From an uncultured Candidatus Saccharibacteria bacterium (GTDB taxonomy: Bacteria; Patescibacteriota; Minisyncoccia; JAHISW01; Tagabacteraceae), in assembly GCA_964601305.1 (NCBI GenBank), contig CAZRMW010000006.1, positions 1 through 46,499 of the forward strand: DNA of 46,499 nucleotides, read 5' to 3'. Positions 1 through 46,499 of this stretch are shown in pieces. How positions within the stretch are numbered: position 1 is the stretch's first letter; every line of letters starts with the position of its first letter. Both the position numbers and the translations under genes were made by a program. The notes beneath the pieces were generated by a model. The model ran no database searches, had not been told where the DNA came from, and saw only the letters and a program-made list of their open reading frames with translations.

Positions 1-71
1 GCGGGTATAGTTTAGTGGTAAAATCTCTGCCTTCCAAGCAGATGACGGGAGTTCGATTCCCCCTACCCGCA
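1..71 (+). tRNA. tRNA-Gly (anticodon TCC). The acceptor stem pairs gcgggta with tacccgc, the anticodon loop reads cttccaa, and the T-loop is ttcgatt. CCA is not encoded.
   Basis: Cloverleaf folded by hand: 7-bp acceptor stem, anticodon stem tctgc/gcaga, and a GTTCGATTCC T-arm motif. The T-stem has one A-C mismatch. Confidence 0.8.
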
Positions 72-84
72 CCCCGTAAAACAA

Positions 85-118
85 AAGACCCATAATCAAT
101 ACTGATTATGGGTCTTTT
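85..118 (+). terminator. Rho-independent terminator directly after tRNA-Gly.
   Basis: Perfect 14-bp inverted repeat aagacccataatca/tgattatgggtctt with a 4-nt loop, followed by a T-run. Confidence 0.7.
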
Positions 119-175
119 GTCACGGGGTAGGCTCGTGGTAAAATTATGAGAATAATTTTATTTTACGAGCCACAT

Positions 176-433
176 ATGTATTACGTTTATATATTACAAA
201 GCAAAAAAGACAATAAATTATATATAGGATACTCTGAAAATTTAAAAAAACGTTTCGAAGTCCACCAAAAAGGTAAAGTAAAATCGACAAAAAACAGATT
301 ACCTCTTGTTTTAATCTACTATGAAGCTTATATTACAAAACTTGATGCAAAAAAGAGAGAAGTTTTTCTAAAATCAGGGTCTGGACATAGATTCATCAAA
401 AAACAATTGGATAATTACTTTAAATCTCAGTAA
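176..433 (+). CDS. GIY-YIG nuclease-domain protein (small UPF0213/COG2827-like). The ORF track starts it at 146, but the likely start is the ATG at 176.
   Basis: MYYVYILQS...KLYIGYSENLKKRFEVHQKG carries the GIY/YIG and R..EH motifs. It is paralogous to the ORF at 23033..23272. The start at 176 is chosen because the paralogue begins MYYTYII. Confidence 0.75.
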   Translation: MYYVYILQSKKDNKLYIGYSENLKKRFEVHQKGKVKSTKNRLPLVLIYYEAYITKLDAKKREVFLKSGSGHRFIKKQLDNYFKSQ

Positions 434-510
434 CTTGTGACCAATTCCCCCAAATTTGTTTCATATGAAACCATTTATCTAAGAATAGCGAAGTGTTTTT
501 GGTACGAAAA

Positions 511-555
511 GCACCATAGAGTTGAAGCTATAGCTATAACTCTATGGTGCTTTTT
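511..555 (+). terminator. Rho-independent terminator downstream of the GIY-YIG gene.
   Basis: 11-bp perfect stem gcaccatagag/ctctatggtgc with an 18-nt loop, followed by ttttt. Confidence 0.6.
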
Positions 556-675
556 AACCACTTTAAGTTTTAATTACAAACAAAAAACTCCGGGTTTTTA
601 CACCTGAAGCTTGTTTTTTGTTCTATAAAATGCTAAAAAAATAAAAAAGATTCTTTAATAAACAAAGGGGGGGAA

Positions 676-921
676 ATGACAATTTCAATTTTTGGTTCTT
701 TTTTACTGTTATTGCTTGGTTTTTGTTTCATAATTTCCGGAATAATTTCATTGTCAACAATAGTTACACAAATCGCAGCCATCAACATAAACAAAATTTT
801 TGCTTTAAATGTGAAAATACCCTTCATCCCCATTAAATCACAGATTTTGTCTTCATTGTCTTTATCAACAAAGTTTACCATCGGTATTTTGATAATTAAA
901 GCAGGTTTACAATTGTGGTAA
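676..921 (+). CDS. Small hydrophobic membrane protein, 81 aa, about 2 TM helices.
   Basis: A strong RBS (aagggggggaa) sits 5 nt upstream of the ATG. A perfect terminator follows at 937-962 on the same strand. Confidence 0.55.
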   Translation: MTISIFGSFLLLLLGFCFIISGIISLSTIVTQIAAININKIFALNVKIPFIPIKSQILSSLSLSTKFTIGILIIKAGLQLW

Positions 922-936
922 ATAAGACAAAGACAA

Positions 937-962
937 GCCCCGGACACGAAGTCCGGGGTTTT
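937..962 (+). terminator. Rho-independent terminator.
   Basis: gccccggac-acgaa-gtccgggg followed by tttt. Confidence 0.7.
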
Positions 963-1180
963 AAATTACTTAACTCTTGATGCAAATTGTAAATGACCAG
1001 AAAAAAGATATGGCAAATGAAGAGAAAAACCCTAAAGGGTAAAAATTTCGTCAACGCGAACTATTGGAGAAGACCTCTCCGCTCGCCACATCTTTTATTA
1101 AACTTGTAATCTAGTTATTATTATATCGGACAAAAAAATATCTGCAAACACAAACCTGTGGATAACTGTCCAATAGAAAA

Positions 1181-1315
1181 CTATTGATATTTTGCGGATA
1201 TTTCTAAACGAGTACCGCAATAAGCACAATATCTTTTAAGTTCTCTTTCTCCAAATTTTTGTCTATATTTTTTACGACATTTTGGACATTGCCACACGGG
1301 CATTAAACTCTTCAT
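1181..1315 (-). CDS. Small zinc-ribbon protein, 44 aa (MKSLMPVWQCPKCRKKYRQKFGERELKRYCAYCGTRLEISAKYQ). It is below the ORF-track length cutoff.
   Basis: GGAGGTG RBS 5 nt upstream of the ATG. Two CxxC pairs (CPKC...CAYC). Confidence 0.45.
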   Translation of the reverse strand: MKSLMPVWQCPKCRKKYRQKFGERELKRYCAYCGTRLEISAKYQ

Positions 1316-1385
1316 GCAACACCTCCTTTAATTTTCAAACAGCTATTTATTAAAACTTATACTTTTTTATAAAAATAAACAATAA

Positions 1386-1667
1386 CTAAACTCTCTTTTC
1401 TGCTTTTTGATAAGCCACAGATCTGTGACCAATATAGAAAATTTTTATTATTCTTTTTTCGATACGAAAAATAACACGATAATTACCAACCCTTAATTTT
1501 CTATAACCTCTCAAAGATCTTCTTAGGGGTTTGCCAAATATTTCTGGAGAATTGGTAAGTTTTTCCTTAATAGCACTTTTTATTCTTTCCTTATTTTTAC
1601 TAGAAAGTTTAGATATATCTTCTTTCACAACAAGATAGTGATAAACTATTTCAAAATCTAAACCCAT
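1386..1667 (-). CDS. relE: RelE/ParE-family type II toxin.
   Basis: Family-typical motifs GKPLRRSLRGYRKLRVGNYRVIFRI and IGHRS. Its start overlaps the stop of the upstream RHH gene. Confidence 0.75.
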   Translation of the reverse strand: MGLDFEIVYHYLVVKEDISKLSSKNKERIKSAIKEKLTNSPEIFGKPLRRSLRGYRKLRVGNYRVIFRIEKRIIKIFYIGHRSVAYQKAEKRV

Positions 1668-1879
1668 GCTTTTTTATGAGAAACAAATTTAGCATCTGAA
1701 ACATCTCTTTTTGAAGCAATACTGTCCCATACTCGATCTTCTTCTATCTCCACAGCAACTCTAAGGAGCTCAGCTGCTTTGGTAGCCTGCGGAACCTGGT
1801 CACGAACAGAAAGCCTATCAAGTGCTTCTTCTAAAGATGCTGAAAGACTTATGTTTACTCTTTTTTTTGTTGTAGCCAT
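1658..1879 (-). CDS. Ribbon-helix-helix (CopG/ParD-like) antitoxin.
   Basis: N-terminal KKRVNISLSASLEEALD is typical of an RHH fold. It overlaps the RelE start by 10 nt, as expected for a TA operon. Confidence 0.65.
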   Translation of the reverse strand: MATTKKRVNISLSASLEEALDRLSVRDQVPQATKAAELLRVAVEIEEDRVWDSIASKRDVSDAKFVSHKKAWV

Positions 1880-1885
1880 ATGTAA

Positions 1886-1911
1886 AGTGTATCAAAAGTG
1901 TATCACTTTTG
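1886..1911. promoter_or_regulatory. Probable operator of the RHH/RelE operon: tandem agtgtatca repeats overlapping a perfect palindrome caaaagtg-tat-cacttttg.
   Basis: Read directly 7-30 nt upstream of the antitoxin start. This is the classic autoregulatory architecture. Confidence 0.5.
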
Positions 1912-2080
1912 TCAAACATTATACAAGAACCTATATGGATTTTTATATAATTAAACTTTTTTTTGACAGATATTGACTTTTATTGTTTTATTTGTTAGAC
2001 TTCACTTAGACTAATTGAAGACGAATAACAATTAAAGCCACGCCGCAAACTTTGTATGCAGGCGGGCAGGGAGGTGTATT

Positions 2081-2596
2081 TTGAAAACAGGGATAGTTGT
2101 ATTTGCGTTTGGTACGCCAGCGGAGATACCACCGAACAAAGCTCTTGCTATATCGGCAAGCAACGAAGCAAGAAGGTACGGCTTGGAAATTTTTACACAG
2201 GTAGATATTAAACCCTGGGAAGGAATTCTCTGTACCTACATCACCGAAAAAGAGGGGGAGCCACCGCCCACATGGCGCATCGCCAAATGGGCAGTAGAGC
2301 AAGCCATCAAGAAAGGGCTCAACAAGCTGTGGGTCTTCGCCGCAGCTCCTCACCGCTGGCGCTGTGTAAGGGACCTAAAAATGGCGATCAAGGAAGCCGG
2401 TATGGAAGAAAGAATTTCTATCAAAGTTTGGGAGCCTGACAAAAAACGGTCTCCCAACAAATACTGGTTTTCAGACAAATCCACCCAGCCACGCACCCAA
2501 TCGTGGCTGAAGTGGTGGATTCCACGGGAATTTCTTTTGAAATACTCACCACTGCGCATTTTTTTCCTTTACAAAATGATCCCGGGAAACAACTAG
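2081..2596 (+). CDS. Hypothetical protein, 171 aa, in a GC-rich (about 50%) segment. It probably starts at TTG with a GGGAGGTG RBS.
   Basis: Longest ORF in the 2000-2690 GC-rich block and the only one with an SD sequence. No family was recognised. Confidence 0.4.
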   Translation: MKTGIVVFAFGTPAEIPPNKALAISASNEARRYGLEIFTQVDIKPWEGILCTYITEKEGEPPPTWRIAKWAVEQAIKKGLNKLWVFAAAPHRWRCVRDLKMAIKEAGMEERISIKVWEPDKKRSPNKYWFSDKSTQPRTQSWLKWWIPREFLLKYSPLRIFFLYKMIPGNN

Positions 2597-2613
2597 TTTT
2601 GCCTTGGTACAAC

Positions 2614-2652
2614 AAAACCCCCCTAATCGAGCTTGGCTCGACGGGGGGTTTC
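2614..2652. terminator. Bidirectional hairpin between two convergent genes.
   Basis: aaacccccc...ggggggttt stem enclosing an inner stem tcgagc/gctcga. Confidence 0.45.
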
Positions 2653-2681
2653 GCATTTCGCCTTTCCGGAAAGACGAACGT

Positions 2682-2960
2682 TTATTGAGGTTTTACAGCC
2701 TCTTTTAGAGCCTTTGCTGCTCTAAACTTAGGAACTATAGTTGCCGCAACTTGGATAGGCTCTCCAGTTCTTGGGTTTCTTGCAGTTCTAGCAGCTCTGT
2801 CTTTTACAGAGAAAATACCAAAACCTGCAATAGAAACTTCGCCTCCTCCTTTTAGCTCGTCAACAATTCCTCCGAAAATTCCTTCAACAACTCTTTCAGC
2901 GTCAGCTTTACTGCCGCCAGTTATTTCAGCAACTTTCTCAACCATTGATGCTTTGTTCAT
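2682..2960 (-). CDS. hup: DNA-binding protein HU.
   Basis: MNKASMVEKVAE...GFGIFSVKDRAARTARNPRTGEPIQV matches the canonical HU arm. Confidence 0.9.
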   Translation of the reverse strand: MNKASMVEKVAEITGGSKADAERVVEGIFGGIVDELKGGGEVSIAGFGIFSVKDRAARTARNPRTGEPIQVAATIVPKFRAAKALKEAVKPQ

Positions 2961-3093
2961 ATTGAATTAAGTCTTTAGTTTATTACTAATCTCGACACTG
3001 CCTACCGGCAGGCAGGCTTTTAAATAATAATTATATTATATCAGATTTAAAATAGTCAACAATAGCAACACTTACCGGGTGCACCCGGTAGTA

Positions 3094-4623
3094 TTACCGG
3101 GCATATTCTACAACCCTAGATTCTCTAATAACATTTACTTTAATTTCTCCGGGGAATTTTATCTCTTCTTCTATCTTTTTGGCTATATCTCTAGCTAATT
3201 TTTTAGCTTCATAGTCTGTAACCTTCTCTGGATTAACAAAAACCCTTATTTCTCGCCCTGCCTGTATAGCATATGTCCTTTCTACACCATCAAAAGAGTT
3301 AGAAATACCCTCAAGTTCCTCAAGCCTTCTTAAATAATTTTCTAATGTATCTCTTCTTGCACCGGTTCTTGAGGCAGAAACAGCATCTGCGGTTTGAATT
3401 ATTACAGATTCTAGGCTTGTATACGGATATTCTTCATGATGAGCTTCCATAGCTCTAATAATTTCTTCTTCTGCTCCAAATTTTTGTAAAATTCTCCTTC
3501 CTATTTCTACATGGGTACCTTGAATTTCATGATCTACTGCCTTACCAATATCGTGAAGGAGCCCTGCTTTTTTAGCTATAGCCACATTGCAGCCTACTTC
3601 TGAGGCTATCATTCCAGCAAAATGCGCTGTTTCCACAGAATGCCTTAAGACATTTTGCCCATAACTAACTCTAAAATACAATCTACCCAAAAGCATAAGT
3701 ATTCTTGGGTCTAAATCAAATATACCTACTTCGTACGCGGCCTCCTCTCCTTTTGCTTTTATTATTTTTTCTACCTCTTTCTTGGCTTTTTGAGTCATTT
3801 CCTCAATTCTAGCGGGTTGAATACGCCCATCTAAGATGAGGTTTTCTAAGGCTATCTTTGCAATTTGTCTACGGACAGGATCAAAGCTAGAAATAACCAC
3901 AGAGCCTGGAGTGTCGTCTACAATAATTTCAACTCCTGCAGCTCTTTCAAGCGCACGTATGTTTCTACCTTCTTTACCGATAATTTTCCCTTTCAAATCG
4001 TCTGAAGAAATAGTAACTGACGAGGTAGTAACTTCCGAGGCAGTGGAAGAGGCCATCCTTTGAATTGAAGAAACTAAAATCTCTTGGGCCTTGCTTCCTA
4101 TTTGTTCCCCGCCTGCTGTTTCTAGTTTTTTCATTCTCAAAAGTAAGTCTTCTTGGTATTTATCTTCCAATTCTTTGAGAAGTTCGTCTTTTGCTTGATT
4201 TTCTGACAATTTTGCTACTCTTTGAAGTTCCTCGCGCTTCTTTTCTCCTACAACCTTGAGTTTTTCTTGGACTTTTTTTATTTCTTCAATCTTTTTCTTG
4301 TTGTTTTTTACATCGTTTTCTACCTCTTGGCGTCTTTTTTCAAGCATTTCTTCTTTTCTAGAAATACCTTCTTCTCTTTTTCTGACCTGAGAGACAACAG
4401 ATCTTTCTTCTTTTTTGGCAGCCTCAACAATAGCCTCTGCTTTTTTAGAGGCTTCTTCTGATATGGTCTGGGCTTTTGCTTTAGTGTCGACTAGGAGTTG
4501 TTTTATTTTTAGCTCGATTGAGCTTTTCCTTTGTAAAACTATTAAATGACGAAGAAAATAACCTAAAACCCCTCCAAACACCACAGAAACCACAGCCACT
4601 CCTAAAAGTGTTTGTAAATTCAT
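3094..4623 (-). CDS. rny: Ribonuclease Y.
   Basis: N-terminal TM helix, coiled coil, KH domain (GKIIGKEGRNIRALE) and HD domain (LLHDIGK, HHEEYPYTS). Confidence 0.9.
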   Translation of the reverse strand: MNLQTLLGVAVVSVVFGGVLGYFLRHLIVLQRKSSIELKIKQLLVDTKAKAQTISEEASKKAEAIVEAAKKEERSVVSQVRKREEGISRKEEMLEKRRQEVENDVKNNKKKIEEIKKVQEKLKVVGEKKREELQRVAKLSENQAKDELLKELEDKYQEDLLLRMKKLETAGGEQIGSKAQEILVSSIQRMASSTASEVTTSSVTISSDDLKGKIIGKEGRNIRALERAAGVEIIVDDTPGSVVISSFDPVRRQIAKIALENLILDGRIQPARIEEMTQKAKKEVEKIIKAKGEEAAYEVGIFDLDPRILMLLGRLYFRVSYGQNVLRHSVETAHFAGMIASEVGCNVAIAKKAGLLHDIGKAVDHEIQGTHVEIGRRILQKFGAEEEIIRAMEAHHEEYPYTSLESVIIQTADAVSASRTGARRDTLENYLRRLEELEGISNSFDGVERTYAIQAGREIRVFVNPEKVTDYEAKKLARDIAKKIEEEIKFPGEIKVNVIRESRVVEYAR

Positions 4624-4778
4624 ATTCGTTTTTTGTTTTTATTCCAATGGTATTGATCATACCGCTAATAACTTAATATAGCTTAACCATATCAGATTTT
4701 GGGTTTGTTGTAAAGTTCTCGACAAAAAAAGGCTAATATGCTATACATAATTTAAACCTTAATAATAATGGAGGGGAG

Positions 4779-5006
4779 ATGAGAAAAGATCCGTTTTTAA
4801 AACTAGGCATTTTGGGAGGACTCGTAACATGGATTATTGTGGGAATGCTAGAAGTATCAAAATTTTCTGATACCTTTGGAATAGGAATAGGTTTAATGAT
4901 AATGATTGCAGGAGCAGCTGCAGAGACCGTAAAAGCGATAGACAGAAACACAGAGGCACAAAACAAACTTCTAGAAAATTGGTTAAAAGAATTCGGAGAA
5001 GAATAA
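4779..5006 (+). CDS. Small membrane protein, 75 aa.
   Basis: GGAGGGGAG RBS upstream. A terminator follows at about 5039-5060. Confidence 0.5.
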   Translation: MRKDPFLKLGILGGLVTWIIVGMLEVSKFSDTFGIGIGLMIMIAGAAAETVKAIDRNTEAQNKLLENWLKEFGEE

Positions 5007-5038
5007 TCAACTTATTCTAAAAAACACTGAATTTACAA

Positions 5039-5060
5039 ATCCGCGCAAGCGGGTTTTTTT
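5039..5060 (+). terminator. Short hairpin followed by a T7 run.
   Basis: ccgc-gcaa-gcgg followed by ttttttt. Confidence 0.5.
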
Positions 5061-5074
5061 ATTTATGGTATAAT

Positions 5075-6640
5075 GTGACCATGACAAAGCCTCTGGCATT
5101 AATTATCTTAGATGGATTTGGATACGACAAAAGAGCCACGGAGTCTCCGTGGCAACTTGCCAAGCATCCAAACTTTTCTGAAATAGAAAAGTGGTATCCA
5201 TTTACTACTCTTCAAGCATCCGGACTTGCAGTGGGCCTGCCATGGGGAGAAGAAGGCAATAGCGAGGTGGGCCACCTTACTATGGGCTCTGGAAAAATCA
5301 TCTACAACCACCTGCCACGCATAATAATGTCTATAAACGAAGGTACTTTCGACAAAAATGAAGCCTTTGTTGAAGCGGCCGAGCATATCGGAAAAACTGG
5401 TGGAAATTTGCACATTATGGGGCTTTTTTCCTCTGGATCTGTGCATGCCTACATAGACCACCTCTATGCACTCCTAGATTTTTCTAAAATAAACAAACTA
5501 AAAACGTATTTACATCTTTTTACAGATGGTCGAGACGCCCCGCAAAATGAGGCAGGTAATTTTACAAAACAACTAGAAGAAAGGCTCGAAAAATATCATC
5601 CGAACATAAAAATTTCTTCAGTAGTAGGACGCCGTTTTGCTATGGACAGAGATGAAAAATGGGATTTTACAGAGAAAACTTACAAATTGTTGACAGAAAA
5701 AAGGGGAGAAGAATACGAACTCGCCTCTATTTATATTGAAAAGAATTATAAAAACGGAAAAACTGACGAATTTATAGAGCCTGGATTTTCTAAAGAAGGG
5801 GAGTCTATAAAAAATGGAGATGCTGTAATATTTTTCAACTACAGAGAAGACAGTGCTAGGCAAATAACCTCTGCTTTTGTAAAAGATGGATTTGATAAAT
5901 TTGAAAGAAAAAAAATTGCCAATCTTAAGTTCGTTTCTATGACACAGTACGACGAAAAACTTCCCACAACAATTGCTTTTCCTCCTATTACCGTAAAAAA
6001 TCCACTCTCAAAAATTATATCTTCAACCAGCCTTAGACAACTACACATTGCTGAAACAGAAAAATATGCACATATTACCTACTTTTTTAATGGTGGGACA
6101 GAAAAACCATTTGAAAACGAGGAAAGGGCGCTGATACCATCTCACCAAACTCCACACTACGACGAAACGCCAGAAATGTCCGCCCAAAAAATAACAAACA
6201 AAGTATTAGAGAGCCTGGGTAGCTATGATTTTTTTGTAATAAATTTTGCCAACGCCGATATGGTAGGGCACACAGGTAATTTTGAAGCTTGTATAAAAGC
6301 AATAGAAACTTTAGACAAACAGATAGGTCAAATCGTTCCTAAAATTTTAGAAGTTGGAGGGTCTGCCATCATTACATCCGACCATGGCAATGTAGAAGAA
6401 AAAATGTACAAACTAACCGGCGAAAAAATGACGAAGCACACCACCAACCCTGTGCCTTTCTATCTTATTGGTAAAGATTGGCAGAAAAACACCGCCGCAA
6501 ACATAGAAGAAATTGCAAATTCCTACAAAGAAGTAAATGGCACGCTTACAGATGTAGCACCAACCATCTTAGAAATTTTGGGCACACAAAAACCAGAAGA
6601 AATGAGCGGAAAGAGCTTAATTTCTAAGTTGAAAACATAA
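5075..6640 (+). CDS. gpmI: 2,3-bisphosphoglycerate-independent phosphoglycerate mutase. The listed start is GTG at 5075. The ATG at 5081 sits 6 nt after a TATAAT box, which suggests a leaderless transcript.
   Basis: LALIILDGFGY and NSEVGHLTMGSGKIIYN are iPGM signatures. Confidence 0.9.
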   Translation: MTMTKPLALIILDGFGYDKRATESPWQLAKHPNFSEIEKWYPFTTLQASGLAVGLPWGEEGNSEVGHLTMGSGKIIYNHLPRIIMSINEGTFDKNEAFVEAAEHIGKTGGNLHIMGLFSSGSVHAYIDHLYALLDFSKINKLKTYLHLFTDGRDAPQNEAGNFTKQLEERLEKYHPNIKISSVVGRRFAMDRDEKWDFTEKTYKLLTEKRGEEYELASIYIEKNYKNGKTDEFIEPGFSKEGESIKNGDAVIFFNYREDSARQITSAFVKDGFDKFERKKIANLKFVSMTQYDEKLPTTIAFPPITVKNPLSKIISSTSLRQLHIAETEKYAHITYFFNGGTEKPFENEERALIPSHQTPHYDETPEMSAQKITNKVLESLGSYDFFVINFANADMVGHTGNFEACIKAIETLDKQIGQIVPKILEVGGSAIITSDHGNVEEKMYKLTGEKMTKHTTNPVPFYLIGKDWQKNTAANIEEIANSYKEVNGTLTDVAPTILEILGTQKPEEMSGKSLISKLKT

Positions 6641-6694
6641 AACGCGGTAAAAACTATATAGGTTTTACCGCGTTTGTCAAATTTTAAACGTTTT

Positions 6695-9640
6695 TTAGAT
6701 TTTGTGCAACTCTAGAGATTTATCGCCCAATTCTTTATTGGCGCTTTCAAGCAGTGGCTGCCCAGAGATAACAGCCGTCGACATTTTCATACCAAGCTTG
6801 AAATATCTCCTTGCCACTTTCAAAATAACATCTTTATTGATCTCGAGAACCCTGTCTTTAAACATTTTCCTTTGTTTGTAGCTCATTCCCGACAGCCTTC
6901 TGAAAAAATCTTTTCTGGCAGCAAAGCTTGGAGTCTCCGCTTCGTCAATCTCTGCGCACACCGACAAAATTGCTTCTTTCACGTCTTCTTCTGTAAAATT
7001 GCCGGAATTTATAAAATCCAACGCTGAATTGTATTTTTCAAGAGTACGAACTATATGAGGATCTCTGTACGACCCAAAAGCAAAGTTTCCACTTTCTATA
7101 CTATAAAGAGAAAAGCCGCCATATGCTTTGCCTTTTTCTCTGATTTCTTTATGAAGATACTTAGATCGCATTAATCTAGCCAAAACAGCAAGAACAGGTG
7201 CATCTGGATGCCCAAATTTTACCGCCCTAAACACTGAAGCAACAAAAGAAACACCCGAAGATGTGCTCCAGCCCTCACGGACTTTACAGTTTTCCGGAAT
7301 CTTGTGTTTGTAAACAAAATTTGATTTTCCGGCAGTCATTTTTTTAAAAACTATATTTAGGCATTGCTTTGCCACTTCAGCCTTTCTAATATCTCCAATT
7401 AAAGCAACTTTCATATTATTTTTTTTAAAAATTAAAGATGCTATTTCATCTAGATCCATCGAAAGATGTTCTATACCATTTTCTTTTATGTCCAGTACGA
7501 GTTTTTTAGCAAACTTTAACTGCGATATACCATTCCAAAGCTCGTTAACAAACGAAGTCTTAGAGGTGTTTCGAGCTGCCAAGCTAATAGCAAACCTATG
7601 ACCATTTTGTAGTACTCTCGATTCCAGCAATGCGACATATTCAAGAAGAAGATTTTTCAATCTATCATGATCAAAAAAATCATGATAAATCAAAAGCTCT
7701 TCCACCAATTTCATCATTTCTTTAGTATTTTTTTCCAAGCATTTTGCATTTAACGAAACAAAAGTCAGAGTTTTGCCATTTTTGTGATTATTTCCAGCCA
7801 TTGAAGAAAAATTTATGCCACCCGTATATGTATTTATCTGTCGGACAACATCTTCATAACCCCTTTTTTCTGTACCAACCTTATTTAAAATGTGACAAAA
7901 GAATGGAATAAGAGGCAAGAGATCTTTTTTAAGTTCACCAAGACCAATGGCTCCAGTAAAATAAAAAATACCGGAAGTTGGCTGATCGTACACCAAGACC
8001 TTGTTTCCTTCTATTGTTGTATCTATATCGGGAGCTTCTATCTTTTTCGGAGGTTTTACTTCAGAAAGAGAAAGTGTGGGCAAACAAGAAAGATCTTCTT
8101 CGGAGTCTTGAAGTTTTTTAAGTTCACTGGCTACTTTTTTTATGCTCTCGATTTCTTCAGCAGTCATGCCTTTTTTGATTTCTTCAAGCTCCAAACGAAC
8201 CCTTTCCTGCTCTTTTTCGGCCATTTCATGGCCGGGAGACAATACAAACCGAACATGATGAGAATTGTTTAAAAAATACTCTTTAATTTTCTTCTCAAAA
8301 AAACGGCCTTTTTGTATTCCTTCCTGTATTACAGAAAGATTTTCACCAAAATCCAATCTCTCCGCCAAGTCCCCACCATGAATGTAGCTCTCTAAAAATC
8401 TCAATAAGACTTTTATACCATAAGGATATGGAGAGTTTGTTACTTCTTTTGTTTTAAATTCCAATTGATGCAGAGCAGAATCAATAAGTTTTTGATCAAT
8501 ACCATTTTTTACAAGATTCTCTAGTGTTTCAAAAATAAGATTCTGCACTTTTGAAGCATCCTCTTTTTTTATATCTTTAAGACCAACGGAAAACATTGTG
8601 TCTTTCAAGTCTGTCTCTAGGCCACTAGAATCGCTTAATGTAGACCCTATTTTTGAGTCAATCAAAGCTTTTCTCAAAGGAGAAGCTGAATCACCCAAAA
8701 GAATAATATTCAGCAAATCTAGAGTAAGAACTTCTAAACTATCGCGCACATCTGCGACAAGCCAAGCAACACAAGCTTGGTATTTTTTTGTGGGATCTTC
8801 ATTTTTGGCCAGTGGGTATTTATACTCTACGCTCTTGGGCTTATCCCAGTGAGGCTGAGATAAAACTTCAGTATCTGGGTCTATTTTTGAAAAATCTTTC
8901 AGCACACCTTGCAACAAAGCCAGGGTCTTTTCTACTGGAAAATTACCGTAAGAATAAGAAAAAGCATTACTCGGATGATAATGGCGTTCATGAAATACCA
9001 CAAGATCTGCATGAGAAAGATTTACTATTTCTCTTGGGTCTCCGCCAGAATTAAAGCTATAAGTAGTATCTGGATAAAGAGCATTCATTAAAGATCTTTC
9101 CATAATTTGATTTGGAGAAGACATCGCGCCCTTCATTTCGTTGTATACCACACCCCCGTAAGCCAAATTTTCTTCCTTTGTTTCCTTGTTTTTTTCTACC
9201 TCAAGGCACCAACCTTCTTGGAGAAAACTTAGTTTGTCTATCTTTGGAAAAAAGACAGCGTCGGCATAAACGCTCATAAGATTATAATAATCTTTTTCGT
9301 TTTCCGTAGAAAATGGATACATCGTCCAGTCTGGAGCTGTAAAAGCATTCATAAAAGTATTCAAGCTTCTTGTAAGCATAGAAAAGAAAGGATCTTTTAC
9401 AGGAAAATTTTTAGAGCCTGCCAGAGCAATATGCTCCAAAATATGAGCAATACCAGTCGAATCTTGAGGTACTGTTTTTAGTCTAATTCCAAAAGTATTT
9501 TCGGGATCGTTGTTTGCTATATGTATGTGCGTATCTCCCGAGGGATGAACAAATTCAAATATTTCCGAGCCACCACGAATATCTGGCAGATCTTCTCTTC
9601 TAACAAGCTTAAAATCATAATACGTTTTACCTACTTGCAT
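6695..9640 (-). CDS. M16-family (PreP/M16C-like) zinc metallopeptidase, about 981 aa. I trimmed the start to the ATG at 9640, which has a GGAGGA RBS. The ORF track extends to 9742 only by reading through an upstream GC-palindrome repeat.
   Basis: HILEH inverzincin motif. The length and domain order fit M16C. The RBS ggaggacact lies immediately before MQVGKTYY. Confidence 0.8.
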   Translation of the reverse strand: MQVGKTYYDFKLVRREDLPDIRGGSEIFEFVHPSGDTHIHIANNDPENTFGIRLKTVPQDSTGIAHILEHIALAGSKNFPVKDPFFSMLTRSLNTFMNAFTAPDWTMYPFSTENEKDYYNLMSVYADAVFFPKIDKLSFLQEGWCLEVEKNKETKEENLAYGGVVYNEMKGAMSSPNQIMERSLMNALYPDTTYSFNSGGDPREIVNLSHADLVVFHERHYHPSNAFSYSYGNFPVEKTLALLQGVLKDFSKIDPDTEVLSQPHWDKPKSVEYKYPLAKNEDPTKKYQACVAWLVADVRDSLEVLTLDLLNIILLGDSASPLRKALIDSKIGSTLSDSSGLETDLKDTMFSVGLKDIKKEDASKVQNLIFETLENLVKNGIDQKLIDSALHQLEFKTKEVTNSPYPYGIKVLLRFLESYIHGGDLAERLDFGENLSVIQEGIQKGRFFEKKIKEYFLNNSHHVRFVLSPGHEMAEKEQERVRLELEEIKKGMTAEEIESIKKVASELKKLQDSEEDLSCLPTLSLSEVKPPKKIEAPDIDTTIEGNKVLVYDQPTSGIFYFTGAIGLGELKKDLLPLIPFFCHILNKVGTEKRGYEDVVRQINTYTGGINFSSMAGNNHKNGKTLTFVSLNAKCLEKNTKEMMKLVEELLIYHDFFDHDRLKNLLLEYVALLESRVLQNGHRFAISLAARNTSKTSFVNELWNGISQLKFAKKLVLDIKENGIEHLSMDLDEIASLIFKKNNMKVALIGDIRKAEVAKQCLNIVFKKMTAGKSNFVYKHKIPENCKVREGWSTSSGVSFVASVFRAVKFGHPDAPVLAVLARLMRSKYLHKEIREKGKAYGGFSLYSIESGNFAFGSYRDPHIVRTLEKYNSALDFINSGNFTEEDVKEAILSVCAEIDEAETPSFAARKDFFRRLSGMSYKQRKMFKDRVLEINKDVILKVARRYFKLGMKMSTAVISGQPLLESANKELGDKSLELHKI

Positions 9641-9802
9641 AGTGTCCTCCTTCTTGCCCCGCCCGGCGGGGGTGAGTTTGTTGCGTTTGGTTTGTTTTTT
9701 GGTTGACCTGGTTAACATGTTTATTATATTATCAATTTGCACCTAAAAAAAGAATAGCACAAACTATTTTATATACAATAATATAAGAGAATCAAGATTT
9801 TG

Positions 9803-9874
9803 CGGTCCCACGGGGAATCGAACCCCGATTTTCAGCTTGAAAAGCTGACGTCCTGACCGTTAGACGATGGGACC
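9803..9874 (-). tRNA. tRNA-Glu (anticodon TTC).
   Basis: Cloverleaf: acceptor ggtccca/tgggacc, D-arm tcgtctaacggtcaggac, anticodon loop ttttcaa, T-arm cgggg-ttcgatt-ccccg. Confidence 0.85.
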
Positions 9875-9911
9875 CGCCTAAATTAAAGATATTGCAAATT
9901 ATAAAACAATA

Positions 9912-10253
9912 TTAGACACTTTTCAATGGTATCAACTCAAAATTAATTATTTTAACTATAGTATCTTTGTTTACTTTGTCGCCATAATAGCGCCTAAAAC
10001 TTTCATACATTTTTTCTTCACTCTTATATTTTTTGTGTCCCACAAAATCTTCATCAGTTATTTTACTAAACTTCTTTTCTCTTACATTTATTAATTCAGC
10101 TTTTGCAAATACTTCCCCTGTATTCCAATTTACAAGCTCCACCTTATCGCCAACTTGTAAATCTTTGTCGTCAAAAAGTCGCCAAGTGGTGGTCTTTTCA
10201 CCAGATAGCACAAGTGGCACAAGGTGTTTTCTAAATTTAAGTGTTTTATCCAT
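9912..10253 (-). CDS. ASCH-domain (PUA-like) protein.
   Basis: LSGEKTTTWRL, a small protein with a beta-barrel-like pattern. Assigned from memory of the family. Confidence 0.45.
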   Translation of the reverse strand: MDKTLKFRKHLVPLVLSGEKTTTWRLFDDKDLQVGDKVELVNWNTGEVFAKAELINVREKKFSKITDEDFVGHKKYKSEEKMYESFRRYYGDKVNKDTIVKIINFELIPLKSV

Positions 10254-10357
10254 ATTTTTTATTAATATGGTGAGATTTAGTACTGATTTTCACCATATTC
10301 ACCACAAAAAGGGATTTTTCTCTGGTATTTTGCCATTCTAGCAGTTATTGTAAGAAT

Positions 10358-11485
10358 ATGAAAATATTAGCCATAGAAACATCTTGCGACGAGACGGCAA
10401 TAGCAGTTTTGAAGGTGAAAAGCACGAAGGCGCCGGTTTTTTCGATTTTATCTAATATCGTTTCTTCTCAAGTGAAGCTCCACGCAAAGTGGGGTGGTGT
10501 CGTTCCAGGTTTAGCCAAGCGCGAACACACCAAAAATCTACCAAAAGTTTTAGATAAGGCACTAAAACAAGCAAAGATAAAAACCCCTGAAAAAGAAATA
10601 GATTATGTCGCCGTTACTATTGGCCCTGGACTAGAGTCAGCACTTTGGACAGGAATAAACTTTGGGAGAAATTTAGTAGAAGAGTGGAATAAGCCAATAA
10701 TTCCTGTAAACCATATGGAAGGACATTTGTTTTCTCCGTTTTTGAAAAGTGAAAATTTCAAGATTCCTAAAATTAACTTTCCAGCGATTGCACTGCTAGT
10801 AAGTGGCGGACACACGCAACTTGTGCTAATTAAAAATCTTGGAAAATACAAAATTTTAGGAGAAACTCGCGACGACGCCGCAGGAGAAGTTTTCGACAAA
10901 GTAGCCAGAATGCTAAACCTCGGCTACCCCGGCGGCCCCGCCATTTCTAAACTAACATCTAACCCCACCTCATCTGTTGGAGGTCCGACTTCCAACAGAT
11001 ACGATGTCAAGTTGCCGAGGCCAATGATAAGTGATAATTCTCCAGACGGCGAATTTGATTTTTCTTTTTCTGGTTTGAAAACCGCAGTGCTTTATAAAAT
11101 AAAGGAGTTGAAAAGTTTACCCCGCTCGGCGGGGCTTACACCAAGCATCAAAAAAGAAATCTGCCACGAATTTCAGCAATCCGTAATAGATGTTTTAATT
11201 TCTAAAGCTTTGAAGGCCACAGAAAAATACAAAGCAAAGACTGTCATACTTGGCGGGGGAGTAGTAGTAAACAAAGAGCTTAAAAAACAATTTAAAGAAA
11301 ATCTGAAAGATAAAAATATAGACTTGTTAATTCCAAATATTAAATTTTCTGGAGACAATGCAGCTATGATAGCTTTGGCTTCGTATTTCCAAAAGAAAAA
11401 GCCTGTCCGTTCGACAGGCTCCCTCCAAAAAGGCGGGCAGGCAGGACAAGCTTTGAAAGCAAATGGGAATTTGAGGATTGGTTAA
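10358..11485 (+). CDS. tsaD: tRNA N6-adenosine threonylcarbamoyltransferase TsaD (Kae1/YgjD family). It carries an in-frame GC-palindrome insertion (encoding PRSAGL) and a repeat-derived C-terminal extension.
   Basis: MKILAIETSCDETAIAVL, HMEGH and GGVVVN motifs. Confidence 0.9.
   Translation: MKILAIETSCDETAIAVLKVKSTKAPVFSILSNIVSSQVKLHAKWGGVVPGLAKREHTKNLPKVLDKALKQAKIKTPEKEIDYVAVTIGPGLESALWTGINFGRNLVEEWNKPIIPVNHMEGHLFSPFLKSENFKIPKINFPAIALLVSGGHTQLVLIKNLGKYKILGETRDDAAGEVFDKVARMLNLGYPGGPAISKLTSNPTSSVGGPTSNRYDVKLPRPMISDNSPDGEFDFSFSGLKTAVLYKIKELKSLPRSAGLTPSIKKEICHEFQQSVIDVLISKALKATEKYKAKTVILGGGVVVNKELKKQFKENLKDKNIDLLIPNIKFSGDNAAMIALASYFQKKKPVRSTGSLQKGGQAGQALKANGNLRIG
11439..11478. repeat. Direct repeat A (ggcaRgac...ctttRaaagcaaatgggaatttRag), overlapping the tsaD C-terminus and stop. 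Its partner is at 12565-12599.
   Basis: Read directly. About 32 of 35 nt are identical. Confidence 0.7.
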
Positions 11486-11775
11486 TTTATCTTTATTTCC
11501 TCTTCAAAAAACTTTATTCTTCCAGAACCAGCTTCGCATATTCCTACTTTTGTAATATCTTCAATTTCTTCCGAACACAAATTTAGATCTAAAACAATTC
11601 CATCTAAAAAACAAATAGTTCCTTTTCCTAAAATATCTGTTCCTTTCTTATTTATGGTACCAATTAGATACCCCTCCTTTTTAAAATTAATAAAAACGGT
11701 CCATTCGTTTTCAAGAGCTTTTTTAAATTTTTTTATTATTTCTTCATTTTCTTGTACAGGAAGTGAAGTTAACAT
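11482..11775 (-). CDS. Hypothetical protein, 97 aa. It is part of the cassette bracketed by direct repeats.
   Basis: ORF only. No family recognised. Confidence 0.3.
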   Translation of the reverse strand: MLTSLPVQENEEIIKKFKKALENEWTVFINFKKEGYLIGTINKKGTDILGKGTICFLDGIVLDLNLCSEEIEDITKVGICEAGSGRIKFFEEEIKIN

Positions 11776-11927
11776 TTTAAAATTCTCCTTTTTTATTTAT
11801 TTCAATATCCTCTCTGTAGTTTTAATCTAGCTAAAGTCTAAGTCAAAAACATTTTTGTATCAAGACAAAAAAGTACAAAGTACCACGACCGCTTAGTTTT
11901 GTACTTTTTTTATTTTATCAAAACTAG

Positions 11928-12266
11928 CTACTCCACTAAAGCTAAGATTTTTTCTTGAGTTTCTAAAAGAGCCTCGTCTTTTATTTTGGTAATATATTTT
12001 ACTTTTCTTGCTTGCCAATCTAAGGTTCTAAGTTGATCTGCAAGCACAAAACCTTTTATTTTTTTGTTTTCTACAGAAACCTCAAATGGGTATCCTTTTT
12101 CGTGAGAAGTAATAGGACACATTAAAGCCAGACCTGTTTTGTTGTTGTACATTTTTGGAGAAATTACCAAAGCGGGTCTTTTTCCTTTTTGTTCACGCCC
12201 ACTTTGTGGATTAAAATTTATCCAAACTAAATCTCCTCTGTCTGGAACATAGTTTTTCTTTACCAT
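11928..12266 (-). CDS. mazF: MazF/PemK-family endoribonuclease toxin.
   Basis: PDRGDLVWINFNPQSGREQKGKRPALVISP is the canonical MazF N-terminus. Confidence 0.85.
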   Translation of the reverse strand: MVKKNYVPDRGDLVWINFNPQSGREQKGKRPALVISPKMYNNKTGLALMCPITSHEKGYPFEVSVENKKIKGFVLADQLRTLDWQARKVKYITKIKDEALLETQEKILALVE

Positions 12267-12502
12267 ATTTCTTTGCCTTGTGGATTATCATCAAAAACAA
12301 GTGTTTGTTTATTCTCATTAGTAATTTGAGAGACTAAATCTTTTATACTAGTTCTACTTTTTTTTACTGGGCGAACTAACACAGCTTTATCTTTTACAGA
12401 AAGAACTACAGAGCTACCAGACTTAAAGTTTAGTTTTTTAGAAATCTCTCGAGGAATACGAACAGCCAGACTGTTTCCCCACATTTTTATTTTTGTAGTC
12501 AT
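12260..12502 (-). CDS. mazE: MazE/AbrB-like antitoxin. The start is trimmed to MTTKIKMWGNS.
   Basis: SpoVT/AbrB swapped-hairpin pattern (KMWGNSLAVRIPREI). Overlaps the mazF start. Confidence 0.7.
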   Translation of the reverse strand: MTTKIKMWGNSLAVRIPREISKKLNFKSGSSVVLSVKDKAVLVRPVKKSRTSIKDLVSQITNENKQTLVFDDNPQGKEIW

Positions 12503-12521
12503 ATATACATTGTATATACAT
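12501..12521. promoter_or_regulatory. Repeated atatacat motif / near-palindrome at the mazE start. Candidate operator and -10 region.
   Basis: atatatacattgtatatacat read directly at the ATG. Confidence 0.3.
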
Positions 12522-12564
12522 AATAATAAAAAGTCAAACAAAAAGCCTCGTCGAGATAAACTCG

Positions 12565-12599
12565 GCAAGACCTTTAAAGCAAATGGGAATTTAAGTATT
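12565..12599. repeat. Direct repeat B, the partner of 11439-11478. Together they bracket the MazEF cassette.
   Basis: Read directly. Confidence 0.7.
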
Positions 12600-12803
12600 T
12601 AATTCATCCATCACAGAATCTACTAAACTCTCTTGCTTCTCTTTAAAATCTTTTTCCAATTCTTCTGTTGTCCCACTTTCTTTTCGAACTTCTTCGTAGG
12701 TCGCAATGATTGCTTCAACATAGTTCATATGTTGCATTGGAACAAACTCTTTTTCGTATAATAAAAATTTTACTTTTTTAATAATTTCTTTTTTTATTTT
12801 CAA
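12591..12803 (-). CDS. Hypothetical acidic small protein, 70 aa.
   Basis: ORF in a two-gene overlapping operon. No family recognised. Confidence 0.3.
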   Translation of the reverse strand: MKIKKEIIKKVKFLLYEKEFVPMQHMNYVEAIIATYEEVRKESGTTEELEKDFKEKQESLVDSVMDELNT

Positions 12804-13108
12804 TGTCCCTCCTTCCCTAAATTTTCTGCTATTTTCAAAAATTCTCCAAAATGCTCAACAACCTCAAATATTTCAGGCTCCACATCTACTTCCTCTCTTT
12901 CTATTATTTCCTCCGCTAAGTCAAAAAGGGATTGTATTTCTTTTATCTCTTCTTCAATTACCTTCCTCATCACTTCCGCCACAACCCTCAAATCTTTAAT
13001 TTCAAGAGCTACAGCTTTTGAGCTAACATGCTCACAATTTTTACTTCCATCCCAAATCCTTTTCTTTACTTCCAACAAAAATTGTTCGTCGTGTTCCATT
13101 TTTCCCAA
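12800..13108 (-). CDS. Hypothetical protein, 102 aa.
   Basis: ORF whose stop overlaps the start of the downstream ORF. Confidence 0.3.
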   Translation of the reverse strand: MGKMEHDEQFLLEVKKRIWDGSKNCEHVSSKAVALEIKDLRVVAEVMRKVIEEEIKEIQSLFDLAEEIIEREEVDVEPEIFEVVEHFGEFLKIAENLGKEGH

Positions 13109-13183
13109 TCTCCTTTTAGAGTACTATAAAATATGCAATAATAGGTTTATATCTGGTTCAAAGACTAAAATAAAAATACTTTT

Positions 13184-15217
13184 ATGTCAAACAAAATTGA
13201 GGGCACCTACGACCCGCAAAAAACTGAAGAAAAAATATACCAAACCTGGAAAAACTCAGGTTTATTTAATCCAGACAACTTAAAAAATACTAAAAAAGAA
13301 ACTTTTACTATTGTGCTTCCTCCACCAAATGTGACAGGCGCACTACATATGGGCCATGCCTTAAACGCAACTATTCAAGATATTTTGATAAGAAAAAAAA
13401 GAATGGAAGGCTACAAAGCCCTCTGGCTTCCGGGCACAGACCATGCCGGTATTGCCACACAAAACGTTGTAGAAAAAAACCTTATCAAGCAAGAAGGCAA
13501 AAGAAGACACGAGTTAAGTAAAGAAAAATTTATAGAGCGCGTTTGGGAGTGGAAAGAAGAGTATGGAAACAAAATTTTGGGTCAACTCAAAAAAATTGGC
13601 GCTTCTTGCGATTGGTCTCGCACAAGATTTACCATGGATGAAGACTATCAAAAAGAAGTTAAAGACGCCTTTATGCATTATTACAACAAAGGCTGGATGT
13701 ATAAAGCAGAGAGAGTTATAAACTGGTGCACAAAATGCCAAACGAGTCTTTCAGACCTCGAACTTGAGCACGAAGAGCAACACGACAAACTTTATTTTAT
13801 AAAATACGGTCCAATTACGGTTTCTACGACACGACCTGAAACAATGTTAGGAGATACTGCAATTGCTGTTAATCCAAAAGATGAAAAATACAAAGATTTA
13901 ATTGGCAAAAAAGTGATTTTGCCAATTGTAAACAAAGAAATACCTGTTATAGAAGATAGAGTTATAGATCCAGAGTTTGGTACAGGAGCTGTAAAAGTTA
14001 CACCTGCGCACAGTATAATTGATGCAGAAATAGGGGAACGACACAATCTAGAAGCTCCAAAGGTTATAGATCAATTTGGAAAAATGACTTGGGGAAAATA
14101 TGAAGGAATGAAAATAAACGAAGCACGAGAAGAAATTGTAAAAGATTTAGAAAAAGAAAACTTGGTGGAAAAAATCGAAGATTACACACATAACGTATCC
14201 ACTTGTTATCGATGTAATAGAATAATTGAAAACCTGCCAAGCGAACAATGGTTTTTGAAGATGGATGAGCTTGCAAAAAAAGCTATGGAGGCTGTTGAAA
14301 ATGGTAAAGTAAAATTTCATCCAAAAAAATGGGAAAAAACTTATTTAGATTGGCACAAAAACATTCGCGATTGGTGTGTTTCTAGACAAATTTGGTGGGG
14401 ACACCAAATTCCAGTAGAAAATTCTGAAGACGTTTTGGACACATGGTTTTCTTCCGCGCTTTGGGCGCATGCAACACTCAAAGGAAAAGATCGAGATGAA
14501 TTTTATCCGACAAATGTGCTTTCAACCGCTAGGGATATCATAAATCTTTGGGTGGCAAGGATGGTTTTTTCTGGCTTGGAGTTTGAGAGTAAAGAGCCTT
14601 TTGAAGATGTGATAATTCACCCGACAATTTTAAATAAGAAAGGCCAACGAATGTCTAAGTCTTTAGGCACTGGAGTAGACCCAATGGATTATATAGAAAA
14701 GTTTGGAGCAGATGCTACTCGCTTTGGGTTAATTTGGCAGACCATGGGCAACCAAGATATTCATTGGGCTGAAGAGCATGTGCTTGCTGGCAAAAAGTTT
14801 TGCAATAAGCTTTGGAATATAGCTCGTTTTGTGTTAGCACAAAACGAGAATTTTCAATTTTCAATTTTAAATTTTAAATCAATTTCTAATGATAAATTTT
14901 CAAACGACGACAAAGAAATTTTAGAAAAATTTGAAAAAATTACCAAAAACACCGATAAAAATATTGAAGAATACAAGTTTGGACAAGCGCTTCACGAGCT
15001 GTACGATTTTGTATGGCACAGTTTTGCAGATAAATATATAGAATATTCAAAAAATAATGAATCCGAAGAAACAAAGCAAGTTTTAGCTTATCTTTTAGTT
15101 AACTCTTTAAAGCTCCTTCACCCCTTCATACCTTTTATCACAGAAAGTATTTGGGAAAAATTTCCTTTAGAAAACAAAAAACTTCTTATCGTAGAAAACT
15201 GGCCAGAAATAAAGTAA
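13184..15217 (+). CDS. valS: Valyl-tRNA synthetase, unusually short at 677 aa.
   Basis: PPPNVTGALHMGHA (HIGH motif) and RMSKSLGT (KMSKS motif). Confidence 0.8.
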   Translation: MSNKIEGTYDPQKTEEKIYQTWKNSGLFNPDNLKNTKKETFTIVLPPPNVTGALHMGHALNATIQDILIRKKRMEGYKALWLPGTDHAGIATQNVVEKNLIKQEGKRRHELSKEKFIERVWEWKEEYGNKILGQLKKIGASCDWSRTRFTMDEDYQKEVKDAFMHYYNKGWMYKAERVINWCTKCQTSLSDLELEHEEQHDKLYFIKYGPITVSTTRPETMLGDTAIAVNPKDEKYKDLIGKKVILPIVNKEIPVIEDRVIDPEFGTGAVKVTPAHSIIDAEIGERHNLEAPKVIDQFGKMTWGKYEGMKINEAREEIVKDLEKENLVEKIEDYTHNVSTCYRCNRIIENLPSEQWFLKMDELAKKAMEAVENGKVKFHPKKWEKTYLDWHKNIRDWCVSRQIWWGHQIPVENSEDVLDTWFSSALWAHATLKGKDRDEFYPTNVLSTARDIINLWVARMVFSGLEFESKEPFEDVIIHPTILNKKGQRMSKSLGTGVDPMDYIEKFGADATRFGLIWQTMGNQDIHWAEEHVLAGKKFCNKLWNIARFVLAQNENFQFSILNFKSISNDKFSNDDKEILEKFEKITKNTDKNIEEYKFGQALHELYDFVWHSFADKYIEYSKNNESEETKQVLAYLLVNSLKLLHPFIPFITESIWEKFPLENKKLLIVENWPEIK

Positions 15218-15226
15218 ACTAAAGTT

Positions 15227-15928
15227 ATGAGCTACGAAACATTTCTTTTTGCTTTACTCGGCGGTGTTTTACCCGCTTTGCTTTGGCTTTGGTTTTGGCT
15301 TAAAGAAGACAAACTTCATCCAGAACCAAGACGCCTTATAATTCTCACATTTCTTGGGGGAATGCTAGTTGTTGCTTTAGCGCTTCCTGCGGAAAGGGGA
15401 GTAGACTTTATTTTTAAATCAATTGGCCTTTCCACCTATATCGGCGGTTTTTTTATTCTTTTTGTGTGGGCAGCCATTGAAGAAATTTTTAAATTTTTAG
15501 CAGCAAAAAACATTGCGCTAAACAAAAAGGAGTTTGACGAACCCATAGATGCACTCATATATCTTATAACTGCTGCTGTAGGTTTTGCAGCCATGGAAAA
15601 TATTTTATTTTTAGTAAATGTGGTAGATAATTATGGACTCGAGGCTGGCATTCTTACAGGTAATTTAAGATTTGCTGGTGCAACTCTACTACACGTTTTA
15701 AGTTCTTCTATTGTCGGTGCAGGAATTGCTTTTTCTTTTTTTCACAAAGAATGCTACAAAAGAAATCTTTTTTGGGGACTACTGTTTGCAACTCTGTTGC
15801 ACACAGCTTTTAATTTTTTTATAATTAGAAGTAGTGGAGAAGATATTTTTCGGGTGTTTCTTCCGCTATGGTCTCTTATTATTGTTCTCTTAATACTTTT
15901 TGAGAAAGTTAAAAAAATAAAAAAATAA
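15227..15928 (+). CDS. prsW: PrsW-family intramembrane metalloprotease.
   Basis: Multi-TM protein with EEIFKF (EExxK-like) and LLHTAFNF (HxxxN) motifs. Confidence 0.65.
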   Translation: MSYETFLFALLGGVLPALLWLWFWLKEDKLHPEPRRLIILTFLGGMLVVALALPAERGVDFIFKSIGLSTYIGGFFILFVWAAIEEIFKFLAAKNIALNKKEFDEPIDALIYLITAAVGFAAMENILFLVNVVDNYGLEAGILTGNLRFAGATLLHVLSSSIVGAGIAFSFFHKECYKRNLFWGLLFATLLHTAFNFFIIRSSGEDIFRVFLPLWSLIIVLLILFEKVKKIKK

Positions 15929-15932
15929 TTTT

Positions 15933-16457
15933 ATGTCAAAACATTCGGGTTCATTTTTTGAAAGGCTAACTGGAAACATAAACATTCACGACGAAACCGA
16001 CGATGAAGATTTTGGTGCAATAATCGAAAATGTGGACGAAGAAGAAACAGAAGAAATCATTCCAGAAAAAAAAGAGAGAAAATCAAAAAAGAAAGAAGAA
16101 AAAAGCTGGATAGAGGAAGCTAGTGAAGAAGGACAGCTTTCAGTAGATATGTTTCAAAATCCAACAGAAATTATCATAAAAGCAATGCTTGCTGGAGTAA
16201 AAGCAGAAGATCTAGATGTTTCCATAGACCAAGATGCTATAACACTACGAGGTAGTAGAAAGAGTGAAAGAGAAGTAGAAGAAGATAATTATTATTACAA
16301 AGAGCTTTATTGGGGAGATTTCTCTCGTACAATTCTTTTGCCACAAGAAGTAGATCCAGAAAATGCAGAAGCTTCTATGAAAAACGGACTCCTCGTAATA
16401 AAACTTCCAAAACTCAAAAAAGACAGAAGTCAAAAACTGAAGATAAAGGTAGAGTAG
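15933..16457 (+). CDS. Hsp20/alpha-crystallin small heat-shock protein.
   Basis: Alpha-crystallin core (DAITLRG...LLVIKLPK). Confidence 0.8.
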   Translation: MSKHSGSFFERLTGNINIHDETDDEDFGAIIENVDEEETEEIIPEKKERKSKKKEEKSWIEEASEEGQLSVDMFQNPTEIIIKAMLAGVKAEDLDVSIDQDAITLRGSRKSEREVEEDNYYYKELYWGDFSRTILLPQEVDPENAEASMKNGLLVIKLPKLKKDRSQKLKIKVE

Positions 16458-16540
16458 GAGCCTTGCTTTTCTGTTATTTTGTTGTTAAATTGTACTAAAT
16501 TAAAATTTTACCTTAAAAAATTGGAGAAAGGGGTTTAATT

Positions 16541-17014
16541 ATGAATCCAGAAAGTGGTTTTTCTTTTCTTTCAGGTAAAACTGATTTTAGTTTTAATAGT
16601 AGAGTAGGAAGCTACAGAACTCCGCCTCATAAACCACCTAATGAATTTCAAAAGTTAAGAAATATTGCCAAAGAGATTGACAATGTAGAAATTTCGATTA
16701 AAACAGAGGATATTATAGCAATTTCAAAAAGAGTAAAAACTTTGTTAAAAGAAACTGATTCAACAACGATTAAACATCGCTTCGAAAGAGTAAAAAAATC
16801 CTCCAAAAATCTTTTAAGAGCCTTCCTGAAATTAAGCTTAAGAAATCGTAAAAACAGAAAAGTAAAAATGCTCGAAGATCTTTCATATGTAGAAAAAGAA
16901 ATAACATCTTGTGAAAATTTGTTAGCCGATATAAAACGTACAAATGAATTGCATCAGTTTGATGTGGAGTCAAGATTTGTAAGAGCGGTAATGTTTCCTG
17001 CACAACAAACATAA
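16541..17014 (+). CDS. Hypothetical protein, 157 aa.
   Basis: Good RBS (ggagaaagggg). A terminator follows. Confidence 0.4.
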   Translation: MNPESGFSFLSGKTDFSFNSRVGSYRTPPHKPPNEFQKLRNIAKEIDNVEISIKTEDIIAISKRVKTLLKETDSTTIKHRFERVKKSSKNLLRAFLKLSLRNRKNRKVKMLEDLSYVEKEITSCENLLADIKRTNELHQFDVESRFVRAVMFPAQQT

Positions 17015-17024
17015 AGAATGGTAG

Positions 17025-17062
17025 CCCCCAAGCATTGTGAATCTTTGCTTGGGGATTTTTTT
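17025..17062 (+). terminator. Rho-independent terminator.
   Basis: ccccaagca...tgcttgggg followed by a T7 run. Confidence 0.65.
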
Positions 17063-17738
17063 ATGGTAAATTATCAAATTTTGCTAGACCACGAATCCAT
17101 CCCTTCAATTTATTAACATCCTTCACTCCATTTATAGATATACGGCATGTACCAAACGGTAATGTCTTTTTTCTTCTTTTTCCTTTACTTGCAGAACTAA
17201 CCTGATAAAGAGTTTTTTCAAATATATCTTCGGGAATCGATGTAATTTTCGACCAATATTTTCTAGCCTCTTTTTCTTTTATATTAGGATGAATTTGTAT
17301 ACCAATTTTTATTCTATCTTCTTTAATTTTCATAATATCTCTAAAGAATTTCATCATTAAGATAATCATTAGGGGGTCAGAATTTACAAAAAATATTTTC
17401 CATCTATCAACCTTAGACCCTTCTGCCCAATGAAGTGCCGAGCCCACTAACAAAAGTTCTCTATCAGAAAGTTTTCCTATGTCCTTCATGGCATTTTCTT
17501 TTTCTTCTTCGGTTTGCTTTGCAATATGCTTTGCTCTCTTTTTATTATATTTTGTTATGTTTTTTGACCAAATTCTTTTATTTTTTGAGCATATATCCTT
17601 CAGAAAATCAGTGGGCCATTTTTCTCTTCTAAACCAAGAGGAAAGGGTGCTTTTTGGAACACCAAGTTTAGTAGAAATTTCGTTATAACTTTTACCAGAA
17701 AGTCTTAAAGAAATAGCTTTTTTCTTATCTTTTCGCAT
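17061..17738 (-). CDS. HTH-domain protein with a LAGLIDADG-like homing-endonuclease-like core. It is free-standing, not inside an intron.
   Basis: N-terminal SYNEISTKLGVPKSTLSSW helix-turn-helix. LLLVGSALHWAEGSK and GTCRISINGVKDV resemble LAGLIDADG half-motifs. Confidence 0.4.
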   Translation of the reverse strand: MRKDKKKAISLRLSGKSYNEISTKLGVPKSTLSSWFRREKWPTDFLKDICSKNKRIWSKNITKYNKKRAKHIAKQTEEEKENAMKDIGKLSDRELLLVGSALHWAEGSKVDRWKIFFVNSDPLMIILMMKFFRDIMKIKEDRIKIGIQIHPNIKEKEARKYWSKITSIPEDIFEKTLYQVSSASKGKRRKKTLPFGTCRISINGVKDVNKLKGWIRGLAKFDNLP

Positions 17739-17886
17739 GTTTATATTGTACTAATGACGTTGGTTATAATTTTATAATACCATCAATACAAGACAAAAAC
17801 AACGACCTAATTAGACCGTTATTTTTGCACACAAGTGCGGAATAGTAGAAAACGTTAGAACCTGTTTCTAAGGCAAAATAAAAAAA

Positions 17887-19053
17887 TTATATTTTACCCA
17901 TAAATTTTTTTAAAACAAATTGTTCAAAGTTCTCTGTTTTGTCCGAACGAATTAAATATTCTTGATAAAGCTCGAAAATTATATCGCGCAACTGATTTTT
18001 TTCAAATTTTTCAAAATATTCTCGGGGCCTATCTTTAAAATCTCCAAGAGTTGTTATACCCAATCCTTCACACCTTACTCTCAATCTTTCGCTTTCCAAT
18101 AAGTACTGTTGAAATTCTGCTTCACTTAACTCGGCAGTTTTTTGCTCAAAATCTTCGAATGTTTGAGGTTTTTCGCCCTTTTTAACAACATCGTTGAATG
18201 TTCTTACGAATTCCTCACACAATAAACTAAAATGTCCTTCGCCATAGTCTTGCTTGAGCTTGTTGCTCGCTAATTGAGATATTTTCTCTCTCTGCTCATC
18301 AGTTAAACGCCGTGAAAGTTTTTCAACGATTGGATTAACAATACCGTGCAGAAATTCATGATCCTGGTTATCTATATTCTCAATATGAGATATTATCACT
18401 TGCTCGTCTCCAAGAGAAAAACTTCTACCAGAATTCTTTTTATATAACGGATCGGTTGGTACAAAATTGACCTTTCTTACTAGAGTTGTAGCTGAGTCCG
18501 GTTTAAAAAAGTCTATTAACATCTCGATTCTTTTTCGAGTTTCTTTTAAATTCTCTAATCTATTATCTTTATCTTGCTCTGTCCATTCGCGGAATTTATC
18601 TTCCAAAAGAGATGAAGAAAATGACTGGTCAAACGATTTTAGGACATCAAGAATTGTTTGAAGGGCTTCGCGTGGGTTTTTAACATGAGGTTTATATTTT
18701 TCTGCCATCTTTAAAATCTTTTCTATTCTCTCTGGGTGTTCATAAACAAGCGCGGCATTATATAGAGTTTCTTCATCAACGCCGTTTTCTTGTAGTTTCT
18801 GTAGTGATTCTTTAATATCAGAACTAAGTGGATTTTCTTTAAAATATTCATCAGTTTCCTTTGCCAGTGGATGTTCGGTCTCTCCCCATTCTGGATTTTG
18901 AGCTTTTAATATTAAAGAAAAAAGTTGTGCCCCATGTTCTTCTTCTACAACAATATCGGGGGTTTTCATGGATTCGAAATTTGGTTCTTTTTCTGAATTT
19001 TCTGATACCTCGATTTTTTCACCAGTAAATAAATATTTTTCGGGATTTTTCAT
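17887..19053 (-). CDS. Hypothetical acidic protein, 388 aa, with an HExxH motif (DHEFLHGIVNP).
   Basis: ORF bracketed by GTTAGAACCTG repeats. No family recognised. Confidence 0.4.
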   Translation of the reverse strand: MKNPEKYLFTGEKIEVSENSEKEPNFESMKTPDIVVEEEHGAQLFSLILKAQNPEWGETEHPLAKETDEYFKENPLSSDIKESLQKLQENGVDEETLYNAALVYEHPERIEKILKMAEKYKPHVKNPREALQTILDVLKSFDQSFSSSLLEDKFREWTEQDKDNRLENLKETRKRIEMLIDFFKPDSATTLVRKVNFVPTDPLYKKNSGRSFSLGDEQVIISHIENIDNQDHEFLHGIVNPIVEKLSRRLTDEQREKISQLASNKLKQDYGEGHFSLLCEEFVRTFNDVVKKGEKPQTFEDFEQKTAELSEAEFQQYLLESERLRVRCEGLGITTLGDFKDRPREYFEKFEKNQLRDIIFELYQEYLIRSDKTENFEQFVLKKFMGKI

Positions 19054-19262
19054 AATCTAATTTTACAACAAAATCACTATAATGCATATTTGGTTAGAAC
19101 CTGTATCAAAAACTCAAAAAGTGTTTGTTTACAACACGAAACCTCTTTTCTCTACACATGACTTCCACTCTCCTCTCATCACACCAGCCATCGTTAGAAC
19201 CTGCTCGCTTTGTTGGCACTCCAACGCTTGAGAGGTGCTTTTCAGTCGCATTTCTACTATTG

Positions 19263-19335
19263 TGCCGCGGAGTGGAATCGAACCACCGACCTTCTCTTTT
19301 TCAGAGAGACGCTGCTACCACTGAGCTACCACGGC
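19263..19335 (-). tRNA. tRNA-Phe (anticodon GAA).
   Basis: Acceptor gccgtgg/ccgcggc, anticodon loop ctgaaaa, T-arm ggtgg-ttcgatt-ccact. The D-stem has 3 bp plus a mismatch. Confidence 0.75.
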
Positions 19336-19355
19336 TCACTTGGACTAAATTAGCT

Positions 19356-19664
19356 TTAGTTCTCAAAAAATGTTTGAAGTTTATCTAGCACACTAGGAGG
19401 TAAGTCTCCTACACCACTGCCAGTTTGCCTTAAAACAGAAAAATCTTCTCTTATTTGCCCTGCTGCTTCAAAGAAGGTCTCCATAAGTGGCTGTATATAA
19501 TAGTAAGCACCTAGTGCCAAGGCTATTATTATTACCCACTTAAAGACCATAAAAAATCGACTTATCTTCTGATTCCTTCTAATCTTCTTTAAGATAGTAG
19601 AAGATTCTTGAGAAATTTCAAGGTTTTGCTTTAATAATTTTTTTATTTCTTTAAAATCATCCAT
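19356..19664 (-). CDS. Small membrane protein, 102 aa.
   Basis: ORF with one central TM helix. Confidence 0.35.
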   Translation of the reverse strand: MDDFKEIKKLLKQNLEISQESSTILKKIRRNQKISRFFMVFKWVIIIALALGAYYYIQPLMETFFEAAGQIREDFSVLRQTGSGVGDLPPSVLDKLQTFFEN

Positions 19665-19738
19665 ACACGTATTATCTCAAATTTTTTACCAATTTACCAC
19701 AACAAAACATCCATTAAGGATGTTCCATTGTTTCGATG

Positions 19739-19812
19739 TGGGCGATGAGGGACTCGAACCCCCGACTTCTTCGGTGTAAACGAAGCGCTCTAGCCAACTG
19801 AGCTAATCGCCC
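19739..19812 (-). tRNA. tRNA-Val (anticodon TAC).
   Basis: gggcgat...tagctcagttggctagagc, anticodon loop tttacac, T-arm ttcgagtcc. Confidence 0.85.
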
Positions 19813-19854
19813 CCACACACAAATATATTATATTAAATTCTCAAAACTCTCTAG

Positions 19855-19926
19855 TCTCCCCGGAGGGAATCGAACCCCCATTTAGGGCTTAGAAGGCCCT
19901 CGTTCTATCCGTTGAACTACAGGGAG
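19855..19926 (-). tRNA. tRNA-Arg (anticodon TCT).
   Basis: Acceptor ctccctg/cggggag, D-stem gttc/gaac, anticodon loop cttctaa, T-arm ttcgatt. Confidence 0.8.
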
Positions 19927-20192
19927 GGGTCTTTTATTACAACTCCTTTAAGCAATAATTCATCAAAAAGATTTTCTTTTTCATTTATTCTAAATGTTGT
20001 TTTTTCATACAAATCTTTTTCAAGCACAACTGCTTCAAAATCAATACTTGCATTTATAGCATCTAGGTCTTTCTTTATCAAACCCAAAGAAACAACATTT
20101 AAAACCAATATTACTACAAAAACCACAAAGAAAGCAACTACTAAAAAATTCCAAGCAAAAATATTATTAAATTTTATTTTTTTAAAATTCAT
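19917..20192 (-). CDS. Small membrane protein, 91 aa. Its 3' end overlaps the tRNA-Arg 5' end by 10 nt.
   Basis: ORF with an N-terminal TM helix. Confidence 0.3.
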   Translation of the reverse strand: MNFKKIKFNNIFAWNFLVVAFFVVFVVILVLNVVSLGLIKKDLDAINASIDFEAVVLEKDLYEKTTFRINEKENLFDELLLKGVVIKDPSL

Positions 20193-20309
20193 CCCGTACG
20201 AAATAGAGAATCAAAGATTCTCGTTTATTAATCTAATAATTTGATTGAACATAATTTTATTTGTTTAATTTTTAGATTATATATTAAAAAGCTAGAATTT
20301 CGTACGGGA

Positions 20310-20855
20310 TTAATCATTTGTTGTAAAGCTCAAAAATTTTAATTCTAAACTTGCTTCCCATCCGTTAATACCCCTATCTCCTTGAAGATAGACTTTATTG
20401 AAGCTAAATTGATAAATGTCGTTTTCCAACATAGAAATCATTTTATAAATATTTCCAAAAGACCCAGTGACTAATAAATCAAACACGGGGCTTTGCCCTA
20501 ATTGGTTTGTAATATTTATTCTGTTTATTTTTATATCCACATCAGCCTGACTGGCAAGCCACTCAACTCTTTTTATTAAATCTATTATGTTTTCTTCGTT
20601 TAAAAATATCTTCTTTATCTTTTTTCTATTTTCTTCAGTCTTCAGTCTTTCTTTGTTTGTTTTCCTTATATTTTCTATTTTGTTTTCATAAAAAGCAAGA
20701 TCTTTTTTGATTGAATCAAATATAGTTTTTTGAGAACTAAATTTTTTAAAAGAAAAATACACGCCAAAAATTAATGCCAAGTTTATAAGAACTACCGCCA
20801 CAACACTTACTATAAATTTTGTTTTTTCGTTGCTTATTTTCATATTAAAACTCAA
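20310..20855 (-). CDS. pilO: PilO-like type IV pilus assembly protein.
   Basis: Single N-terminal TM helix plus coiled coil. It sits downstream of and overlapping pilN, which is the conserved operon position. Confidence 0.5.
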   Translation of the reverse strand: MSFNMKISNEKTKFIVSVVAVVLINLALIFGVYFSFKKFSSQKTIFDSIKKDLAFYENKIENIRKTNKERLKTEENRKKIKKIFLNEENIIDLIKRVEWLASQADVDIKINRINITNQLGQSPVFDLLVTGSFGNIYKMISMLENDIYQFSFNKVYLQGDRGINGWEASLELKFLSFTTND

Positions 20856-21384
20856 TGGTAATTGAAAAATCTAAATTTCTTTCTTTAAGAAGATTTGAGA
20901 CTGGAGATTCTATCGATTCAAAATATTCTTTTTTCCTTAATTTGTCGAGAAAAGAAACAAAAACATCTCTCGTCTGAGCCGTGCCTATTATCAACATTCT
21001 AGCTGAATCGTTTTTGTTTGGTCCATCAAAAAGCATCTTTTTGACTTTGATAGAGCTTGGTACATTTACTAAAACATTGTTAATTTTTTCTGAAGCTAAA
21101 ACCAACTTTTTCTCATTTTTATTGAATTCTTTTAATAAATTATTCAGCCCCTTTGTTTCTTTCTCAAAAAAAACTAGGCCCTTTTTTTCTGCGAGCTTTT
21201 TTGTAGAAAAAAGCTGATCGTCAATATTCTCTACAGATGAATTTATAAAAAAATAAGAAACAAACGAAAAAATTATTTGAACGCACAGTAAAAAAGAAAT
21301 AGCTATGCCAAAGACAACAAAAAACCTCCTAAAAAACTCCTTTTTTGTCTTTTTTTGTCTTTCTCTTGGGATCAAATTTGCCAT
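20845..21384 (-). CDS. pilN: PilN-like type IV pilus assembly protein.
   Basis: Bitopic protein immediately after pilM. Confidence 0.5.
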   Translation of the reverse strand: MANLIPRERQKKTKKEFFRRFFVVFGIAISFLLCVQIIFSFVSYFFINSSVENIDDQLFSTKKLAEKKGLVFFEKETKGLNNLLKEFNKNEKKLVLASEKINNVLVNVPSSIKVKKMLFDGPNKNDSARMLIIGTAQTRDVFVSFLDKLRKKEYFESIESPVSNLLKERNLDFSITIEF

Positions 21385-21390
21385 AAAAGA

Positions 21391-22479
21391 TTATTTAAAA
21401 TTTCTTAATGCTAAGCCTATTGCAGTAGGGAAAGATAAAGATTCTCTGTGTTTTATTTCTGGAATATATTTATCAAACGAAAAAATATTTGTCCAAACAT
21501 TTGCAATCTCAATTGGAGTATTTAAACCATAAGACAAATATTCCACCAAACCTCTCATATTAGAATCTCCTCCACAAAGAATAATTTTTTTTATTTTTTT
21601 ATTTTTAAAACCCTGTTCATTAGAATAGCTCTCCCAATAATCCATTACTTGTTTTATTTCATCTTTTATAACAGATATCACTGGGAAAATAGCATTTAAA
21701 ACTGCGTCTCCTTCCGTCTTTTGTAAAACTGTTTGATACTTTATTTTTTCTGCTTCAAAAACACTTATATTTAGATTTTTAGAAATTGCATTATCTATAT
21801 GTCCGCCTGCCACGTTTACTGTAGAGCCAAATTTTACCACTCCGTCTTCTCCTGCCAAAAAACTTGTACGTGTTTTACCAAAATCCACCACCACAACTGC
21901 ATCTTTTTGTTTTTCATTAACTACAGATCTAAAAATCGAATGATTTTCAAGTTCAAAAACAACAGGAAAAAATCCTGCTTTCTCAAAAATTTCTAAATAG
22001 CTTTCAGTAATTTTTTTGGGAAAAGCGCTTAAAACAACTTCTAAAAATTCTCCATTACTTGCCCCGCTCGGCGGGGTTGAATTTACGACTTCAAAATCGT
22101 AAACGACATCTTCTGGAGAAAAAGGTATTAATTCTTCTAGTTGCAATTCTATACTGCTTCTAACTTTGGATAAATCCATTAAAGGAAGTTTAACAACTTT
22201 TATAAAAGCCTTTTCCTCTGGTAAAGAAGCTGCTATGTATTTATTTCCAGTTTCTTCTAAAATTATTTTTAGACTCTTAATAAGAGTTTCTTTGTCTCTT
22301 ATCTCTCCTTTTTCTATAGCGCTTTTTTCTATTTTTTTGCTTCCAAAATTTTTAAGCCTTGTTCCCCATGGACTGTTTTCTAATTCAATATATTTTATGC
22401 TTTTACCAGAAACATCCACTCCAAGAAGTGGGAGTCTTAAATAATCCGGCATAGGAAACAATTTAGAAAAACTTTTCAT
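21391..22479 (-). CDS. pilM: PilM (actin-like type IV pilus assembly ATPase). The start is trimmed to MKSFSK at 22479. It carries an in-frame GC-palindrome insertion (encoding PPSGAS).
   Basis: LLGVDVSGKSIKYIEL and an actin/FtsA fold pattern. A TATAAT box lies 6 nt before the ATG. Confidence 0.75.
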   Translation of the reverse strand: MKSFSKLFPMPDYLRLPLLGVDVSGKSIKYIELENSPWGTRLKNFGSKKIEKSAIEKGEIRDKETLIKSLKIILEETGNKYIAASLPEEKAFIKVVKLPLMDLSKVRSSIELQLEELIPFSPEDVVYDFEVVNSTPPSGASNGEFLEVVLSAFPKKITESYLEIFEKAGFFPVVFELENHSIFRSVVNEKQKDAVVVVDFGKTRTSFLAGEDGVVKFGSTVNVAGGHIDNAISKNLNISVFEAEKIKYQTVLQKTEGDAVLNAIFPVISVIKDEIKQVMDYWESYSNEQGFKNKKIKKIILCGGDSNMRGLVEYLSYGLNTPIEIANVWTNIFSFDKYIPEIKHRESLSFPTAIGLALRNFK

Positions 22480-22544
22480 ACTATTATTATACAACAATAA
22501 TGACCACCCTTGAATAAAAAACACTCTTTGTTATATTTAATAAT

Positions 22545-22946
22545 ATGCTAAGTATTTTCCCAGAACTTTTATCTTACAGCCAAGTGGCGCCATTTATATT
22601 TAGGGTGGTTTTAGCTCTTATTTTTATCGGTACTGGCTACTCAAAACTTTTCAAAGACTTCCAGCAAACTTCTTCTTTTTTTGAATCATTAAAAATAAAG
22701 CCAGGAAAATTTTGGGCAGTTTTTGTTGGAATAGCTGAGTTTGTTTCTGGAGTGCTTCTTCTTGTTGGTTTTCTTACGCAAATTGCCGCACTTTTAATTG
22801 CTATAATTATGTTTGTGGCTATTATAACAGCCAAGAGAGATGAAGGATTTGTGGGTGGGTATGATTTTGATCTTTTAATTTTAGTAGTAGCATTGTCTTT
22901 GTTGGTACTAGGCCCGGGAATATTTTCCATAGACTTACCTTTGTAA
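22545..22946 (+). CDS. DoxX-family membrane protein.
   Basis: Four TM helices with a DoxX-like sequence pattern. Confidence 0.5.
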   Translation: MLSIFPELLSYSQVAPFIFRVVLALIFIGTGYSKLFKDFQQTSSFFESLKIKPGKFWAVFVGIAEFVSGVLLLVGFLTQIAALLIAIIMFVAIITAKRDEGFVGGYDFDLLILVVALSLLVLGPGIFSIDLPL

Positions 22947-22951
22947 AAAAA

Positions 22952-23029
22952 GCCTTCATAGCTCAATTGCCCCGCCGAGCGGGGTAAAGTAGAGCAGCTT
23001 GCCCCGCTCGGCGGGGCGACCTCTTAAGC
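22952..23029 (+). pseudogene. Orphan 5' half of tRNA-Lys (positions 1 to about 38, up to the anticodon loop). It is split by two copies of the GC-rich palindromic repeat.
   Basis: gccttcatagctcaattg + [ccccgccgagcggggtaaa] + gtagagcagct + [tgccccgctcggcggggcga] + cctcttaag. The intact tRNA-Lys at 23277 reads gcctccatagctcaattggtagagcagctccctcttaagg. Outside the inserts there is one mismatch. Confidence 0.8.
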
Positions 23030-23032
23030 AAA

Positions 23033-23272
23033 ATGTATTACACATATATAATAAAAAGCATCGAACACAAATCTTTTTATGTAGGGATAACAAATAATCC
23101 AGAAAAAAGACTGAGAGAACACAATTCTGGCAAGGTTGAGAGTACCAGAACAAAGAAACCTTGGATATTATGGCACATTAGAAAATCAAAAAATTCAAAA
23201 GAAGCGAGAAAAGAAGAAATTTATTTAAAAAAGAAAGACAAAGAGTTCAAAGAAAAATTAAAAAATATTTAA
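23033..23272 (+). CDS. GIY-YIG nuclease-domain protein, paralogous to the one at 176..433.
   Basis: MYYTYIIKSIEHKSFYVGITNNPEKRLREHNSG. Its ATG lies 3 nt after the end of the tRNA-Lys fragment. Confidence 0.8.
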   Translation: MYYTYIIKSIEHKSFYVGITNNPEKRLREHNSGKVESTRTKKPWILWHIRKSKNSKEARKEEIYLKKKDKEFKEKLKNI

Positions 23273-23276
23273 ACAT

Positions 23277-23349
23277 GCCTCCATAGCTCAATTGGTAGAG
23301 CAGCTCCCTCTTAAGGAGTTGGTTCCAGGTTCGAGTCCTGGTGGGGGTA
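23277..23349 (+). tRNA. tRNA-Lys (anticodon CTT).
   Basis: Acceptor gcctcca/tgggggt (two G-U pairs), D-arm agctcaattggtagagc, anticodon loop ctcttaa, T-arm ccagg-ttcgagt-cctgg. Confidence 0.85.
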
Positions 23350-23351
23350 CA

Positions 23352-23551
23352 AAACAGTTTGGCCCCGATGCGTGGCATTGGGGTTTTACTGTTTTGCAGT
23401 TTCAACAGGACGAGAACCGAGGGCTGGCGAAGCGAGCTCCGATGTTACATCGGAGCGACAGCCCGAGTGGGGGTCGAGGGAGTGAGATATTTTTGGAATG
23501 TAATGAACAAAAATATCCACGAGAGTGACCGAGTCCTGGTGGGGGGTACAC
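23352..23551 (+). other. GC-rich structured segment of about 180 nt. It ends in a 21-nt direct repeat of the tRNA-Lys 3' end (cgagtcctggtggggggtaca). Candidate att-site scar and/or small ncRNA.
   Basis: Nested stems read directly, including gctccgatg/catcggagc, gggctg/cagccc and ggcccc/ggggtt. The repeat copies are at 23332-23351 and 23531-23551. Confidence 0.5.
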
Positions 23552-23671
23552 TTCAAATTTTAGCTTGTCAAAACACTTGACCTGCTTTTTTGTATATGTT
23601 AAAAATACCTAGACTAGAAACTTAACCCGTTCGCCTTAGGCGAACAGAACCTTGAAAAGGAGACTGTTGTT

Positions 23672-24298
23672 ATGAATGAATGGTGGATTACCTTAACACA
23701 AATTCAAAAAATGTTTTGGGGAATAGCTATTTTTTCCTCAATATTTTTTACAATTCAAATGATTCTTACTTTTGTTGGCCTTGATGGCCACGGTGATACT
23801 GATTTTGGACATGGTTTTGAAACAGACGGACATACCGGAGATACCCACAGTGATTCAGGTGATGAACATGGACACGATGATGGAAACAGATCTTTTACTT
23901 TTATGGGTTATTTTACCGTAAGAAATCTGGTTGCTTTTTTCCTTGGTTTTTCTTGGGGTGGACTTACTTATATAGACAATGGATTATCAAATGCATGGTC
24001 AATTATTTTGGCCGTGCTTACAGGACTGTTGTTTTCTATTATTATCATGGCCTTATTGAAGGTTTTGTCTACGCTTAAAAATGATGGAACGATGTCACTA
24101 AAAAATGCCATTGGTAAAGAAGGAATTGTCTCAATTCGTATTCCTGCCAACATGGATAAGGCCGGAAAGATCAGTATTTCTTTTCAGAACAGACTGACCG
24201 AACTTGACTCCGTCACGAAAGGAGAGGAAATAAGAAGGGGTCAAAAAATCAAAGTTATAGGAATTTCTGGAACACGACTTCTCGTAGATAAAATTTAG
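23672..24298 (+). CDS. NfeD-like membrane protein (YqiJ/YuaF type). It has an N-terminal TM helix, a His/Asp-rich loop and a C-terminal OB-fold.
   Basis: C-terminal GKEGIVSIRIPANMDKAGKISISFQNRLTELDSVTKGEEIRRGQKIKVIGISGTRLLV matches the NfeD beta-barrel. AAGGAG RBS upstream. About 50% GC. Confidence 0.7.
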   Translation: MNEWWITLTQIQKMFWGIAIFSSIFFTIQMILTFVGLDGHGDTDFGHGFETDGHTGDTHSDSGDEHGHDDGNRSFTFMGYFTVRNLVAFFLGFSWGGLTYIDNGLSNAWSIILAVLTGLLFSIIIMALLKVLSTLKNDGTMSLKNAIGKEGIVSIRIPANMDKAGKISISFQNRLTELDSVTKGEEIRRGQKIKVIGISGTRLLVDKI

Positions 24299-24342
24299 TC
24301 CTACAAAACAATCACAACAAACCACAACAAAGGAGTTAAACC

Positions 24343-25767
24343 ATGACAACAATAATCATAATCTCCGTCCTAGCAGTACTTGTTTTTGGAACCCTTATCG
24401 CGGCGATGTCCCGCTACAAAAGGTGTCCCGCCGACAAAATCCTGGTCATTTTCGGGAAAGTCGGTAAAGGGCTAACCTCAAAATGTGTTCATGGAGGAGC
24501 GGCCTTCATCTGGCCGTTGATTCAAAACTTCAAGTTTCTTGAATTGACACCCATGACTATCGACATTGACCTTCAAAACGCGCTTTCCAAGCAGAATATC
24601 CGGGTTAATGTGCCGTCTCGTTTTACCATTGGTATTTCTACCGAACCTGACATTATGGCAACAGCAGCCGAAAGACTGTTGAGCATGTCTACCGATCAAA
24701 TCGAAGAAAATGCAAGAGACATCATCTTCGGCCAACTCCGAGCGACGATTGCGACGATGGACATCGAGGAAATCAATGCCGATCGAGAACGCTTCGAGGA
24801 GCAGGTGATGAACAATGTTGAGACTGAGCTCAAGAAAATCGGCCTCAAACTCATCAATGTAAACATCACCGACATCACCGACGAATCCGGCTACATCGAA
24901 GCTCTGGGTAAAAAAGCTGCTGCTGAGGCCATCAACCAGGCCAAAATCGAAGTGGCTCAGCAAGACAAAATCGGAGCAGTCGGATCAGCTGAAGCCGACA
25001 AGGAACAGCGCATCAAAGTCGCAGACGCTGATGCCAAAGCAGTCAGTGGTGAAAACACGGCTAAAGTGGAGATTGCCAACTCCAATGCTTCGAGGCGTGA
25101 GGCAGAAGCGGAAGCCAGCAAAAAAGCCGTTTCCGCTGAAAAGACAAAAGAAGCGGAAGCTCTCAAAGATGCCTATGTCGCTGAGCAAAGGGCAGAGGAA
25201 CAACGCAAAAAACGTGATCAAATCACCCAAGAAATCAACGTGGTCGTGCCTGCCGATGTAGAACGGCAAAAGATCGAAAAAGAAGCCGATGCTGAGAAGG
25301 CCAAACGCACCAAAGAAGGTGAAGGTAAGGGTGCCGCCATCGAAAAAGAGATGGAAGGGCAGGCTGCCGGAAATCTTGCCATCCTGGCAAAAAAAGCTGA
25401 AGGCCTTAAACTGATCGTGGATGCCGCCGGTGGAAATCCCGACAAGGCAGCCATGTTGCTTATCGTAGAGCAACTCCCTGCAATCGTGACAGCCCAGGCC
25501 AAGGCCATCAGTGGAGTTCAGTTCGATAAGGTGGTGGTTATGGACACCGGATCTGATAACGGTGCGACAACCACGGCCAACTGGCTGTCTGGTTTAACCA
25601 AGGTTTTACCCGGCTTGCACGAAATGGCCAGTATGGCAGGGGTGCAGTTGCCATCGGCTCTCGGTGAATCCCTAGTCGACCCAATGAAAGACAAACCCAA
25701 ACCCCCAAAAACCAATGCAGGAGAGGGTGAAGATAAAGGGGCAACCGAACCTCCGGAAGCCGAATAA
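24343..25767 (+). CDS. Flotillin / SPFH (band-7) family protein (FloT/YqiK-like).
   Basis: N-terminal TM helix, SPFH domain, a long Ala/Glu/Lys coiled-coil repeat region and a flotillin C-terminus. It forms an operon with nfeD. Confidence 0.8.
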   Translation: MTTIIIISVLAVLVFGTLIAAMSRYKRCPADKILVIFGKVGKGLTSKCVHGGAAFIWPLIQNFKFLELTPMTIDIDLQNALSKQNIRVNVPSRFTIGISTEPDIMATAAERLLSMSTDQIEENARDIIFGQLRATIATMDIEEINADRERFEEQVMNNVETELKKIGLKLINVNITDITDESGYIEALGKKAAAEAINQAKIEVAQQDKIGAVGSAEADKEQRIKVADADAKAVSGENTAKVEIANSNASRREAEAEASKKAVSAEKTKEAEALKDAYVAEQRAEEQRKKRDQITQEINVVVPADVERQKIEKEADAEKAKRTKEGEGKGAAIEKEMEGQAAGNLAILAKKAEGLKLIVDAAGGNPDKAAMLLIVEQLPAIVTAQAKAISGVQFDKVVVMDTGSDNGATTTANWLSGLTKVLPGLHEMASMAGVQLPSALGESLVDPMKDKPKPPKTNAGEGEDKGATEPPEAE

Positions 25768-25801
25768 AAACCTCTGGGCTTAACAACCCAACGAACCAAA
25801 T

Positions 25802-25830
25802 GCCCGGTGCATCACGCGCCGGGCATTTTT
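25802..25830 (+). terminator. Rho-independent terminator that closes the GC-rich islet.
   Basis: gcccgg...ccgggc followed by attttt and cttttt. Confidence 0.6.
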
Positions 25831-25868
25831 CTTTTTATAATATACACTATGATGTACACTAAAAATTA

Positions 25869-26378
25869 ATGAAAAAAGAAATATTTTTAATACTCCACAA
25901 TATACGAAGCTTGCACAATGTAGGCTCTATTTTTAGAACTGCCGATGGGGCAGGGGTGAGTAAAATATATCTTACCGGATACACGCCAGCACCAATAGAC
26001 ATTTTTGGAAAAACCAGAAAAGAAATCGCCAAAACCGCGCTCGGCGCAGAAAACACAGTTCCTTGGGAAAAACACAGAAATTTAAGTCAATTAATCAAAA
26101 AACTTAAAAATGATCGAAGTCCAACTTCAATCATTGGAGTAGAGCAAGATGAAAAAGCAATAGATTATAGGGAATTTACTCGGTCATCCAGTCATTCGAC
26201 CGGACGAAGTTCCGACCGGGCAGCAAGCTTCGCTTTTGTTTTAGGCAATGAAGTCCGTGGGCTTTCCAAACAGACACTCAAAAAGTGCGACAAAATAATA
26301 GAAATCCCTATGCACGGCAAAAAAGAATCTCTCAACGTCGCCGTCACAGCAGGAATAGTTTTATTTCATATTATCTAA
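25869..26378 (+). CDS. SpoU/TrmH-family RNA 2'-O-methyltransferase. It carries an in-frame GC-rich repeat insertion encoding RSSSHSTGRSSDRAAS.
   Basis: C-terminal VLGNEVRGLS...IPMHGKKESLNVAVTAGIVLF is the SpoU knot motif. Confidence 0.8.
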   Translation: MKKEIFLILHNIRSLHNVGSIFRTADGAGVSKIYLTGYTPAPIDIFGKTRKEIAKTALGAENTVPWEKHRNLSQLIKKLKNDRSPTSIIGVEQDEKAIDYREFTRSSSHSTGRSSDRAASFAFVLGNEVRGLSKQTLKKCDKIIEIPMHGKKESLNVAVTAGIVLFHII

Positions 26379-26604
26379 ATTTATTTTCTCTAACTTTTCA
26401 CAAGGTACAAAAATATGCGGTTCCGCCCAAGGCGGACAAGCGCGTGTTTTGTACTTTTTATAGTTTTTTTATTTATTCCATACCCAAAAATAAAGTCAAT
26501 ATTGAGTAAATTTCTCAAAACTGCTCTACTAAAATAAATAAACTCGCCAAAGGCGAGTGAACTTTAACAAACAGCCTCGCCAAGCGGGGTAAAGAGGAGG
26601 CAAA

Positions 26605-27798
26605 ATGATAAAATCATTTTTCTGGAGCAAAAAATGGGCTCTCTGGGCCTGGGGAGGAGCCATCTTCCTTTTAGTTTCTCTATATTTACAAGTGCAAATG
26701 ACTGTAATGTTTAATGAATGGTATAAGGGTTTTTACGACATACTACAAGGATCAGACAATGGCAAGTATGTATTAAGTGATTTTTGGTCAGCAATAATTG
26801 CATGGTGCCATATAGCCTATAAATACATTCTTCTGTCAGCATTTACTGCATATTTCACTCGGCTTTATGCTTTTACTTGGCGAGAAGCAATGACCTTTAA
26901 CTATCTTCCAAGATGGAGATATGTGGAAGAACAAATAGAAGGTGCTGCCCAGCGTATTCAGCAAGACACCGAAAGATTTGCTAGAATTGTGGAAACTTTA
27001 GGTTTGCAAATAGTACGCGCAACAATGACACTCATTGCTTTCCTGCCAATCTTATGGAACTACAGCAACAAAGTGGAGGCAGATTATATTACTCATGTTC
27101 CTGAAATTCCTATATGGATACTCGGTATCCTTTGCTTGTTTTTTCTTTTTGTTTTAAGCAAAACAAGTAAAAATCTACCTCAACATTTAAAAGATCTTAA
27201 AACTACTCTTATTATTCTGCTAAAATCCCCTGTCACTCAAATACTGCTATTTATATTTATGCTCATTTGGATAGGACTCAATGCTGGTTCTTTTGTTGAA
27301 GGGTCTTTGGTTTGGGTGTCACTAATAGTTAGTGTCGGGGGTATGTATCTTTCGTGGATTATTGGATACTATCTACCCAAATTAGAGTACAATAATCAGG
27401 TTGTGGAAGCTGCTTATCGACAGAATTTAGAACTCGTTTCTACAAACAAAGCTCCTTACATTTTTTCAAAGTTTGTTGAATTATTTACTGGAGTCAGAAT
27501 TAATTATCGCAGACTTTATTTGCATTATGGATATTTTGACTTATGGGTATACAGCTATGATGTAGGAATGAGCCTTGTGCCTTTCCTGGTAATGGCTCCA
27601 GGATTATTTACCGGAATGATTTCTCTAGGAATGCTGATGCAAATATCGAATGCTTTCAATAAAGTCCATGCTGGCTTTTCATTGTTCATCCACAGATGGA
27701 CCACCATCACTGAACTAAGAAGTATCTGGAAACGACTTCACGAATTTGAAGCAAATTTGGATAAATACCAACCAAAAGAAGAGTCAACTCAAAAATAA
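26605..27798 (+). CDS. SbmA/BacA-family inner-membrane transporter.
   Basis: EGAAQRIQQDTERFARIVETLGLQIVRATMTLIAFLPIL closely parallels the E. coli SbmA core. Confidence 0.7.
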   Translation: MIKSFFWSKKWALWAWGGAIFLLVSLYLQVQMTVMFNEWYKGFYDILQGSDNGKYVLSDFWSAIIAWCHIAYKYILLSAFTAYFTRLYAFTWREAMTFNYLPRWRYVEEQIEGAAQRIQQDTERFARIVETLGLQIVRATMTLIAFLPILWNYSNKVEADYITHVPEIPIWILGILCLFFLFVLSKTSKNLPQHLKDLKTTLIILLKSPVTQILLFIFMLIWIGLNAGSFVEGSLVWVSLIVSVGGMYLSWIIGYYLPKLEYNNQVVEAAYRQNLELVSTNKAPYIFSKFVELFTGVRINYRRLYLHYGYFDLWVYSYDVGMSLVPFLVMAPGLFTGMISLGMLMQISNAFNKVHAGFSLFIHRWTTITELRSIWKRLHEFEANLDKYQPKEESTQK

Positions 27799-27809
27799 AA
27801 ATATAAAAA

Positions 27810-27860
27810 CCCCTCGACATCCAGTCATCCGACCGGACAAGCCTCGGGGGGTTTCTTTTT
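27810..27860 (+). terminator. Terminator whose loop contains a copy of the catccagtcatYcgaccggac repeat.
   Basis: cccctcg...cgggggg stem followed by a T-run. Confidence 0.55.
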
Positions 27861-27873
27861 GGTTTAGAAAAAT

Positions 27874-28761
27874 TTAATAATTTATACTATCTACCACTTT
27901 TCCTGCGCCGTCTCGAAGAATTATTGTATCGTGGTCTGGATGCCACAAATGATTGCTTCTGTTTAGAAAAACTCTCCACTCATTTTTGAAAAAATTGTTG
28001 TCATTTTTATGCGCCTCTACACAACCGTTGTAGTTTAAAAATTTATTTATATATAAAATACAATTTCCTCCAAAAGGCGGCAGGGAAGTAGGTATATTGC
28101 ACCTAGAAAGTGTTTTCACATAATCTGAACAATTATGAGAAACTTCGTTCAGCCAACTTTCATCTTTCGGATTAGGACAATTTTTAGAAATACTAGGATA
28201 AAAAGTTTGAGTACTTGAAAAATATCCAGTACATTTATTTATCTTAAAACTTTTTCCTAGAGGACTTTTGCCAGTAGAAACTATGGCCTTATCTCCTGGA
28301 TATAAAATTATATCTTTTTCTGTGTTTTCTTTACCGCTCTCAAAAATCTCCACACCCCTCGGAATTGGAATCGTTAAATTTTCTTTGCCAACCAAAGTCC
28401 AACTAGAAATATTTATAGGGTTTTTGTTTGAGCCAGAAGCTTTTATTTCTATATATTCTTCTTTGGCAACTGTTTTTCTTGCTTCTCTAATGTATAAAAA
28501 TACTTTGTCTCCGTACTCTGAGGTTATTTCTATACCATCTTTTGTTTTTACACCTGTTCCGCTTGTACCTCCACCACTAACACTTCCTCCTTCAGATATT
28601 TCAAAAGAGCCTGTGGTTGTTTGCTCTACATTTAAAAGTGGACTCTGGGGAATTTTTTTGTAGCCACCCTGAGCATACCAAAGCACACCCAAAACTATAA
28701 AAAACAGTATTACAAAACCCAAATCTCGTTCTGGTTTTCTGCTAGATAAATCTACCATCAT
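27874..28761 (-). CDS. Hypothetical membrane-anchored or secreted protein with a Cys-rich C-terminal half, 295 aa.
   Basis: N-terminal TM helix, Gly/Ser/Thr linker, eight Cys in the C-terminal 120 aa. Confidence 0.4.
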   Translation of the reverse strand: MMVDLSSRKPERDLGFVILFFIVLGVLWYAQGGYKKIPQSPLLNVEQTTTGSFEISEGGSVSGGGTSGTGVKTKDGIEITSEYGDKVFLYIREARKTVAKEEYIEIKASGSNKNPINISSWTLVGKENLTIPIPRGVEIFESGKENTEKDIILYPGDKAIVSTGKSPLGKSFKINKCTGYFSSTQTFYPSISKNCPNPKDESWLNEVSHNCSDYVKTLSRCNIPTSLPPFGGNCILYINKFLNYNGCVEAHKNDNNFFKNEWRVFLNRSNHLWHPDHDTIILRDGAGKVVDSINY

Positions 28762-28778
28762 AATATTTTAATTATATA

Positions 28779-29699
28779 CTACTTTTGATGGACAGGGCAA
28801 AAAAATGTAGAACGACCGTTTTTCATAATTCTTTTTATTTTTCCTCCATCTTTTTTGCCACATTTTTGCCCCTCTTTTTGATAAACTTTATGAAAATTTT
28901 GATACCCTCCTTTTTTACCAAAAGCGTCCCTATAATCTACTATAGAATCTCCACGAAGTTTCACTCCTTGTTTCAAAATTTTTTTAATAGCTTTAAAAAT
29001 TTTTTCTAATTCTTTTTCGTTTAAATCTTGTAGTTTTTTAAAAGGGTAGACTCCTGCCTCCCACAAAATATCGTTTGAATAAATATTTCCTATACCAGAA
29101 ATTAATTCTTGCTTCATTAAAACATTTTTTACTTCACCTTTGCGTCCCTTTAAAATTTCTTTAAATTTTTTAAAAGTAAAATTTTTTTCTAATGGATCTG
29201 GTCCAATATCTTTTATATCTTTTAATTCTCCTAGTTTGTCGGTCTCGCAAATTAACACTTTCGCAAATTTTCTAATGTCTGAAAGCGACAACTGCTTGCC
29301 ATTTGATAAATAAAAAATTAAATGCAAAAATCTATTTTGCAGATCGTCTTTAAGCACTCCTTTTTGTGTAGCTACCCATGGATATTTTCCCTCACCAGTT
29401 TTCTCCCATTTACCATAAAGCATGTGTCCCGTCATTTTTTGATGTATTAAAATAGTTTTGTTTTTGTCTAAACTTATTAAAATATTTTTTCCTACTCTTT
29501 TTACACTTAAAATTTTTTTACTTACGATTTGTTTTTTAAAACTCGCCAGAGTTTTTGGGTTTTTAATAATATTTTTTACGCAGCCCGCCTTGACTCCCCA
29601 TAGGCGAGGCAGGTCGCACCAAACATCCTGAATTTTTAATCCAGGCAAAACTTTATTTAGATCGCTAACTATAGTATGAACTTCTGGAAGCTCCGGCAT
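28779..29699 (-). CDS. fpg: Formamidopyrimidine-DNA glycosylase (Fpg/Nei family).
   Basis: MPELPEV N-terminus (catalytic Pro2) and a C-terminal zinc finger (CGKK...CPVHQ). A TAATAT box sits 6 nt before the ATG. Confidence 0.85.
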   Translation of the reverse strand: MPELPEVHTIVSDLNKVLPGLKIQDVWCDLPRLWGVKAGCVKNIIKNPKTLASFKKQIVSKKILSVKRVGKNILISLDKNKTILIHQKMTGHMLYGKWEKTGEGKYPWVATQKGVLKDDLQNRFLHLIFYLSNGKQLSLSDIRKFAKVLICETDKLGELKDIKDIGPDPLEKNFTFKKFKEILKGRKGEVKNVLMKQELISGIGNIYSNDILWEAGVYPFKKLQDLNEKELEKIFKAIKKILKQGVKLRGDSIVDYRDAFGKKGGYQNFHKVYQKEGQKCGKKDGGKIKRIMKNGRSTFFCPVHQK

Positions 29700-29850
29700 G
29701 GTTAAATATTAGACTCTAATCTTCCCCAAATCAAGCCAATAAAAACATTCCAACATTCTATAGAATGTTGGAATGTTTAGTGTGCAATTTACATGCAAAC
29801 AAAAAAGCCCCGGCTATTGCCGAAGGCTTTTAAAATTCAATCAACTTTTT

Positions 29851-29993
29851 CATCCCAAGAATAATAAACCTAGAACGTACAACAAACACTGGATAGGTCC
29901 ACCGTAAACATACATTTTGCTCAGAGCACTTCTTTTTTCTTTTTTTGTGCTCTGCCTCTTTCTTCCACATTCCTCACATACATAGGTGCGCAT
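29851..29993 (-). CDS. Possible small protein of about 47 aa (MRTYVCEECGRK...LLFLG), with an N-terminal CxxC and a C-terminal hydrophobic tail. Coordinates are within about 1 nt.
   Basis: AAAGGGGA RBS. It lies between two copies of the repeated terminator module. It is not in the ORF track because it is under 60 aa. Confidence 0.25.
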
Positions 29994-30072
29994 ATTATTC
30001 CCCTTTTTTTAAGATCCAAATTTAATAATATAAAAGCATTTTTATAATACTTCGTCAATGTGTTTCATTTGC

Positions 30073-30104
30073 AAACAAAAAAGCCCCGGCTATTGCCGAA
30101 GGCT
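30073..30104 (-). terminator. Terminator for the PDZ gene. One of two identical 46-nt copies; the other is at 29794-29839.
   Basis: aaagccccggctattgccgaaggcttt hairpin with a T-run on the minus strand. Confidence 0.55.
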
Positions 30105-30116
30105 TTTAAAATTCAA

Positions 30117-30554
30117 CTATTTTTTTATTTCTATATTTTTAGGCCGCACACCAAGCTTCACTTTTAAATTTATTTTTTCACCATCTCTAAAGATAGTTAG
30201 TTCAACAATATCTCCTGGTTTGATATTATTCTTTTTAAAAACTTTTTTTAAGTTTGTTTCTGGTTTAAGGCCAAATTCATCCCAATCACTTCCAATAAAA
30301 ATACCATAAATTATATCCCCTCGTTTCAAACCAGCCTTCTCAGCAGCAGATCCTTTTACGACACTCTTAACATAAGGCCTTGAACTATATTCAACCCCCA
30401 AAAAGGCTTTTGGAGAAGTTATTTCTTTTTCTGAAAAATAATAACGCGGAATACCGAAAATAACAAAAAATACTATAACTAAAAGTAAGCAAAACAAAAT
30501 TATTTTTCCAGCAGAGGACATTCCTTCAAACTTTGTTGTCATTTTTTCCTCCAA
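30117..30554 (-). CDS. PDZ-domain membrane protein.
   Basis: N-terminal TM helix plus a PDZ domain (GLKRGDIIYGI...GDIVELTIFRDGEKINLKVKLG). Confidence 0.6.
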   Translation of the reverse strand: MEEKMTTKFEGMSSAGKIILFCLLLVIVFFVIFGIPRYYFSEKEITSPKAFLGVEYSSRPYVKSVVKGSAAEKAGLKRGDIIYGIFIGSDWDEFGLKPETNLKKVFKKNNIKPGDIVELTIFRDGEKINLKVKLGVRPKNIEIKK

Positions 30555-30649
30555 GTTTAGTGTTTAGTTTTCAACTTGTCCCGCTCGGCGGGAATTTAAT
30601 GTTATAAAAGCATTTTTGTGATACTTCGTCAAATTGTTTCATTTGTAAA

Positions 30650-30677
30650 CAAAAAAGGCGACTTTTATGAAATCGCC
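30650..30677 (-). terminator. Rho-independent terminator on the minus strand.
   Basis: ggcgatttcataaaagtcgcc followed by tttttt (read on the minus strand). Confidence 0.6.
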
Positions 30678-30727
30678 CTTTCTCATTCTATGAATATTGA
30701 TTCTTCAAATGTTTCACTGTTTCTGTT

Positions 30728-31195
30728 TTACACAAAAGCACCTGAAAAAATAATCATAGAAAAAATCATCAAAAGGATAAAGACCGTAAAAGATTTCGTG
30801 GAGATACCTATTTCCTGCTTACAATCTACCATCTTAAAATATTCGATCGACTTGTTTTTATACAGTCTATTGATATATCCACGAGCATAAACCTTTGATG
30901 CATAATTCACATACGCAAAACTAAACAAAATCCCTGAAATAAAAAGAAAACCAAAACTACGGGCCAAGAAAGTTTTCCCACCTAGCTCGAAATAAATAAA
31001 ACCAGCTAAAACAACTATTAGACCTTTAATAAAAACGCAAAATAAAAAATATTTACTTATTTTGTAATTAATCTTCTTTTTTTCAATTATCAAATCTACT
31101 GTTTTTTTCAAACTCTCAGAAAATTCAACAACATTTGAATCTAAAATTGCAACATAAAACAAAGCCAGTAAACCAATGATAAAATACTCTAGCAT
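30728..31195 (-). CDS. Hypothetical polytopic membrane protein, 155 aa.
   Basis: ORF with four or more TM helices. Confidence 0.4.
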   Translation of the reverse strand: MLEYFIIGLLALFYVAILDSNVVEFSESLKKTVDLIIEKKKINYKISKYFLFCVFIKGLIVVLAGFIYFELGGKTFLARSFGFLFISGILFSFAYVNYASKVYARGYINRLYKNKSIEYFKMVDCKQEIGISTKSFTVFILLMIFSMIIFSGAFV

Positions 31196-31250
31196 TATTT
31201 CATCCCCCTTTTGTTTTCAAAGATTATTTTTTGTCTCTCAAAAGAATAAA

Positions 31251-32555
31251 CTAGTTTTTAAATTTAGTCAATTCTTCGCGCGCTACCTCTCTGTCGTCCC
31301 ATTCTTTTTTTGTTCCTTTTGGTCCCATTATATATGGGTCTGTACCTTTGCCGGTTATTAACACCGTGTCGCCGGTTTTTGCCATCTTAAGTGCTTCGGC
31401 AATTGCCTCACGCCTGTCTAACATTATCTTATATTTAAAGGGGGACTTTATGCCCTTAGAAATATCAGAAATGATAGCCTTCGGACTTTCGTCGTATGGA
31501 TCTTCGTTTGTTAAAATTATCTCATCGCAATAAGCCGAAGCAATTTTGCCCATCTCAGCTCTTTTCCACTTATCTCTACCTCCACCCGCAGCTCCAAGCA
31601 CACAGATCCTTTTAGAGTTTTGGAAAACCTGGTAAAGCTTTTCTAAAGAATCTGGGGTATGAGCATAGTCTACTACTACTTTAAAATCTTGCCCCTCGTC
31701 TATAAATTCCACTCTTCCAGAAATACCTGAAAATTTTTCTAGGGCCCTTTTTATATCTTCCCAACCCACAGCCTGAGATCTAGCAAAAGAAATTGCCGCC
31801 AAAATATTATACAAATTAAACTCTCCCAAAAGTCTAGAATAAAATTCTTTTCCTTCTACCACAAAGTCTGTGCCAAATTTACCAAACTTTTGGTTTACAG
31901 CCTGAAGATTATTTGTATGTTTAAAGTTTTTGTCAGAAAAATTTAATCCATAAATCCATTTTTCGTTTGCCTTAAAATTCAAAAACTCTTTTGCATTCTC
32001 ATCGTCGCCGTTTACTACAATAACTTTTTTTCTTTTTATAGATTTTTCCAAAGTTTTAAAAAGTTGTTTTTTGGCTTCTTTGTAATTTTCAAAAGATCCA
32101 TGCGATTCTATATGCTCTGGAGAAAGATTTGTAAAAATCATTGCATCTGGATGTACAAACTTGTGTCTATGCTGAAGCACTCCTTGCGAAGTCATTTCCA
32201 TTAACGCATATTGGCATTTTTCTTTCACAGCTCGCTTTAAAAATCTCTGCAAGAAAAATCTTCCAGGCATCGTCATTTTTTCTTTGTTTCTTTTTGATTC
32301 TTTTCCAACTTTAAATCGCAGTGTAGAAGCTAGGGCAGTTTTGTATCCAGCTTCTTCTAGTATTGCGTTTATAATTTCAAGCACACTTGTTTTGCCTTTA
32401 GTACCAGTAACACCAATTACAAAAACTTTTTTTGATGGAAACCAGTAAAGTAGAGCAGAGAAAAAAGAAAGAGACCAGTGATAAACTGGCTGAAAAAATT
32501 TAAAAATCTTTTTGGGAATAAATTGTTTTATAAAGTTTAAAATTCTGTCTATCAT
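31251..32555 (-). CDS. murE: Mur ligase family protein, MurE-like.
   Basis: GVTGTKGKTS P-loop and the MurE-type DYAHTPDSLEKLY motif. Confidence 0.7.
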   Translation of the reverse strand: MIDRILNFIKQFIPKKIFKFFQPVYHWSLSFFSALLYWFPSKKVFVIGVTGTKGKTSVLEIINAILEEAGYKTALASTLRFKVGKESKRNKEKMTMPGRFFLQRFLKRAVKEKCQYALMEMTSQGVLQHRHKFVHPDAMIFTNLSPEHIESHGSFENYKEAKKQLFKTLEKSIKRKKVIVVNGDDENAKEFLNFKANEKWIYGLNFSDKNFKHTNNLQAVNQKFGKFGTDFVVEGKEFYSRLLGEFNLYNILAAISFARSQAVGWEDIKRALEKFSGISGRVEFIDEGQDFKVVVDYAHTPDSLEKLYQVFQNSKRICVLGAAGGGRDKWKRAEMGKIASAYCDEIILTNEDPYDESPKAIISDISKGIKSPFKYKIMLDRREAIAEALKMAKTGDTVLITGKGTDPYIMGPKGTKKEWDDREVAREELTKFKN

Positions 32556-32680
32556 GTCTTAGTATCTAAAACAAAATCAAAACAATTTTTTACGTGCTTG
32601 TGAGGCTAAAGCCGAGCACTTTTCTAAATTCATAATTAAATTTAGAAAAAGTAAAAAATTGGTTTTGGTTTTGGTTTATC

Positions 32681-33256
32681 TTAATTCTTATTAATGTTTC
32701 TCAAAGCCTCTTTTACTATGTTTTCCGTTCCTTCTATATTTTCTGGTAAATTTTTTAAAGCCTCTCTCGCTTCTCTTAGAGAATATCCCAAAGACTGCAA
32801 TGCCTCAAGCGCATCTGTTTCTTCTTTTAATCCCTCTCCCATAGATTCTACTCCAATTGCACCAAGCTTGTCTCTAAGCTCGAGCACAATTTTTTCTGCA
32901 ATCTTTCTTCCAATTCCAGAAACTTTTGTTAAATAAGATGTATCTCCCGCAGCTATGGCTTTTTTAAGTACATCCAAGGGTGCCACCGAAAAGACTCCCA
33001 GGGCTCCCTTTGGCCCAATACCAGATATCGTTATAAGCTGTTCAAAAAATTCCAGCTCGGCATAATTTAAAAATCCATAAAGATCCATAATGTTTTCTCG
33101 CACATGCAAATGGGTCCACAAAGTAGCACACTCTTCATTTTTTAATTCTTTTAATGTTTCAGACGGCACAAAAACTCTGTAGCCAACGCCATTTACATCG
33201 AGCACCACAAACCTCTCTGTCTTAAATTTAATTATACCTGTAAGTTGTATTAACAT
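32681..33256 (-). CDS. ruvA: Holliday junction DNA helicase subunit RuvA. The start is trimmed to MLIQLTG.
   Basis: OB domain, helix-hairpin-helix pair (ISGIGPKGA, VSGIGRKIAE) and a C-terminal domain III. Confidence 0.85.
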   Translation of the reverse strand: MLIQLTGIIKFKTERFVVLDVNGVGYRVFVPSETLKELKNEECATLWTHLHVRENIMDLYGFLNYAELEFFEQLITISGIGPKGALGVFSVAPLDVLKKAIAAGDTSYLTKVSGIGRKIAEKIVLELRDKLGAIGVESMGEGLKEETDALEALQSLGYSLREAREALKNLPENIEGTENIVKEALRNINKN

Positions 33257-33334
33257 ATTTATTTTTATCTTACCTTTGTTTTGCCAAAATAAAAAGAAAA
33301 GCGCCCTCACAAGGACGCCCTTATACACTATTTT

Positions 33335-33499
33335 TTATTTTTGCAATTTTTTCTGTCTCTCAACAAGACGAATAAAAATTTCTCTTGCTTCCGCCACCAC
33401 CTTATCAAACTGTTCTAAAGTAATATTTCTTCCAGAAAGTTTGTTAGCAATAAACGACGCCCAAATGCTCATTTTCTTCTTCAGTTCTTTTTCTTTCAT
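33335..33499 (-). CDS. Small protein, 54 aa (MKEKELKKKMSIWASFIANKLSGRNITLEQFDKVVAEAREIFIRLVERQKKLQK). It is absent from the ORF track.
   Basis: Strong RBS (GGGAGGAATAAAAG) upstream of the ATG. Confidence 0.4.
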   Translation of the reverse strand: MKEKELKKKMSIWASFIANKLSGRNITLEQFDKVVAEAREIFIRLVERQKKLQK

Positions 33500-33589
33500 C
33501 TTTTATTCCTCCCTTCTCTTTTCTTTTATCTTTAACTTAATATATAAATATCTTAGATAAAAATCAAGCATATTGCATTTTTTTTCAAT

Positions 33590-33887
33590 TTTGGTAAAGT
33601 ACTGGAAATACCCCAGCCCTAATTTTACAAGACAGGTGTTGGTGGTGCACTCCCCGAAGTATAAATGCTTCGCATTTAACTACGGGGCAGGCGCTTACGG
33701 GCAGAGTTTAGAAAGGACTACTTGCCACGTAGTCAAACTGAAAGTTTGTACTACTGTGGATCTGGCTCTGCACCGCGAGGCAAAGGCTTGATTAGTAATA
33801 AATTAAAGTCTAGTATAAAAATATTAGTAAAATTAGAGCGGGGCTGTGTTTTTCTAAACTCACTTCGTTCGTTAAGACAAAACAAGC
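33590..33887 (+). ncRNA. GC-rich (about 48%) highly structured region immediately upstream of rpsT. Candidate small ncRNA or S20 autoregulatory leader. Class unknown.
   Basis: Multiple perfect local stems read directly: cgaag/cttcg, gactac/gtagtc, caaact/agtttg and cccc...gggg. The compositional contrast with the flanks is sharp. Confidence 0.4.
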
Positions 33888-34157
33888 GTGCCAATAACAA
33901 GTGCAGCAAAAAAGGCCTTAAGGCAAACGGAAAGAAAAACTGTTTTTAATCTGCGAAGAAAGCGTGCAATGAAGGGCCAAATAAAAGAAATTAGTAAACT
34001 TCTTAAAGAAAACAAACAAGAAGAGGCTTTTAAACTTGTACCAAAAGCCTATAAAGCAATAGATAAAGCCGCCAAGAGGGGAGTAATAAAGAAAAACACA
34101 GCGTCCCGCAAAAAATCTAGGCTTGTAAAAGCTATCCAAAATACAACCAAGAAATAA
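33888..34157 (+). CDS. rpsT: 30S ribosomal protein S20, with a GTG start.
   Basis: PITSAAKKALRQTERK...KAIDKAAKRGVIKKNTASRKKSRLVKAI matches the S20 pattern. Confidence 0.8.
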   Translation: MPITSAAKKALRQTERKTVFNLRRKRAMKGQIKEISKLLKENKQEEAFKLVPKAYKAIDKAAKRGVIKKNTASRKKSRLVKAIQNTTKK

Positions 34158-34181
34158 GGTTTTGAAAACAAGGAGATAAAA

Positions 34182-34424
34182 ATGCCGATAGACTTAGCTG
34201 ATGTGAAAGAAATAAGAGAAATGCGTAGTGGAACACACAGCGAACACACTATAAATGAAAAATTAGCATCAGGAATATGGAAAATTTTAGAAGCAAAGAT
34301 CGTCAAAAAACAAGATTGGGTCGCATCAGAAAAAAATGATGGTTTCTTAAAAAAAGATTCTGAAATAATTTATATCCTCGGCAGAACAAAAGACGAGAAA
34401 ATGAATCCTGATGGATATGTATAA
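34182..34424 (+). CDS. Hypothetical protein, 80 aa.
   Basis: AAGGAG RBS upstream. Confidence 0.4.
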   Translation: MPIDLADVKEIREMRSGTHSEHTINEKLASGIWKILEAKIVKKQDWVASEKNDGFLKKDSEIIYILGRTKDEKMNPDGYV

Positions 34425-34507
34425 AAATAGAAAAAAGAAAATAAGGTGGTTCCGCGTGAGCCACTTTTTTGTTTAAGTAGATTTAATAAATAGTTTTTGT
34501 TAGTATA

Positions 34508-34996
34508 TTGCATATGAAATTAGAAAAAACAGATAATAATCTAGAAAAAATAAAAAAGAATGTTGAAAAAGAATATAAAAAAATAAAAAAAGTATTTTGC
34601 CCATATTTTAGTGAAAAAATTTCTTTCAACAGAAGGGGTTTAAAACATATTAAATTTAAAAAAGAAAAAGAAGCAAGAAACAGGCAGGACCAATACATTA
34701 GATTAAAAAATCTCTATCTAGCACCAAAAATCATTAGTAAGAGTCATACCCTTCAAGAAACCAGAACAGAAAAAGGGTTTGTTCAAGTAAAAACAAATTC
34801 CAGAAACGAAAAGATTTTAAAACAAATTAATTACTATGGTTTTATTGCAATACTTGAAGAGGGTAATTTTCAAAAAAGATTAAAAGTAATTGTTAGAGAG
34901 GTTGAAGGAGGTCAAAAACATTTTTGGAGCATTGTTCCTTTCTGGAAAAATAATAGAGAAATAAAATTATTTTCTGGAAACCCTAAAGAAGATTAA
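34508..34996 (+). CDS. Hypothetical basic protein, 162 aa, in an extremely AT-rich segment.
   Basis: ORF only. Confidence 0.35.
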   Translation: MHMKLEKTDNNLEKIKKNVEKEYKKIKKVFCPYFSEKISFNRRGLKHIKFKKEKEARNRQDQYIRLKNLYLAPKIISKSHTLQETRTEKGFVQVKTNSRNEKILKQINYYGFIAILEEGNFQKRLKVIVREVEGGQKHFWSIVPFWKNNREIKLFSGNPKED

Positions 34997-35024
34997 AACT
35001 AAAAAACGCCAACAGAGTTGGTGT

Positions 35025-35095
35025 ATTTTAGTGTGTTTGGTTACGGTTTGGTGACCCTTGACCGTGACAGGGTAAAGACCCTCCAAACACACCTT
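35025..35095. other. Compound multi-hairpin element between two convergent genes.
   Basis: Outer stem gtgtgtttgg/ccaaacacac enclosing inner stems acggt/accgt and agggt/accct. Confidence 0.4.
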
Positions 35096-35149
35096 TATAG
35101 TATCAGCAATAAAAAAAAAATCAAGTTTTTTTTGGATAATTATATCTTT

Positions 35150-35857
35150 TTATATCCTAAGTAAAAATTTTTCTAAGCCTATTTTGATGTCAGCGGCACC
35201 GCGGCGACTTTTGTGATATAAATCTATGAATTCACCTAAAAATTTCTCTAGCTCGCCATCCTTAAATAATTCCGTGTTTTTTTGTGTTTTTTTATAAACA
35301 AACGGATGTAAATTTTTTCCCCCGCCTTTTTTTACTAAAAGTAGATTTTTTATTTGCCACATTACCTTAAAAAACACTTCTTCTACATCTATACCTTTTA
35401 ATACTTCTTCTTGAAAAAGAAGCCAAGCGTCGTTTTTCTTTCTTCCAGCCACCAAATCTGTAATTTTAAAATATATTGCCAATTCTTTTTTTCTTTCGGC
35501 TCTTTTGTCTACACTATATTCAAATATATTTTTAGCACATTTTTGTACCTCTTTTAGATCTGTTGGTTTAATTTTTTCCTCTAGAAAAACAAAAATATTT
35601 TCAGAATTATTCAGAGCCTCTAGGTTTTCTAATATGTATTCTTTAGCAATAGAATTATTAAAAACTCTTTTTAATAGAACTAAGCATTTTTGTCCAAAAA
35701 GCCCATCTGTTTTAAAAACATTTTTAAATTCGTCTAGTTCAAAAGTGTCATCATCAAATCTAAAAACAGAGAGATTACCCTCTTTAAAAGAATTAGCTAT
35801 TTCCTTAAATTTATTTAAACTTTCTTCTGTTTTATTTCCGTAGACAAAATATATCAT
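35150..35857 (-). CDS. holA: DNA polymerase III delta-subunit-like (HolA-like) protein.
   Basis: N-terminal MIYFVYG...LFGQKCLVLL pattern and position downstream of polA. Assignment is tentative. Confidence 0.4.
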   Translation of the reverse strand: MIYFVYGNKTEESLNKFKEIANSFKEGNLSVFRFDDDTFELDEFKNVFKTDGLFGQKCLVLLKRVFNNSIAKEYILENLEALNNSENIFVFLEEKIKPTDLKEVQKCAKNIFEYSVDKRAERKKELAIYFKITDLVAGRKKNDAWLLFQEEVLKGIDVEEVFFKVMWQIKNLLLVKKGGGKNLHPFVYKKTQKNTELFKDGELEKFLGEFIDLYHKSRRGAADIKIGLEKFLLRI

Positions 35858-35950
35858 AATAATTTCTAATTGCTCTAATTGACCTAATTGCTCTAAAAAT
35901 TTAAAAATTGGTGTTTGGGATTTATTTAGGTTAATTAGAAATTAGATTAA

Positions 35951-38302
35951 TTAGGTTAATTTTCTAAGCGTGCCCCAATTTTTACCAACTAGCACATCTA
36001 CCTCGGTAGTTACTTTTGGTAACACATCTTTTTCCATAGCACTTTCTATAATCGGCACCACTTTTTCTACTATATCATCTTTAATTTCAAAAATTAATTC
36101 ATCATGTACCTGCAAAAGTAGTTTTGCATCACTTTCTAATTTTTTTTCTTTCAAAATCTTGTCTACATCTACCATCGCCACTTTTATAATATCTGCTGCA
36201 GTGCCTTGAATGGGAGCATTTATTGCCATCCTCTCCGCCTCTTTACGAATATACTCAATGGGGGAGCTGGCCTCCGGCAAATACCTTCTTCTTCCAAGAA
36301 GAGTTTCGCTATAACCCTTTTTCCTAACGCTACTCTTTGTGCTTTCCATATATTCTGTTATACCCGGAAAATCATGGAAATATTCATCGTAAAATTTTTG
36401 TGCTTCCTCTTTAGTGCACTCCAAGTTTTTCTTTAGACTATTTATTCCCATACCATAAGCTATGCCGAAGTTTATTATTTTTGCTCGGCGACGCATTTCT
36501 TTTGTTACATCTTCTGGTTTTACATTAAAAACTTCCGAAGCCACTTTTGCATGAATATCTGCTTTGTTTTTAAAAGCGCTTATCAATTTTTTATCTTGGC
36601 TTAAAGACGCCACTATACGAAGCTCTATTTGAGAATAATCAAAAGACACCAAACTCCAACCCCTTGGAGCCACAAAAGCCTTTCTTACTGCGCGCCCGAA
36701 CTCTGTTCGAGTAGGAATATTTTGTAAATTTGGATCTGAAGAAGAAAGCCTACCAGTTGCAGTACCTGTTTGATTAAAAGTAGTGTGCAAACGCCCATCT
36801 TCGCCAACCATACCAGGCAGATTATCTACATATGTAGAAGTGAGCTTAGCAAGCTCACGGTAAGAAAATATTTCTTTTATTATTTCGTGCCTATCTTGTA
36901 TTTTTTCGAGTTCTGAAAATCGAGTGGATATTGCACCTGTACCAGTTTTTCTCATTCCTTTGGGAGAAATTTCTAATTTTTTAAAAAGTACTTCTGATAA
37001 TTGCTTTGGAGATCTTATGTTAAACTCGCCACCGGCTAATTTCCAAATTTTGTTTTGCAAACTGTCTAATTTTTTGTGATACTCTTTGCTTAAATTTTTT
37101 AGAAAATCTACATCTAGTAAAATCCCTTTATCTTGCATACCTTCTAAAATTTTTATTAAAGGAAGCTCTACATCTTCGTATAATTTATTTAATTTATCTT
37201 TTTTAAGTTTATCTAAAATTTTTTCTTTGGCTGTCTCTAAAGATTTTACTCTCATTTCAGACAAGATGTCATTTGTGGAAGGATTTGTTTTTCTAGAGTC
37301 TAGAAGCCAGAAAGCTAACTTTGTTTCATGTTCGACATTGGATGTCGAACAAATGCTAGTTTGGGATATTTTTACATCTCCCGCTGGAATTACTACTTTA
37401 TTTATCAAACTTCTAAATCCATGCTCCATTAAAAAATCTTTTAACTTTTCACTAGAAAAATCTGCATTCCACCTGCTATCTTCTAAAGAAAAATCTACTG
37501 GAATATCTCTTTTGGAAAGTGCTAGTGCCTTACTAAAAAGAGCTTCTTTTTTGTTTTCTTTCAGTAAATTTATTATTCTTGGCTTTATACCAGCTTTTAT
37601 AAATTCTTCTTCACCCTTGTCTAGTTTTTTATAAATATCTTCAAGTGATCCAAGTTTTGAAATTAAAGTTTTAGCTGTTTTTTCCCCAATACCCACCACA
37701 CCAATTATATTATCTGAAGGATCTCCCATAAGCCCCTTGAAGTCGGGGACTAGTTCCGGACCAAACCCATATCTATCTATTACTGCTTTTTCATCATAGA
37801 AAACAGAATCTTTTATACCACGCTTCATTGTATAAATTCTCACACCTAGGCGAATAAGTTGAAGGGTGTCTAAATCTCCAGTAACTACTATTATTTCTAA
37901 ATCTTCTTGCCCCGCTCGGCGGGGTTTTAATTTTTCTACAATAGTCGCCAAAACATCATCTGCTTCAAATCCTTCATGTTCATAGATTGGTACATCTAAA
38001 AGTTCAAGTGCCTCTTTGGCTCTTTCTATTTGTGAACTTAATTCATCGGCCATTTTAGGTCTTTTTGCTTTGTAGGCTTTATAAATTTCGTGCCTAAAAG
38101 TAGGTTTTGGTAAATCAAAACAAGCTGCGATATAGTCTGGCTTAAAATCGTTTATTGTTTTTAAAACTGTTACCAAAAATCCATATAGCGCGCCCGTGGG
38201 CTCTCCTTTTGGGGAAGTGAACCCTGGCATAGCATGAAAAGCGCGGTGCAAAACCGCATGAGAATCTAGTAAAACCAATCTTTTTTTCTTTTTTTCTGCC
38301 AT
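35951..38302 (-). CDS. polA: DNA polymerase I (5'-3' exonuclease plus polymerase domains). It carries an in-frame GC-palindrome insertion encoding PRRAGQ.
   Basis: Motif A DYSQIELRIVA, motif C QVHDELIFE, and an N-terminal FEN-like domain. Confidence 0.9.
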   Translation of the reverse strand: MAEKKKKRLVLLDSHAVLHRAFHAMPGFTSPKGEPTGALYGFLVTVLKTINDFKPDYIAACFDLPKPTFRHEIYKAYKAKRPKMADELSSQIERAKEALELLDVPIYEHEGFEADDVLATIVEKLKPRRAGQEDLEIIVVTGDLDTLQLIRLGVRIYTMKRGIKDSVFYDEKAVIDRYGFGPELVPDFKGLMGDPSDNIIGVVGIGEKTAKTLISKLGSLEDIYKKLDKGEEEFIKAGIKPRIINLLKENKKEALFSKALALSKRDIPVDFSLEDSRWNADFSSEKLKDFLMEHGFRSLINKVVIPAGDVKISQTSICSTSNVEHETKLAFWLLDSRKTNPSTNDILSEMRVKSLETAKEKILDKLKKDKLNKLYEDVELPLIKILEGMQDKGILLDVDFLKNLSKEYHKKLDSLQNKIWKLAGGEFNIRSPKQLSEVLFKKLEISPKGMRKTGTGAISTRFSELEKIQDRHEIIKEIFSYRELAKLTSTYVDNLPGMVGEDGRLHTTFNQTGTATGRLSSSDPNLQNIPTRTEFGRAVRKAFVAPRGWSLVSFDYSQIELRIVASLSQDKKLISAFKNKADIHAKVASEVFNVKPEDVTKEMRRRAKIINFGIAYGMGINSLKKNLECTKEEAQKFYDEYFHDFPGITEYMESTKSSVRKKGYSETLLGRRRYLPEASSPIEYIRKEAERMAINAPIQGTAADIIKVAMVDVDKILKEKKLESDAKLLLQVHDELIFEIKDDIVEKVVPIIESAMEKDVLPKVTTEVDVLVGKNWGTLRKLT
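37906..37926. repeat. GC-rich palindromic element cttgccccgctcggcggggtt, in-frame inside polA. Other copies are at 9654, 11119, 22058, 22970, 23000, 30575 and 40383, with a degenerate copy at 26576.
   Basis: Read directly. A 6-bp GC stem (ccccgc/gcgggg) with a 4-nt centre. Confidence 0.8.
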
Positions 38303-38309
38303 TAATTTT

Positions 38310-38331
38310 AGTATACACCATAGTGTATACT
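38310..38331. promoter_or_regulatory. Perfect palindrome agtatacac-cata-gtgtatact, 8-30 nt upstream of the polA ATG.
   Basis: Read directly. It overlaps a TATACT -10-like box. Confidence 0.4.
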
Positions 38332-38466
38332 ACTAAAAATTAAATCCTATTCTTGCTATTTGGCACGATCGTTGATTTTTGCAAGAATAGGAAAATGGGG
38401 TAAGTTACTAAAACAAAAAAGCAGGCCATTTCTGGACTGCTTTTTGAAGTTCGACTATTTTATACT

Positions 38467-38691
38467 TTATACTTTTTCAATAATCAAGAGATTAACATGT
38501 GGAGAGGGAAGTTTTTTCCCACTCCCACTTACAACATCTCTTTTTTCTGCTCTGACAAACACCTCTTGTCCATCTTCTTTAATCCCCAATGTGTCTTCAA
38601 CAAAAGCAGTGTCTTGAATATTTTCCAAAACAATTTTTAGTCTAGCTCTTTCAATTTCAATCTTCATATCCTTCTCCTTTTTAAGATTCAT
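38467..38691 (-). CDS. Hypothetical protein, 74 aa.
   Basis: ORF in an operon with tsaE. Confidence 0.35.
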   Translation of the reverse strand: MNLKKEKDMKIEIERARLKIVLENIQDTAFVEDTLGIKEDGQEVFVRAEKRDVVSGSGKKLPSPHVNLLIIEKV

Positions 38692-38708
38692 TTAAATCAA
38701 AGATATCT

Positions 38709-39188
38709 TTACTTAAAACAAATGTCAACAACACGCTCCTTTTCGGATTTATGTCCAAACTTTATCCAAATTGTGTTTTTGGGAAGAGTCTTTTTTACTT
38801 TTTCTGGCCATTCTATTAAAATTATATTTTTTGGATCTTCTATTAATTCTTTCCAGCCCAATTCTAATAAATCTTTTTCGCCCTCAAGTCGATAACTATC
38901 GATATGTGCCATCAATTTGTAATTTGTAGTTTGTGGTTTGTAGTTCTTCATAATAGTGAAAGTAGGGCTTGTGATTTTTTCTTTAATTCCTAGTGCTTTT
39001 GCAAAACCTTGGGTAAAAGTAGTTTTACCTGCGCCTAAATCTCCTTGCAACGCTACCACAACTGCATTAACCGACATACGATGTCGGTTCTCTTGGTTCT
39101 TTAAAATTTTTTTTGCCAAACCTTCTGCTAATTTATGAGTTTGGCTAATTGACTTTGAAATAGTTCTCATTTCTAAATCTAACCACAA
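38709..39188 (-). CDS. tsaE: tRNA threonylcarbamoyladenosine biosynthesis ATPase TsaE.
   Basis: ALQGDLGAGKTTFTQGFAKALGI...SPTFT is the TsaE/YjeE signature. Confidence 0.85.
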   Translation of the reverse strand: MWLDLEMRTISKSISQTHKLAEGLAKKILKNQENRHRMSVNAVVVALQGDLGAGKTTFTQGFAKALGIKEKITSPTFTIMKNYKPQTTNYKLMAHIDSYRLEGEKDLLELGWKELIEDPKNIILIEWPEKVKKTLPKNTIWIKFGHKSEKERVVDICFK

Positions 39189-39245
39189 CTTTCATACCCA
39201 ATCAATATTGATAGATAATTTTCAAAATGCTAACAAGAAGATAAT

Positions 39246-40334
39246 ATGTCATCAGCAATAGACAAAATTAAATCTCTAATAGAAGATTCTCAAAGTTTTG
39301 CCATACTTTCTGACAAAAATCCCGAAAACTTTGAATTCCTAGCAAAAGAAGCTCTAAAAACAACCATAAACAAAAAAAATATTCCTATTATTGAACTACC
39401 TCAAACACATGAGGATTTAAAAAACGAGTGGTCTGATATTATTTCTAAAGAGACATTAACAAAATTTCCTAAAAAGACCGTTGTAAAATTACCCAAAGAA
39501 AAATATAAAGTAAAAGAAGTTTCTTACAAAGACGATCCGGAAAATGTTTCTTTTTTAATAACTTCCGAAAACAATACTATAGAGAAAGAGGATGTTTCTT
39601 TAGAAGAAATGCTTCCTTGTCCAGATGTTGTTTTTTGTTTTTTTGAAAACAAAAATAAAATAGAAAATTTTAAAAATTCTTTAGAGTTACTAAATCGAGA
39701 AAAAATAGTTTTTATAACACAAGAGGGAAGAACAACTACCGAAAAAATTTTTGATATTTTAAAAATTATAAACTCAAATATTTTAGATGAAAAAAATGTT
39801 GTAAATTTACTACTAGCATCTTTAATTACCGAAACAAATAATTTTTCAAACAAAAAGACAAAAGAAACTTTGTCTCTGGGAAGTACCCTTTTAGAAAACG
39901 GGGGTAATCAAGAAAACATCTTAAAAATAATAGAAAAAAAAGAAAAAGGACTATTTTTTACTCAAATTTTAGGCAGAGCTTTGGCTAGAACTTACGTAGA
40001 TGACGAACTAAAAACTTCGTGGAGTTTTTTAAATAGTCGCGATTTACAAAAAACAAACAATAGCAATATTTCTATAAAAAATTTATACAAACTTACAAAA
40101 AAAATAGGTCAATCTATAAAAAAACAAAATTTAAACATACTTTGCTGGCAAACCGAAGAGGGAATAAAATCTATAATCTCTGCTGGACTAGGAAAAGGAG
40201 AAAACTATTTATTACCACTAGCTCACCAAATGAATGCAAAAATTGAAAGCAGGTTTTTTGTAATAGGACCTTTTAAAAATTTTTCAGAGTCAGAAATATA
40301 TCTAAAAAACACCTTAAAAGATATTAGTTTGTAG
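39246..40334 (+). CDS. Hypothetical protein, 362 aa.
   Basis: ORF only. Confidence 0.35.
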   Translation: MSSAIDKIKSLIEDSQSFAILSDKNPENFEFLAKEALKTTINKKNIPIIELPQTHEDLKNEWSDIISKETLTKFPKKTVVKLPKEKYKVKEVSYKDDPENVSFLITSENNTIEKEDVSLEEMLPCPDVVFCFFENKNKIENFKNSLELLNREKIVFITQEGRTTTEKIFDILKIINSNILDEKNVVNLLLASLITETNNFSNKKTKETLSLGSTLLENGGNQENILKIIEKKEKGLFFTQILGRALARTYVDDELKTSWSFLNSRDLQKTNNSNISIKNLYKLTKKIGQSIKKQNLNILCWQTEEGIKSIISAGLGKGENYLLPLAHQMNAKIESRFFVIGPFKNFSESEIYLKNTLKDISL

Positions 40335-40362
40335 TGTTGTTGTGGTATAATTAAAGAAAAAC

Positions 40363-42048
40363 ATGACATTAAGAAAAAACATTCCCGCCGAGCGGGACAA
40401 GCAAGAAGAAAAAATACAAATCCTTAAAAGAAAGGAAGAGGAAGATGTTACCCAAATTTTGTCTCAAAAATACGGTATTTCTTATGTAGATCTAAGAAAA
40501 ATGTCTGTAGATTTAGATTATTTAAAACTGATACCAGAAAATAAAGCACGAGAAGGTAAAATTGTAGTGTTTCAAGGTGTAGGCAAAAAAGCACAAATTG
40601 CGGTACAAAATCCAGAACTAGAATCAACAAAAAATATTATAAAAGAACTTTCTCAAGAGGAATACATTCCCCAATTATTTTTATCTTCTCTTTCTGGTCT
40701 CTCAGAGGTTTGGGAAAAATACAAAGAAGTACCTAAATTTGTTGAACTTTCAAAAGGTACTGTAGAAATTTCTTCGGAAAAAATATCAGAGCTTTTGGAA
40801 CAAGATTTTACTGTAGAACACTTGAAAACAATGTTTTTAGAAAACATACAAAGTAAAAAAGAAAGAAGTGTTTCAGATCTTATAGAAATAATTCTTGGGG
40901 GAGCTCTTAAAATGAAGGCTTCAGATGTTCATATTGAACCATTTGAAGATAATGTAAAATTAAGGTTCCGTTTTGATGGAGTGCTTCATGATATTTTGGA
41001 TTTTAAGCTTAAATCTTATAAACTTTTAATTTCTAGGATCAAATTAGTTTCAGAAATGAAATTGAATATAAAACAAAAAGCTCAAGATGGAAGATTTTCT
41101 ATAAAAATAAACGACACTGAAATAGAGGTGAGGTCTTCTATTTTACCTGGGCCATATGGAGAATCAGTGGTTTTAAGAATTCTAAATCCAGAAACAATAG
41201 ATGTAAAATTTGAAAATCTTGGACTGCAAAAAAATCTAGAAGAAATACTTGAAAAAGAAATTAAAAAACCAAACGGTATGATTTTAACAACAGGGCCTAC
41301 TGGATCTGGAAAAACAACCACACTATATACTTTTCTAAAAAAAATAAATAACCCAGAAATAAAAATAATAACAATTGAAGAACCTATAGAATATCATCTT
41401 GAAGGAATTACCCAAACACAAACCAAACCAGAAAAGAATTATACTTTTTCTACTGGTCTTCGAGCAATTGTAAGACAAGACCCAGATGTAATAATGATAG
41501 GTGAAATAAGAGACAAAGAAACTGCTGACACATCCTTAAACGCTGCTCTTACTGGACACCTTGTGTTGTCTACTCTTCATACAAATGATGCTGCCGGCAC
41601 AATCCCACGCTTAATAGAATTAGGTGCTAAAACAGCCGTTATTGCTCCTTCTATAAATATTACCTTAGCACAAAGACTTATAAGAAAGCTTTGTAGTAAT
41701 TGTAAAGTAGCTTATTCACCAACACCAGAGGAAAAAGAAATTTTGGAAAAATTTATAAACACTCTTCCTGAAAGTATAGAAAAACCAAATTTAAAAAACA
41801 TTAAATTATATAAAGCAAACCAGTGCGAAAAATGTAGAAACACAGGGTATAACGGAAGAATAGGTATATTTGAGGCTATTATAGTAGACGAAGAAATGGA
41901 AAAACTTATCCTAAATAACCCATCAACTGTTGAAATAAAAGAAACTGCAAAATCCCAAGGTATTATAGATATACAGCAAGATGCAATTTTAAAAATAATT
42001 GAAGGAATTACTTCTATCGACGAAGTAAAAAGAGTTATTGAAATATAA
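40363..42048 (+). CDS. pilB: Type II/IV secretion ATPase (PilB/GspE family). It carries a GC-palindrome insertion at codons 7-13 (encoding IPAERDK).
   Basis: Walker A GPTGSGKTTTLY, Asp box, His box, and a C-terminal CxxC...CxxC. Confidence 0.85.
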   Translation: MTLRKNIPAERDKQEEKIQILKRKEEEDVTQILSQKYGISYVDLRKMSVDLDYLKLIPENKAREGKIVVFQGVGKKAQIAVQNPELESTKNIIKELSQEEYIPQLFLSSLSGLSEVWEKYKEVPKFVELSKGTVEISSEKISELLEQDFTVEHLKTMFLENIQSKKERSVSDLIEIILGGALKMKASDVHIEPFEDNVKLRFRFDGVLHDILDFKLKSYKLLISRIKLVSEMKLNIKQKAQDGRFSIKINDTEIEVRSSILPGPYGESVVLRILNPETIDVKFENLGLQKNLEEILEKEIKKPNGMILTTGPTGSGKTTTLYTFLKKINNPEIKIITIEEPIEYHLEGITQTQTKPEKNYTFSTGLRAIVRQDPDVIMIGEIRDKETADTSLNAALTGHLVLSTLHTNDAAGTIPRLIELGAKTAVIAPSINITLAQRLIRKLCSNCKVAYSPTPEEKEILEKFINTLPESIEKPNLKNIKLYKANQCEKCRNTGYNGRIGIFEAIIVDEEMEKLILNNPSTVEIKETAKSQGIIDIQQDAILKIIEGITSIDEVKRVIEI

Positions 42049-42068
42049 AAAGCCGAAGAGTCACAAGA

Positions 42069-42252
42069 AGACCCCTAAAGTCTCCAAGCAATTGCTTTTA
42101 GTGTGGGCACCAAAAGCTTAAGATTTTTTAAAGGATAACTTTCGCTTGTTAGTAAAACTAACAAACCAAAATGTCCTTAGGTGGTCCAATTAAAATTGGT
42201 CCAAAAATCCCAAAAAATAATAAAATTATTTGCTTGGAGACTTTAGGGGTCT
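42069..42252. mobile_element. 184-bp element with perfect 23-bp terminal inverted repeats (AGACCCCTAAAGTCTCCAAGCAA). MITE-like, or a long-stem hairpin RNA.
   Basis: Inverted repeats at 42069-42091 and 42230-42252. There is an internal palindrome ggtccaatt/aattggtcc and no ORF. Confidence 0.5.
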
Positions 42253-42302
42253 TATATAAACTATATTTTAAGTTTCAATCATTCTAACAATAAATACAAT
42301 AC

Positions 42303-43322
42303 TTGTCAAGTATGGAAAAGGAAACAAAAAAACAATTTGTAGAAGACAGTTCTTTAGACATTACCTTAAGGCCTAAAAAATGGGACGATTATATAGGGCA
42401 AAATAATGTAAAAAGAAACCTCAATATATTAATAAAAGCTGCCAAACAAAGGGAGGAGCCTATTGAACATGTACTTTTTTACGGATCTGCTGGATTAGGA
42501 AAAACAACCTTAGCTCACATAATCTCAAGAGAAACAAGTAGTCAAATAAAAATTACTTCTGGACCATCTATAGAAAAAGTGGGAGATTTAGCTTCTGTTC
42601 TTACAAACTTAGAAAAAAACGATATTTTATTTATCGATGAAATTCATAGATTAAACAAAACCATAGAAGAAATTCTTTATCCAGCAATGGAGTCTAGGTC
42701 TCTAAATATAATAATAGGGAAGGGGCCTTCAGCGCGAACCATACAGCTTGAACTACCACCTTTTACTTTGGTGGCTGCTACAACCAAAATAGCATCTCTG
42801 TCTACACCATTACGTTCTAGGTTTTCTGGCGGAATTTTTAAACTAGAAAATTATAGTCAAGAAGAAATAGAAGAAATAATAAAGAGGTCTGCTAAAATAT
42901 TGAATGTAGATATAGAAAACCCGGCAACGAAAAAAATAGCAAAAAGAAGCCGCTTTACACCAAGAACTTCAAACAGACTTCTAAAAAGGTGCAGGGATTT
43001 ATCTCAAATAAACGAAGAGAAAGTTTTAACAGAAAGTACTGTAAAAAAAGCTTTTGAAATGATGAACATAGACAATAAAGGCCTGGATAACAATGATAAA
43101 GAAATTTTACTAACCATTATAAATAAATTTCAAGGTGGGCCTGTGGGTCTTAAAACACTTTCTGCTGCCACATCAGAAGACTCCTCTACAATAGAAGATG
43201 TATACGAACCATATTTAATACAATTAGGTTTTATAAAAAGAACAAAAAGTGGTAGAGTAGCCACTATAAACGCATACAATCATTTAGAAATAGATTGTCC
43301 GGAGCAAAACAAACTAATATGA
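42303..43322 (+). CDS. ruvB: Holliday junction helicase RuvB. Listed with a TTG start; an ATG is at 42312.
   Basis: LRPKKWDDYIGQ...FYGSAGLGKTTLAHII (AAA+ Walker A). Confidence 0.9.
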   Translation: MSSMEKETKKQFVEDSSLDITLRPKKWDDYIGQNNVKRNLNILIKAAKQREEPIEHVLFYGSAGLGKTTLAHIISRETSSQIKITSGPSIEKVGDLASVLTNLEKNDILFIDEIHRLNKTIEEILYPAMESRSLNIIIGKGPSARTIQLELPPFTLVAATTKIASLSTPLRSRFSGGIFKLENYSQEEIEEIIKRSAKILNVDIENPATKKIAKRSRFTPRTSNRLLKRCRDLSQINEEKVLTESTVKKAFEMMNIDNKGLDNNDKEILLTIINKFQGGPVGLKTLSAATSEDSSTIEDVYEPYLIQLGFIKRTKSGRVATINAYNHLEIDCPEQNKLI

Positions 43323-43855
43323 GTGGGCATTCAAAATGGTCAACAATTAAACACAAAAAAGCAGCTACAGACGCTAAAAGAGGTCAAGTATTTTCTAAAT
43401 TATCTAAACTTATTACTATAGCTGCCAAAAAAGGGAGAGACCCTAGTATGAATTTCGAGCTCAAATATGCAATAGATCAAGCAAAGTCTGCCAATATGCC
43501 CGCAGACAAAATAGACCGAGCTGTTAAAAAGGGTATTGGAGAGCTAAAGGGAGAAAATTTAGAAGAAATACTTTTTGAAGCCTTTGGTCCTGGAGGTAGC
43601 GCTATAATAATTACAGGAATTACAGATAATACCAACAGAACCTCAAATGAATTAAAACACTTACTTAAGGAAAACGATGCAAAACTTGGCGGGCCAGGTT
43701 CCGCAATATGGGCTTTTAACAAAAAAGAAAGTGGAGAATATGAACCACAAACACCATTAGAAATTTCTGAAGAAGATTCAGAAAAACTCAGAGATCTTGT
43801 CGAAAAAATAAACGAACATGAAGATGTTCAAAAAACATTCATAAATGTTGTTTAA
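43319..43855 (+). CDS. yebC: YebC/PmpR-family transcriptional regulator. The start is trimmed so that it overlaps the ruvB stop in an ATGA junction.
   Basis: MSGHSKWSTIKHKKAATDAKRG is the family N-terminus. Confidence 0.85.
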   Translation: MSGHSKWSTIKHKKAATDAKRGQVFSKLSKLITIAAKKGRDPSMNFELKYAIDQAKSANMPADKIDRAVKKGIGELKGENLEEILFEAFGPGGSAIIITGITDNTNRTSNELKHLLKENDAKLGGPGSAIWAFNKKESGEYEPQTPLEISEEDSEKLRDLVEKINEHEDVQKTFINVV

Positions 43856-43881
43856 AAATTTAAAATTTAAAATTTAAAATT

Positions 43882-44352
43882 ATGGTGGTTTTAGGAATAG
43901 ACCCAGGCTATGGTAGGCTTGGATATGCAATTTTAGAAAAGAAGAAAGACAATCTTCTAGATTGCGGATGTGTAGAAACAAATTCTAAAGAAAAATATAC
44001 AAATAGAATTAAAAAAATTGCTACAAAAATAGAAAGTCTTATAGAAAAATATAAGCCAAATGTTTTAGTGATAGAAAAACTATTTTTTACAAGCAATCAA
44101 AAAACAGCCCTCCAAGTATCTGAAGTAAAAGGTATTATTTTATATCTTGCTATAAAAAATGGCTTAAAAATATTAGAGCTTACACCTCTTCAGGTAAAGT
44201 CTCATCTGTGTGGAGATGGTAGAGCAGACAAAAAACAAATTCAAAAAATGGTAGATATGGTATTAAAACTAGATAAAAAACCAAAATACGACGATACATA
44301 CGATGCTATAGCTCTCTGTTTGTCTTGCCCCACAAAAATAGATTATATATAA
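43882..44352 (+). CDS. ruvC: Crossover junction endodeoxyribonuclease RuvC.
   Basis: VLGIDPGYGRLGYAIL and EKLFF motifs. Confidence 0.85.
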   Translation: MVVLGIDPGYGRLGYAILEKKKDNLLDCGCVETNSKEKYTNRIKKIATKIESLIEKYKPNVLVIEKLFFTSNQKTALQVSEVKGIILYLAIKNGLKILELTPLQVKSHLCGDGRADKKQIQKMVDMVLKLDKKPKYDDTYDAIALCLSCPTKIDYI

Positions 44353-44384
44353 TAAAGGTATTAGAAATTAATCGAAAAATTATT

Positions 44385-44426
44385 ATGAGTGAACCAATTG
44401 GAGGTAAAATAAAATCAGGAATTTAA
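44385..44426 (+). CDS. Tiny ORF, 13 aa (MSEPIGGKIKSGI). A truncated paralogue of the next ORF.
   Basis: 22 of 26 nt match the start of the 44466 ORF. Confidence 0.2.
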   Translation: MSEPIGGKIKSGI

Positions 44427-44465
44427 ATTCAAAAAATAAAATTAATATTAATTATAAATAATATC

Positions 44466-44567
44466 ATGAGTAAACCAATTGGCGGTTTCAAAAAACCAGT
44501 TTGTAGGGGACCGAAAGGAGGTGGTAATTTTAAACCAAGCTGTAAAGGACCAGAGGTTCTACTTTAA
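44466..44567 (+). CDS. Small Gly/Pro/Lys-rich peptide, 33 aa (MSKPIGGFKKPVCRGPKGGGNFKPSCKGPEVLL).
   Basis: Duplicated MS(E/K)PIGG start. Two Cys. No clear SD. Confidence 0.3.
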   Translation: MSKPIGGFKKPVCRGPKGGGNFKPSCKGPEVLL

Positions 44568-44593
44568 TATTATTAATAATTAATTTAAATATT

Positions 44594-44698
44594 ATGGCAA
44601 AACTAACAACAGAAAAAGGACCATTGGGTAGTCCACCAAAACCATTTCCATCCATTTCAGAACCTGATGATGATGCTGGTAAAGAAAAAACAATATAG
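44594..44698 (+). CDS. Small Pro/Gly-rich acidic peptide, 34 aa (MAKLTTEKGPLGSPPKPFPSISEPDDDAGKEKTI).
   Basis: Third member of the tandem array. Confidence 0.25.
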   Translation: MAKLTTEKGPLGSPPKPFPSISEPDDDAGKEKTI

Positions 44699-44706
44699 TA
44701 TTATAA

Positions 44707-44745
44707 ACCCCCTTGGCGCATTTACGCCAGGGGGTTTTGATTATT
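44707..44745 (+). terminator. Rho-independent terminator. A related copy is at about 45928-45965.
   Basis: cccccttggcg...cgccaggggg followed by ttttgattatttttt. Confidence 0.6.
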
Positions 44746-44762
44746 TTTTATATACTAATAGA

Positions 44763-44981
44763 TTATTTACAGATTCTTTTCTTCTCGCGTTCAACCGCCT
44801 CTTTAATATATCCCTCCTCGTCAGTATGTGACCACGTACCTCTTTTCTTAATAGCTTTATAATACCTCTCCTCTAACCAAGCTATAAATTCTTTACTTAG
44901 TTTTTGTGGTGAATTCCTGCACCGCTCCTCCATTTTTCTCATCATCCACCTTTTATTTCCTTTTTTATCATTATCCAACAT
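44763..44981 (-). CDS. Hypothetical basic protein, 72 aa.
   Basis: ORF overlapping the upstream ORF by 11 nt, giving a two-gene module. Confidence 0.3.
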   Translation of the reverse strand: MLDNDKKGNKRWMMRKMEERCRNSPQKLSKEFIAWLEERYYKAIKKRGTWSHTDEEGYIKEAVEREKKRICK

Positions 44982-45180
44982 CTTTTATCCTTTTTATTTC
45001 TCTTTTTAACTCAATTATTTTTATATTTATTATACTTTTCTCTGTTATTTTAATTATTTTTTCTACTTTTGTTTTATGTCCGTATACTTTACAAAATATT
45101 TCCGGCTCTCTTCTTAGCTTTTTTAGTATCTTTTCTAAATATTGAGACTCAAAATAACTCCTATGAATGTTATGTAACAT
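44971..45180 (-). CDS. Hypothetical protein, 69 aa.
   Basis: ORF preceded by a duplicated promoter-like element. Confidence 0.3.
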   Translation of the reverse strand: MLHNIHRSYFESQYLEKILKKLRREPEIFCKVYGHKTKVEKIIKITEKSIINIKIIELKREIKRIKDVG

Positions 45181-45202
45181 AGTATTTTTTCCTTTCTCAT
45201 TA

Positions 45203-45300
45203 AATTTTCGAAGTCTACCTAAAGACTAATTTAATTATTATTTGTAGTCAAATATAAAACCTACTCTAACTGGGGTGATAGCACTAGTTAGAGTAGGTTT
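45203..45300. repeat. Promoter-like repeat module of 54-65 nt or more, followed by a 14-bp-stem hairpin. A second copy is at 46435..46499, cut off at the window edge.
   Basis: tctacctaaagactaRtttaattattatttgtagtcaaatataaaacctactct is identical in both copies. It contains TTGACT-N17-TAGTCT when read on the minus strand. Confidence 0.6.
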
Positions 45301-45308
45301 TGAATATA

Positions 45309-45887
45309 TTATAATAATTTTAGTTTCTCTAAATATGGAAGAACTGAAAATATTTTTAAGTCTACTTTTGTTTTATCCCGTTTCGATAAATAACCAAACA
45401 ATTGGTCTAAAGGAACTTTAATCACTTCAATATCTTCAGCCCCTTCTAATTTTGGTTTTTGGGATAAATATGCGCCTGTACCAAGATATATAGATATTTC
45501 ATCATCTCTTAATCCCGCAGTAAATGGCCCCTTTAATAATTTCTTAACATCTTTTACTTTATAACCGGTTTCCTCTAATAACTCTCGTTGTATCATTTCT
45601 TCTTCCGATTCACCTTTTATATCCATAAGCCCAGCTGGCAATTCTAAAACATAATCGTTTAGAGGAACTCTAAAAATTTTTTCTAAAATTATTTCATTGT
45701 CTTTGGTAATAGCTACTATACCCACAATATTTCCATAAGTTTTACGTTTTATAACTTCCCAAACACCTTTATTTCCTTCGCAATCTATAAAATTTCTAGC
45801 AACAACTTGAATAAACTTACCATTATAAACCAACTCATCGTTTAAAATTTTTATTCTTCTTAATTTATTCATTTCTATATTAAACAA
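45309..45887 (-). CDS. NUDIX hydrolase.
   Basis: Nudix box GLMDIKGESEEEMIQRELLEETGY. Confidence 0.8.
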   Translation of the reverse strand: MFNIEMNKLRRIKILNDELVYNGKFIQVVARNFIDCEGNKGVWEVIKRKTYGNIVGIVAITKDNEIILEKIFRVPLNDYVLELPAGLMDIKGESEEEMIQRELLEETGYKVKDVKKLLKGPFTAGLRDDEISIYLGTGAYLSQKPKLEGAEDIEVIKVPLDQLFGYLSKRDKTKVDLKIFSVLPYLEKLKLL

Positions 45888-45975
45888 ATTAAATAAATAA
45901 AAAGTATCGCAAAAATGAACATTAAAAAACCCCAGCGAATTTCTCGCCAGGGGGTTTTTGGTTAGTTTTTATTCT

Positions 45976-46404
45976 TTAAAAATTTTTACCAAGAATATAA
46001 TCTTGACCAGTTATTTCGAAACCAGAATTAAGAAAAAAATTTTTACTCAGAATATTATCATTAGAAACCAAGACATTGACTCTTTCTGCCCCTTCATCTT
46101 TTAATCTCTCTTCTATTTCTTTAAACAAAAGACCGCCTATTCCTTTCTTCCTTAAATCTGGGAGAACTCCCAGATGAAATACAAAAGCTATCCAACCATC
46201 ATACAAAGCCATTACAAATCCCACAATTTTTTCATTTTGCATAGCCACGAGCATCAATTTCTTGTCTTTAATTAATTTTTTTGAAAAATTTTCTTTCGTG
46301 TCAACATTCGGGTAGTAAATATTACAAGTCTTTAGTAACTCTAAAACATTAGATATATCTTTTTCTTGCATCTCTCTAATTGTAATCCCGGAAGATATTT
46401 TCAT
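45976..46404 (-). CDS. GNAT-family N-acetyltransferase. The start is trimmed to MKISSG, which has an AAGGAG RBS.
   Basis: Acetyl-CoA-binding motif RKKGIGGLL. Confidence 0.75.
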   Translation of the reverse strand: MKISSGITIREMQEKDISNVLELLKTCNIYYPNVDTKENFSKKLIKDKKLMLVAMQNEKIVGFVMALYDGWIAFVFHLGVLPDLRKKGIGGLLFKEIEERLKDEGAERVNVLVSNDNILSKNFFLNSGFEITGQDYILGKNF

Positions 46405-46499
46405 GGCTTTTGTTTCTCCTTTTCTCTTTTTTGAAACTTTCAAAATCTACCTAAAGACTAGTTTAATTATTATTTGTAGTCAAATATAAAACCTACTCT

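Follow-up and report, generated by a model that had tools for sequence, protein, structure and literature searches.

How does one and the same short GC-rich palindrome come to lie inside conserved genes, in gene leaders and twice within a tRNA remnant of a single bacterial contig, and what copied it there? The stretch of DNA analysed here (46,499 nucleotides, hereafter the window) stems from a member of the Patescibacteria and has a GC content of 34%, not 30% as given in a preliminary description of the locus. That description claimed a family of at least nine GC-rich palindromes, located in tsaD, polA, pilM and pilB, in the leaders of a peptidase gene, a PDZ-domain gene and sbmA, and twice in a tRNA-Lys fragment. 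Both the family and its contexts proved to be real, with six exact copies, two variants and one degenerate copy. The element enters DNA as a discrete block of 19 nt without target-site duplication. Within this genome it has proliferated to at least nine main-family copies in 46 kb. Surviving copies are found in low-harm places, namely 5' leaders, a tRNA pseudo-fragment and variable protein loops in which the net length is divisible by three. As the overall explanation, we consider it probable that the copies make up a family of GC-rich hairpin insertion elements, ultra-short and non-autonomous, with a unit of 19 nt, and it is quite likely that the hairpin is a mobile selfish element. We found no published description of these 19-nt hairpin elements.

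A repeated unit of 19 nucleotides

Exact copies of CCCCGCYSRGCGGGG are present at positions 9657, 11120, 22062, 22970, 23002 and 37910, as compared to an expected number of zero; none appeared in 100 dinucleotide-preserving shuffles of the window. Two variants (TCCCGC..GCGGGA, at 30579 and 40383) have the outer stem pair changed on both sides, and the leader of sbmA contains the degenerate copy (CCTCGCCAAGCGGGG followed by TAAA) at 26575. Further, related hairpins are located at 26422 (TCCGCCCAAGGCGGA followed by CAAG) and 26543. Altogether, the window holds 16 GC-rich hairpins with a 6-bp stem and a 3-nt loop, counted with at most one mismatch in the stem, versus 0.74 expected from Markov shuffles. 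The hairpin proper is a perfect 15-mer (CCCCGC-CGA-GCGGGG) followed by a 4-nt tail, CAAG in six copies and TAAA in three. Since the tail is copied together with the hairpin, the unit comprises 19 nt. The 6-bp stem of the preliminary description is correct, its 4-nt centre is not: the loop has 3 nt, and the tail has to be added to the unit.

Subfamilies share diagnostic changes, CAAG versus TAAA in the tail and C-G versus T-A in the outer pair, the latter changed on both sides of the stem. This is the pattern that copying from master copies produces. In general, these GC-rich hairpins of an AT-rich genome vary in their loops and keep or compensate their stems, the 100% pairing of one set being partly circular, since that set was preselected as perfect hairpins. 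The folding energy of the hairpin DNA is -6 to -7 kcal/mol. Seven of 11 hairpins fall into the non-genic 20% of the window (p = 0.002), and four of the nine main-family copies are inside ORFs. Five other assemblies with contigs 99.9-100% identical contain all element copies, which rules out an assembly artefact.

A palindrome of this kind might also be composed of the left end and the right end of a larger DNA transposon with CCCCGC ends, the copies being excision footprints or solo terminal repeats that do not move by themselves. TTG on both sides at five of about 21 sites in our tally fits such an origin. Footprints should vary in sequence, yet within each subfamily neither loop nor tail varies. 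Moreover, a longer element with such ends was found neither in the window nor in related loci, and the clean tRNA comparisons presented below lack a duplication. We regard the footprint origin as very unlikely.

Table 1. Hairpin elements and their host genes in the window
Feature	Position	Strand	Remarks
Element CTTG+CCCCGCCCGGCGGGG	9653..9671	+	Loop variant CCG; M16/PreP peptidase 5' leader
tsaD	10358-11485	plus	
Element TTTA+CCCCGCTCGGCGGGG in tsaD	11116..11134	+	Encodes LPRSAG
pilM	21391-22524	minus	
Element CTTG+CCCCGCTCGGCGGGG in pilM	22058..22076	+	Encodes TPPSGAS
tRNA-Lys 5' fragment	22951..23031	+	Acceptor stem to anticodon loop; two element copies
Element CCCCGCCGAGCGGGG+TAAA	22970..22988	-	D-loop of tRNA-Lys 5' fragment
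Element CTTG+CCCCGCTCGGCGGGG	22998..23016	+	Anticodon stem of tRNA-Lys 5' fragment
GIY-YIG nuclease gene, 79 aa	23033..23272	+	Pfam GIY-YIG match, E = 4e-10
Intact tRNA-Lys(CTT)	23277..23350	+	Empty-site reference for fragment copies
Second-family hairpin TCCGCCCAAGGCGGA+CAAG	26422..26440	-	spoU-sbmA spacer
Degenerate element CCTCGCCAAGCGGGG+TAAA	26575..26593	-	One stem mismatch; sbmA leader
PDZ-domain gene	30117-30554	minus	
Element CTTG+TCCCGCTCGGCGGGA	30575..30593	+	T-A outer-pair subfamily; PDZ-domain gene leader
polA	35951-38302	minus	
Element CTTG+CCCCGCTCGGCGGGG in polA	37906..37924	+	Encodes KPRRAGQ
pilB	40363-42048	plus	
Element TCCCGCCGAGCGGGA+CAAG in pilB	40383..40401	-	T-A subfamily; codons 7-13, encodes IPAERDK

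Copies inside genes and in leaders

Orthologue alignments of tsaD, pilM and polA lack the inserted residues, which agrees with the earlier claim that the in-frame inserts are not native. The tsaD insert adds a net six residues relative to the nearest orthologues (29 homologues compared). In the AlphaFold model it lies in a predicted coil (253-261) between the helices 238-252 and 262-290, which supports, for this copy, the tolerance in protein loops likewise proposed before. A relative with a syntenic genome (L089) carries the identical 19-mer at a different tsaD site, and the site used in the window is empty there. PilM of the syntenic L090 is five residues shorter at the point of the insert. 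The polA peptide falls within a 5'-nuclease domain loop, with a 5-residue gap in Taq polymerase, and is present in none of 120 homologues, whose loop has three to four residues. In pilB, the element is followed by a second CAAG.

Native sequence and chance GC-rich palindromes are refuted as a general explanation by the zero copies expected by chance and by orthologues devoid of the residues. Snap-back (template-switch) repair, making the palindrome anew at each site, could be suspected in L089, where the element adjoins a native GGGGCAAGT and creates a 9-nt direct repeat, a hint of microhomology-guided repair. Local templating, however, cannot have produced one and the same 19-mer at sites, and in genomes, that are unrelated, and this whole group of explanations has hardly any probability left.

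The M16/PreP peptidase gene, on the minus strand, starts with the ATG at 9640, a codon set by aligning the L089 orthologue; the element in its leader lies 16 nt upstream of this ATG and 4 nt upstream of the Shine-Dalgarno sequence AAGGAGG. The degenerate element of sbmA (ATG at 26605) is found immediately 5' of the Shine-Dalgarno sequence GAGGAGG. Three window copies (M16, sbmA and PDZ leaders) and one copy at another locus (L031) closely precede a Shine-Dalgarno sequence.

From this position of the leader copies a regulatory role could follow, and the hairpins would then be functional host signals (mRNA 5' stabilisers, translation modulators, weak or antisense terminators) retained for their function and not selfish. 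In a variant of this view, a DNA-binding protein or a DNA-uptake system would recognise them, and the genome does encode type IV pilus machinery. In addition, one hairpin (L022) precedes a T-run and looks terminator-like, and hairpin structure is conserved across diverged genomes in the cassettes described below. In an intrinsic terminator, the transcribed strand has a T-run directly after the GC hairpin; here a T-rich tail accompanies only two to three of eight copies, on either strand, that of polA being on the antisense strand. DNA uptake sequences are short motifs, about one per kb, which arise by substitution in existing sequence. Uptake and binding sites come from point mutation, whereas the element has a density of about one per 5 kb and its copies are inserted 19-nt blocks in comparison with orthologues and intact tRNA. 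Furthermore, four copies break into conserved enzymes that need no such signal, insertion sites differ between relatives, and the orientation relative to the host gene (12 versus 5 copies in our tally) is not significantly biased. Retention as host signals appears improbable to us.

For a hairpin insertion element, the reading we prefer, insertions elsewhere would have been removed by purifying selection. Inside an ORF, an insertion has to add 15 or 18 nt net, as opposed to the clean 19-nt unit, which we assume to require imprecise junctions. Slightly imprecise junctions would lead to net gains of 15-19 nt, so that only some events stay in frame.

The tRNA-Lys fragment and its GIY-YIG gene

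The insertion character put forward in the preliminary description is documented directly by the tRNA-Lys fragment and the intact tRNA-Lys, which form before/after pairs. Relative to the intact gene, the D-loop copy is an exact 19-nt insertion, and the anticodon-stem copy amounts to a net gain of 19 nt. Clean 19-nt insertions in tRNA-Lys fragments are seen in the window and in two other genomes (L118, L123), and at none of them is there a target-site duplication flanking terminal inverted repeats. The two copies of the window fragment are mutually inverted and able to pair into a 17-bp stem. The fragment ends 2 nt before the start codon of a GIY-YIG gene, which is thereby placed between the hairpin-bearing fragment and the intact tRNA-Lys. 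Its product is a catalytic domain without obvious DNA-binding domain.

Three diverged homologous cassettes (L118, L122, L123), found by protein similarity alone (tblastn, 63-73% identical), each contain a perfect hairpin where the window has its D-loop copy. Loops vary (CGA, CCG, CAG, CTA), while the stem either stays the same or differs in both arms. Of the fragment, the acceptor-stem portion agrees with the resident tRNA; it is the D-loop portion with the hairpin that is conserved from cassette to cassette. Across about 27 kb of one of these genomes (L118-L120), the sole main-family hairpins are the two adjoining the GIY-YIG gene. In the window, the dispersed copies mostly have the same CGA loop as the cassette copy. 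The association of GIY-YIG gene and hairpins is known from one cassette type in four genomes and is correlative.

Being common to diverged genomes, the tRNA-fragment copies are old. Recent activity, as suggested previously, is plausible from the near identity of the copies; it is not reflected in any presence/absence polymorphism or transposition event, five further assemblies of the clone being identical at the elements.

The element encodes nothing, so its copying must come from something else in the cell. A trans-acting protein would recognise the stem sequence, and the best candidate is the 79-aa GIY-YIG nuclease. Judged from sequence, it is a possible, still doubtful mobiliser of the hairpin family. 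Around most 19-mer-bearing loci of other genomes, no GIY-YIG gene is present within the 2-8 kb examined, and viral contigs with more distant GIY-YIG relatives have no such hairpins. The cassette hairpins could serve the expression of the cassette itself and not mobility. If the nuclease is the mobiliser, its relation to the hairpin would resemble that of RAYT transposase to REP sequences.

REPs are imperfect, extragenic and 20-40 nt long, and their enzyme is a Y1 HUH transposase. As in REP/REPIN-RAYT systems, inverted pairs make up a longer hairpin, and the gene of the presumed mobiliser is flanked by resident copies. A GC-rich hairpin next to a conserved tetranucleotide recalls REPs, although the REP tetranucleotide is GTAG and the tail of the perfect 15-mer found here is CAAG or TAAA. 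Unlike in REP/RAYT, four of nine main-family copies are in ORFs, and it is a GIY-YIG nuclease that the adjacent gene encodes. The hairpins might even be REP-like or IS200/IS605-like themselves and be mobilised as single-stranded DNA by a Y1 HUH transposase (RAYT/TnpA) encoded elsewhere. The tail below the stable GC stem would then play the part of the conserved REP tetranucleotide or guide sequence, and insertion without target duplication and the REPIN-like long hairpin of the tRNA fragment fit as well. REPs, however, are extragenic and longer, and the tail arrives as part of the insertion instead of being present in the target beforehand. No Y1 transposase, other transposase or insertion sequence was detected among window ORFs of at least 100 aa (Pfam scan), nor any Y1 transposase in 278 kb of low-GC, mostly Patescibacteria DNA (tblastn, best E = 0.065). 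We judge mobilisation by such an enzyme to be rather improbable, slightly more so than a host signal.

Free-standing GIY-YIG homing endonuclease genes occur near tRNA genes, e.g. SegB in the tRNA cluster of phage T4. The gene of the window is similar in being a small GIY-YIG gene at a tRNA gene with partial tRNA duplication; it differs in its product of 79 aa without obvious DNA-binding domain. To our knowledge, neither homing nor a link to dispersed hairpins has been described for this 79-aa protein.

Related element classes and occurrence in other Patescibacteria

Rickettsia palindromic elements (RPEs) are about 100-150 bp long; they enter unrelated genes in frame, and the host proteins tolerate the additional peptide segments (PMC10969869). 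Their resemblance to the element, noted before, stands as an analogy (palindromic repeats of a reduced AT-rich bacterial genome, in frame in unrelated housekeeping genes, here tsaD, polA, pilM and pilB) and fails in size, about 150 bp versus 19 nt. Moreover, RPEs carry their own family-specific conserved peptide, unlike the five to six residues encoded here, belong to a different phylum and have no sequence relation to the 19-nt element. In mitochondrial GC clusters such as yeast GC42, double-hairpin elements and repetitive hairpin-forming elements, as in the window family, changes mostly affect the loops and spare the stems, and subfamilies merge and shuffle (PMC4478555). Intron-encoded endonucleases have been proposed as helpers of their mobility (PMC4478555; see also PMC2800124). 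All of them share with the window family short GC-rich hairpins dispersed in an AT-rich genome, and the 30-nt double hairpins of other Patescibacteria look much like double-hairpin elements. The known elements belong to organelles, lie mostly between genes, measure 30-45 nt or more and show a putative AG target duplication, whereas the present element resides on a bacterial chromosome, has no sequence homology to known clusters, lacks a duplication and has many copies within essential genes. By analogy only, the 19-nt element may work like RPEs and GC clusters, belonging to neither.

If confirmed, no shorter repeated insertion element would be known to lie in frame in bacterial housekeeping genes, and the system would be the first of its kind from Patescibacteria, which form a large share of bacterial diversity and have tiny, gene-dense genomes. 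It would account for many odd Pro/Gly/Ala/Arg-rich loop insertions in Patescibacteria proteins, insertions which influence alignment, phylogeny and structure prediction. Element insertions are also ready strain markers. The conserved pairing of hairpins with a GIY-YIG/tRNA-Lys cassette offers a concrete, testable candidate mover of miniature hairpin repeats, and the same question exists for mitochondrial GC clusters.

The exact 19-mer is rare beyond this genome. It was found once each in 11 low-GC loci of a genome collection, most of them from Patescibacteria lineages and most within unrelated ORFs, e.g. trpS and iscU (in frame). A metagenome scan yielded 14 stretches, the low-GC ones mostly repeats of sites already found. 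Other Patescibacteria genes contain different families of single and double hairpins, the double ones measuring 30 nt, and the second-family hairpin of the window (26422..26440) has the same stem as the first hairpin of these double-hairpin elements. A joint reading would combine a phylum-wide Patescibacteria class (single hairpins of 15-19 nt and double ones of 30 nt, in frame in essential genes, pairing maintained by compensatory change) with the window family as cis-acting partner of a tRNA-Lys-targeting mini GIY-YIG cassette. We put it forward as speculative and rather unlikely as a whole. If true, it would represent a two-component selfish system similar to REP/RAYT, with a GIY-YIG nuclease replacing the HUH transposase, and the smallest mobile unit described so far in bacteria. 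Two points are absent from the preliminary description, namely the GIY-YIG/tRNA-Lys cassette and the broader occurrence of such hairpins in Patescibacteria.

Copy number, anatomy and location of the hairpin element

The window has a GC content of 34%, and its proteins find their best matches in genomes of Patescibacteria (Candidate Phyla Radiation). Repetition of the motif CCCCGCYSRGCGGGG, claimed in the preliminary description, was confirmed: it occurs six times, whereas 100 shuffles that preserved dinucleotides contained none. Two more copies (30579 and 40383), in which the outer pair is altered on both sides (TCCCGC..GCGGGA), came from scanning for perfect GC hairpins. With one mismatch allowed, a degenerate copy (26575) was obtained as well as two related hairpins (26422, 26543). 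GC-rich hairpins with a 6-bp stem and a 3-nt loop number 16 in the window versus 0.74 expected, and hairpin elements explain the majority of its extremely GC-rich 15-mers. Read in the common orientation, the loop is CGA, except for CGG in one copy and CAA in the degenerate copy, and each hairpin is succeeded by a tail of 4 nt, six copies having CAAG and three TAAA. As all copies share this make-up, the unit that is conserved measures 19 nt. The palindrome had been described with a 4-nt centre; this does not hold, the actual loop being 3 nt long on a 6-bp stem, plus the tail. The folding energy of the unit as single-stranded DNA is -6 to -7 kcal/mol. Shared changes define three subfamilies, namely CAAG tail with C-G outer pair, CAAG tail with T-A outer pair, and TAAA tail, a pattern that would be expected under descent from few master copies.

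Host genes of the copies were assigned with Pfam (see table). In pilB there is no later alternative start codon ahead of the conserved sequence. Non-genic DNA makes up 20% of the window, yet it holds 7 of 11 hairpins (p = 0.002). Host regulatory signals would account for the three leader copies, but this reading is less well supported, since it leaves the intragenic copies unexplained.

Positions of hairpin elements and cassettes in the window and in comparison loci or contigs from other assemblies (L numbers)
Feature	Sequence	Position	Detail
Copy in tsaD	window	11120	encodes LPRSAG
Copy in polA, 5'-nuclease domain	window	37910	encodes KPRRAGQ
Copy in pilM	window	22062	encodes TPPSGAS
Copy in pilB, codons 7-13	window	40383	encodes IPAERDK
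Copy in M16 peptidase gene leader	window	9657	start ATG 9640, by alignment with syntenic orthologue
Copy in PDZ-domain gene leader	window	30579	
Copy in sbmA leader	window	26575	
Two copies in tRNA-Lys 5' fragment	window		by comparison with intact tRNA-Lys
Composite cassette	window	22951-23553	five parts, tRNA-Lys 5' fragment to repeated tRNA 3' end
Double hairpin	L090	8776-8805	
Double hairpin	L110	2033-2062	
Double hairpin	L118	8916-8945	
Double hairpins	L109	830-859, 1168-1197, 1261-1291	
Double hairpins	L108	9434-9463, 12478-12507	
Comparison cassette	L118-L121		GIY-YIG 73% identical; 30% GC; neighbouring genes different
Comparison cassette	L122		GIY-YIG 71% identical; 43.5% GC
Comparison cassette	L123		GIY-YIG 63% identical (tblastn); 29% GC

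The spoU gene (25869-26378) carries at 26170-26225 a 12-residue GC-rich insertion, SSSHSTGRSSDR, relative to its orthologue in contig L090; with internal CGGTC/GACCG repeats and the end GCAGCAAGC, it lies outside the hairpin family. At 26035-26049 of the same gene, CCGCGCTCGGCGCAG has the TCG loop as in the family, one mismatch, and stem positions 3 and 13 swapped on both sides. Possibly this is an old copy that has since diverged; the L090 SpoU orthologue has equal protein length at this position.

Evidence for insertion

In-frame insertion into essential genes, as proposed earlier, was borne out for tsaD, polA and pilM. When 30 TsaD sequences are aligned, six additional residues of the window protein coincide exactly with the element, while the nearest orthologues are uninterrupted. 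An AlphaFold model (mean pLDDT 82.6) places the insert in a predicted coil (residues 253-261) with helices 238-252 and 262-290 on either side, in agreement with the suggested tolerance in protein loops; at this site, solved structures of TsaD have either a gap or another short loop. In PolA, the element peptide is present in none of 120 homologues, which have 3-4 residues in a loop that counts 8 in the window, and comparison with Taq polymerase leaves a 5-residue gap at the element. PilM of the syntenic L090 is 5 residues shorter at the element site. As to the host genes themselves, PolA (35951-38302, 783 aa) consists of 5'-nuclease and polymerase domains, has Taq polymerase as its best solved relative and gives no Pfam match to the 3'-5' exonuclease domain. 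A gene pair for a MazF/PemK toxin and a MazE antitoxin is located directly downstream of tsaD (11928-12568).

With the intact tRNA-Lys 250 nt downstream as reference, the tRNA-Lys fragment has exactly 19 nt inserted by the D-loop copy and shows a net gain of 19 nt at its second copy. A single fixed insertion length did not emerge, the estimates being 15-18 nt in ORFs, where loop alignments are ambiguous by one residue, versus 19 nt in the tRNA fragments. Target-site duplication was rejected, none being present in the clean tRNA comparisons. A TTG triplet flanks both sides at 5 of about 21 sites, the left CTTG being forced by the search pattern. That the hairpins are footprints of a larger transposon is a less well supported explanation, which is contradicted by their uniform sequence and the absent duplication. 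Chance and native sequence are ruled out by the shuffles and the orthologue alignments; as a rival reading, chance, native sequence or local snap-back synthesis is contradicted by the shuffles, the TsaD alignment and the same 19-mer in unrelated loci and genomes.

These data fit a non-autonomous selfish hairpin element. It would enter as a 19-nt block with no target duplication and would persist nowhere but in leaders, in dead DNA and in protein loops that tolerate it. REP/RAYT-type mobilisation is compatible with the anatomy, but is less well supported, since tblastn gave no significant match to a Y1 HUH transposase in 278 kb of low-GC, mostly Patescibacteria DNA. Pfam scans of 46 ORFs of the window revealed no transposase, only a weak helix-turn-helix protein (17061-17738).

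Distribution and related hairpin families

The syntenic relative L089, whose TsaD is 65% identical (BLASTP), carries the identical 19-mer elsewhere in tsaD, LIK[TPPSGA]SWGKYK. The inserts are reciprocal, L089 being without that of the window and the window without that of L089. In L089 the element adjoins native GGGGCAAGT, resulting in a 9-nt direct repeat; this single case hints at microhomology. At least 32 nt of the L089 tsaD 3' end, including a GGCCTGC..GCAGGCC hairpin, are duplicated (11064-11095 and 12034-12065), the duplicate lying beyond a metallo-beta-lactamase-fold gene with a Pfam match to Anti-Pycsar Apyc1, which suggests that this gene was inserted at the tsaD end.

The 19-mer was sought in 185,579 species genomes; most matches were chance ones in high-GC genomes, and there were also 11 low-GC loci with one copy each, most of them from Patescibacteria lineages; lineages represented include Saccharibacteria, Tagabacteria, Parcubacteria and others. 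Most low-GC copies lie within unrelated ORFs (e.g. trpS, iscU), with four of six possible frames used. The motif is rare in JGI metagenomes, the genome of the window thus being unusually rich in this family; low-GC matches there were mostly the already known sites. Five more assemblies of the same clone (L091, L114-L117) are 99.9-100% identical and have the same copies, which rules out an assembly artefact. They were the only near-identical contigs, all with the copies of the window and with no polymorphism of copies among them. No strain-level empty sites were found, the closest TsaD and PolA relatives being 65-67% identical. Phage carriage of the 19-mer was rejected, the single match on a viral contig of 71% GC being a chance one.

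TsaD homologues of other Patescibacteria have short Pro/Gly/Ala/Arg-rich insertions at various positions, and six such tsaD genes, viewed at the DNA level, likewise have GC hairpins as their insertions. At the turn that follows the SGGHT strand (window residues ~149-165), at least 9 of 120 homologues have differing insertions encoded by GC hairpins; this hot spot could be due to target preference or structural tolerance. A second family comprises 30-nt double hairpins, e.g. TCCGCC-NNN-GGCGGA-CCAGCC-NNN-GGCTGG, encoding SAxGGPAxGW. These occur in-frame in genes of several Patescibacteria, with three copies in one tsaD gene of L109; the window hairpin at 26422 is a member of the family. Its loops are variable, and a change on one side of a stem is matched by one on the other, the 100% pairing being partly circular because perfect hairpins had been picked. 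Double hairpins with TTT/AAA-type flanks as elsewhere are also found in three IMG/VR contigs classed as viral (L111-L113, ~53% GC).

Literature searches turned up no report of elements of this kind in Patescibacteria. Rickettsia palindromic elements also insert in frame (PMC10969869), and the hairpin family resembles them functionally in this respect. Mitochondrial GC clusters or double-hairpin elements reside in AT-rich genomes and vary in their loops, and help by an endonuclease has been proposed (PMC4478555). The hairpin family shares with them GC hairpins in an AT-rich genome and the variation in loops. However, it differs from both in size and host, shows no duplication and has no sequence relation to either, and is a member of none of the compared systems.

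The GIY-YIG/tRNA-Lys cassette

An intact ORF of 79 aa with a GIY-YIG nuclease domain separates the tRNA-Lys fragment from the intact tRNA-Lys(CTT). Downstream of the latter, a spacer of ~190 nt is GC-rich and strongly structured (RNA folding z-score -6.1), and the 3' end of the tRNA is then repeated. Rfam gave no meaningful match in the cassette region even at permissive threshold, and only tRNAs above threshold in the window. Only ten relatives of the GIY-YIG protein were found by protein search; the gene of the window is also recorded on a contig of 78.7 kb. Comparison cassettes from three other genomes were fetched via these proteins, hairpins playing no part in the choice. All three, amid neighbouring genes that differ, have the order tRNA-Lys 5' fragment, GIY-YIG gene, intact tRNA-Lys, and a perfect 6-bp GC hairpin at the D-loop position of the window. 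Among cassettes the loop of this hairpin varies (CGA, CCG, CAG, CTA) and the stem is unchanged, except for a both-sided change to TCCCGC/GCGGGA in L123. A second copy, flanked by GTTAG and CTCAG, is common to L118 and L123; here TTTA and the hairpin together amount to exactly 19 inserted nt, and the stems of the two genomes differ by a change on both sides. The fragment agrees in its acceptor-stem part with the resident tRNA of the respective genome, and the hairpin-bearing D-loop part is conserved across cassettes. We infer that this mosaic is the expected trace of recombination-based homing into tRNA-Lys genes. The cassette looks like a mobile element that would target tRNA-Lys genes and supply a replacement tRNA.

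That the stem sequence is conserved in diverged genomes while the loops vary freely argues for recognition by a protein. Among candidates for a protein acting on the hairpins, the GIY-YIG nuclease ranks first, since resident copies flank its gene in every case and the dispersed copies of the window mostly have the loop of the window's cassette copy; this assignment is correlative, tentative and rather doubtful. The L118-L120 genome, over ~27 kb, has no family hairpins other than the two beside the GIY-YIG gene. A GIY-YIG partnership and a phylum-wide spread would be the more novel possibilities.

A second GIY-YIG paralogue (~176-430, 36% identical) follows right after tRNA-Gly(TCC) within window 1-430, a stretch with no GC hairpins, and is preceded by a degenerate tRNA-Gly 5' fragment (~121-150). 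In the metagenome-assembled Saccharibacteria genome L067, the exact 19-mer abuts the 5' end of tRNA-Pro (6165-6258); only here does it adjoin a tRNA, and tRNA proximity was rejected as a general rule for dispersed copies. About 1.3 kb away (7440-7890), L067 has a tRNA-Gly 5' fragment, a GIY-YIG gene and an intact tRNA-Gly, the fragment bearing a GC-rich insertion of ~63 nt in its anticodon loop.

Follow-up and report, generated by a model that had tools for sequence, protein, structure and literature searches.

A duplicated tsaD tail flanks small gene modules in Patescibacteria: a candidate docking site

It looks as though small gene modules have docked repeatedly at the 3' end of tsaD. Among Patescibacteria, at least five genomes have genes of differing kinds between the tsaD stop codon and a second copy of the tsaD tail. 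We describe this arrangement in a stretch of 46.5 kb (the window), in which a 1.1-kb segment with the toxin-antitoxin genes mazE and mazF lies between two tail copies. Our leading explanation, which may well be right but could equally be wrong, is that this segment is foreign DNA that docked at the tsaD 3' end by single-crossover integration of a circle.

The repeated tail and the genes around it

The features of the region between tsaD and valS are listed here, in window coordinates.

10358..11485, plus strand: tsaD (375 aa), the target gene (Pfam TsaD, E = 5.9e-82); tail copy 1 makes up its last ~100 nt
11388..11492, plus strand: tail copy 1, the live tsaD 3' end, with an A-run (Lys codons), a hairpin, an extra ~28 nt, the core, the stop (11483-11485), and 7 nt beyond
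11400-11420: the hairpin in tail copy 1 (AGCCTGTC-CGTTC-GACAGGCT)
11482..11775, minus strand: orf97 (97 aa), whose stop overlaps the tsaD stop (TTAA), with its own GGAG ribosome-binding site
11854..11923, minus strand: an AT-rich hairpin and U-run between mazF and orf97 (inverted repeat I3; fold -15 kcal/mol, z = -2.9), probably the mazF terminator
11928..12266, minus strand: mazF toxin (112 aa; PemK_toxin PF02452, E = 2e-27)
12260..12502, minus strand: mazE antitoxin (80 aa; MazE_antitoxin PF04014, E = 2.4e-12)
12503..12537, minus strand: mazEF promoter (-35 TTGACT, 17-nt spacer, -10 TACAAT; 10/12 matches)
12533..12609, plus strand: tail copy 2, an in-frame but dead 3' end of tsaD, with an A-run, a hairpin (12541-12575), the core (12576-12592), and a pseudo-stop (12600-12602)
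12591-12803, minus strand: orf70, outside the repeat-bracketed segment
12800-13108, minus strand: orf102, outside the repeat-bracketed segment
13184..15217, plus strand: valS (677 aa; NCBIfam valine-tRNA ligase, E = 4.5e-276), ancestrally the next gene to the right of tsaD

The initial annotation had described a repeat of the tsaD end at two sites, about 35 bp long, that brackets three minus-strand genes (a 97-aa ORF, mazF, and mazE). Both copies are where it had put them (ggcaggac...ctttgaaagcaaatgggaatttgag at 11440-11475 and ggcaagac-ctttaaagcaaatgggaatttaag at 12564-12595), and they do bracket those three genes, but the repeat is larger than was thought, at about 50-75 nt. Without gaps, the copies align over 27 nt at 89% identity. 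A gapped local alignment has 41 matches in 45 non-gap columns and extends across the stop codon and 7 nt further. With gentler gap costs, about 75 non-gap columns are alike (11388-11492 versus 12533-12609), so the repeat extends beyond the original 35 bp. The score of the tail alignment is 47, as compared to a background of 16.1±2.7 (1,844 other 150-nt windows, both strands), and the best unrelated 150-nt window scores 26. The repeat is also not a common intergenic motif, as had been considered: its exact 17-nt core, AAAGCAAATGGGAATTT, occurs in the 46.5-kb window only at 11456-11472 and 12576-12592, even if two mismatches are allowed. (The number expected by chance is about 0.09, and none of 100 shuffles reached two.)

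Copy 1 encodes the TsaD residues ...QALKANGNLRIG, and copy 2, in the same frame, encodes ...KKPRRDKLGKTFKANGNLSI, which is a normal TsaD C-terminus for the clade. (The C-terminal motif LKA[ND]GNL is common to over 100 relatives.) With its frame and a stop codon preserved, copy 2 can be counted as a genuine paralogue of the tsaD tail. It adjoins the -35 box of mazE and includes the stop of orf70 (12591-12593). Copy 1 has about 28 nt extra, which are lineage-specific (as read by eye from the aligned tails), while the loop GATAAACTC of the L126 tail is kept in copy 2 and lost from copy 1. Between the core and the stop, four of the five substitutions are at codon position 3, and the single indel is a lost GGT codon, in frame. 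Similarly, among the tail copies of a distant relative (L072, described below), codon position 3 accounts for 8 of 14 substitutions, and the 63 nt compared contain no indel. In both genomes, the differences between the copies look like those between functional alleles. As the window copies are only about 89% alike and differ by indels, the insertion in the window is old and has probably lost its mobility.

The tail carries a second signal, on the opposite strand. On the minus strand of copy 1, a hairpin is followed by UUUUUCUUUU (-22 kcal/mol, z = -4.6, with 0 of 200 shuffles as good), and on the minus strand of copy 2, a hairpin is followed by UUUUUGUUU (-15.6 kcal/mol, z = -2.9). All nine tails from the clade fold as predicted antisense terminators (z from -2.4 to -4.6), with differing stem sequences. 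A consensus terminator scan did not list the tail hairpins. With a GC-rich hairpin and a U-run, the tails would be classed as predicted intrinsic (Rho-independent) terminators antisense to tsaD. The clade's last ~70 nt of tsaD seem to combine a coding part (for a variable linker rich in Lys and for the conserved ...LKANGNL.. end) with a terminator for the opposite strand. Because the tail also encodes this predicted antisense terminator, a duplicated tail leaves both convergent neighbours complete. The hairpin inside the repeat had not been part of the initial annotation. We also considered and rejected a dif/lox-like core site within the hairpin: loop length ranges over 3-14 nt, and the stems are not alike from one genome to another. 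(A MAFFT alignment of the tails sets the hairpin arms in different registers.)

The mazF and mazE products have the features expected of a type II toxin-antitoxin system, MazEF, with a predicted PemK/MazF toxin and a predicted MazE/AbrB-type antitoxin. The PemK_toxin match spans profile positions 2-107 of 109 and MazF residues 10-109. The antitoxin gene is upstream of the toxin gene and overlaps its start by 7 nt, and homologues of MazE are likewise 80 aa. The mazEF promoter is the best promoter-like site of the region, and its -10 box ends 7 nt before the ATG. Inside it are two TGTATATA repeats, kept in five loci, that are likely to be a MazE operator. The promoter sequence is also found upstream of mazE in L119, L002, L120, and L125. 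The role of such a cargo would be to keep the insert stable or to serve in defence.

The third gene, orf97, had been suggested to travel with mazEF. We do not see this: the two other species with mazEF at tsaD (L136/L002 and L119) have no such ORF, and in both of them the distance from the end of mazF to the tsaD stop is 1-5 nt. orf97 appears to be a separate addition, outside the mazEF module. It is also essentially an orphan, as far as homology searches can tell. It has no relative in 5.8 billion clustered proteins and no family in Pfam, PHROG, NCBIfam, or PADLOC. Among 1.84 billion representatives, there is one borderline match (P0242, E = 7e-4), which itself has merely a weak match to DUF7020. 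The AlphaFold model of orf97 (pLDDT 41.6) is too poor for a fold search. A promoter-like sequence (TTGATA-17-TAGACT at 11863-11835), after the hairpin at 11854..11923, faces orf97.

Beyond copy 2, orf70 and orf102 have no significant match in the four family libraries, and neither has a homologue in any of the relatives' loci that we compared. They are older occupants of the tsaD-valS slot. GC content dips modestly across the insert (0.27-0.33 versus 0.35-0.44 in the flanks), which is not decisive.

Empty sites and the same arrangement in other genomes

When the tsaD 3' ends of related genomes are compared, many have tsaD directly followed by valS, within 20-190 nt in dozens of related Patescibacteria. 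This adjacency implies that the 1.7 kb of minus-strand genes in the window is inserted DNA. The site is empty in the close relatives L130 and L131, as well as in L132 and many more distant relatives. (The nearest relatives have TsaD identities of at most 62% in the genome and metagenome scans and at most 65% in the protein search.) To judge by gene order across these genomes, the ancestral site was empty or held a single small convergent gene, its stop overlapping that of tsaD; in uninserted relatives, these small convergent ORFs overlap tsaD by 2-4 nt at the stop codons. All contigs with the exact window proteins are from the same strain (99.9-100% identical over the region). Every same-strain contig that spans the cassette carries it, and no empty site was seen within this population.

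The initial annotation had the cassette inserting into the 3' end of tsaD with target duplication. The insertion and the duplicated tail hold up, but target duplication of the transposon type is unlikely, given a repeat of about 50-75 nt, no terminal inverted repeats, and no transposase or integrase in the insert. Across the genomes, the repeats also vary in length (35-75 nt).

Relatives with the same gene order carry repeats too. In L119, the order is tsaD, mazF, mazE, and a second tail, with an exact repeat of 35 nt. In L002/L136, tsaD and mazF-mazE are followed by a degenerate repeat (AAAACAAAAAGC-N17-GCTYTTAAAG) and then by a 98-aa ORF and valS. A fourth species (L129) has a different cargo, the gene for a 281-aa MBL-fold hydrolase, between exact tail repeats of 47 nt; its sister L132 has neither the cargo nor the repeat. 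Finally, in the distant relative L072 (TsaD 48% identical), three tail copies, with repeats of 44-48 nt, separate blocks of minus-strand genes. The modules are 0.9-3.7 kb and look like single transcription units. All of the cargo is in the same orientation: the promoter adjoins the second tail, and the 3' end adjoins the tsaD stop. In a regular expression search, extra copies of the tail peptide were found only downstream of tsaD and only on the tsaD strand.

Several details bear on the history of these insertions. First, the second copies share lineage-specific synonymous states with the tsaD of their own genome (in the aligned tails, the window has GCA and GGG versus GCC and GGC in relatives), which argues for recent or repeated events over one ancient event. 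Second, some distal copies seem to match another tail: those of L072 are from another tail allele (ADANLKMK versus the resident AAANLKLK), and the distal hairpin of L002 resembles the tail of L119, not its own. Third, the tail end nearer to tsaD in L129 agrees with the one in the uninserted L132, while the last 12 nt of the distal copy differ and end in a 4-nt shorter, scar-like junction. (The tails of L129 and L132 share 36 identical nt. We rejected this as a sign of transfer, as there is a 31-nt exact run elsewhere in the gene too.)

The window MazF is 78-79% identical to those of L002/L136 and 75% identical to that of L119. From the window to L136, MazE is 60% identical and MazF 79%; from L136 to L119, the values are 68% and 82%. 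At third codon positions, the window and L136 are 58% alike in mazEF versus 41% in tsaD. However, MazF is intrinsically conserved (60-65% identical to homologues across phyla), so its identity above that of TsaD is weak evidence for transfer. On the TsaD tree, which is star-like and without bootstrap, the mazEF carriers are not monophyletic.

How the modules may have arrived

As in an att-site element (a genomic island or CIME), the segment is flanked by direct repeats, one of which completes the target gene, and relatives have the empty site (L130, L131, L132, and others). Such elements also have a recombinase, or an integrase-bearing relative at the same site, and we found neither in the cargo, in 10 window ORFs, or in viral contigs. 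Specifically, family-library searches found no recombinase domain in any module's cargo proteins, nor a recombinase or integrase in the 10 larger window ORFs that were tested beyond the cargo. In viral contigs, pattern scans and TsaD-profile scans turned up no recombinase next to a tsaD tail. The exact-pattern hits, considered as a phage attP at the tsaD tail, were rejected as chance matches, without flanking similarity and without TsaD. The TsaD-profile scan gave five non-CPR loci. An IMG/VR provirus with a serine recombinase (L163) was rejected as a tail element because its integration site is a tRNA gene that lies downstream of tsaD. In the contigs of the window strain, we saw no circular form or excision product. 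No inverted repeat joins the two cassette boundaries.

In the explanation that we lean towards, small circles would carry a promoter, one or more genes, and a terminator, with the terminator itself being a tsaD-tail sequence. A single crossover between the circle and the chromosomal tail (Campbell-type integration) would rebuild a complete tsaD (copy 1) and leave a dead second tail (copy 2) on the far side. Copy 2 would serve orf70-orf102 as 3' end and terminator, and would adjoin the incoming promoter. Because the modules encode no recombinase, the crossover would be made in trans, either by the host RecA acting on 35-70 nt of homology or by some site-specific recombinase. orf97 would have joined later, beside the tsaD stop, in a separate event. 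A caveat is L129, whose tail pattern is the reverse of that expected from a simple Campbell model if the host was L129-like. We also considered retro-insertion, with a cDNA ending at the embedded terminator, and rejected it because the conserved promoter travels with mazEF.

It is possible, though clearly less probable than the docking of this one segment, that Patescibacteria have a cassette system that lacks a recombinase or is mobilised in trans. The tsaD tail would be both terminator and attachment site, and serial docking would build integron-like arrays with genes for defence and accessory functions (such as MazEF, the MBL-fold hydrolase, and membrane proteins). Such a system could spread between lineages because its target is universally conserved.

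We think it rather unlikely, if not by a wide stretch, that the duplications arose in situ without a mobile element, with foreign DNA entering by illegitimate or one-sided homologous recombination between two convergent genes that have overlapping stops and a common terminator inside tsaD. Only events that duplicate the overlap keep both genes intact, so selection would explain the repeats without a dedicated mechanism. The 2-4 nt overlap of tsaD with convergent ORFs in uninserted relatives is consistent with this, as is the position of the convergent gene's predicted terminator within the tsaD tail. So are the fully ancestral-like proximal tail of L129, with its shorter scar-like distal end, and the lack of a recombinase in the cargo and the 10 ORFs. 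But at least 4-5 independent rare events would be needed, each doubling 35-70 nt and each with the same cargo orientation. L072 would require two successive events, and its distal copies are of a different tail allele. The closer match of the L002 distal hairpin to the L119 tail than to its own also counts against in-situ duplication.

Less likely still is a single ancient mazEF insertion in the ancestor of the clade, followed by vertical descent and several losses, with the tails kept alike by gene conversion. The three mazEF carriers do share gene order, promoter, and position, the MazF and MazE identities roughly track TsaD relatedness, and the window copies have diverged by indels. However, this leaves unexplained the MBL cargo of L129 (with 47-nt exact repeats and an empty-site sister) and the L072 array. 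At least four losses are required on the TsaD tree, and exact repeats of 35 and 47 nt, despite nearly saturated third positions in tsaD, would need efficient short-tract conversion.

Lastly, we give almost no credence to a REP-like motif of intergenic regions or terminators, or to a match by chance, unrelated to the cassette. Both copies do hold terminator-like hairpins, which are common between genes. But these readings are refuted by the count of only two copies in 46.5 kb, by an alignment score far outside the background, and by a copy 2 that retains the frame, motif, and stop; moreover, what the copies share is the coding tail, and their hairpin sequences differ.

Significance and comparison with known systems

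It is poorly understood how Patescibacteria (CPR) acquire accessory and defence genes: their genomes are tiny, few mobile elements have been recognised in them, and routine genetics is lacking. The end of a universally conserved essential gene, as a docking site, would offer these bacteria a simple way to exchange genes. The short homology (35-70 nt) also suggests a landing pad for engineering Patescibacteria by natural transformation. The antisense terminator within a coding tail would be an example of convergent genes that share sequence in a compact genome. If, instead, the insertions are one-off illegitimate events that were filtered by selection, then the tsaD end is an ordinary hotspot.

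The closest parallels are the CIMEs (cis-mobilizable elements) and microCIMEs of streptococci, small elements with flanking att-type direct repeats and no recombination genes. They sit where a conserved gene ends (a housekeeping gene or a tRNA gene, on its 3' side) and can form tandem arrays with att copies in between (PMC7563491). The tsaD modules resemble them in these traits. But CIMEs are decayed ICEs or IMEs that have integrase-bearing relatives at the site, and we found no such relative for the tsaD modules among the window ORFs tested or in the viral contigs. The tsaD modules also differ in their size (0.9-3.7 kb), in looking like a single transcription unit, and in having a Patescibacterium as host. 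In E. coli, the island for microcin H47 has extensive imperfect direct repeats and no integrase of its own, and it is excised and integrated by trans-acting functions, with hybrid att sites (PMC3191183). That island is 13 kb and rebuilds no essential-gene end, and its mobility was demonstrated experimentally, whereas we infer that of the tsaD modules.

Islands of the tRNA, tmRNA, or dusA type carry a copy of the gene end, which keeps the target intact and leaves flanking direct repeats, and they encode their own tyrosine or serine recombinase. Insertion at a gene end with restoration of the gene is described for integrase-mediated islands and prophages (PMC4482086). The tsaD modules share the gene-end copy that keeps the target intact, but they lack the recombinase. 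Macrococcal prophages were reported 'between TsaD and ABC transporter' (PMC6008420). Neither these prophages nor the provirus L163 are at the tsaD tail.

Integron arrays have a single entry point, a common orientation, and structured repeats, and chromosomal integrons include toxin-antitoxin cassettes. The array in L072 is of a similar kind. However, integrons have intI with attI, attC hairpins with conserved R/L boxes, and cassettes that mostly lack promoters, while the tsaD modules appear to have repeats that are tsaD coding tails and promoters of their own (as for mazEF), with neither intI nor attC architecture seen. As for the cargo in the window, it is like known MazEF systems in its PemK/MazF toxin, its AbrB-type MazE, the antitoxin gene that comes first and overlaps the toxin gene, and the repeats in the promoter. 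These proteins are ordinary; it is their genomic docking alone that is special.

The tsaD-valS interval and its two tails

The window comes from a low-GC member of the Patescibacteria (CPR). Within the genome collection, the species representatives closest to it are MAGs of Patescibacteria, Moranbacteria, and Parcubacteria. The initial annotation described mazEF and a 97-aa ORF as apparently inserted in the 3' end of tsaD and bracketed by direct repeats. We confirmed and extended this observation. The interpretation is partly supported: insertion with duplication of the tail holds up, but the 97-aa ORF does not travel with mazEF.

Features of the tsaD-valS region (window positions)
10358-11485, plus strand: tsaD
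11400-11420, antisense to tsaD: tail hairpin, predicted terminator
11482-11775, minus strand: orf97 (97 aa, function unassigned)
11928-12266, minus strand: mazF (PemK family, E = 2e-27)
12260-12502, minus strand: mazE (E = 2.4e-12)
12591-12803, minus strand: orf70, unknown ORF
12800-13108, minus strand: orf102, unknown ORF
13184-15217, plus strand: valS (677 aa)

The tail repeat is real. The 17-mer AAAGCAAATGGGAATTT occurs in the window only at 11456 and 12576, even with up to 2 mismatches (about 0.09 chance matches are expected). Without gaps, copy 1 (the live tsaD end) and copy 2 (a dead second tail) align over 27 nt at 89% identity. A gapped local alignment has 41 of 45 bases alike, continues past the stop codon and 7 nt further, and scores 47, versus 16.1±2.7 for all other 150-nt segments (both strands). 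With softer gap penalties, the similarity begins within the A-run of the Lys codons (11388-11492 versus 12533-12609). Translated in the tsaD frame, copy 2 gives KKPRRDKLGKTFKANGNLSI and then a stop, which is a normal C-terminus for this clade's TsaD (typically ...KKP-x5-10-ALKA[ND]GNL[KR][IL]x, then stop). In our reading of the aligned tails, copy 1 is longer by 28 nt. (The extra ~28 nt, at 11414-11441, goes beyond the relatives' length, forms a new perfect 8-bp hairpin, and makes the TsaD linker about 7 residues longer than in the related locus L126.) The repeat divides the tsaD-valS DNA into a proximal block (orf97, mazF, and mazE) and a distal block (orf70 and orf102).

We compared this region to tsaD-bearing loci from related genomes and metagenomes (L numbers). 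In dozens of them, valS starts 20-190 nt past the tsaD stop; in L130 and L131, which are among the closest relatives (TsaD 60-61% identical), the gap is 78 and 19 nt. Other close relatives have one small minus-strand ORF whose stop overlaps that of tsaD: 51 aa in L126, 62 aa in L134, and, in L132, an ortholog of a 60-aa ORF from L129. Because tsaD and valS adjoin in relatives or hold one small ORF between them, the comparison indicates that the 1.7 kb between these genes in the window is added DNA.

Small minus-strand ORFs of 51-98 aa that end in ...GP/GD(C/N)CD and a stop are found at L126:3956-4111, L134:5065-5253, and L136:7745-8041. (In L126 and L134, there is a 4-nt overlap between the stop of the ORF and that of tsaD; the L136 ORF is located beyond the mazEF insert.) They match no known family and may represent a small, Cys-containing protein restricted to the lineage. 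In L016 (5399-8120), the occupant of the tsaD-valS gap looks like a diversity-generating retroelement, as read from translations only, with a reverse transcriptase of 335 aa, an Avd-like ORF of 124 aa, and a 267-aa target that has, at its C-terminus, a repeat of a template-like ORF nearby. Upstream of tsaD, the window has an ASCH-domain gene (9912-10253) between an M16 peptidase and tsaD, L129 has the peptidase directly 5' of tsaD, and L132 has an N_methyl-domain gene between them, so the 5' side is also variable. The window's valS (677 aa, versus ~860 positions in the NCBIfam models) matches those models in two stretches; the valS of L129 and L132 are divergent (44-45% identical), and other clade members are ~70% identical. 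Finally, the last 135 nt of a same-strain contig (L055:2311-2445) differ from the window, with a break at ~10738 inside tsaD; either a chimeric assembly or a variant may explain this.

Tail repeats and their cargo in other genomes

Among 84 distinct tsaD loci, we found significant tail repeats only in L119, the species of L002/L062/L136, L129, and L072, besides the window. The repeat in L002 is weaker (E = 0.003). (A 16-mer match in L019 lies inside valS and was judged to be due to chance.)

Two of these carry mazEF. In L119, a JGI metagenome contig (TsaD 56% and MazF 75% identical), 1 nt separates the end of mazF from the tsaD stop. An exact repeat of 35 nt has one copy within the tsaD tail and the other immediately upstream of the mazE -35 box; the contig starts within the second tail copy. 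In L002/L062/L136 (TsaD 62%, MazF 78% identical), the distance from the end of mazF to the tsaD stop is 5 nt. On the far side of mazE is AAAACAAAAAGC-N17-GCTTTTAAAG, which matches AAAACAAAAAGC-N17-GCTCTTAAAG in the tsaD tail; the remainder of the second tail is deleted, and next come a minus-strand ORF of 98 aa and valS.

Two others have different cargo. The genome with L129, the closest relative (TsaD 65% identical), shares upstream synteny with the window and has a gene for a 281-aa MBL-fold hydrolase between 47-nt exact tail repeats; the distal copy is in frame through to the stop (LKAEGNLPI). Its sister L132 (TsaD 76% identical) has neither the MBL gene nor the repeat. (The MBL protein, L129:5110-5955, has precomputed Pfam matches to Anti-Pycsar_Apyc1 and Lactamase_B, matches PHROG 392, metal-dependent hydrolase, and matches RNase Z weakly.) L072, from a distant relative (TsaD 48%), has three tail copies (6095-6161, 9841-9907, and 10615-10681), which mark off a block of four genes, a block of one gene, and more minus-strand genes. 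(Its cargo, 6095-10681, includes an RDD-family membrane protein, a 588-aa Cys-rich protein, small membrane proteins, and a Zn-ribbon ORF. The array is integron-like, with no integrase in view within the locus, which ends at 11080.)

Every additional copy found with a regular expression for the tail peptide is downstream of tsaD and on the same strand as tsaD. The cargo genes are all minus-strand, with the 3' end next to the tsaD stop and the promoter against the second tail. We propose that the tsaD tail in CPR bacteria serves modules without a recombinase as a landing pad that is used recurrently and in an orientation-specific way, and that it doubles as a putative antisense terminator. The interest is in the docking site, not the cargo proteins; the MazEF proteins themselves are ordinary.

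A hairpin antisense to tsaD

On the strand opposite tsaD, all nine of the nine clade tails have a GC-rich hairpin followed directly by a U-run (z from -2.4 to -4.6). The nine include the two empty-site genomes without a convergent gene (L130:2600-2645 and L131:5026-5072). The stems vary by genome (GCCTGTC/GACAGGC, GGCCTGC/GCAGGCC, AAGCCCCTC/GAGGGGCTT, and TCCCATCAG/CTGATGGGA), as does the peptide encoded over this stretch. Because the hairpin is kept while both vary, selection on the tail appears to act on structure rather than protein. The simplest reading is a putative intrinsic terminator for convergent genes, within a tolerant TsaD linker. Duplication of the tail would thus double three elements: the end of tsaD, the terminator, and the end at which the resident convergent gene overlaps tsaD. 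A simple consensus scan did not report the tail hairpins, and there is no GC-rich hairpin at the tsaD tail of more distant relatives or in the tail of L072.

In the window, mazF has its own AT-rich hairpin, and the hairpin embedded in tsaD would be the predicted terminator of orf97, which has a GGAG ribosome-binding site and a promoter-like site. The other mazEF loci lack orf97. Homology searches with orf97 gave one borderline match; it has no family and no usable structure model, and aligning the tail across the window gave no third copy that would mark its arrival. It is a separate, lineage-specific addition. (Within 12502-12514, the mazEF -10 box, TACAAT, ends 7 nt ahead of the mazE ATG. 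A Shine-Dalgarno sequence is absent, so this mRNA is possibly leaderless; the spacing is alike in L119, L002, L120, and L125.)

Origin of the repeats

The window's two cores share GCA and GGG as synonymous states, against GCC/GCT and GGC in relatives, and the repeats in L119 and L129 are exact although third positions of tsaD among these genomes are near saturation (38-53%). Recent or repeated events, or gene conversion, seem to fit better than one ancient duplication. Further observations also point to recent or repeated events. Copy 2 retains the loop of the L126 tail, GATAAACTC, which is replaced in copy 1. The distal hairpin of L002 is closer to the L119 tail than to its own tail, and both distal copies in L072 are allele ADANLKMK, while the resident tail is AAANLKLK. 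Differences between copies lean toward the third position of codons, and the coding tail has in-frame indels (numbers are small), as would be expected of functional alleles.

Also on the side of recent or repeated events, carriers of mazEF are not monophyletic in a rough TsaD tree. Between the window and L136, third-position identity is 58% for mazEF (chance 32%) and 41% for tsaD (chance 26%), with the caveat that MazF is intrinsically conserved (60-65% identity across phyla). As a second caveat, the closest MazF homologues outside the group (71-72% identical) are in other contexts, beside tRNA and rpmG genes or a bAvd gene.

In or near the modules, we found no transposase or integrase (cargo families and 10 window ORFs scanned), no terminal inverted repeats, and no attC-like architecture; scans of viral contigs found no phage or recombinase-bearing island at a tsaD tail. 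(The sole vaguely mobile-element-like protein among the 10 ORFs, 225 aa at 17061-17738, shows nothing beyond weak helix-turn-helix matches at its N-terminus: HTH_SB, HTH_23, and phage CI repressor.) The most economical model, to which we give about an even chance, is Campbell-type: a small circle would integrate by a single crossover at the tsaD tail. The circle would amount to a full transcription unit, with tsaD-tail sequence as its terminator region, and the recombination function would be supplied in trans. RecA-dependent exchange has its lower limit at about the length of these repeats (35-70 nt). PilM and RuvB are encoded in the window, and Patescibacteria are reportedly naturally transformable.

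The chief alternative is that the insertion was illegitimate and that selection retained only those events that duplicated the overlap. It is favored by the L129 junction, where the end of the proximal tail is the same as in the uninserted sister L132 and the spacer that ends the distal copy is shorter and scar-like. Integrase-less, repeat-flanked elements that are mobilised in trans have precedents in streptococcal CIMEs and microCIMEs (PMC7563491) and in the H47 island of E. coli (PMC3191183).

Follow-up and report, generated by a model that had tools for sequence, protein, structure and literature searches.

A minimal GIY-YIG nuclease gene between a partial and a complete tRNA-Lys gene: probably a copy of a selfish cassette that is widespread in bacterial tRNA transcription units

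Introduction

The window analysed in this study, a stretch of 46,499 nucleotides from an uncultured Candidatus Saccharibacteria bacterium, contains a gene for a small GIY-YIG nuclease wedged between a 5' piece of a tRNA-Lys gene and a complete gene for the same tRNA. This arrangement raises the question of whether the nuclease gene is a mobile element that entered a tRNA gene, an ordinary host gene, or the residue of some other event, and of where the duplicated tRNA sequence came from. In the present study, we consider it probable that the locus is a copy of a widespread, selfish and minimal GIY-YIG cassette, which is embedded in tRNA transcription units and accompanied by a compensating duplication of the tRNA. 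A very small selfish gene that lives in tRNA genes without breaking them is apparently undescribed, and searches of the open-access full-text literature brought up no account of GIY-YIG genes that lie within tRNA duplications in bacteria.

Results and Discussion

The stretch at 22952-23028 is a copy of nucleotides 1-39 of tRNA-Lys(CTT), interrupted by two GC palindromes (Table 1). In a gapped local alignment, this stretch and the tRNA scored 51, against a mean of 14.8 (sd 3.0) and a maximum of 31.6 in 2000 random 141-nt windows. The 5' fragment of tRNA-Lys described in a sequence-only reading of the window is therefore genuine, and so is its single mismatch outside the palindromes. Neither ARAGORN nor the Rfam covariance model called a tRNA in the 5' piece (22952-23029), even at E <= 10, and both recognized the complete tRNA-Lys(CTT) that the same reading had seen 4 nt (acat) past the ORF stop codon. 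The fragment begins 5 nt downstream of the stop codon of DoxX and is followed by a gap of 4 nt (caaa) before the ATG of the ORF. The two tRNA copies repeat with a period of 325 nt (22952 to 23277), and the sole content of the interval is the 240-nt GIY-YIG ORF. As the whole locus is the same base for base in contigs of independent metagenome assemblies (L001-L004, L179, and L180), an assembly artefact was rejected; one of these contigs, L001, terminates within the anticodon loop.

Table 1. Positions of the features of the tRNA-Lys locus and of the second GIY-YIG gene in the window
Feature	Position	Strand	Remarks
Second GIY-YIG gene	176..433	+	distant relative of the first (34% identity); located 103 nt past tRNA-Gly(TCC) (1-73), in the same orientation
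Pseudo-tRNA-Lys segment a	22952..22969	+	tRNA nt 1-18 (acceptor 5' strand, D-stem/D-loop); C5->T mismatch
GC palindrome 1 (CCCCGCCGAGCGGGG + TAAA)	22970..22988	+	within the pseudo-tRNA D-loop; 15-mer itself at 22970-22984
Pseudo-tRNA-Lys segment b	22989..22999	+	tRNA nt 19-29
GC palindrome 2 (same 15-mer, inverse orientation, with flanks)	23000..23019	+	anticodon stem 5' strand; 15-mer at 23002-23016
Pseudo-tRNA-Lys segment c	23020..23028	+	tRNA nt 31-39, anticodon loop with CTT
Gene for 79-aa single-domain GIY-YIG nuclease (Slx1/UPF0213-like)	23033..23272	+	Pfam PF01541
Intact tRNA-Lys(CTT)	23277..23350 (23349/50)	+	ARAGORN; Rfam tRNA 68.9 bits, full length
Terminator-like hairpin and T-run	23351..23395	+	stem 23361-23385; immediately 3' of tRNA-Lys; the transcription unit probably ends here
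GC-rich structured non-coding spacer	23396..23529	+	the stretch 23351-23552, which includes the spacer, folds with z = -6.2
3' pseudo-fragment of tRNA-Lys	23530..23549	+	nt 56-74: T-loop 3' part, T-stem, acceptor 3' strand

A second piece of tRNA-Lys, which the sequence-only reading had missed, lies 179 nt downstream of the intact gene, beyond the GC-rich spacer, and matches the tRNA at 19/19 positions with one inserted G. A fragment beyond the far side of the intact tRNA was also present in 17 of 57 surveyed loci, and the one in the window probably remains from a second insertion, now dead, at the opposite side of tRNA-Lys. By analogy with the loci L005, L074, and L140, the spacer itself is probably a hairpin cluster within a decayed downstream tRNA copy. 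In 23351-23529, a six-frame hmmsearch gave no GIY remnant and no copies of the sequence were found elsewhere, so that neither a degenerate GIY ORF nor a repeat element is supported there. An extension of the 3' fragment upstream into the spacer was likewise rejected, its colinear matches being no better than those of shuffled controls (p = 0.88).

The protein consists of a GIY-YIG domain and little else. Its match to PF01541 (60.8 bits, cut-off 22.6, E = 1.6e-16) covers residues 1-73 of 79, so there is no space for a DNA-binding domain; Pfam, NCBIfam, and PADLOC detected no second domain, and a DNA-binding module of the homing type is absent from the 79 residues. Y3, Y5, Y16, G18, R26, H30, and E62 were invariant in an alignment of 11 relatives. 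Searched with a family profile (positions 2-76), the nearest solved structures were 1YWL (5.7e-15) and 1ZG2 (1.2e-12), both UPF0213, followed by SLX1 (6e-6). To our knowledge, UPF0213/YhbQ-like proteins have no established function, and the literature that we searched does not link UPF0213-like proteins to tRNA gene duplications. The curated family and defence-system libraries (NCBIfam, PADLOC) assigned no family, and PHROGs gave one weak match, 'homing endonuclease with GIY-YIG motif'; the phage collection contained one weak family match and the plasmid collection none. Compared with its relatives, the ORF showed a dN/dS of 0.09-0.20, with dS from 0.6 to saturation. Judged by this substitution pattern, it is under purifying selection and functional.

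The same arrangement recurs beside tRNA genes in other genomes. In a survey of 160 loci with ORFs of the family, a tRNA gene was located within 100 nt of the ORF in 92; the density of tRNA genes near the ORFs was 24 times that in the rest of the same loci, and 104 of the 105 adjacent tRNAs were co-oriented with the ORF (p = 5e-30). About 40% of the surveyed members had no tRNA within 100 nt, and about half of the adjacent ones had no detectable fragment. For approximately 50 of 110 ORF/tRNA pairs, the ORF had a copy of its tRNA partner on the opposite flank with a score of 39 or more, whereas mismatched pairs, used as the null, gave a mean of 24.5 and 95th and 99th percentiles of 35 and 44, respectively. 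Many of these partial copies were 100% identical across 25-87 nt. Within the same loci, partial copies accompanied 52% of adjacent and 14% of non-adjacent tRNAs (Fisher p = 3.5e-7). The fragments met the ORF within -3 to +6 nt, 5' duplications were as frequent as 3' ones, and two mirror layouts were observed: 5' fragment, ORF, and tRNA, as in the window, or tRNA, ORF, and 3' fragment. The partners were many different tRNA species, and the carriers were especially Patescibacteria with their small genomes, but also Bacteroidota, Ignavibacteria, and others; Fulvivirgaceae bacterium JP3-4 (L092), which is cultivable, and Fulvivirga lutimaris KCTC 42720 (L032) are among them. Tandem arrays or invasion from two sides were seen in L150, L075, and L140. 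Since the same layout stands beside many tRNA genes in many bacteria, it looks like a widespread selfish gene.

ORFs 65-73% identical to that of the window were found in L005, between tRNA-Arg and rpsO, and in L011-L013, between dnaJ and an aminoacyl-tRNA synthetase gene. In these loci, a 5' tRNA-Lys fragment, a D-loop palindrome, the ORF, and an intact tRNA 4-27 nt past the stop codon follow one another, and the acceptor strand of the fragment is that of the local tRNA. The fragments of the relatives end at nt 26-31, short of the anticodon. The insertion had previously been placed in the anticodon loop of tRNA-Lys; the fragment does reach that loop, but the junction may instead be in the D-loop (nt 17/18). 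The second GIY-YIG gene of the window, which had been cited as further support, is present beside a co-oriented tRNA-Gly, but its surroundings contain no convincing fragment of that tRNA, the best matches being 10 nt upstream (p ~0.02) and 8 nt downstream (p ~0.23).

Genomes with an uninterrupted tRNA and no GIY-YIG gene, for which the sequence-only reading had recommended a search, do exist. In L175, an intact tRNA-Lys(CTT) begins 12 nt past the DoxX stop codon, in the place of the pseudo-tRNA; L173 retains the upstream synteny (tRNA-Phe/Val/Arg, pilus genes, PilM, and DoxX) with an intact tRNA-Lys(CTT); and L177 has DoxX and an intact tRNA-Lys(CTT). All three are free of the GIY ORF and of the fragment. 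Presence and absence at a conserved site, as is typical of a homing gene, is therefore seen here among distant relatives (DoxX 58-66% identical). Within the species, no empty allele was found: all contigs of the strain, which were retrieved with the exact NfeD protein, have the cassette in identical form.

A single lineage of the cassette was found in two different tRNA genes, tRNA-Thr in L052 and tRNA-Lys in L074. The two proteins are 83% identical in amino acids, the 47-nt leaders agree at 100% of positions, and the D-loop hairpin forms the left boundary of the sequence common to the two cassettes. In each locus, the local tRNA type is seen both in the intact tRNA and in the distal portion of the fragment. 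Hence, the earlier proposal that the element carried a replacement 5' half does not hold for this pair, in which the duplication came from the target sequence (or was later homogenised) and was not imported. The window is uninformative on a foreign or native source, its two tRNA copies differing by 1 nt. A mosaic test, in which the distal part of the fragment should be more local-like than the proximal part, showed a weak trend (5.2% vs 7.2% mismatches).

Recurrence, co-orientation, partial copies, empty sites, and the lineage with two tRNA partners support the tRNA-targeting selfish GIY-YIG cassette, with its orphan piece and intact tRNA, that the sequence-only reading had proposed. Further points in favour of a selfish cassette are the tandem arrays, the functional ORF, the similarity of the protein to UPF0213 and SLX1, and the palindromes found in pseudo-tRNA loops and enriched near the ORFs. 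The cassette would consist of little besides a gene for an Slx1/UPF0213-like GIY-YIG protein of ~80-90 aa, placed a few nucleotides from one end of an intact, co-oriented tRNA, part of which is duplicated on the opposite side of the cassette. As the duplication keeps one tRNA complete, the insertion would be cheap for the host. The ORF would use the promoter and terminator of the host, here probably those of a DoxX/tRNA-Lys unit that the hairpin at 23361-23385 would terminate. In the ancestral state of the locus, tRNA-Lys(CTT) would have stood directly after DoxX, and its first 18-39 nt would now be the orphan at 22952-23028.

For the movement of the cassette, we suggest that the putative nuclease breaks the DNA of tRNA genes at points defined by structure, namely the ends and loops of the cloverleaf. 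We infer cutting guided by structure from the lack of a DNA-binding domain in the protein and from the structure-specificity of SLX1, the characterised protein to which it is most closely related. Repair would then copy the cassette in and duplicate the target, leaving direct repeats of tRNA origin that would later permit homologous exchange, tandem amplification, and precise loss. We know of no established enzymatic precedent for a duplication of 17-60 nt that begins exactly at the end of a tRNA. Because an intact tRNA persists beside the ORF, the usual homing immunity, in which insertion destroys the target site, is not applicable to this cassette.

The GC palindromes allow a different view of what is mobile. 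In the window, CCCCGCCGAGCGGGG occurs in two copies of opposite orientation that split the tRNA-matching blocks and pair into a stem of ~20 bp (RNA fold -49.4 kcal/mol, z = -6.9). The D-loop palindrome (consensus CCCCGCC-n-GGCGGGG-T(G/A)AA, followed by GTAGAGCAG) occupies the same position in all homologous cassettes examined (window, L005, L011, L012/L013, L074, L052, and L095), and synonymous sites among the ORFs of these cassettes are near saturation; palindrome 2 was found only in this genome. Palindromes had been thought to colonise the orphaned half later, but the D-loop palindrome is common to homologous cassettes and therefore is not a late coloniser, leaving palindrome 2 as the only genome-specific one. 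Either the D-loop palindrome belongs to the cassette, or it was inserted there repeatedly and site-specifically. The palindromes in the pseudo-tRNA loops are closely linked to the cassette, and their candidate roles would be a cassette end, a site for the nuclease, an interruption of the direct repeat that prevents deletion of the ORF, or a hairpin that protects the mRNA end once the tRNA is cut out.

It is possible, although on balance unlikely, that the minimal GIY-YIG gene and the GC palindrome jointly constitute a new prokaryotic mobile element, whose structure-specific nuclease would recognise hairpin or cloverleaf DNA, cut it, and insert its own element. Cuts would then fall at loop and stem-base positions, long target duplications would begin at the tRNA end, and the scattered palindromes would be non-autonomous copies, including those in frame in protein genes. 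Short GC-rich palindromes dispersed in genomes, some of them in frame in protein genes, are known as REP/BIME with RAYT transposases and as Rickettsia palindromic elements. The palindromes of the cassette resemble them in being dispersed and sometimes in frame (PilM here), and one reading also associates them with a dedicated nuclease gene. They differ from these elements in that their units of 15-20 nt are concentrated in the loops of pseudo-tRNAs and their neighbour is a GIY-YIG nuclease and not an HUH protein (RAYT).

A related form, in which palindrome and ORF would be an autonomous transposon with hairpin ends, the GIY-YIG protein its nuclease or 'transposase', and solo palindromes its non-autonomous derivatives, seems to us improbable. 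The tRNA loops would be its preferred targets because tRNA-gene DNA can fold as a cloverleaf, and insertions of 15-70 nt in pseudo-tRNAs were indeed found in D, anticodon, or T loops in 25 of 33 cases (p = 9e-8; 4 of the 33 entries stem from redundant loci). Within 60 nt of the ORFs, the palindromes P1 (CCTGCCTGCCGGCAGGCAGG) and P2 (CCCCGCC-n-GGCGGGG) were enriched 33-fold and 43-fold, respectively, and P1 was identical beside ORFs of just 30-77% mutual identity. The window contains 10 matches to the CCCCGCCGAGCGGGG palindrome, of the P2 type, against 0.01 expected, one of them as an in-frame insertion of 5 residues in PilM, and the left limit of the sequence common to L052 and L074 at the D-loop hairpin also agrees with a hairpin end. 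However, 76 of 161 loci (the number in the hairpin count) had no GC hairpin in the ORF flanks, and the Bacteroidota cassettes L075, L081, and L085 have clean fragments without palindromes. In L159, L105, and L030, tRNA sequence of the local type extends on the ORF side of the palindrome, which is thus inside the fragment and not terminal. The opposite end of the ORF has no second hairpin. Moreover, the type of palindrome does not follow the ORF clade and may therefore follow the host lineage instead.

A function for the host appears improbable to the same degree. The gene would then be a domesticated or ordinary host enzyme that is co-transcribed with tRNAs, and might be a nuclease that acts on RNA or DNA to process, repair, or check the quality of tRNA genes or their transcripts; the fragments would be by-products of local recombination and would not indicate mobility. 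The strong purifying selection described above agrees with this explanation, as does the near absence of the family from the phage and plasmid collections. At a dS of ~0.8, L011 has both its context and its cassette in common with L012/L013, which indicates long vertical retention under purifying selection; this is odd for a purely selfish homing gene and fits a host function. Co-expression is implied by the strict co-orientation and by ORF stop codons that overlap tRNA sequence, and a prokaryotic Slx1-like domain has been found fused to the tRNA methylase TrmH, which was taken as a link to RNA metabolism (PMC1564403). On the other hand, the distribution is patchy, the ORF being missing at the same tRNA in L173, L175, and L177; the tRNA partners are many, one lineage having switched from tRNA-Lys to tRNA-Thr; ORFs and fragments form tandem arrays; and the partial duplications are tied specifically to the ORF. 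The lack of a family assignment in NCBIfam and PADLOC also speaks against a host enzyme.

It is common for integrative elements to duplicate a portion of the tRNA gene that they enter while restoring one intact copy, and an att core usually spans the very part, T-loop to 3' end, that the 3' fragment in the window covers. The fragments could thus be attL/attR remnants of integrase islands or prophages in tRNA-Lys, with the GIY-YIG gene as surviving cargo. We regard this as very improbable, since the repeat period encloses the ORF only, the tRNA repeats neither enclose nor adjoin an integrase gene, the same ORF-only content is repeated in ~50 loci, 5' duplications are no rarer than 3' ones, and the fragments directly meet the ORF. 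The cassette shares with tyrosine-integrase islands and prophages the insertion into a tRNA gene, the restored intact tRNA, and the displaced partial copy; it differs in having no integrase, a size of ~0.3 kb, common 5'-part duplications, and a nuclease in place of a recombinase. Least credible of all is that the 5' piece is an exon of a tRNA-Lys with a GIY-YIG-bearing group I intron, or a split-tRNA half: group I introns are frequent in the anticodon loops of Patescibacteria tRNA genes (PMC13011429) and the fragment ends just past this loop, but this explanation was rejected because no intron family was matched (E <= 10 in 22500-24000; gathering score in the whole window), the tRNA-Lys after the ORF is complete by itself with no separate 3' exon (nt 40-76), two palindromes break the fragment in the D-loop and the anticodon stem, and the fragments of the relatives stop before the anticodon.

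The selfish cassette within tRNA units, which we prefer, has a close counterpart in the mobile endonuclease ORFs (mORFs) of fungal mitochondria, which create gene hybrids in atp6 of Allomyces macrogynus and in atp6, atp9, cox2, and nad3 of Glomus (PMC3630166). Like the cassette, these are free-standing endonuclease ORFs (a GIY-YIG one in atp9) inside conserved genes with which they are co-transcribed, and a duplicated segment preserves one functional copy while the leftover fragment adjoins the ORF (PMC3630166). Unlike the cassette, they have protein-coding targets, duplicate the 3' (C-terminal) part only, and insert a foreign segment (PMC3630166). The cassette targets bacterial chromosomal tRNA genes in 5' and 3' versions, with a nuclease of ~80 aa and GC palindromes, and its duplication in L052 and L074 is local and not foreign.

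SegB of phage T4 is larger than the 79-aa protein and has a DNA-binding part. Seg proteins resemble the cassette in the GIY-YIG domain and the free-standing gene among tRNA genes; SegB is a site-specific endonuclease that cleaves a tRNA gene region, drives its own inheritance, and has recently been linked to segmental amplification of tRNA loci (PMC2330249; PMC13096335). It differs as a phage protein for which no flanking partial tRNA duplications are described, the cassette family being chromosomal and nearly absent from phage records. The minimal GIY-YIG proteins of the UPF0213/YhbQ/Slx1-like type (1YWL, 1ZG2; PMC1564403) are the family of the cassette's own protein, with an end-to-end match in the same single-domain form. 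In the same bacterial group, CPR rRNA genes contain non-intron insertions with GIY-YIG ORFs at the tops or bases of stem-loops; there the rRNA is interrupted, and no tRNA genes, compensating duplications, or palindromes are described (PMC11270868).

Conclusions

If the selfish-cassette explanation is true, the tRNA genes of many bacteria would host selfish genes of ~250 bp that spare the host by keeping one tRNA whole, and this would explain why the genomes concerned contain orphaned halves of tRNAs and pseudo-tRNAs riddled with hairpins. Repeated tRNA halves break assemblies, as in L001, and can mislead tRNA annotation. The uncharacterised UPF0213/YhbQ-like proteins would gain their first biological context, as a compact nuclease whose targeting is perhaps by DNA structure and not by sequence. 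A strategy found in the protein genes of fungal mitochondria would thereby be extended to the RNA genes of bacteria.

Layout of the tRNA-Lys locus

The sequence-only reading had described a GIY-YIG nuclease gene lying between an orphaned 5' half of tRNA-Lys and an intact tRNA-Lys gene. This description is correct, since the fragment matches the tRNA in blocks, its gapped alignment to the tRNA scored 51 (random windows: mean 14.8, sd 3.0, maximum 31.6), and the ORF product is made up solely of a GIY-YIG domain (Pfam, 1.6e-16, residues 1-73 of 79). The intact tRNA was called by ARAGORN and Rfam, neither of which called a tRNA in the 5' fragment. The earlier picture was incomplete, as it overlooked both a 3' piece of tRNA-Lys farther downstream and the mutual pairing of the two palindromes, which gives a stem of ~20 bp directly 5' of the start codon (-49.4 kcal/mol, z = -6.9). 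The stretch 23351-23552 also folds far more stably than shuffled versions (z = -6.2).

Features of the tRNA-Lys locus in the window
Feature	Position	Remarks
DoxX-family gene	22545-22946	Pfam; stop codon directly precedes the fragment/ORF/tRNA-Lys array
Pseudo-tRNA-Lys block GCCTTCATAGCTCAATTG	22952-22969	tRNA positions 1-18, one mismatch (C5->T)
Palindrome CCCCGCCGAGCGGGG and TAAA	22970-22988	
Pseudo-tRNA-Lys block GTAGAGCAGCT	22989-22999	tRNA positions 19-29
Inverse-orientation copy of the CCCCGCCGAGCGGGG palindrome with short flanks	23000-23019	
Pseudo-tRNA-Lys block CCTCTTAAG	23020-23028	tRNA positions 31-39
Spacer caaa		Between pseudo-tRNA-Lys and ORF
GIY-YIG ORF	23033-23272	Pfam
Spacer acat		Between ORF and intact tRNA
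Intact tRNA-Lys(CTT)	23277-23350	ARAGORN and Rfam (68.9 bits, full model)
Terminator-like hairpin	stem 23361-23385 and T-run	Between intact tRNA-Lys and 3' piece
GC-rich spacer		Between terminator-like hairpin and 3' piece
3' piece of tRNA-Lys	23530-23549	tRNA positions 56-74, one extra G

An assembly artefact was ruled out by the identity of the locus throughout contigs from several independent metagenome assemblies, which encode the exact ORF protein or the downstream NfeD protein; one contig breaks off within the intact tRNA's anticodon loop, which is the behaviour expected of an assembler at a repeat.

Empty sites in related genomes

The earlier reading had pointed to related loci as a place where the tRNA might be uninterrupted, and so it is in three genomes reached via DoxX homologues (L173, L175 and L177), which are distant from the window (DoxX 58-66% identical) and have no closer counterpart in the databases. 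An intact tRNA-Lys(CTT) lies downstream of DoxX in each, ~500 nt after it in L173 and 12 nt past its stop in L175, and neither a GIY-YIG ORF nor a tRNA-Lys fragment was found at these loci. The upstream gene order of L173 is that of the window (tRNA-Phe, tRNA-Val, tRNA-Arg, pilus genes, PilM, DoxX). The orphan fragment begins 5 nt past the DoxX stop, at the same place as the tRNA start in L175, which marks it as the original 5' end of the tRNA-Lys gene.

Directly 5' of the DoxX region, L175 also carries (1-1394) a reverse transcriptase gene adjoining a bAvd-like gene (Pfam labels only), a pair typical of diversity-generating retroelements.

Family-wide association with tRNA genes

The survey covered 160 loci, which came from scanning JGI metagenomes and a one-genome-per-species set with the alignment of ORF products as the query; ORFs were re-located by profile and tRNAs by ARAGORN. 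A tRNA gene lay within 100 nt of the ORF in 92/160 loci, the tRNA density in this range was 24x the density elsewhere in the same loci, and all but one of the 105 tRNAs concerned were on the strand of the ORF (p = 5e-30). All kinds of tRNA are represented, and the carriers belong to many Patescibacteria lineages, Bacteroidota (Cyclobacteriaceae, Fulvivirgaceae, Saprospiraceae), Ignavibacteria, Dehalococcoidia and others. The protein might be a host enzyme tied to tRNA expression, which we regard as unlikely.

In one layout, a 5' fragment (tRNA position 1 to x, x = 23-63) is followed by the ORF and the intact tRNA; in the mirror layout, an intact tRNA is followed by the ORF and a 3' fragment (position y to end, y = 7-55). 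The fragment mostly abuts the ORF and starts at -3 to +6 nt relative to the stop codon, so that the stop often comes from tRNA sequence (the D-arm TAG of GGTAGAGC, U8-A9-G10, or an anticodon-loop TAA), and the ORF therefore overlaps the tRNA or pseudo-tRNA. Many ORFs lack their own stop codon (L095 2504-2764, L096, L114, L158), and ORF and tRNA overlap by 9 nt in eight loci (e.g., L159, L144, L157).

Copy scores of at least 39 were obtained for ~50 of 110 ORF/tRNA pairs, compared with a mean of 24.5 and 95th and 99th percentiles of 35 and 44 in mismatched pairs. A partial copy was present within 600 nt of 52% of ORF-adjacent tRNAs versus 14% of the remaining tRNAs at these loci (Fisher p = 3.5e-7), with many copies showing 100% identity to the intact gene across 25-87 nt. 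Fragments are ~94% identical to the neighbouring tRNA despite the age of the cassettes, which points to repeated re-creation, gene conversion or constraint.

Tandem arrays were observed in L150 (tRNA, ORF, tRNA, ORF, fragment) and likewise in L075, and the repeats of their tRNA/ORF or ORF/fragment units are 100% identical. In L140 (2501-3398), ORFs flank one tRNA-Arg on both sides; the upstream ORF overlaps the first bases of the tRNA, and each of two downstream ORFs is followed by a fragment. An additional fragment, on the side of the intact tRNA facing away from the ORF, occurs in 17/57 loci, a pattern that the 3' piece of the window would fit as a dead second insertion. L074 (~2850-2960) has a second near-full tRNA-Lys copy (positions 7-76) 3' of the intact gene, with palindromes in its D-loop and T-loop and no ORF separating the two.

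Local origin of the duplication and relocation of the cassette

The nearest homologues of the ORF (65-73% identity) lie in other neighbourhoods, namely between tRNA-Arg and rpsO (L005-L010) or between dnaJ and an aminoacyl-tRNA synthetase gene (L011, L012, L013). An intact tRNA-Lys (CTT or TTT) follows each ORF at 4-27 nt, and a 5' fragment of that same tRNA precedes it; the tRNA varies among these genomes, and the acceptor-strand part of the fragment always equals the local tRNA. In all of these cassettes, the CCCCGCC-n-GGCGGGG palindrome, followed by T(G/A)AA and GTAGAGCAG, occupies the same D-loop position, as the palindrome also does in L095 (ORF 68% identical, partner tRNA-Phe). L005 has, like the window, a 3' fragment beyond GC hairpins, downstream of the intact tRNA.

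The ORFs of L052 and L074 are 83% identical, and their partners are tRNA-Thr(TGT) and tRNA-Lys(TTT), respectively. The sequence common to the two loci extends from the right half of the D-loop hairpin to the ORF stop, and its first 47 nt, reaching the first ORF codons, are 100% identical; in each, fragment nucleotides 1-17 and the entire intact tRNA are of the local type. These data demonstrate that the cassette relocated between tRNA genes and that, in this move, the duplicated tRNA sequence was derived from the target (or later homogenised), not from the donor. Campbell-type integration of an excised circle was rejected, as the expected chimeric acceptor stem is seen in neither locus.

Palindromic repeats

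Pseudo-tRNA insertions of 15-70 nt are located in D, anticodon or T loops in 25 of 33 cases (p = 9e-8), the 33 including four entries from redundant loci. The dominant families, P1 (CCTGCCTGCCGGCAGGCAGG) and P2 (CCCCGCC-n-GGCGGGG, that of the window), are enriched 33-fold and 43-fold, respectively, within 60 nt of ORFs, and P1 is letter-perfect beside ORFs sharing just 30-77% identity. The local tRNA sequence runs on past the palindrome toward the ORF in several loci, and a GC hairpin near the ORF is missing from nearly half of the loci; both observations speak against the palindrome as simply the end of the cassette. An arrangement in which the element is a hairpin-ended transposon and the palindromes its short derivatives seems improbable to us. 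P2 is dispersed in the window (10 matches), and an in-frame copy at 22062-22076 in the PilM-like gene (21391-22524, minus strand) adds five residues, TPPSG, missing from the L173 orthologue; palindromes therefore also enter coding sequence with the frame kept. On statistical grounds, the link between palindrome and cassette is strong.

Six further P2-family copies (9657-9671, 11120-11134, 26575-26589, 30579-30593, 37910-37924, 40383-40397) typically have CTTG on one flank and T-rich sequence or TAAA/TGAA on the other. By position, three lie inside mechanical ORFs (10358-11485; 35951-38302; 40363-42048, near the ORF start); the others are apparently intergenic, one of them directly 5' of a ribosome-binding site. 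A near-copy of the 20-nt P1 (3 mismatches) at 2997-3016, far from the GIY-YIG genes, lies directly 5' of a small ORF on the minus strand (2682-2960), whose product by eye resembles an HU-type DNA-binding protein.

In the hairpin-rich spacer (74-175) between tRNA-Gly and the second GIY-YIG gene, positions 135-144 match the tRNA-Gly D-arm exactly over 10 nt (GTGGTAAAAT; marginal, p ~0.02), possibly as the final remnant of a pseudo-tRNA-Gly. Intergenic direct repeats at 29794-29850/30070-30126 (57 nt, 93% identity, including the GC hairpin GCCCCGGCTATTGCCGAAGGC between A and T runs) and 30019-30083/30593-30657 (65 nt, 89%) suggest either that gene ends were duplicated or that a small unit is repeated here. 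Another direct repeat is found 1.2 kb apart at the window end (45188-45267/46420-46499; 80 nt, 88% identity), and an inverted repeat (42068-42100/42221-42253; 33 nt, 91% complementary) encloses 120 nt.

Nature of the cassette

A profile search against solved structures matched the ORF product to the UPF0213 proteins EF2693 (1YWL, 5.7e-15) and BH0048 (1ZG2), then to the structure-specific nuclease SLX1, in accordance with a published account in which the minimal GIY-YIG form is represented by stand-alone 'Slx1-like' domains of prokaryotes (PMC1564403). In the alignment of ORF products, the catalytic residues do not vary. With a dN/dS of 0.09-0.20 between cassettes, the gene is functional, and with dS values from 0.6 up to saturation, the cassettes are old.

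The cassette follows the logic of fungal mitochondrial mobile endonuclease ORFs, found within atp6, atp9, cox2 or nad3 together with a duplicated end of the gene (PMC3630166), and in part that of T4 SegB, a GIY-YIG homing endonuclease within a tRNA gene cluster (PMC2330249). Unlike these systems, it targets bacterial chromosomal tRNA genes, has 5' versions besides 3' ones, a locally derived duplication and a minimal protein, and is accompanied by palindromes. GIY-YIG ORFs have been noted in non-intron insertions of CPR rRNA genes, in a report that does not discuss tRNA genes (PMC11270868), and no description of a GIY-YIG cassette within tRNA duplications was found in full-text searches of an open-access library. 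That the fragments are remnant integrase attachment sites is very improbable, and an intron or split tRNA even more so.

The architecture, its recurrence, the empty sites, the relocation, the local origin of the duplication and the selection on the ORF were demonstrated here. Concerning the mechanism, the nuclease would break tRNA-gene DNA at structure-defined points (tRNA ends, loops), as would fit the lack of a DNA-binding domain, the kinship with SLX1 and the junction positions; repair would then copy the cassette in, with duplication of the target, and the direct repeats may afterwards mediate exchange, amplification and loss. We lean towards a selfish, mobile cassette consisting of the ORF only, residing within tRNA transcription units and rendered harmless by a compensating partial tRNA duplication.

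Follow-up and report, generated by a model that had tools for sequence, protein, structure and literature searches.

An NfeD-flotillin operon beside a tRNA-Lys gene with a duplicated 3' end in a Patescibacteria genome: probably two neighbouring features and not one integrated island

When the 3' end of a tRNA gene is repeated a short distance away and GC-rich genes follow, do the three belong together as a genomic island integrated at the tRNA? The question is raised by a 46,499-nt contig of an uncultured Candidatus Saccharibacteria bacterium (GCA_964601305.1, CAZRMW010000006.1:1-46499), the whole of which is referred to here as the window. A preliminary description had answered it in the affirmative, proposing a GC-rich islet at the tRNA-Lys 3' end that carries an NfeD-flotillin operon, with the last 20 nt of the tRNA recurring as an att-like direct repeat. 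We reach a different reading, to which we assign a probability of about 0.65: the operon, likely acquired by horizontal transfer of a non-att kind, and an older mosaic around tRNA-Lys are two unrelated things side by side. All genes and structures below lie on the + strand, except for the GC palindromes, to which no strand is assigned.

The intact tRNA-Lys(CTT) gene occupies 23277-23350 (ARAGORN; Rfam tRNA model, 68.9 bits), and its CCA is not encoded. The repeat described at its end is real, although its second copy lies at 23530-23550 instead of 23531-23551 and contains an extra G. Copy 1, CGAGTCCTGGTGGGGGTACA (23332-23351), covers tRNA positions 56-73 plus 2 nt. Copy 2, CGAGTCCTGGTGGGGGGTACA, matches the last 20 nt of the tRNA through 16 exact nt plus GTACA, with the one extra G (BLAST E 6e-4). 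No other match to the 20-mer with up to three mismatches was found in the window, and shuffled sequences are expected to give none. The copies are separated by about 178-179 nt of non-coding DNA. Right after the tRNA, this begins with a terminator-like hairpin at 23352-23395 (AAAACAGT...ACTGTTTT; stem 23361-23385, T-rich tail) and continues as a single-copy, GC-rich hairpin domain at 23396-23529, which we call the spacer (fold z -6.0). The spacer holds an inverted, degenerate T-arm piece (CAGGACGAGAA), a hairpin resembling an anticodon arm (GAGCTCC...GGAGC) and an AT-rich hairpin, and the domain is closed by CAGGAC pairing with GTCCTG of repeat copy 2. Of a decayed, incomplete tRNA-Lys copy, repeat copy 2 is the least eroded stretch. 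Within the spacer, another tRNA-like candidate copy scored 20 against 18.9 +/- 3.3 for shuffles, which is not significant alone; it is plausible because of a clearer version in the relative L032 (see below), and only through that. We also considered the spacer as a tmRNA, a group I intron, or a split or permuted tRNA, and dropped these candidates, since neither ARAGORN nor Rfam favoured any of them and the tRNA on the proximal side is intact.

The operon described downstream was recovered with both of its ORFs and its terminator, and it is self-contained: it has its own ribosome-binding sites, is preceded by a promoter-like site and ends in an intrinsic terminator. An NfeD-family membrane protein of 208 aa (YqiJ/YuaF-like) is encoded at 23672-24298 and, on the same strand after a 44-nt gap, a flotillin-family SPFH protein of 474 aa with a hydrophobic N-terminus at 24343-25767. 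The promoter candidate at 23577-23606 (sigma-70-like; TTGACC, 18-nt spacer, AAAAAT) is a consensus match only, the count of such sites not being above shuffle expectation. A 5'-UTR hairpin (23626-23648) lies 3' of it, and there is a GGAG ribosome-binding site as well. The terminator, previously placed at 25802-25830, extends over about 25798-25838 (13-bp stem with 8 G-C pairs, then a T-run), and the right flank of the operon is formed by trmH, a SpoU/TrmH-family methyltransferase gene at 25869-26378.

The NfeD protein is laid out as an N-terminal hydrophobic segment, an acidic/His loop, more hydrophobic segments and an NfeD domain. Its match to Pfam NfeD (PF01957) is sub-threshold at 24.3 bits against a cut-off of 29.1 (E 3.7e-5); the same model is matched by all 15 of its 15 aligned homologues (E <= 0.01; best 3e-8). 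No NfeD structure was found in the PDB by profile search. The flotillin is assigned by Band_7 (SPFH; PF01145) at 113.6 bits against a 23.6-bit cut-off (E 1e-32). Over residues 48-426, it aligns by phmmer with human flotillin-1/2 (9bq2, 9l3g; E ~1e-26), and this span takes in the extension of flotillin type that follows the SPFH domain on its C-terminal side. Judging by homology alone, the SPFH/flotillin scaffold and its NfeD partner would form an oligomeric microdomain or cage complex on the cytoplasmic membrane.

NfeD-flotillin operons are familiar from E. coli (yqiJ-yqiK) and B. subtilis (yuaF (nfeD2)-floT), and NfeD-SPFH gene pairing was also seen at three of the loci compared here (L002, L003 and L004). 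As in the known operons, nfeD stands 5' of the SPFH/flotillin gene and the NfeD domain is C-terminal, while the flotillin combines an N-terminal hydrophobic anchor with Band_7 and similarity to flotillin-1/2. Unlike them, the window operon resides in a Patescibacteria host, and its flotillin is no FloT equivalog, scoring 149.3 bits on NCBIfam NF058507, far under the 700-bit cut-off. Its NfeD loop is expanded and His-rich, and foreign codons are found in flotillin and not in NfeD. The His/Asp-rich stretch of this loop (23789-23881, residues 40-70), singled out as striking in the preliminary description, is present, but it is an enlarged version of an acidic loop common to all homologues in the alignment, and a similar His-rich loop occurs in the NfeD partner of L002.

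GC content had been described as jumping to about 50% at the tRNA-Lys end. Whole-window GC is 0.343, and by segment we observed 0.55 in the tRNA, 0.51 in the spacer, 0.67 in repeat copy 2, 0.36 in the promoter/UTR, 0.37 in NfeD, 0.36 in the intergenic gap, 0.50 in flotillin, 0.41 in the terminator region and 0.39 in trmH. The rise is not continuous, being interrupted at the promoter/UTR and NfeD. Codon usage divides the operon in the same way. Measured against the 43 other window genes (GC3 0.245 +/- 0.053), flotillin has a GC3 of 0.52 (z +5.2) and NfeD a host-like 0.29 (z +0.9); the fit of synonymous codons to host usage gives z -4.65 and z -1.1, respectively. Flotillin is the most extreme codon-usage outlier among 44 genes, and it alone is atypical, NfeD and both intergenic regions being host-like. 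Within NfeD, GC3 climbs from 0.20 to 0.40 toward flotillin. Because the codon usage of flotillin is clearly foreign, horizontal acquisition is likely; donor-like usage is still carried by flotillin and perhaps also by the 3' part of NfeD. Translational selection was considered as the source of the high flotillin GC3 and dropped, the HU gene having a GC3 of 0.22. A host-like NfeD in such an operon needs an extra assumption, for instance that flotillin was replaced later or that the history is mixed and of greater age.

A single syntenic relative was found, L032 (GCA_042577045.1, 'Patescibacteria group bacterium'), whose ValRS is 73% identical and which is collinear with the window from tRNA-Gly through RuvA. 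Positions 12871-17390 of L032 align with window 19251-23357, the match ending at the tRNA-Lys 3' end, and it restarts at trmH. Between these points, 2.5 kb of the window (23358-25856) corresponds to just 222 nt in L032. The tRNA-Lys sequence is the same in both genomes. The 222 nt comprise a terminator hairpin at the same position as the window's 23352-23395 hairpin, a counterpart of the spacer with the same topology (fold z -9.5), and a tRNA 3'-end copy, CGAGTCCTGGTGAGGATACA, at 17509-17528, which trmH directly follows at a distance of 96 nt; they contain no NfeD or flotillin. The presence of CGAGTCCTGGTGAGGATACA in this operon-less genome means that the repeat exists independently of the operon. 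The operon is therefore a lineage-specific indel, accessory and most likely horizontally acquired. Related genomes had been named as the place to look for an empty tRNA-Lys site, and L032 does lack the operon, but it keeps the repeat and the spacer.

Overall, at least six indels separate the window from L032 over 33 kb. At the operon insertion junctions, alignments of the flanks with L032 score no better than shuffles, and the junctions could not be mapped; a possible TAAAAAT duplication there is not claimed. Among the other ValRS relatives, three (L031, L033 and L034) stop before the locus, and L035 loses synteny after PilM and continues into a likely DGR cassette. GTDB representative genomes, which include neither the species nor its close relatives, gave nothing when scanned with the tRNA-Lys core and with PilM. 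The locus structure, operon included, is identical in all contigs of the species from the sampled metagenomes; the near-identical contigs L001, L005-L007 and L030 are of this species and are therefore silent on an empty site.

The closest flotillins outside the species are 62-67% identical, and database searches found no operon donor above 67%. At the loci examined, the contexts of these relatives are not Patescibacteria-like: for L002, RND efflux pumps and 52% GC, and for other flotillin matches, contigs of 3-4.8 Mb. None of the top matches that bear organism names is labelled Patescibacteria, most matches being without names, and literature searches gave no report of flotillin in Patescibacteria. 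With the NfeD partners of the nearest flotillins, the window NfeD shares 46% identity, as much as with its best database matches (47%, with nothing closer found), which argues for shared ancestry of the pair. In L004, another organism of low GC, GC3 of the operon is 0.33-0.34, which shows that low GC is compatible with the family. The description of the operon as an accessory is supported by its absence from the L032 site, and the foreign codons of flotillin make horizontal acquisition likely, though NfeD looks like the host. It is a modest, clean case of a reduced-genome member of the Patescibacteria that probably gained a membrane-scaffold module, with an empty-site comparator, and offers a starting point for studying the role of flotillin microdomains in episymbiont-like cells.

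For the operon itself, we consider it very improbable that an island carrying it as cargo integrated site-specifically into the 3' end of tRNA-Lys, left the 20-mer as an att scar and lost its integrase. Such an island would explain why the repeat runs from the T-loop (tRNA position 56) to the 3' end, a typical identity block for T-loop-type integrases. It would also account for the foreign composition of flotillin and for L032 having no operon. Fragments of tRNA genes produced by integration are common (PMC9897764). In islands of the Islander type (PMC4383910), the regenerated tRNA and the displaced fragment mark the two ends of an island, and the window resembles such islands in having an intact tRNA, a direct 3'-end copy that starts in the T-loop and nearby accessory genes that the relative lacks. 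It differs in geometry: both copies lie on one side of the operon, upstream, where they enclose 178 non-coding nt in place of accessory genes, and therefore cannot bracket it. A third copy or tRNA-like fragment to the right of the operon was not found (searched near 25768-25870). L032, where the accessory genes are missing, retains the same copies and spacer and is thus not an empty site free of the displaced fragment. The gene closest to the repeat, NfeD, has a composition like that of the host. In a possible variant, the island used the distal fragment as a secondary attB and its right-hand att eroded later. The preliminary description was correct that no integrase is present, as a Pfam scan of flanking ORFs and the precomputed domains of L030 gave no tyrosine or serine integrase within ~10 kb. 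In viral contigs, the 20-mer matches one phage tRNA-Arg gene only and no attP; flotillin relatives were absent from viral contigs and at most 49% identical on plasmids. A tRNA-end repeat with a GC bump thus mimics an island here, yet fails geometric and comparative tests, and automatic island callers would err likewise. The opposite direction of change, an ancestral operon deleted in L032, with a flotillin GC3 that does not stem from recent transfer, say because flotillin alone underwent gene conversion or allelic replacement, is rather unlikely, if less so than the island. The host-like GC3 of NfeD and its gradient fit a native operon with a replaced downstream gene, the number of indels relative to L032 makes losses plausible, and L004 illustrates the operon at low GC3; with a single syntenic relative found, loss in L032 is conceivable. 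On the other hand, the named top flotillin matches include none from Patescibacteria, NfeD has no close match, and flotillin is the strongest codon-usage outlier. Even under this reading, at least flotillin came from outside.

The spacer and distal repeat (23396-23550) might instead be a functional structured RNA or DNA element, co-transcribed with the tRNA or acting beside it, which we regard as unlikely. Both lineages fold strongly and share one order, a terminator hairpin and then a CAGGAC.../...GTCCTG closing stem around two hairpins, and this topology is held despite a diverged interior primary sequence, across the ValRS divergence given above, and identically in all samples of the species. 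Against this, Rfam recognised tRNAs alone (whole window at gathering thresholds; 22900-23700 at E <= 10), and two lineages are too few for covariation. Gene conversion with the tRNA could preserve the closing stem, which is tRNA-derived. The interior hairpin looks like a degenerate anticodon arm, such as a tRNA copy in decay would show; GC hairpins occur all over these genomes; and the element is located after a terminator-like hairpin. Under our preferred reading of two unrelated neighbours, the tRNA-Lys, its terminator hairpin and the decayed partial copy would predate the split from L032. NfeD and flotillin would have arrived as a gene pair by horizontal transfer, a gain and not a loss, and entered the interval from the tRNA-Lys locus to trmH through some non-att mechanism.

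Of greater interest is the tRNA locus itself, with GIY-YIG ORFs, displaced tRNA halves, T-loop-anchored duplications and GC palindromes that recur at tRNA genes of the group, similar patterns being seen in related metagenomic contigs. Upstream of the intact gene, a displaced, degenerate tRNA-Lys 5' half (22952-23028; tRNA positions 1-18, 19-29 and 31-39) begins 6 nt past the DoxX stop codon and ends at the anticodon loop, CTCTTAAG. Its local score is 34, compared to 16.3 +/- 3.2 for shuffles, it folds as a 19-bp hairpin (z -6.9), and there is none at the corresponding position in L032. It is interrupted by two inverted copies of a 15-nt GC palindrome, CCCCGCCGAGCGGGG (22970-22984 and 23002-23016), of which the window has 10 matches against 0.01 expected; a copy in PilM lengthens the protein by 5 residues compared with orthologs. 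Packed in from the pseudo 5' half to the intact tRNA is an ORF of 79 aa (23033-23272) that encodes a GIY-YIG catalytic domain (Pfam PF01541, E 1.6e-16, residues 1-73), with its stop codon 4 nt before tRNA-Lys. No separate DNA-binding or target-recognition domain was recognised in this protein. Neither of the orthologous L032 sites, at tRNA-Lys and at tRNA-Gly, contains the ORF. As an independent recurrence, two other loci (L012 and L014) have a GIY-YIG ORF at tRNA-Lys, both in the order seen in the window, tRNA 5' fragment, ORF, intact tRNA; the other tRNA-Lys loci examined do not. A tRNA-Gly 5' fragment upstream of a second GIY-YIG ORF was dropped as merely a 10-nt match (E 0.1). The GIY-YIG ORF would have inserted later than the mosaic, in the window's lineage, leaving the displaced 5' half upstream, which may since have collected the GC palindromes.

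Phage T4 SegB is a free-standing GIY-YIG homing endonuclease gene at a tRNA locus (PMC2330249), and organellar endonuclease-gene insertions leave partial host-gene duplications (e.g. PMC5626475). The window ORF is similar in lying tight against a tRNA gene, in its presence/absence polymorphism between relatives, and in having a duplicated piece of the target beside the insertion with the functional gene intact. It differs in being a catalytic domain alone, known here from sequence alone, in a cellular Patescibacteria host, and in having a tRNA 5' half as the duplicate. For the Candidate Phyla Radiation, literature searches did not turn up GIY-YIG at tRNA genes. We tentatively suggest that tRNA genes of Parcubacteria-type Patescibacteria may be recurrent targets of two kinds of miniature mobile unit, possibly forming, with the in-frame palindromes, an undescribed target-restoring repertoire of reduced genomes. 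One kind would be a bare GIY-YIG ORF that inserts in a tRNA gene while a full functional tRNA is retained at its right end; in the window, L012 and L014, the displaced 5' fragment lies upstream where the ancestral tRNA began. The other would be a non-coding GC-hairpin insert of 48-179 nt, flanked by a tRNA duplication that starts in the T-loop (positions 54-58) and reaches the 3' end, as at tRNA-Lys in the window, at tRNA-Lys and tRNA-Arg in L012, and at tRNA-Arg in L011 and in L009/L029. If mobile, such tRNA-locus elements would represent a compact invasion of essential genes without killing the host. Rickettsia palindromic elements are short palindromic repeats found in intergenic DNA and in-frame within protein-coding genes. 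The window palindromes are likewise both intergenic and in-frame (the PilM copy), but the lineage is unrelated and the unit, of only 15 nt, is rich in GC within a genome of 34% GC. These palindromes may themselves be mobile, judging from their distribution only.

The tRNA-Lys locus lies on the forward strand of a window with 34.3% GC overall. DoxX (22545-22946) is followed by a degenerate copy of a tRNA 5' half (22952-23028), a GIY-YIG ORF of 79 aa (23033-23272), and a complete tRNA-Lys(CTT) at 23277-23350, recognized by both ARAGORN and Rfam. Then come a terminator-like hairpin (23352-23395), a GC-rich hairpin domain (23396-23529), a second copy of the tRNA 3' end (23530-23550), a promoter-like site (23577-23606), an NfeD-like ORF (23672-24298), a flotillin ORF (24343-25767), a strong intrinsic terminator (25798-25828, plus a T-run), and a SpoU/TrmH methyltransferase (25869-26378). 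The window ValRS is 62–75% identical to proteins that NCBI names as Patescibacteria, Paceibacterota, Terrybacteria, and Pacebacteria, so the minimal-genome organism assumed in the preliminary description is the right setting. We read the locus as tRNA-gene fragments with a probably acquired NfeD-flotillin operon next to them, both of known kinds. What the preliminary description observed is confirmed in part; of its interpretation, the horizontally acquired accessory is reasonable, and integration into the 3' end of the tRNA with the repeat as att is unsupported.

The 20-nt direct repeat itself is real, although its second copy starts one base to the left of the position first reported. The two copies agree exactly over 16 nt (CGAGTCCTGGTGGGGG), after which copy 2 has one extra G and then GTACA. 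No further matches to the 20-mer with up to 3 mismatches were found in the 46.5 kb, nor in shuffles. In islands integrated at tRNA genes (PMC4383910), one end of the element is marked by the regenerated tRNA and the other by its displaced fragment. Here, the repeat does not mark an island, because the two copies stand ahead of the operon with 178 non-coding nt between them, a sensitive search using the entire tRNA as query found no more fragments past the flotillin terminator, no integrase is present within about 10 kb (as had been remarked), and a syntenic relative has the repeat without the operon.

That relative, L032 (GCA_042577045.1, ‘Patescibacteria group bacterium’; ValRS 73% identical to the window's), is the decisive point against an att repeat. 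The two genomes are collinear on the left through tRNA-Gly, HU, RNase Y, iPGM, TsaD, ValRS, PrsW, HSP20, tRNA-Phe/Val/Arg, PilO/N/M, and DoxX, and on the right through SpoU/TrmH, an LTD-domain protein, Mur ligase, and RuvA. The tblastx match ends at the tRNA-Lys 3' end (window 23357, L032 17390) and picks up again at trmH (window 25857, L032 17613), with 2.5 kb between in the window versus 222 nt in L032. Those 222 nt lack the operon, yet include a terminator hairpin, a hairpin domain whose closing stem is CAGGACTCG...CGAGTCCTG, and a 3'-end copy, CGAGTCCTGGTGAGGATACA, 96 nt before the trmH start. The site is therefore empty of the operon but keeps the displaced fragment and spacer, which are thus independent of the operon and older than the split between the two genomes. 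The operon is an indel in its own right, placed after the distal fragment and before trmH; at this divergence its insertion junctions are not mappable, as the flanks align with L032 no better than shuffles do. The SbmA/BacA-like transporter (window 26605-27798) and a Fpg-containing block (28779-31195) are also missing from the L032 syntenic stretch, which indicates that indels are frequent around the locus; SbmA and Fpg occur together, elsewhere, in contig L031. In contig L035, from another relative, synteny is lost after PilM, and positions 10404-11699, where a bAvd-like gene is accompanied by a partial ORF, are probably a diversity-generating retroelement cassette.

The jump to about 50% GC from the tRNA end, as initially described, was observed in the tRNA (0.55), spacer (0.51), distal repeat (0.67), and flotillin (0.50), but not in the promoter/UTR (0.36), NfeD (0.37), or the intergenic segment between NfeD and flotillin (0.36); the terminator region is at 0.41. 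The GC-rich stretch adjoining the tRNA consists of hairpins and sequence derived from the tRNA rather than of cargo. Against 43 other window genes (mean GC3 0.245 +/- 0.053), GC3 is 0.29 in NfeD (z +0.9) and 0.52 in flotillin (z +5.2). By synonymous-codon likelihood under host usage, none of the 44 genes deviates more than flotillin (z -4.65), while NfeD is ordinary (z -1.1); of the two, only flotillin has foreign codon usage. A separate local GC peak of 0.456 was seen around the HU gene region (2001-3000), where no Rfam family was found.

Horizontal gain of the NfeD-flotillin pair is the most likely history, with a probability of about 0.65. The foreign codon usage of flotillin and the absence of the operon from L032 argue for it, while the ordinary codons of NfeD argue against. 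The closest flotillins outside the window species are 62–67% identical and occur in non-Patescibacteria contexts at the two loci examined closely, beside RND efflux pumps at 52% GC in L002 and beside Tricorn, PD40, and HEAT-repeat proteins in L004. Other matches lie on contigs of 3–4.8 Mb, and named ones include Dethiosulfatarculus, Gammaproteobacteria, Deferribacteraceae, and a Woesearchaeota archaeon. Viral contigs yielded no close copy, and identity to plasmid copies does not exceed 49%. The window NfeD is 46% identical to the partners of these 62–67% flotillins, equal to its best database matches (47%), which indicates a common ancestry of the gene pair. Loss of the operon in L032, rather than gain in the window lineage, is unlikely, though a native-looking NfeD, at least six indels in 33 kb between the genomes, and reliance on a single comparator speak for it. 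GC3 within NfeD rises steadily from 0.20–0.22 in the 5' half to 0.34–0.40 in the 3' part, and flotillin continues at 0.42–0.70; with the contrast between the genes, this could mean that flotillin and the 3' end of NfeD were replaced later, or that amelioration has been uneven. The rise may reflect a recombination breakpoint inside the operon. L004 2-2024, from a low-GC organism, has an NfeD-flotillin operon (flotillin 62%, NfeD 46% identical to the window proteins) at GC3 0.33–0.34, so the module can reside at low GC.

Both protein calls hold. Flotillin matches Band_7 with 113.6 bits, and its residues 48-426 align with human flotillin-1/2 (E about 1e-26). The NfeD-like protein alone scores 24.3 bits against a Pfam cut-off of 29.1, yet PF01957 is matched by 15/15 aligned family members, and its gene has the canonical position upstream of an SPFH gene. 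The His/Asp loop, previously called striking, is present but not peculiar: in every NfeD homologue, an acidic Asp/Gly/Glu loop links the first hydrophobic segment to the conserved YFTVRN motif, and both the window and L002 proteins have longer, His-rich versions. By sequence comparison it is an expanded family feature, and putative metal binding is a reasonable guess. Judging from homologues, the operon would be transcribed from a promoter downstream of the distal tRNA fragment to the terminator at 25798. Flotillin would be membrane-anchored via its hydrophobic N-terminus and oligomerize through its SPFH and C-terminal helical regions, with NfeD predicted to touch it through the NfeD C-terminal domain.

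The tRNA 3'-end duplication recurs independently of GIY-YIG: a segment that begins in the T-loop (positions 54-58) and extends to the tRNA 3' end is repeated 48–179 nt downstream, after a GC-hairpin spacer. Besides the window tRNA-Lys, it was observed for tRNA-Lys (1434-1508) and tRNA-Arg (242-314; 13 nt) of locus L012, and for tRNA-Arg of L011 (823-897), L009 (235-308), and L029 (405-478), in coordinates of extracted segments oriented with tRNA-Lys on the plus strand. In these related metagenomic contigs, the distance is 48–151 nt and the spacers are non-coding. Integration at tRNA genes is known to leave such fragments behind (PMC9897764), but tiny non-coding intervals and a repeated breakpoint are unlike the usual remains of decayed prophages. 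Possible origins of the duplications are T-loop-specific recombination that left remnants, tandem tRNA copies now decayed, and miniature hairpin elements that duplicated their target. That spacer and distal copy form a functional structured element is improbable: they fold strongly in the window (z -6.0) and in L032 (z -9.5) and share one topology, but the comparison rests on two sequences, too few for covariation, and the element is single-copy and matches no Rfam family. In L012, the acceptor 3' strand additionally occurs three or four times in series.

The recurrent architecture of GIY-YIG ORF, tRNA fragment, and palindrome is the part worth following up. The upstream fragment carries tRNA positions 1-18, 19-29, and 31-39 in order (score 34 versus 16 +/- 3 in shuffles), with T at position 5 where the functional tRNA-Lys has C. 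Two inverted copies of a 15-nt palindrome, CCCCGCCGAGCGGGG, interrupt the fragment and jointly form a 19-bp hairpin. The fragment starts 6 nt past the DoxX stop codon, the expected place of the ancestral tRNA. The GIY-YIG ORF takes up the gap to the intact tRNA almost exactly. Neither fragment nor ORF is present in L032, where 16660-17384 instead holds an RNaseH-like ORF (PF04308) with an internal GC palindrome and a different tRNA-Lys(CTT), upstream of a disrupted window-type tRNA-Lys that lacks positions 1-7, has a hairpin in the anticodon stem, and keeps a 3' half identical to the window tRNA. Here the same gene was invaded independently, and a replacement tRNA is present; the differing insertions indicate that the resident tRNA-Lys was invaded separately in each lineage, with a working copy kept.

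Among 22 metagenomic loci with a tRNA-Lys core, two, L012 (1138-1508) and L014 (487-860, both in extracted-segment coordinates), share the order of tRNA 5' fragment with GC hairpin, GIY-YIG ORF, and intact tRNA-Lys; no GIY-YIG match was found in the other fetched loci. Their ORFs are about 40% identical to the window's and run into the first bases of the tRNA, and the hairpin replaces or interrupts a tRNA arm. Flanking pseudo-tRNA pieces in L012 have in common a 33-nt direct repeat with the hairpin TCCCGACGTAGTCGGGG inside it, and a similar hairpin stands in place of the anticodon arm in a pseudo-tRNA of L017/L019. A second window GIY-YIG ORF (146-433, probable start 176) shares 34% identity with the first and comes immediately after tRNA-Gly (1-73); it is not in L032, where the orthologous tRNA-Gly has a terminator hairpin only. 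Its flanks hold a possible tRNA-Gly 5' fragment, GTGGTAAAAT (135-144), and a T-arm-like piece, CAATTCCCCC (449-458), both weak matches (E 0.1).

The 15-nt GC palindrome family (CCCCGCYSRGCGGGG) has 8–10 copies in 46 kb, versus 0.01 expected, with copies of about 15 nt at 9657, 11120, 22062, 22970, 23002, 30579, 37910, and 40383. They resemble a miniature version of Rickettsia palindromic elements. Several lie inside called ORFs (PilM, TsaD, PolA, and the ORF at 40363), and the PilM copy codes for a 5-residue insertion that is not in the PilM orthologs of L032 and L035.
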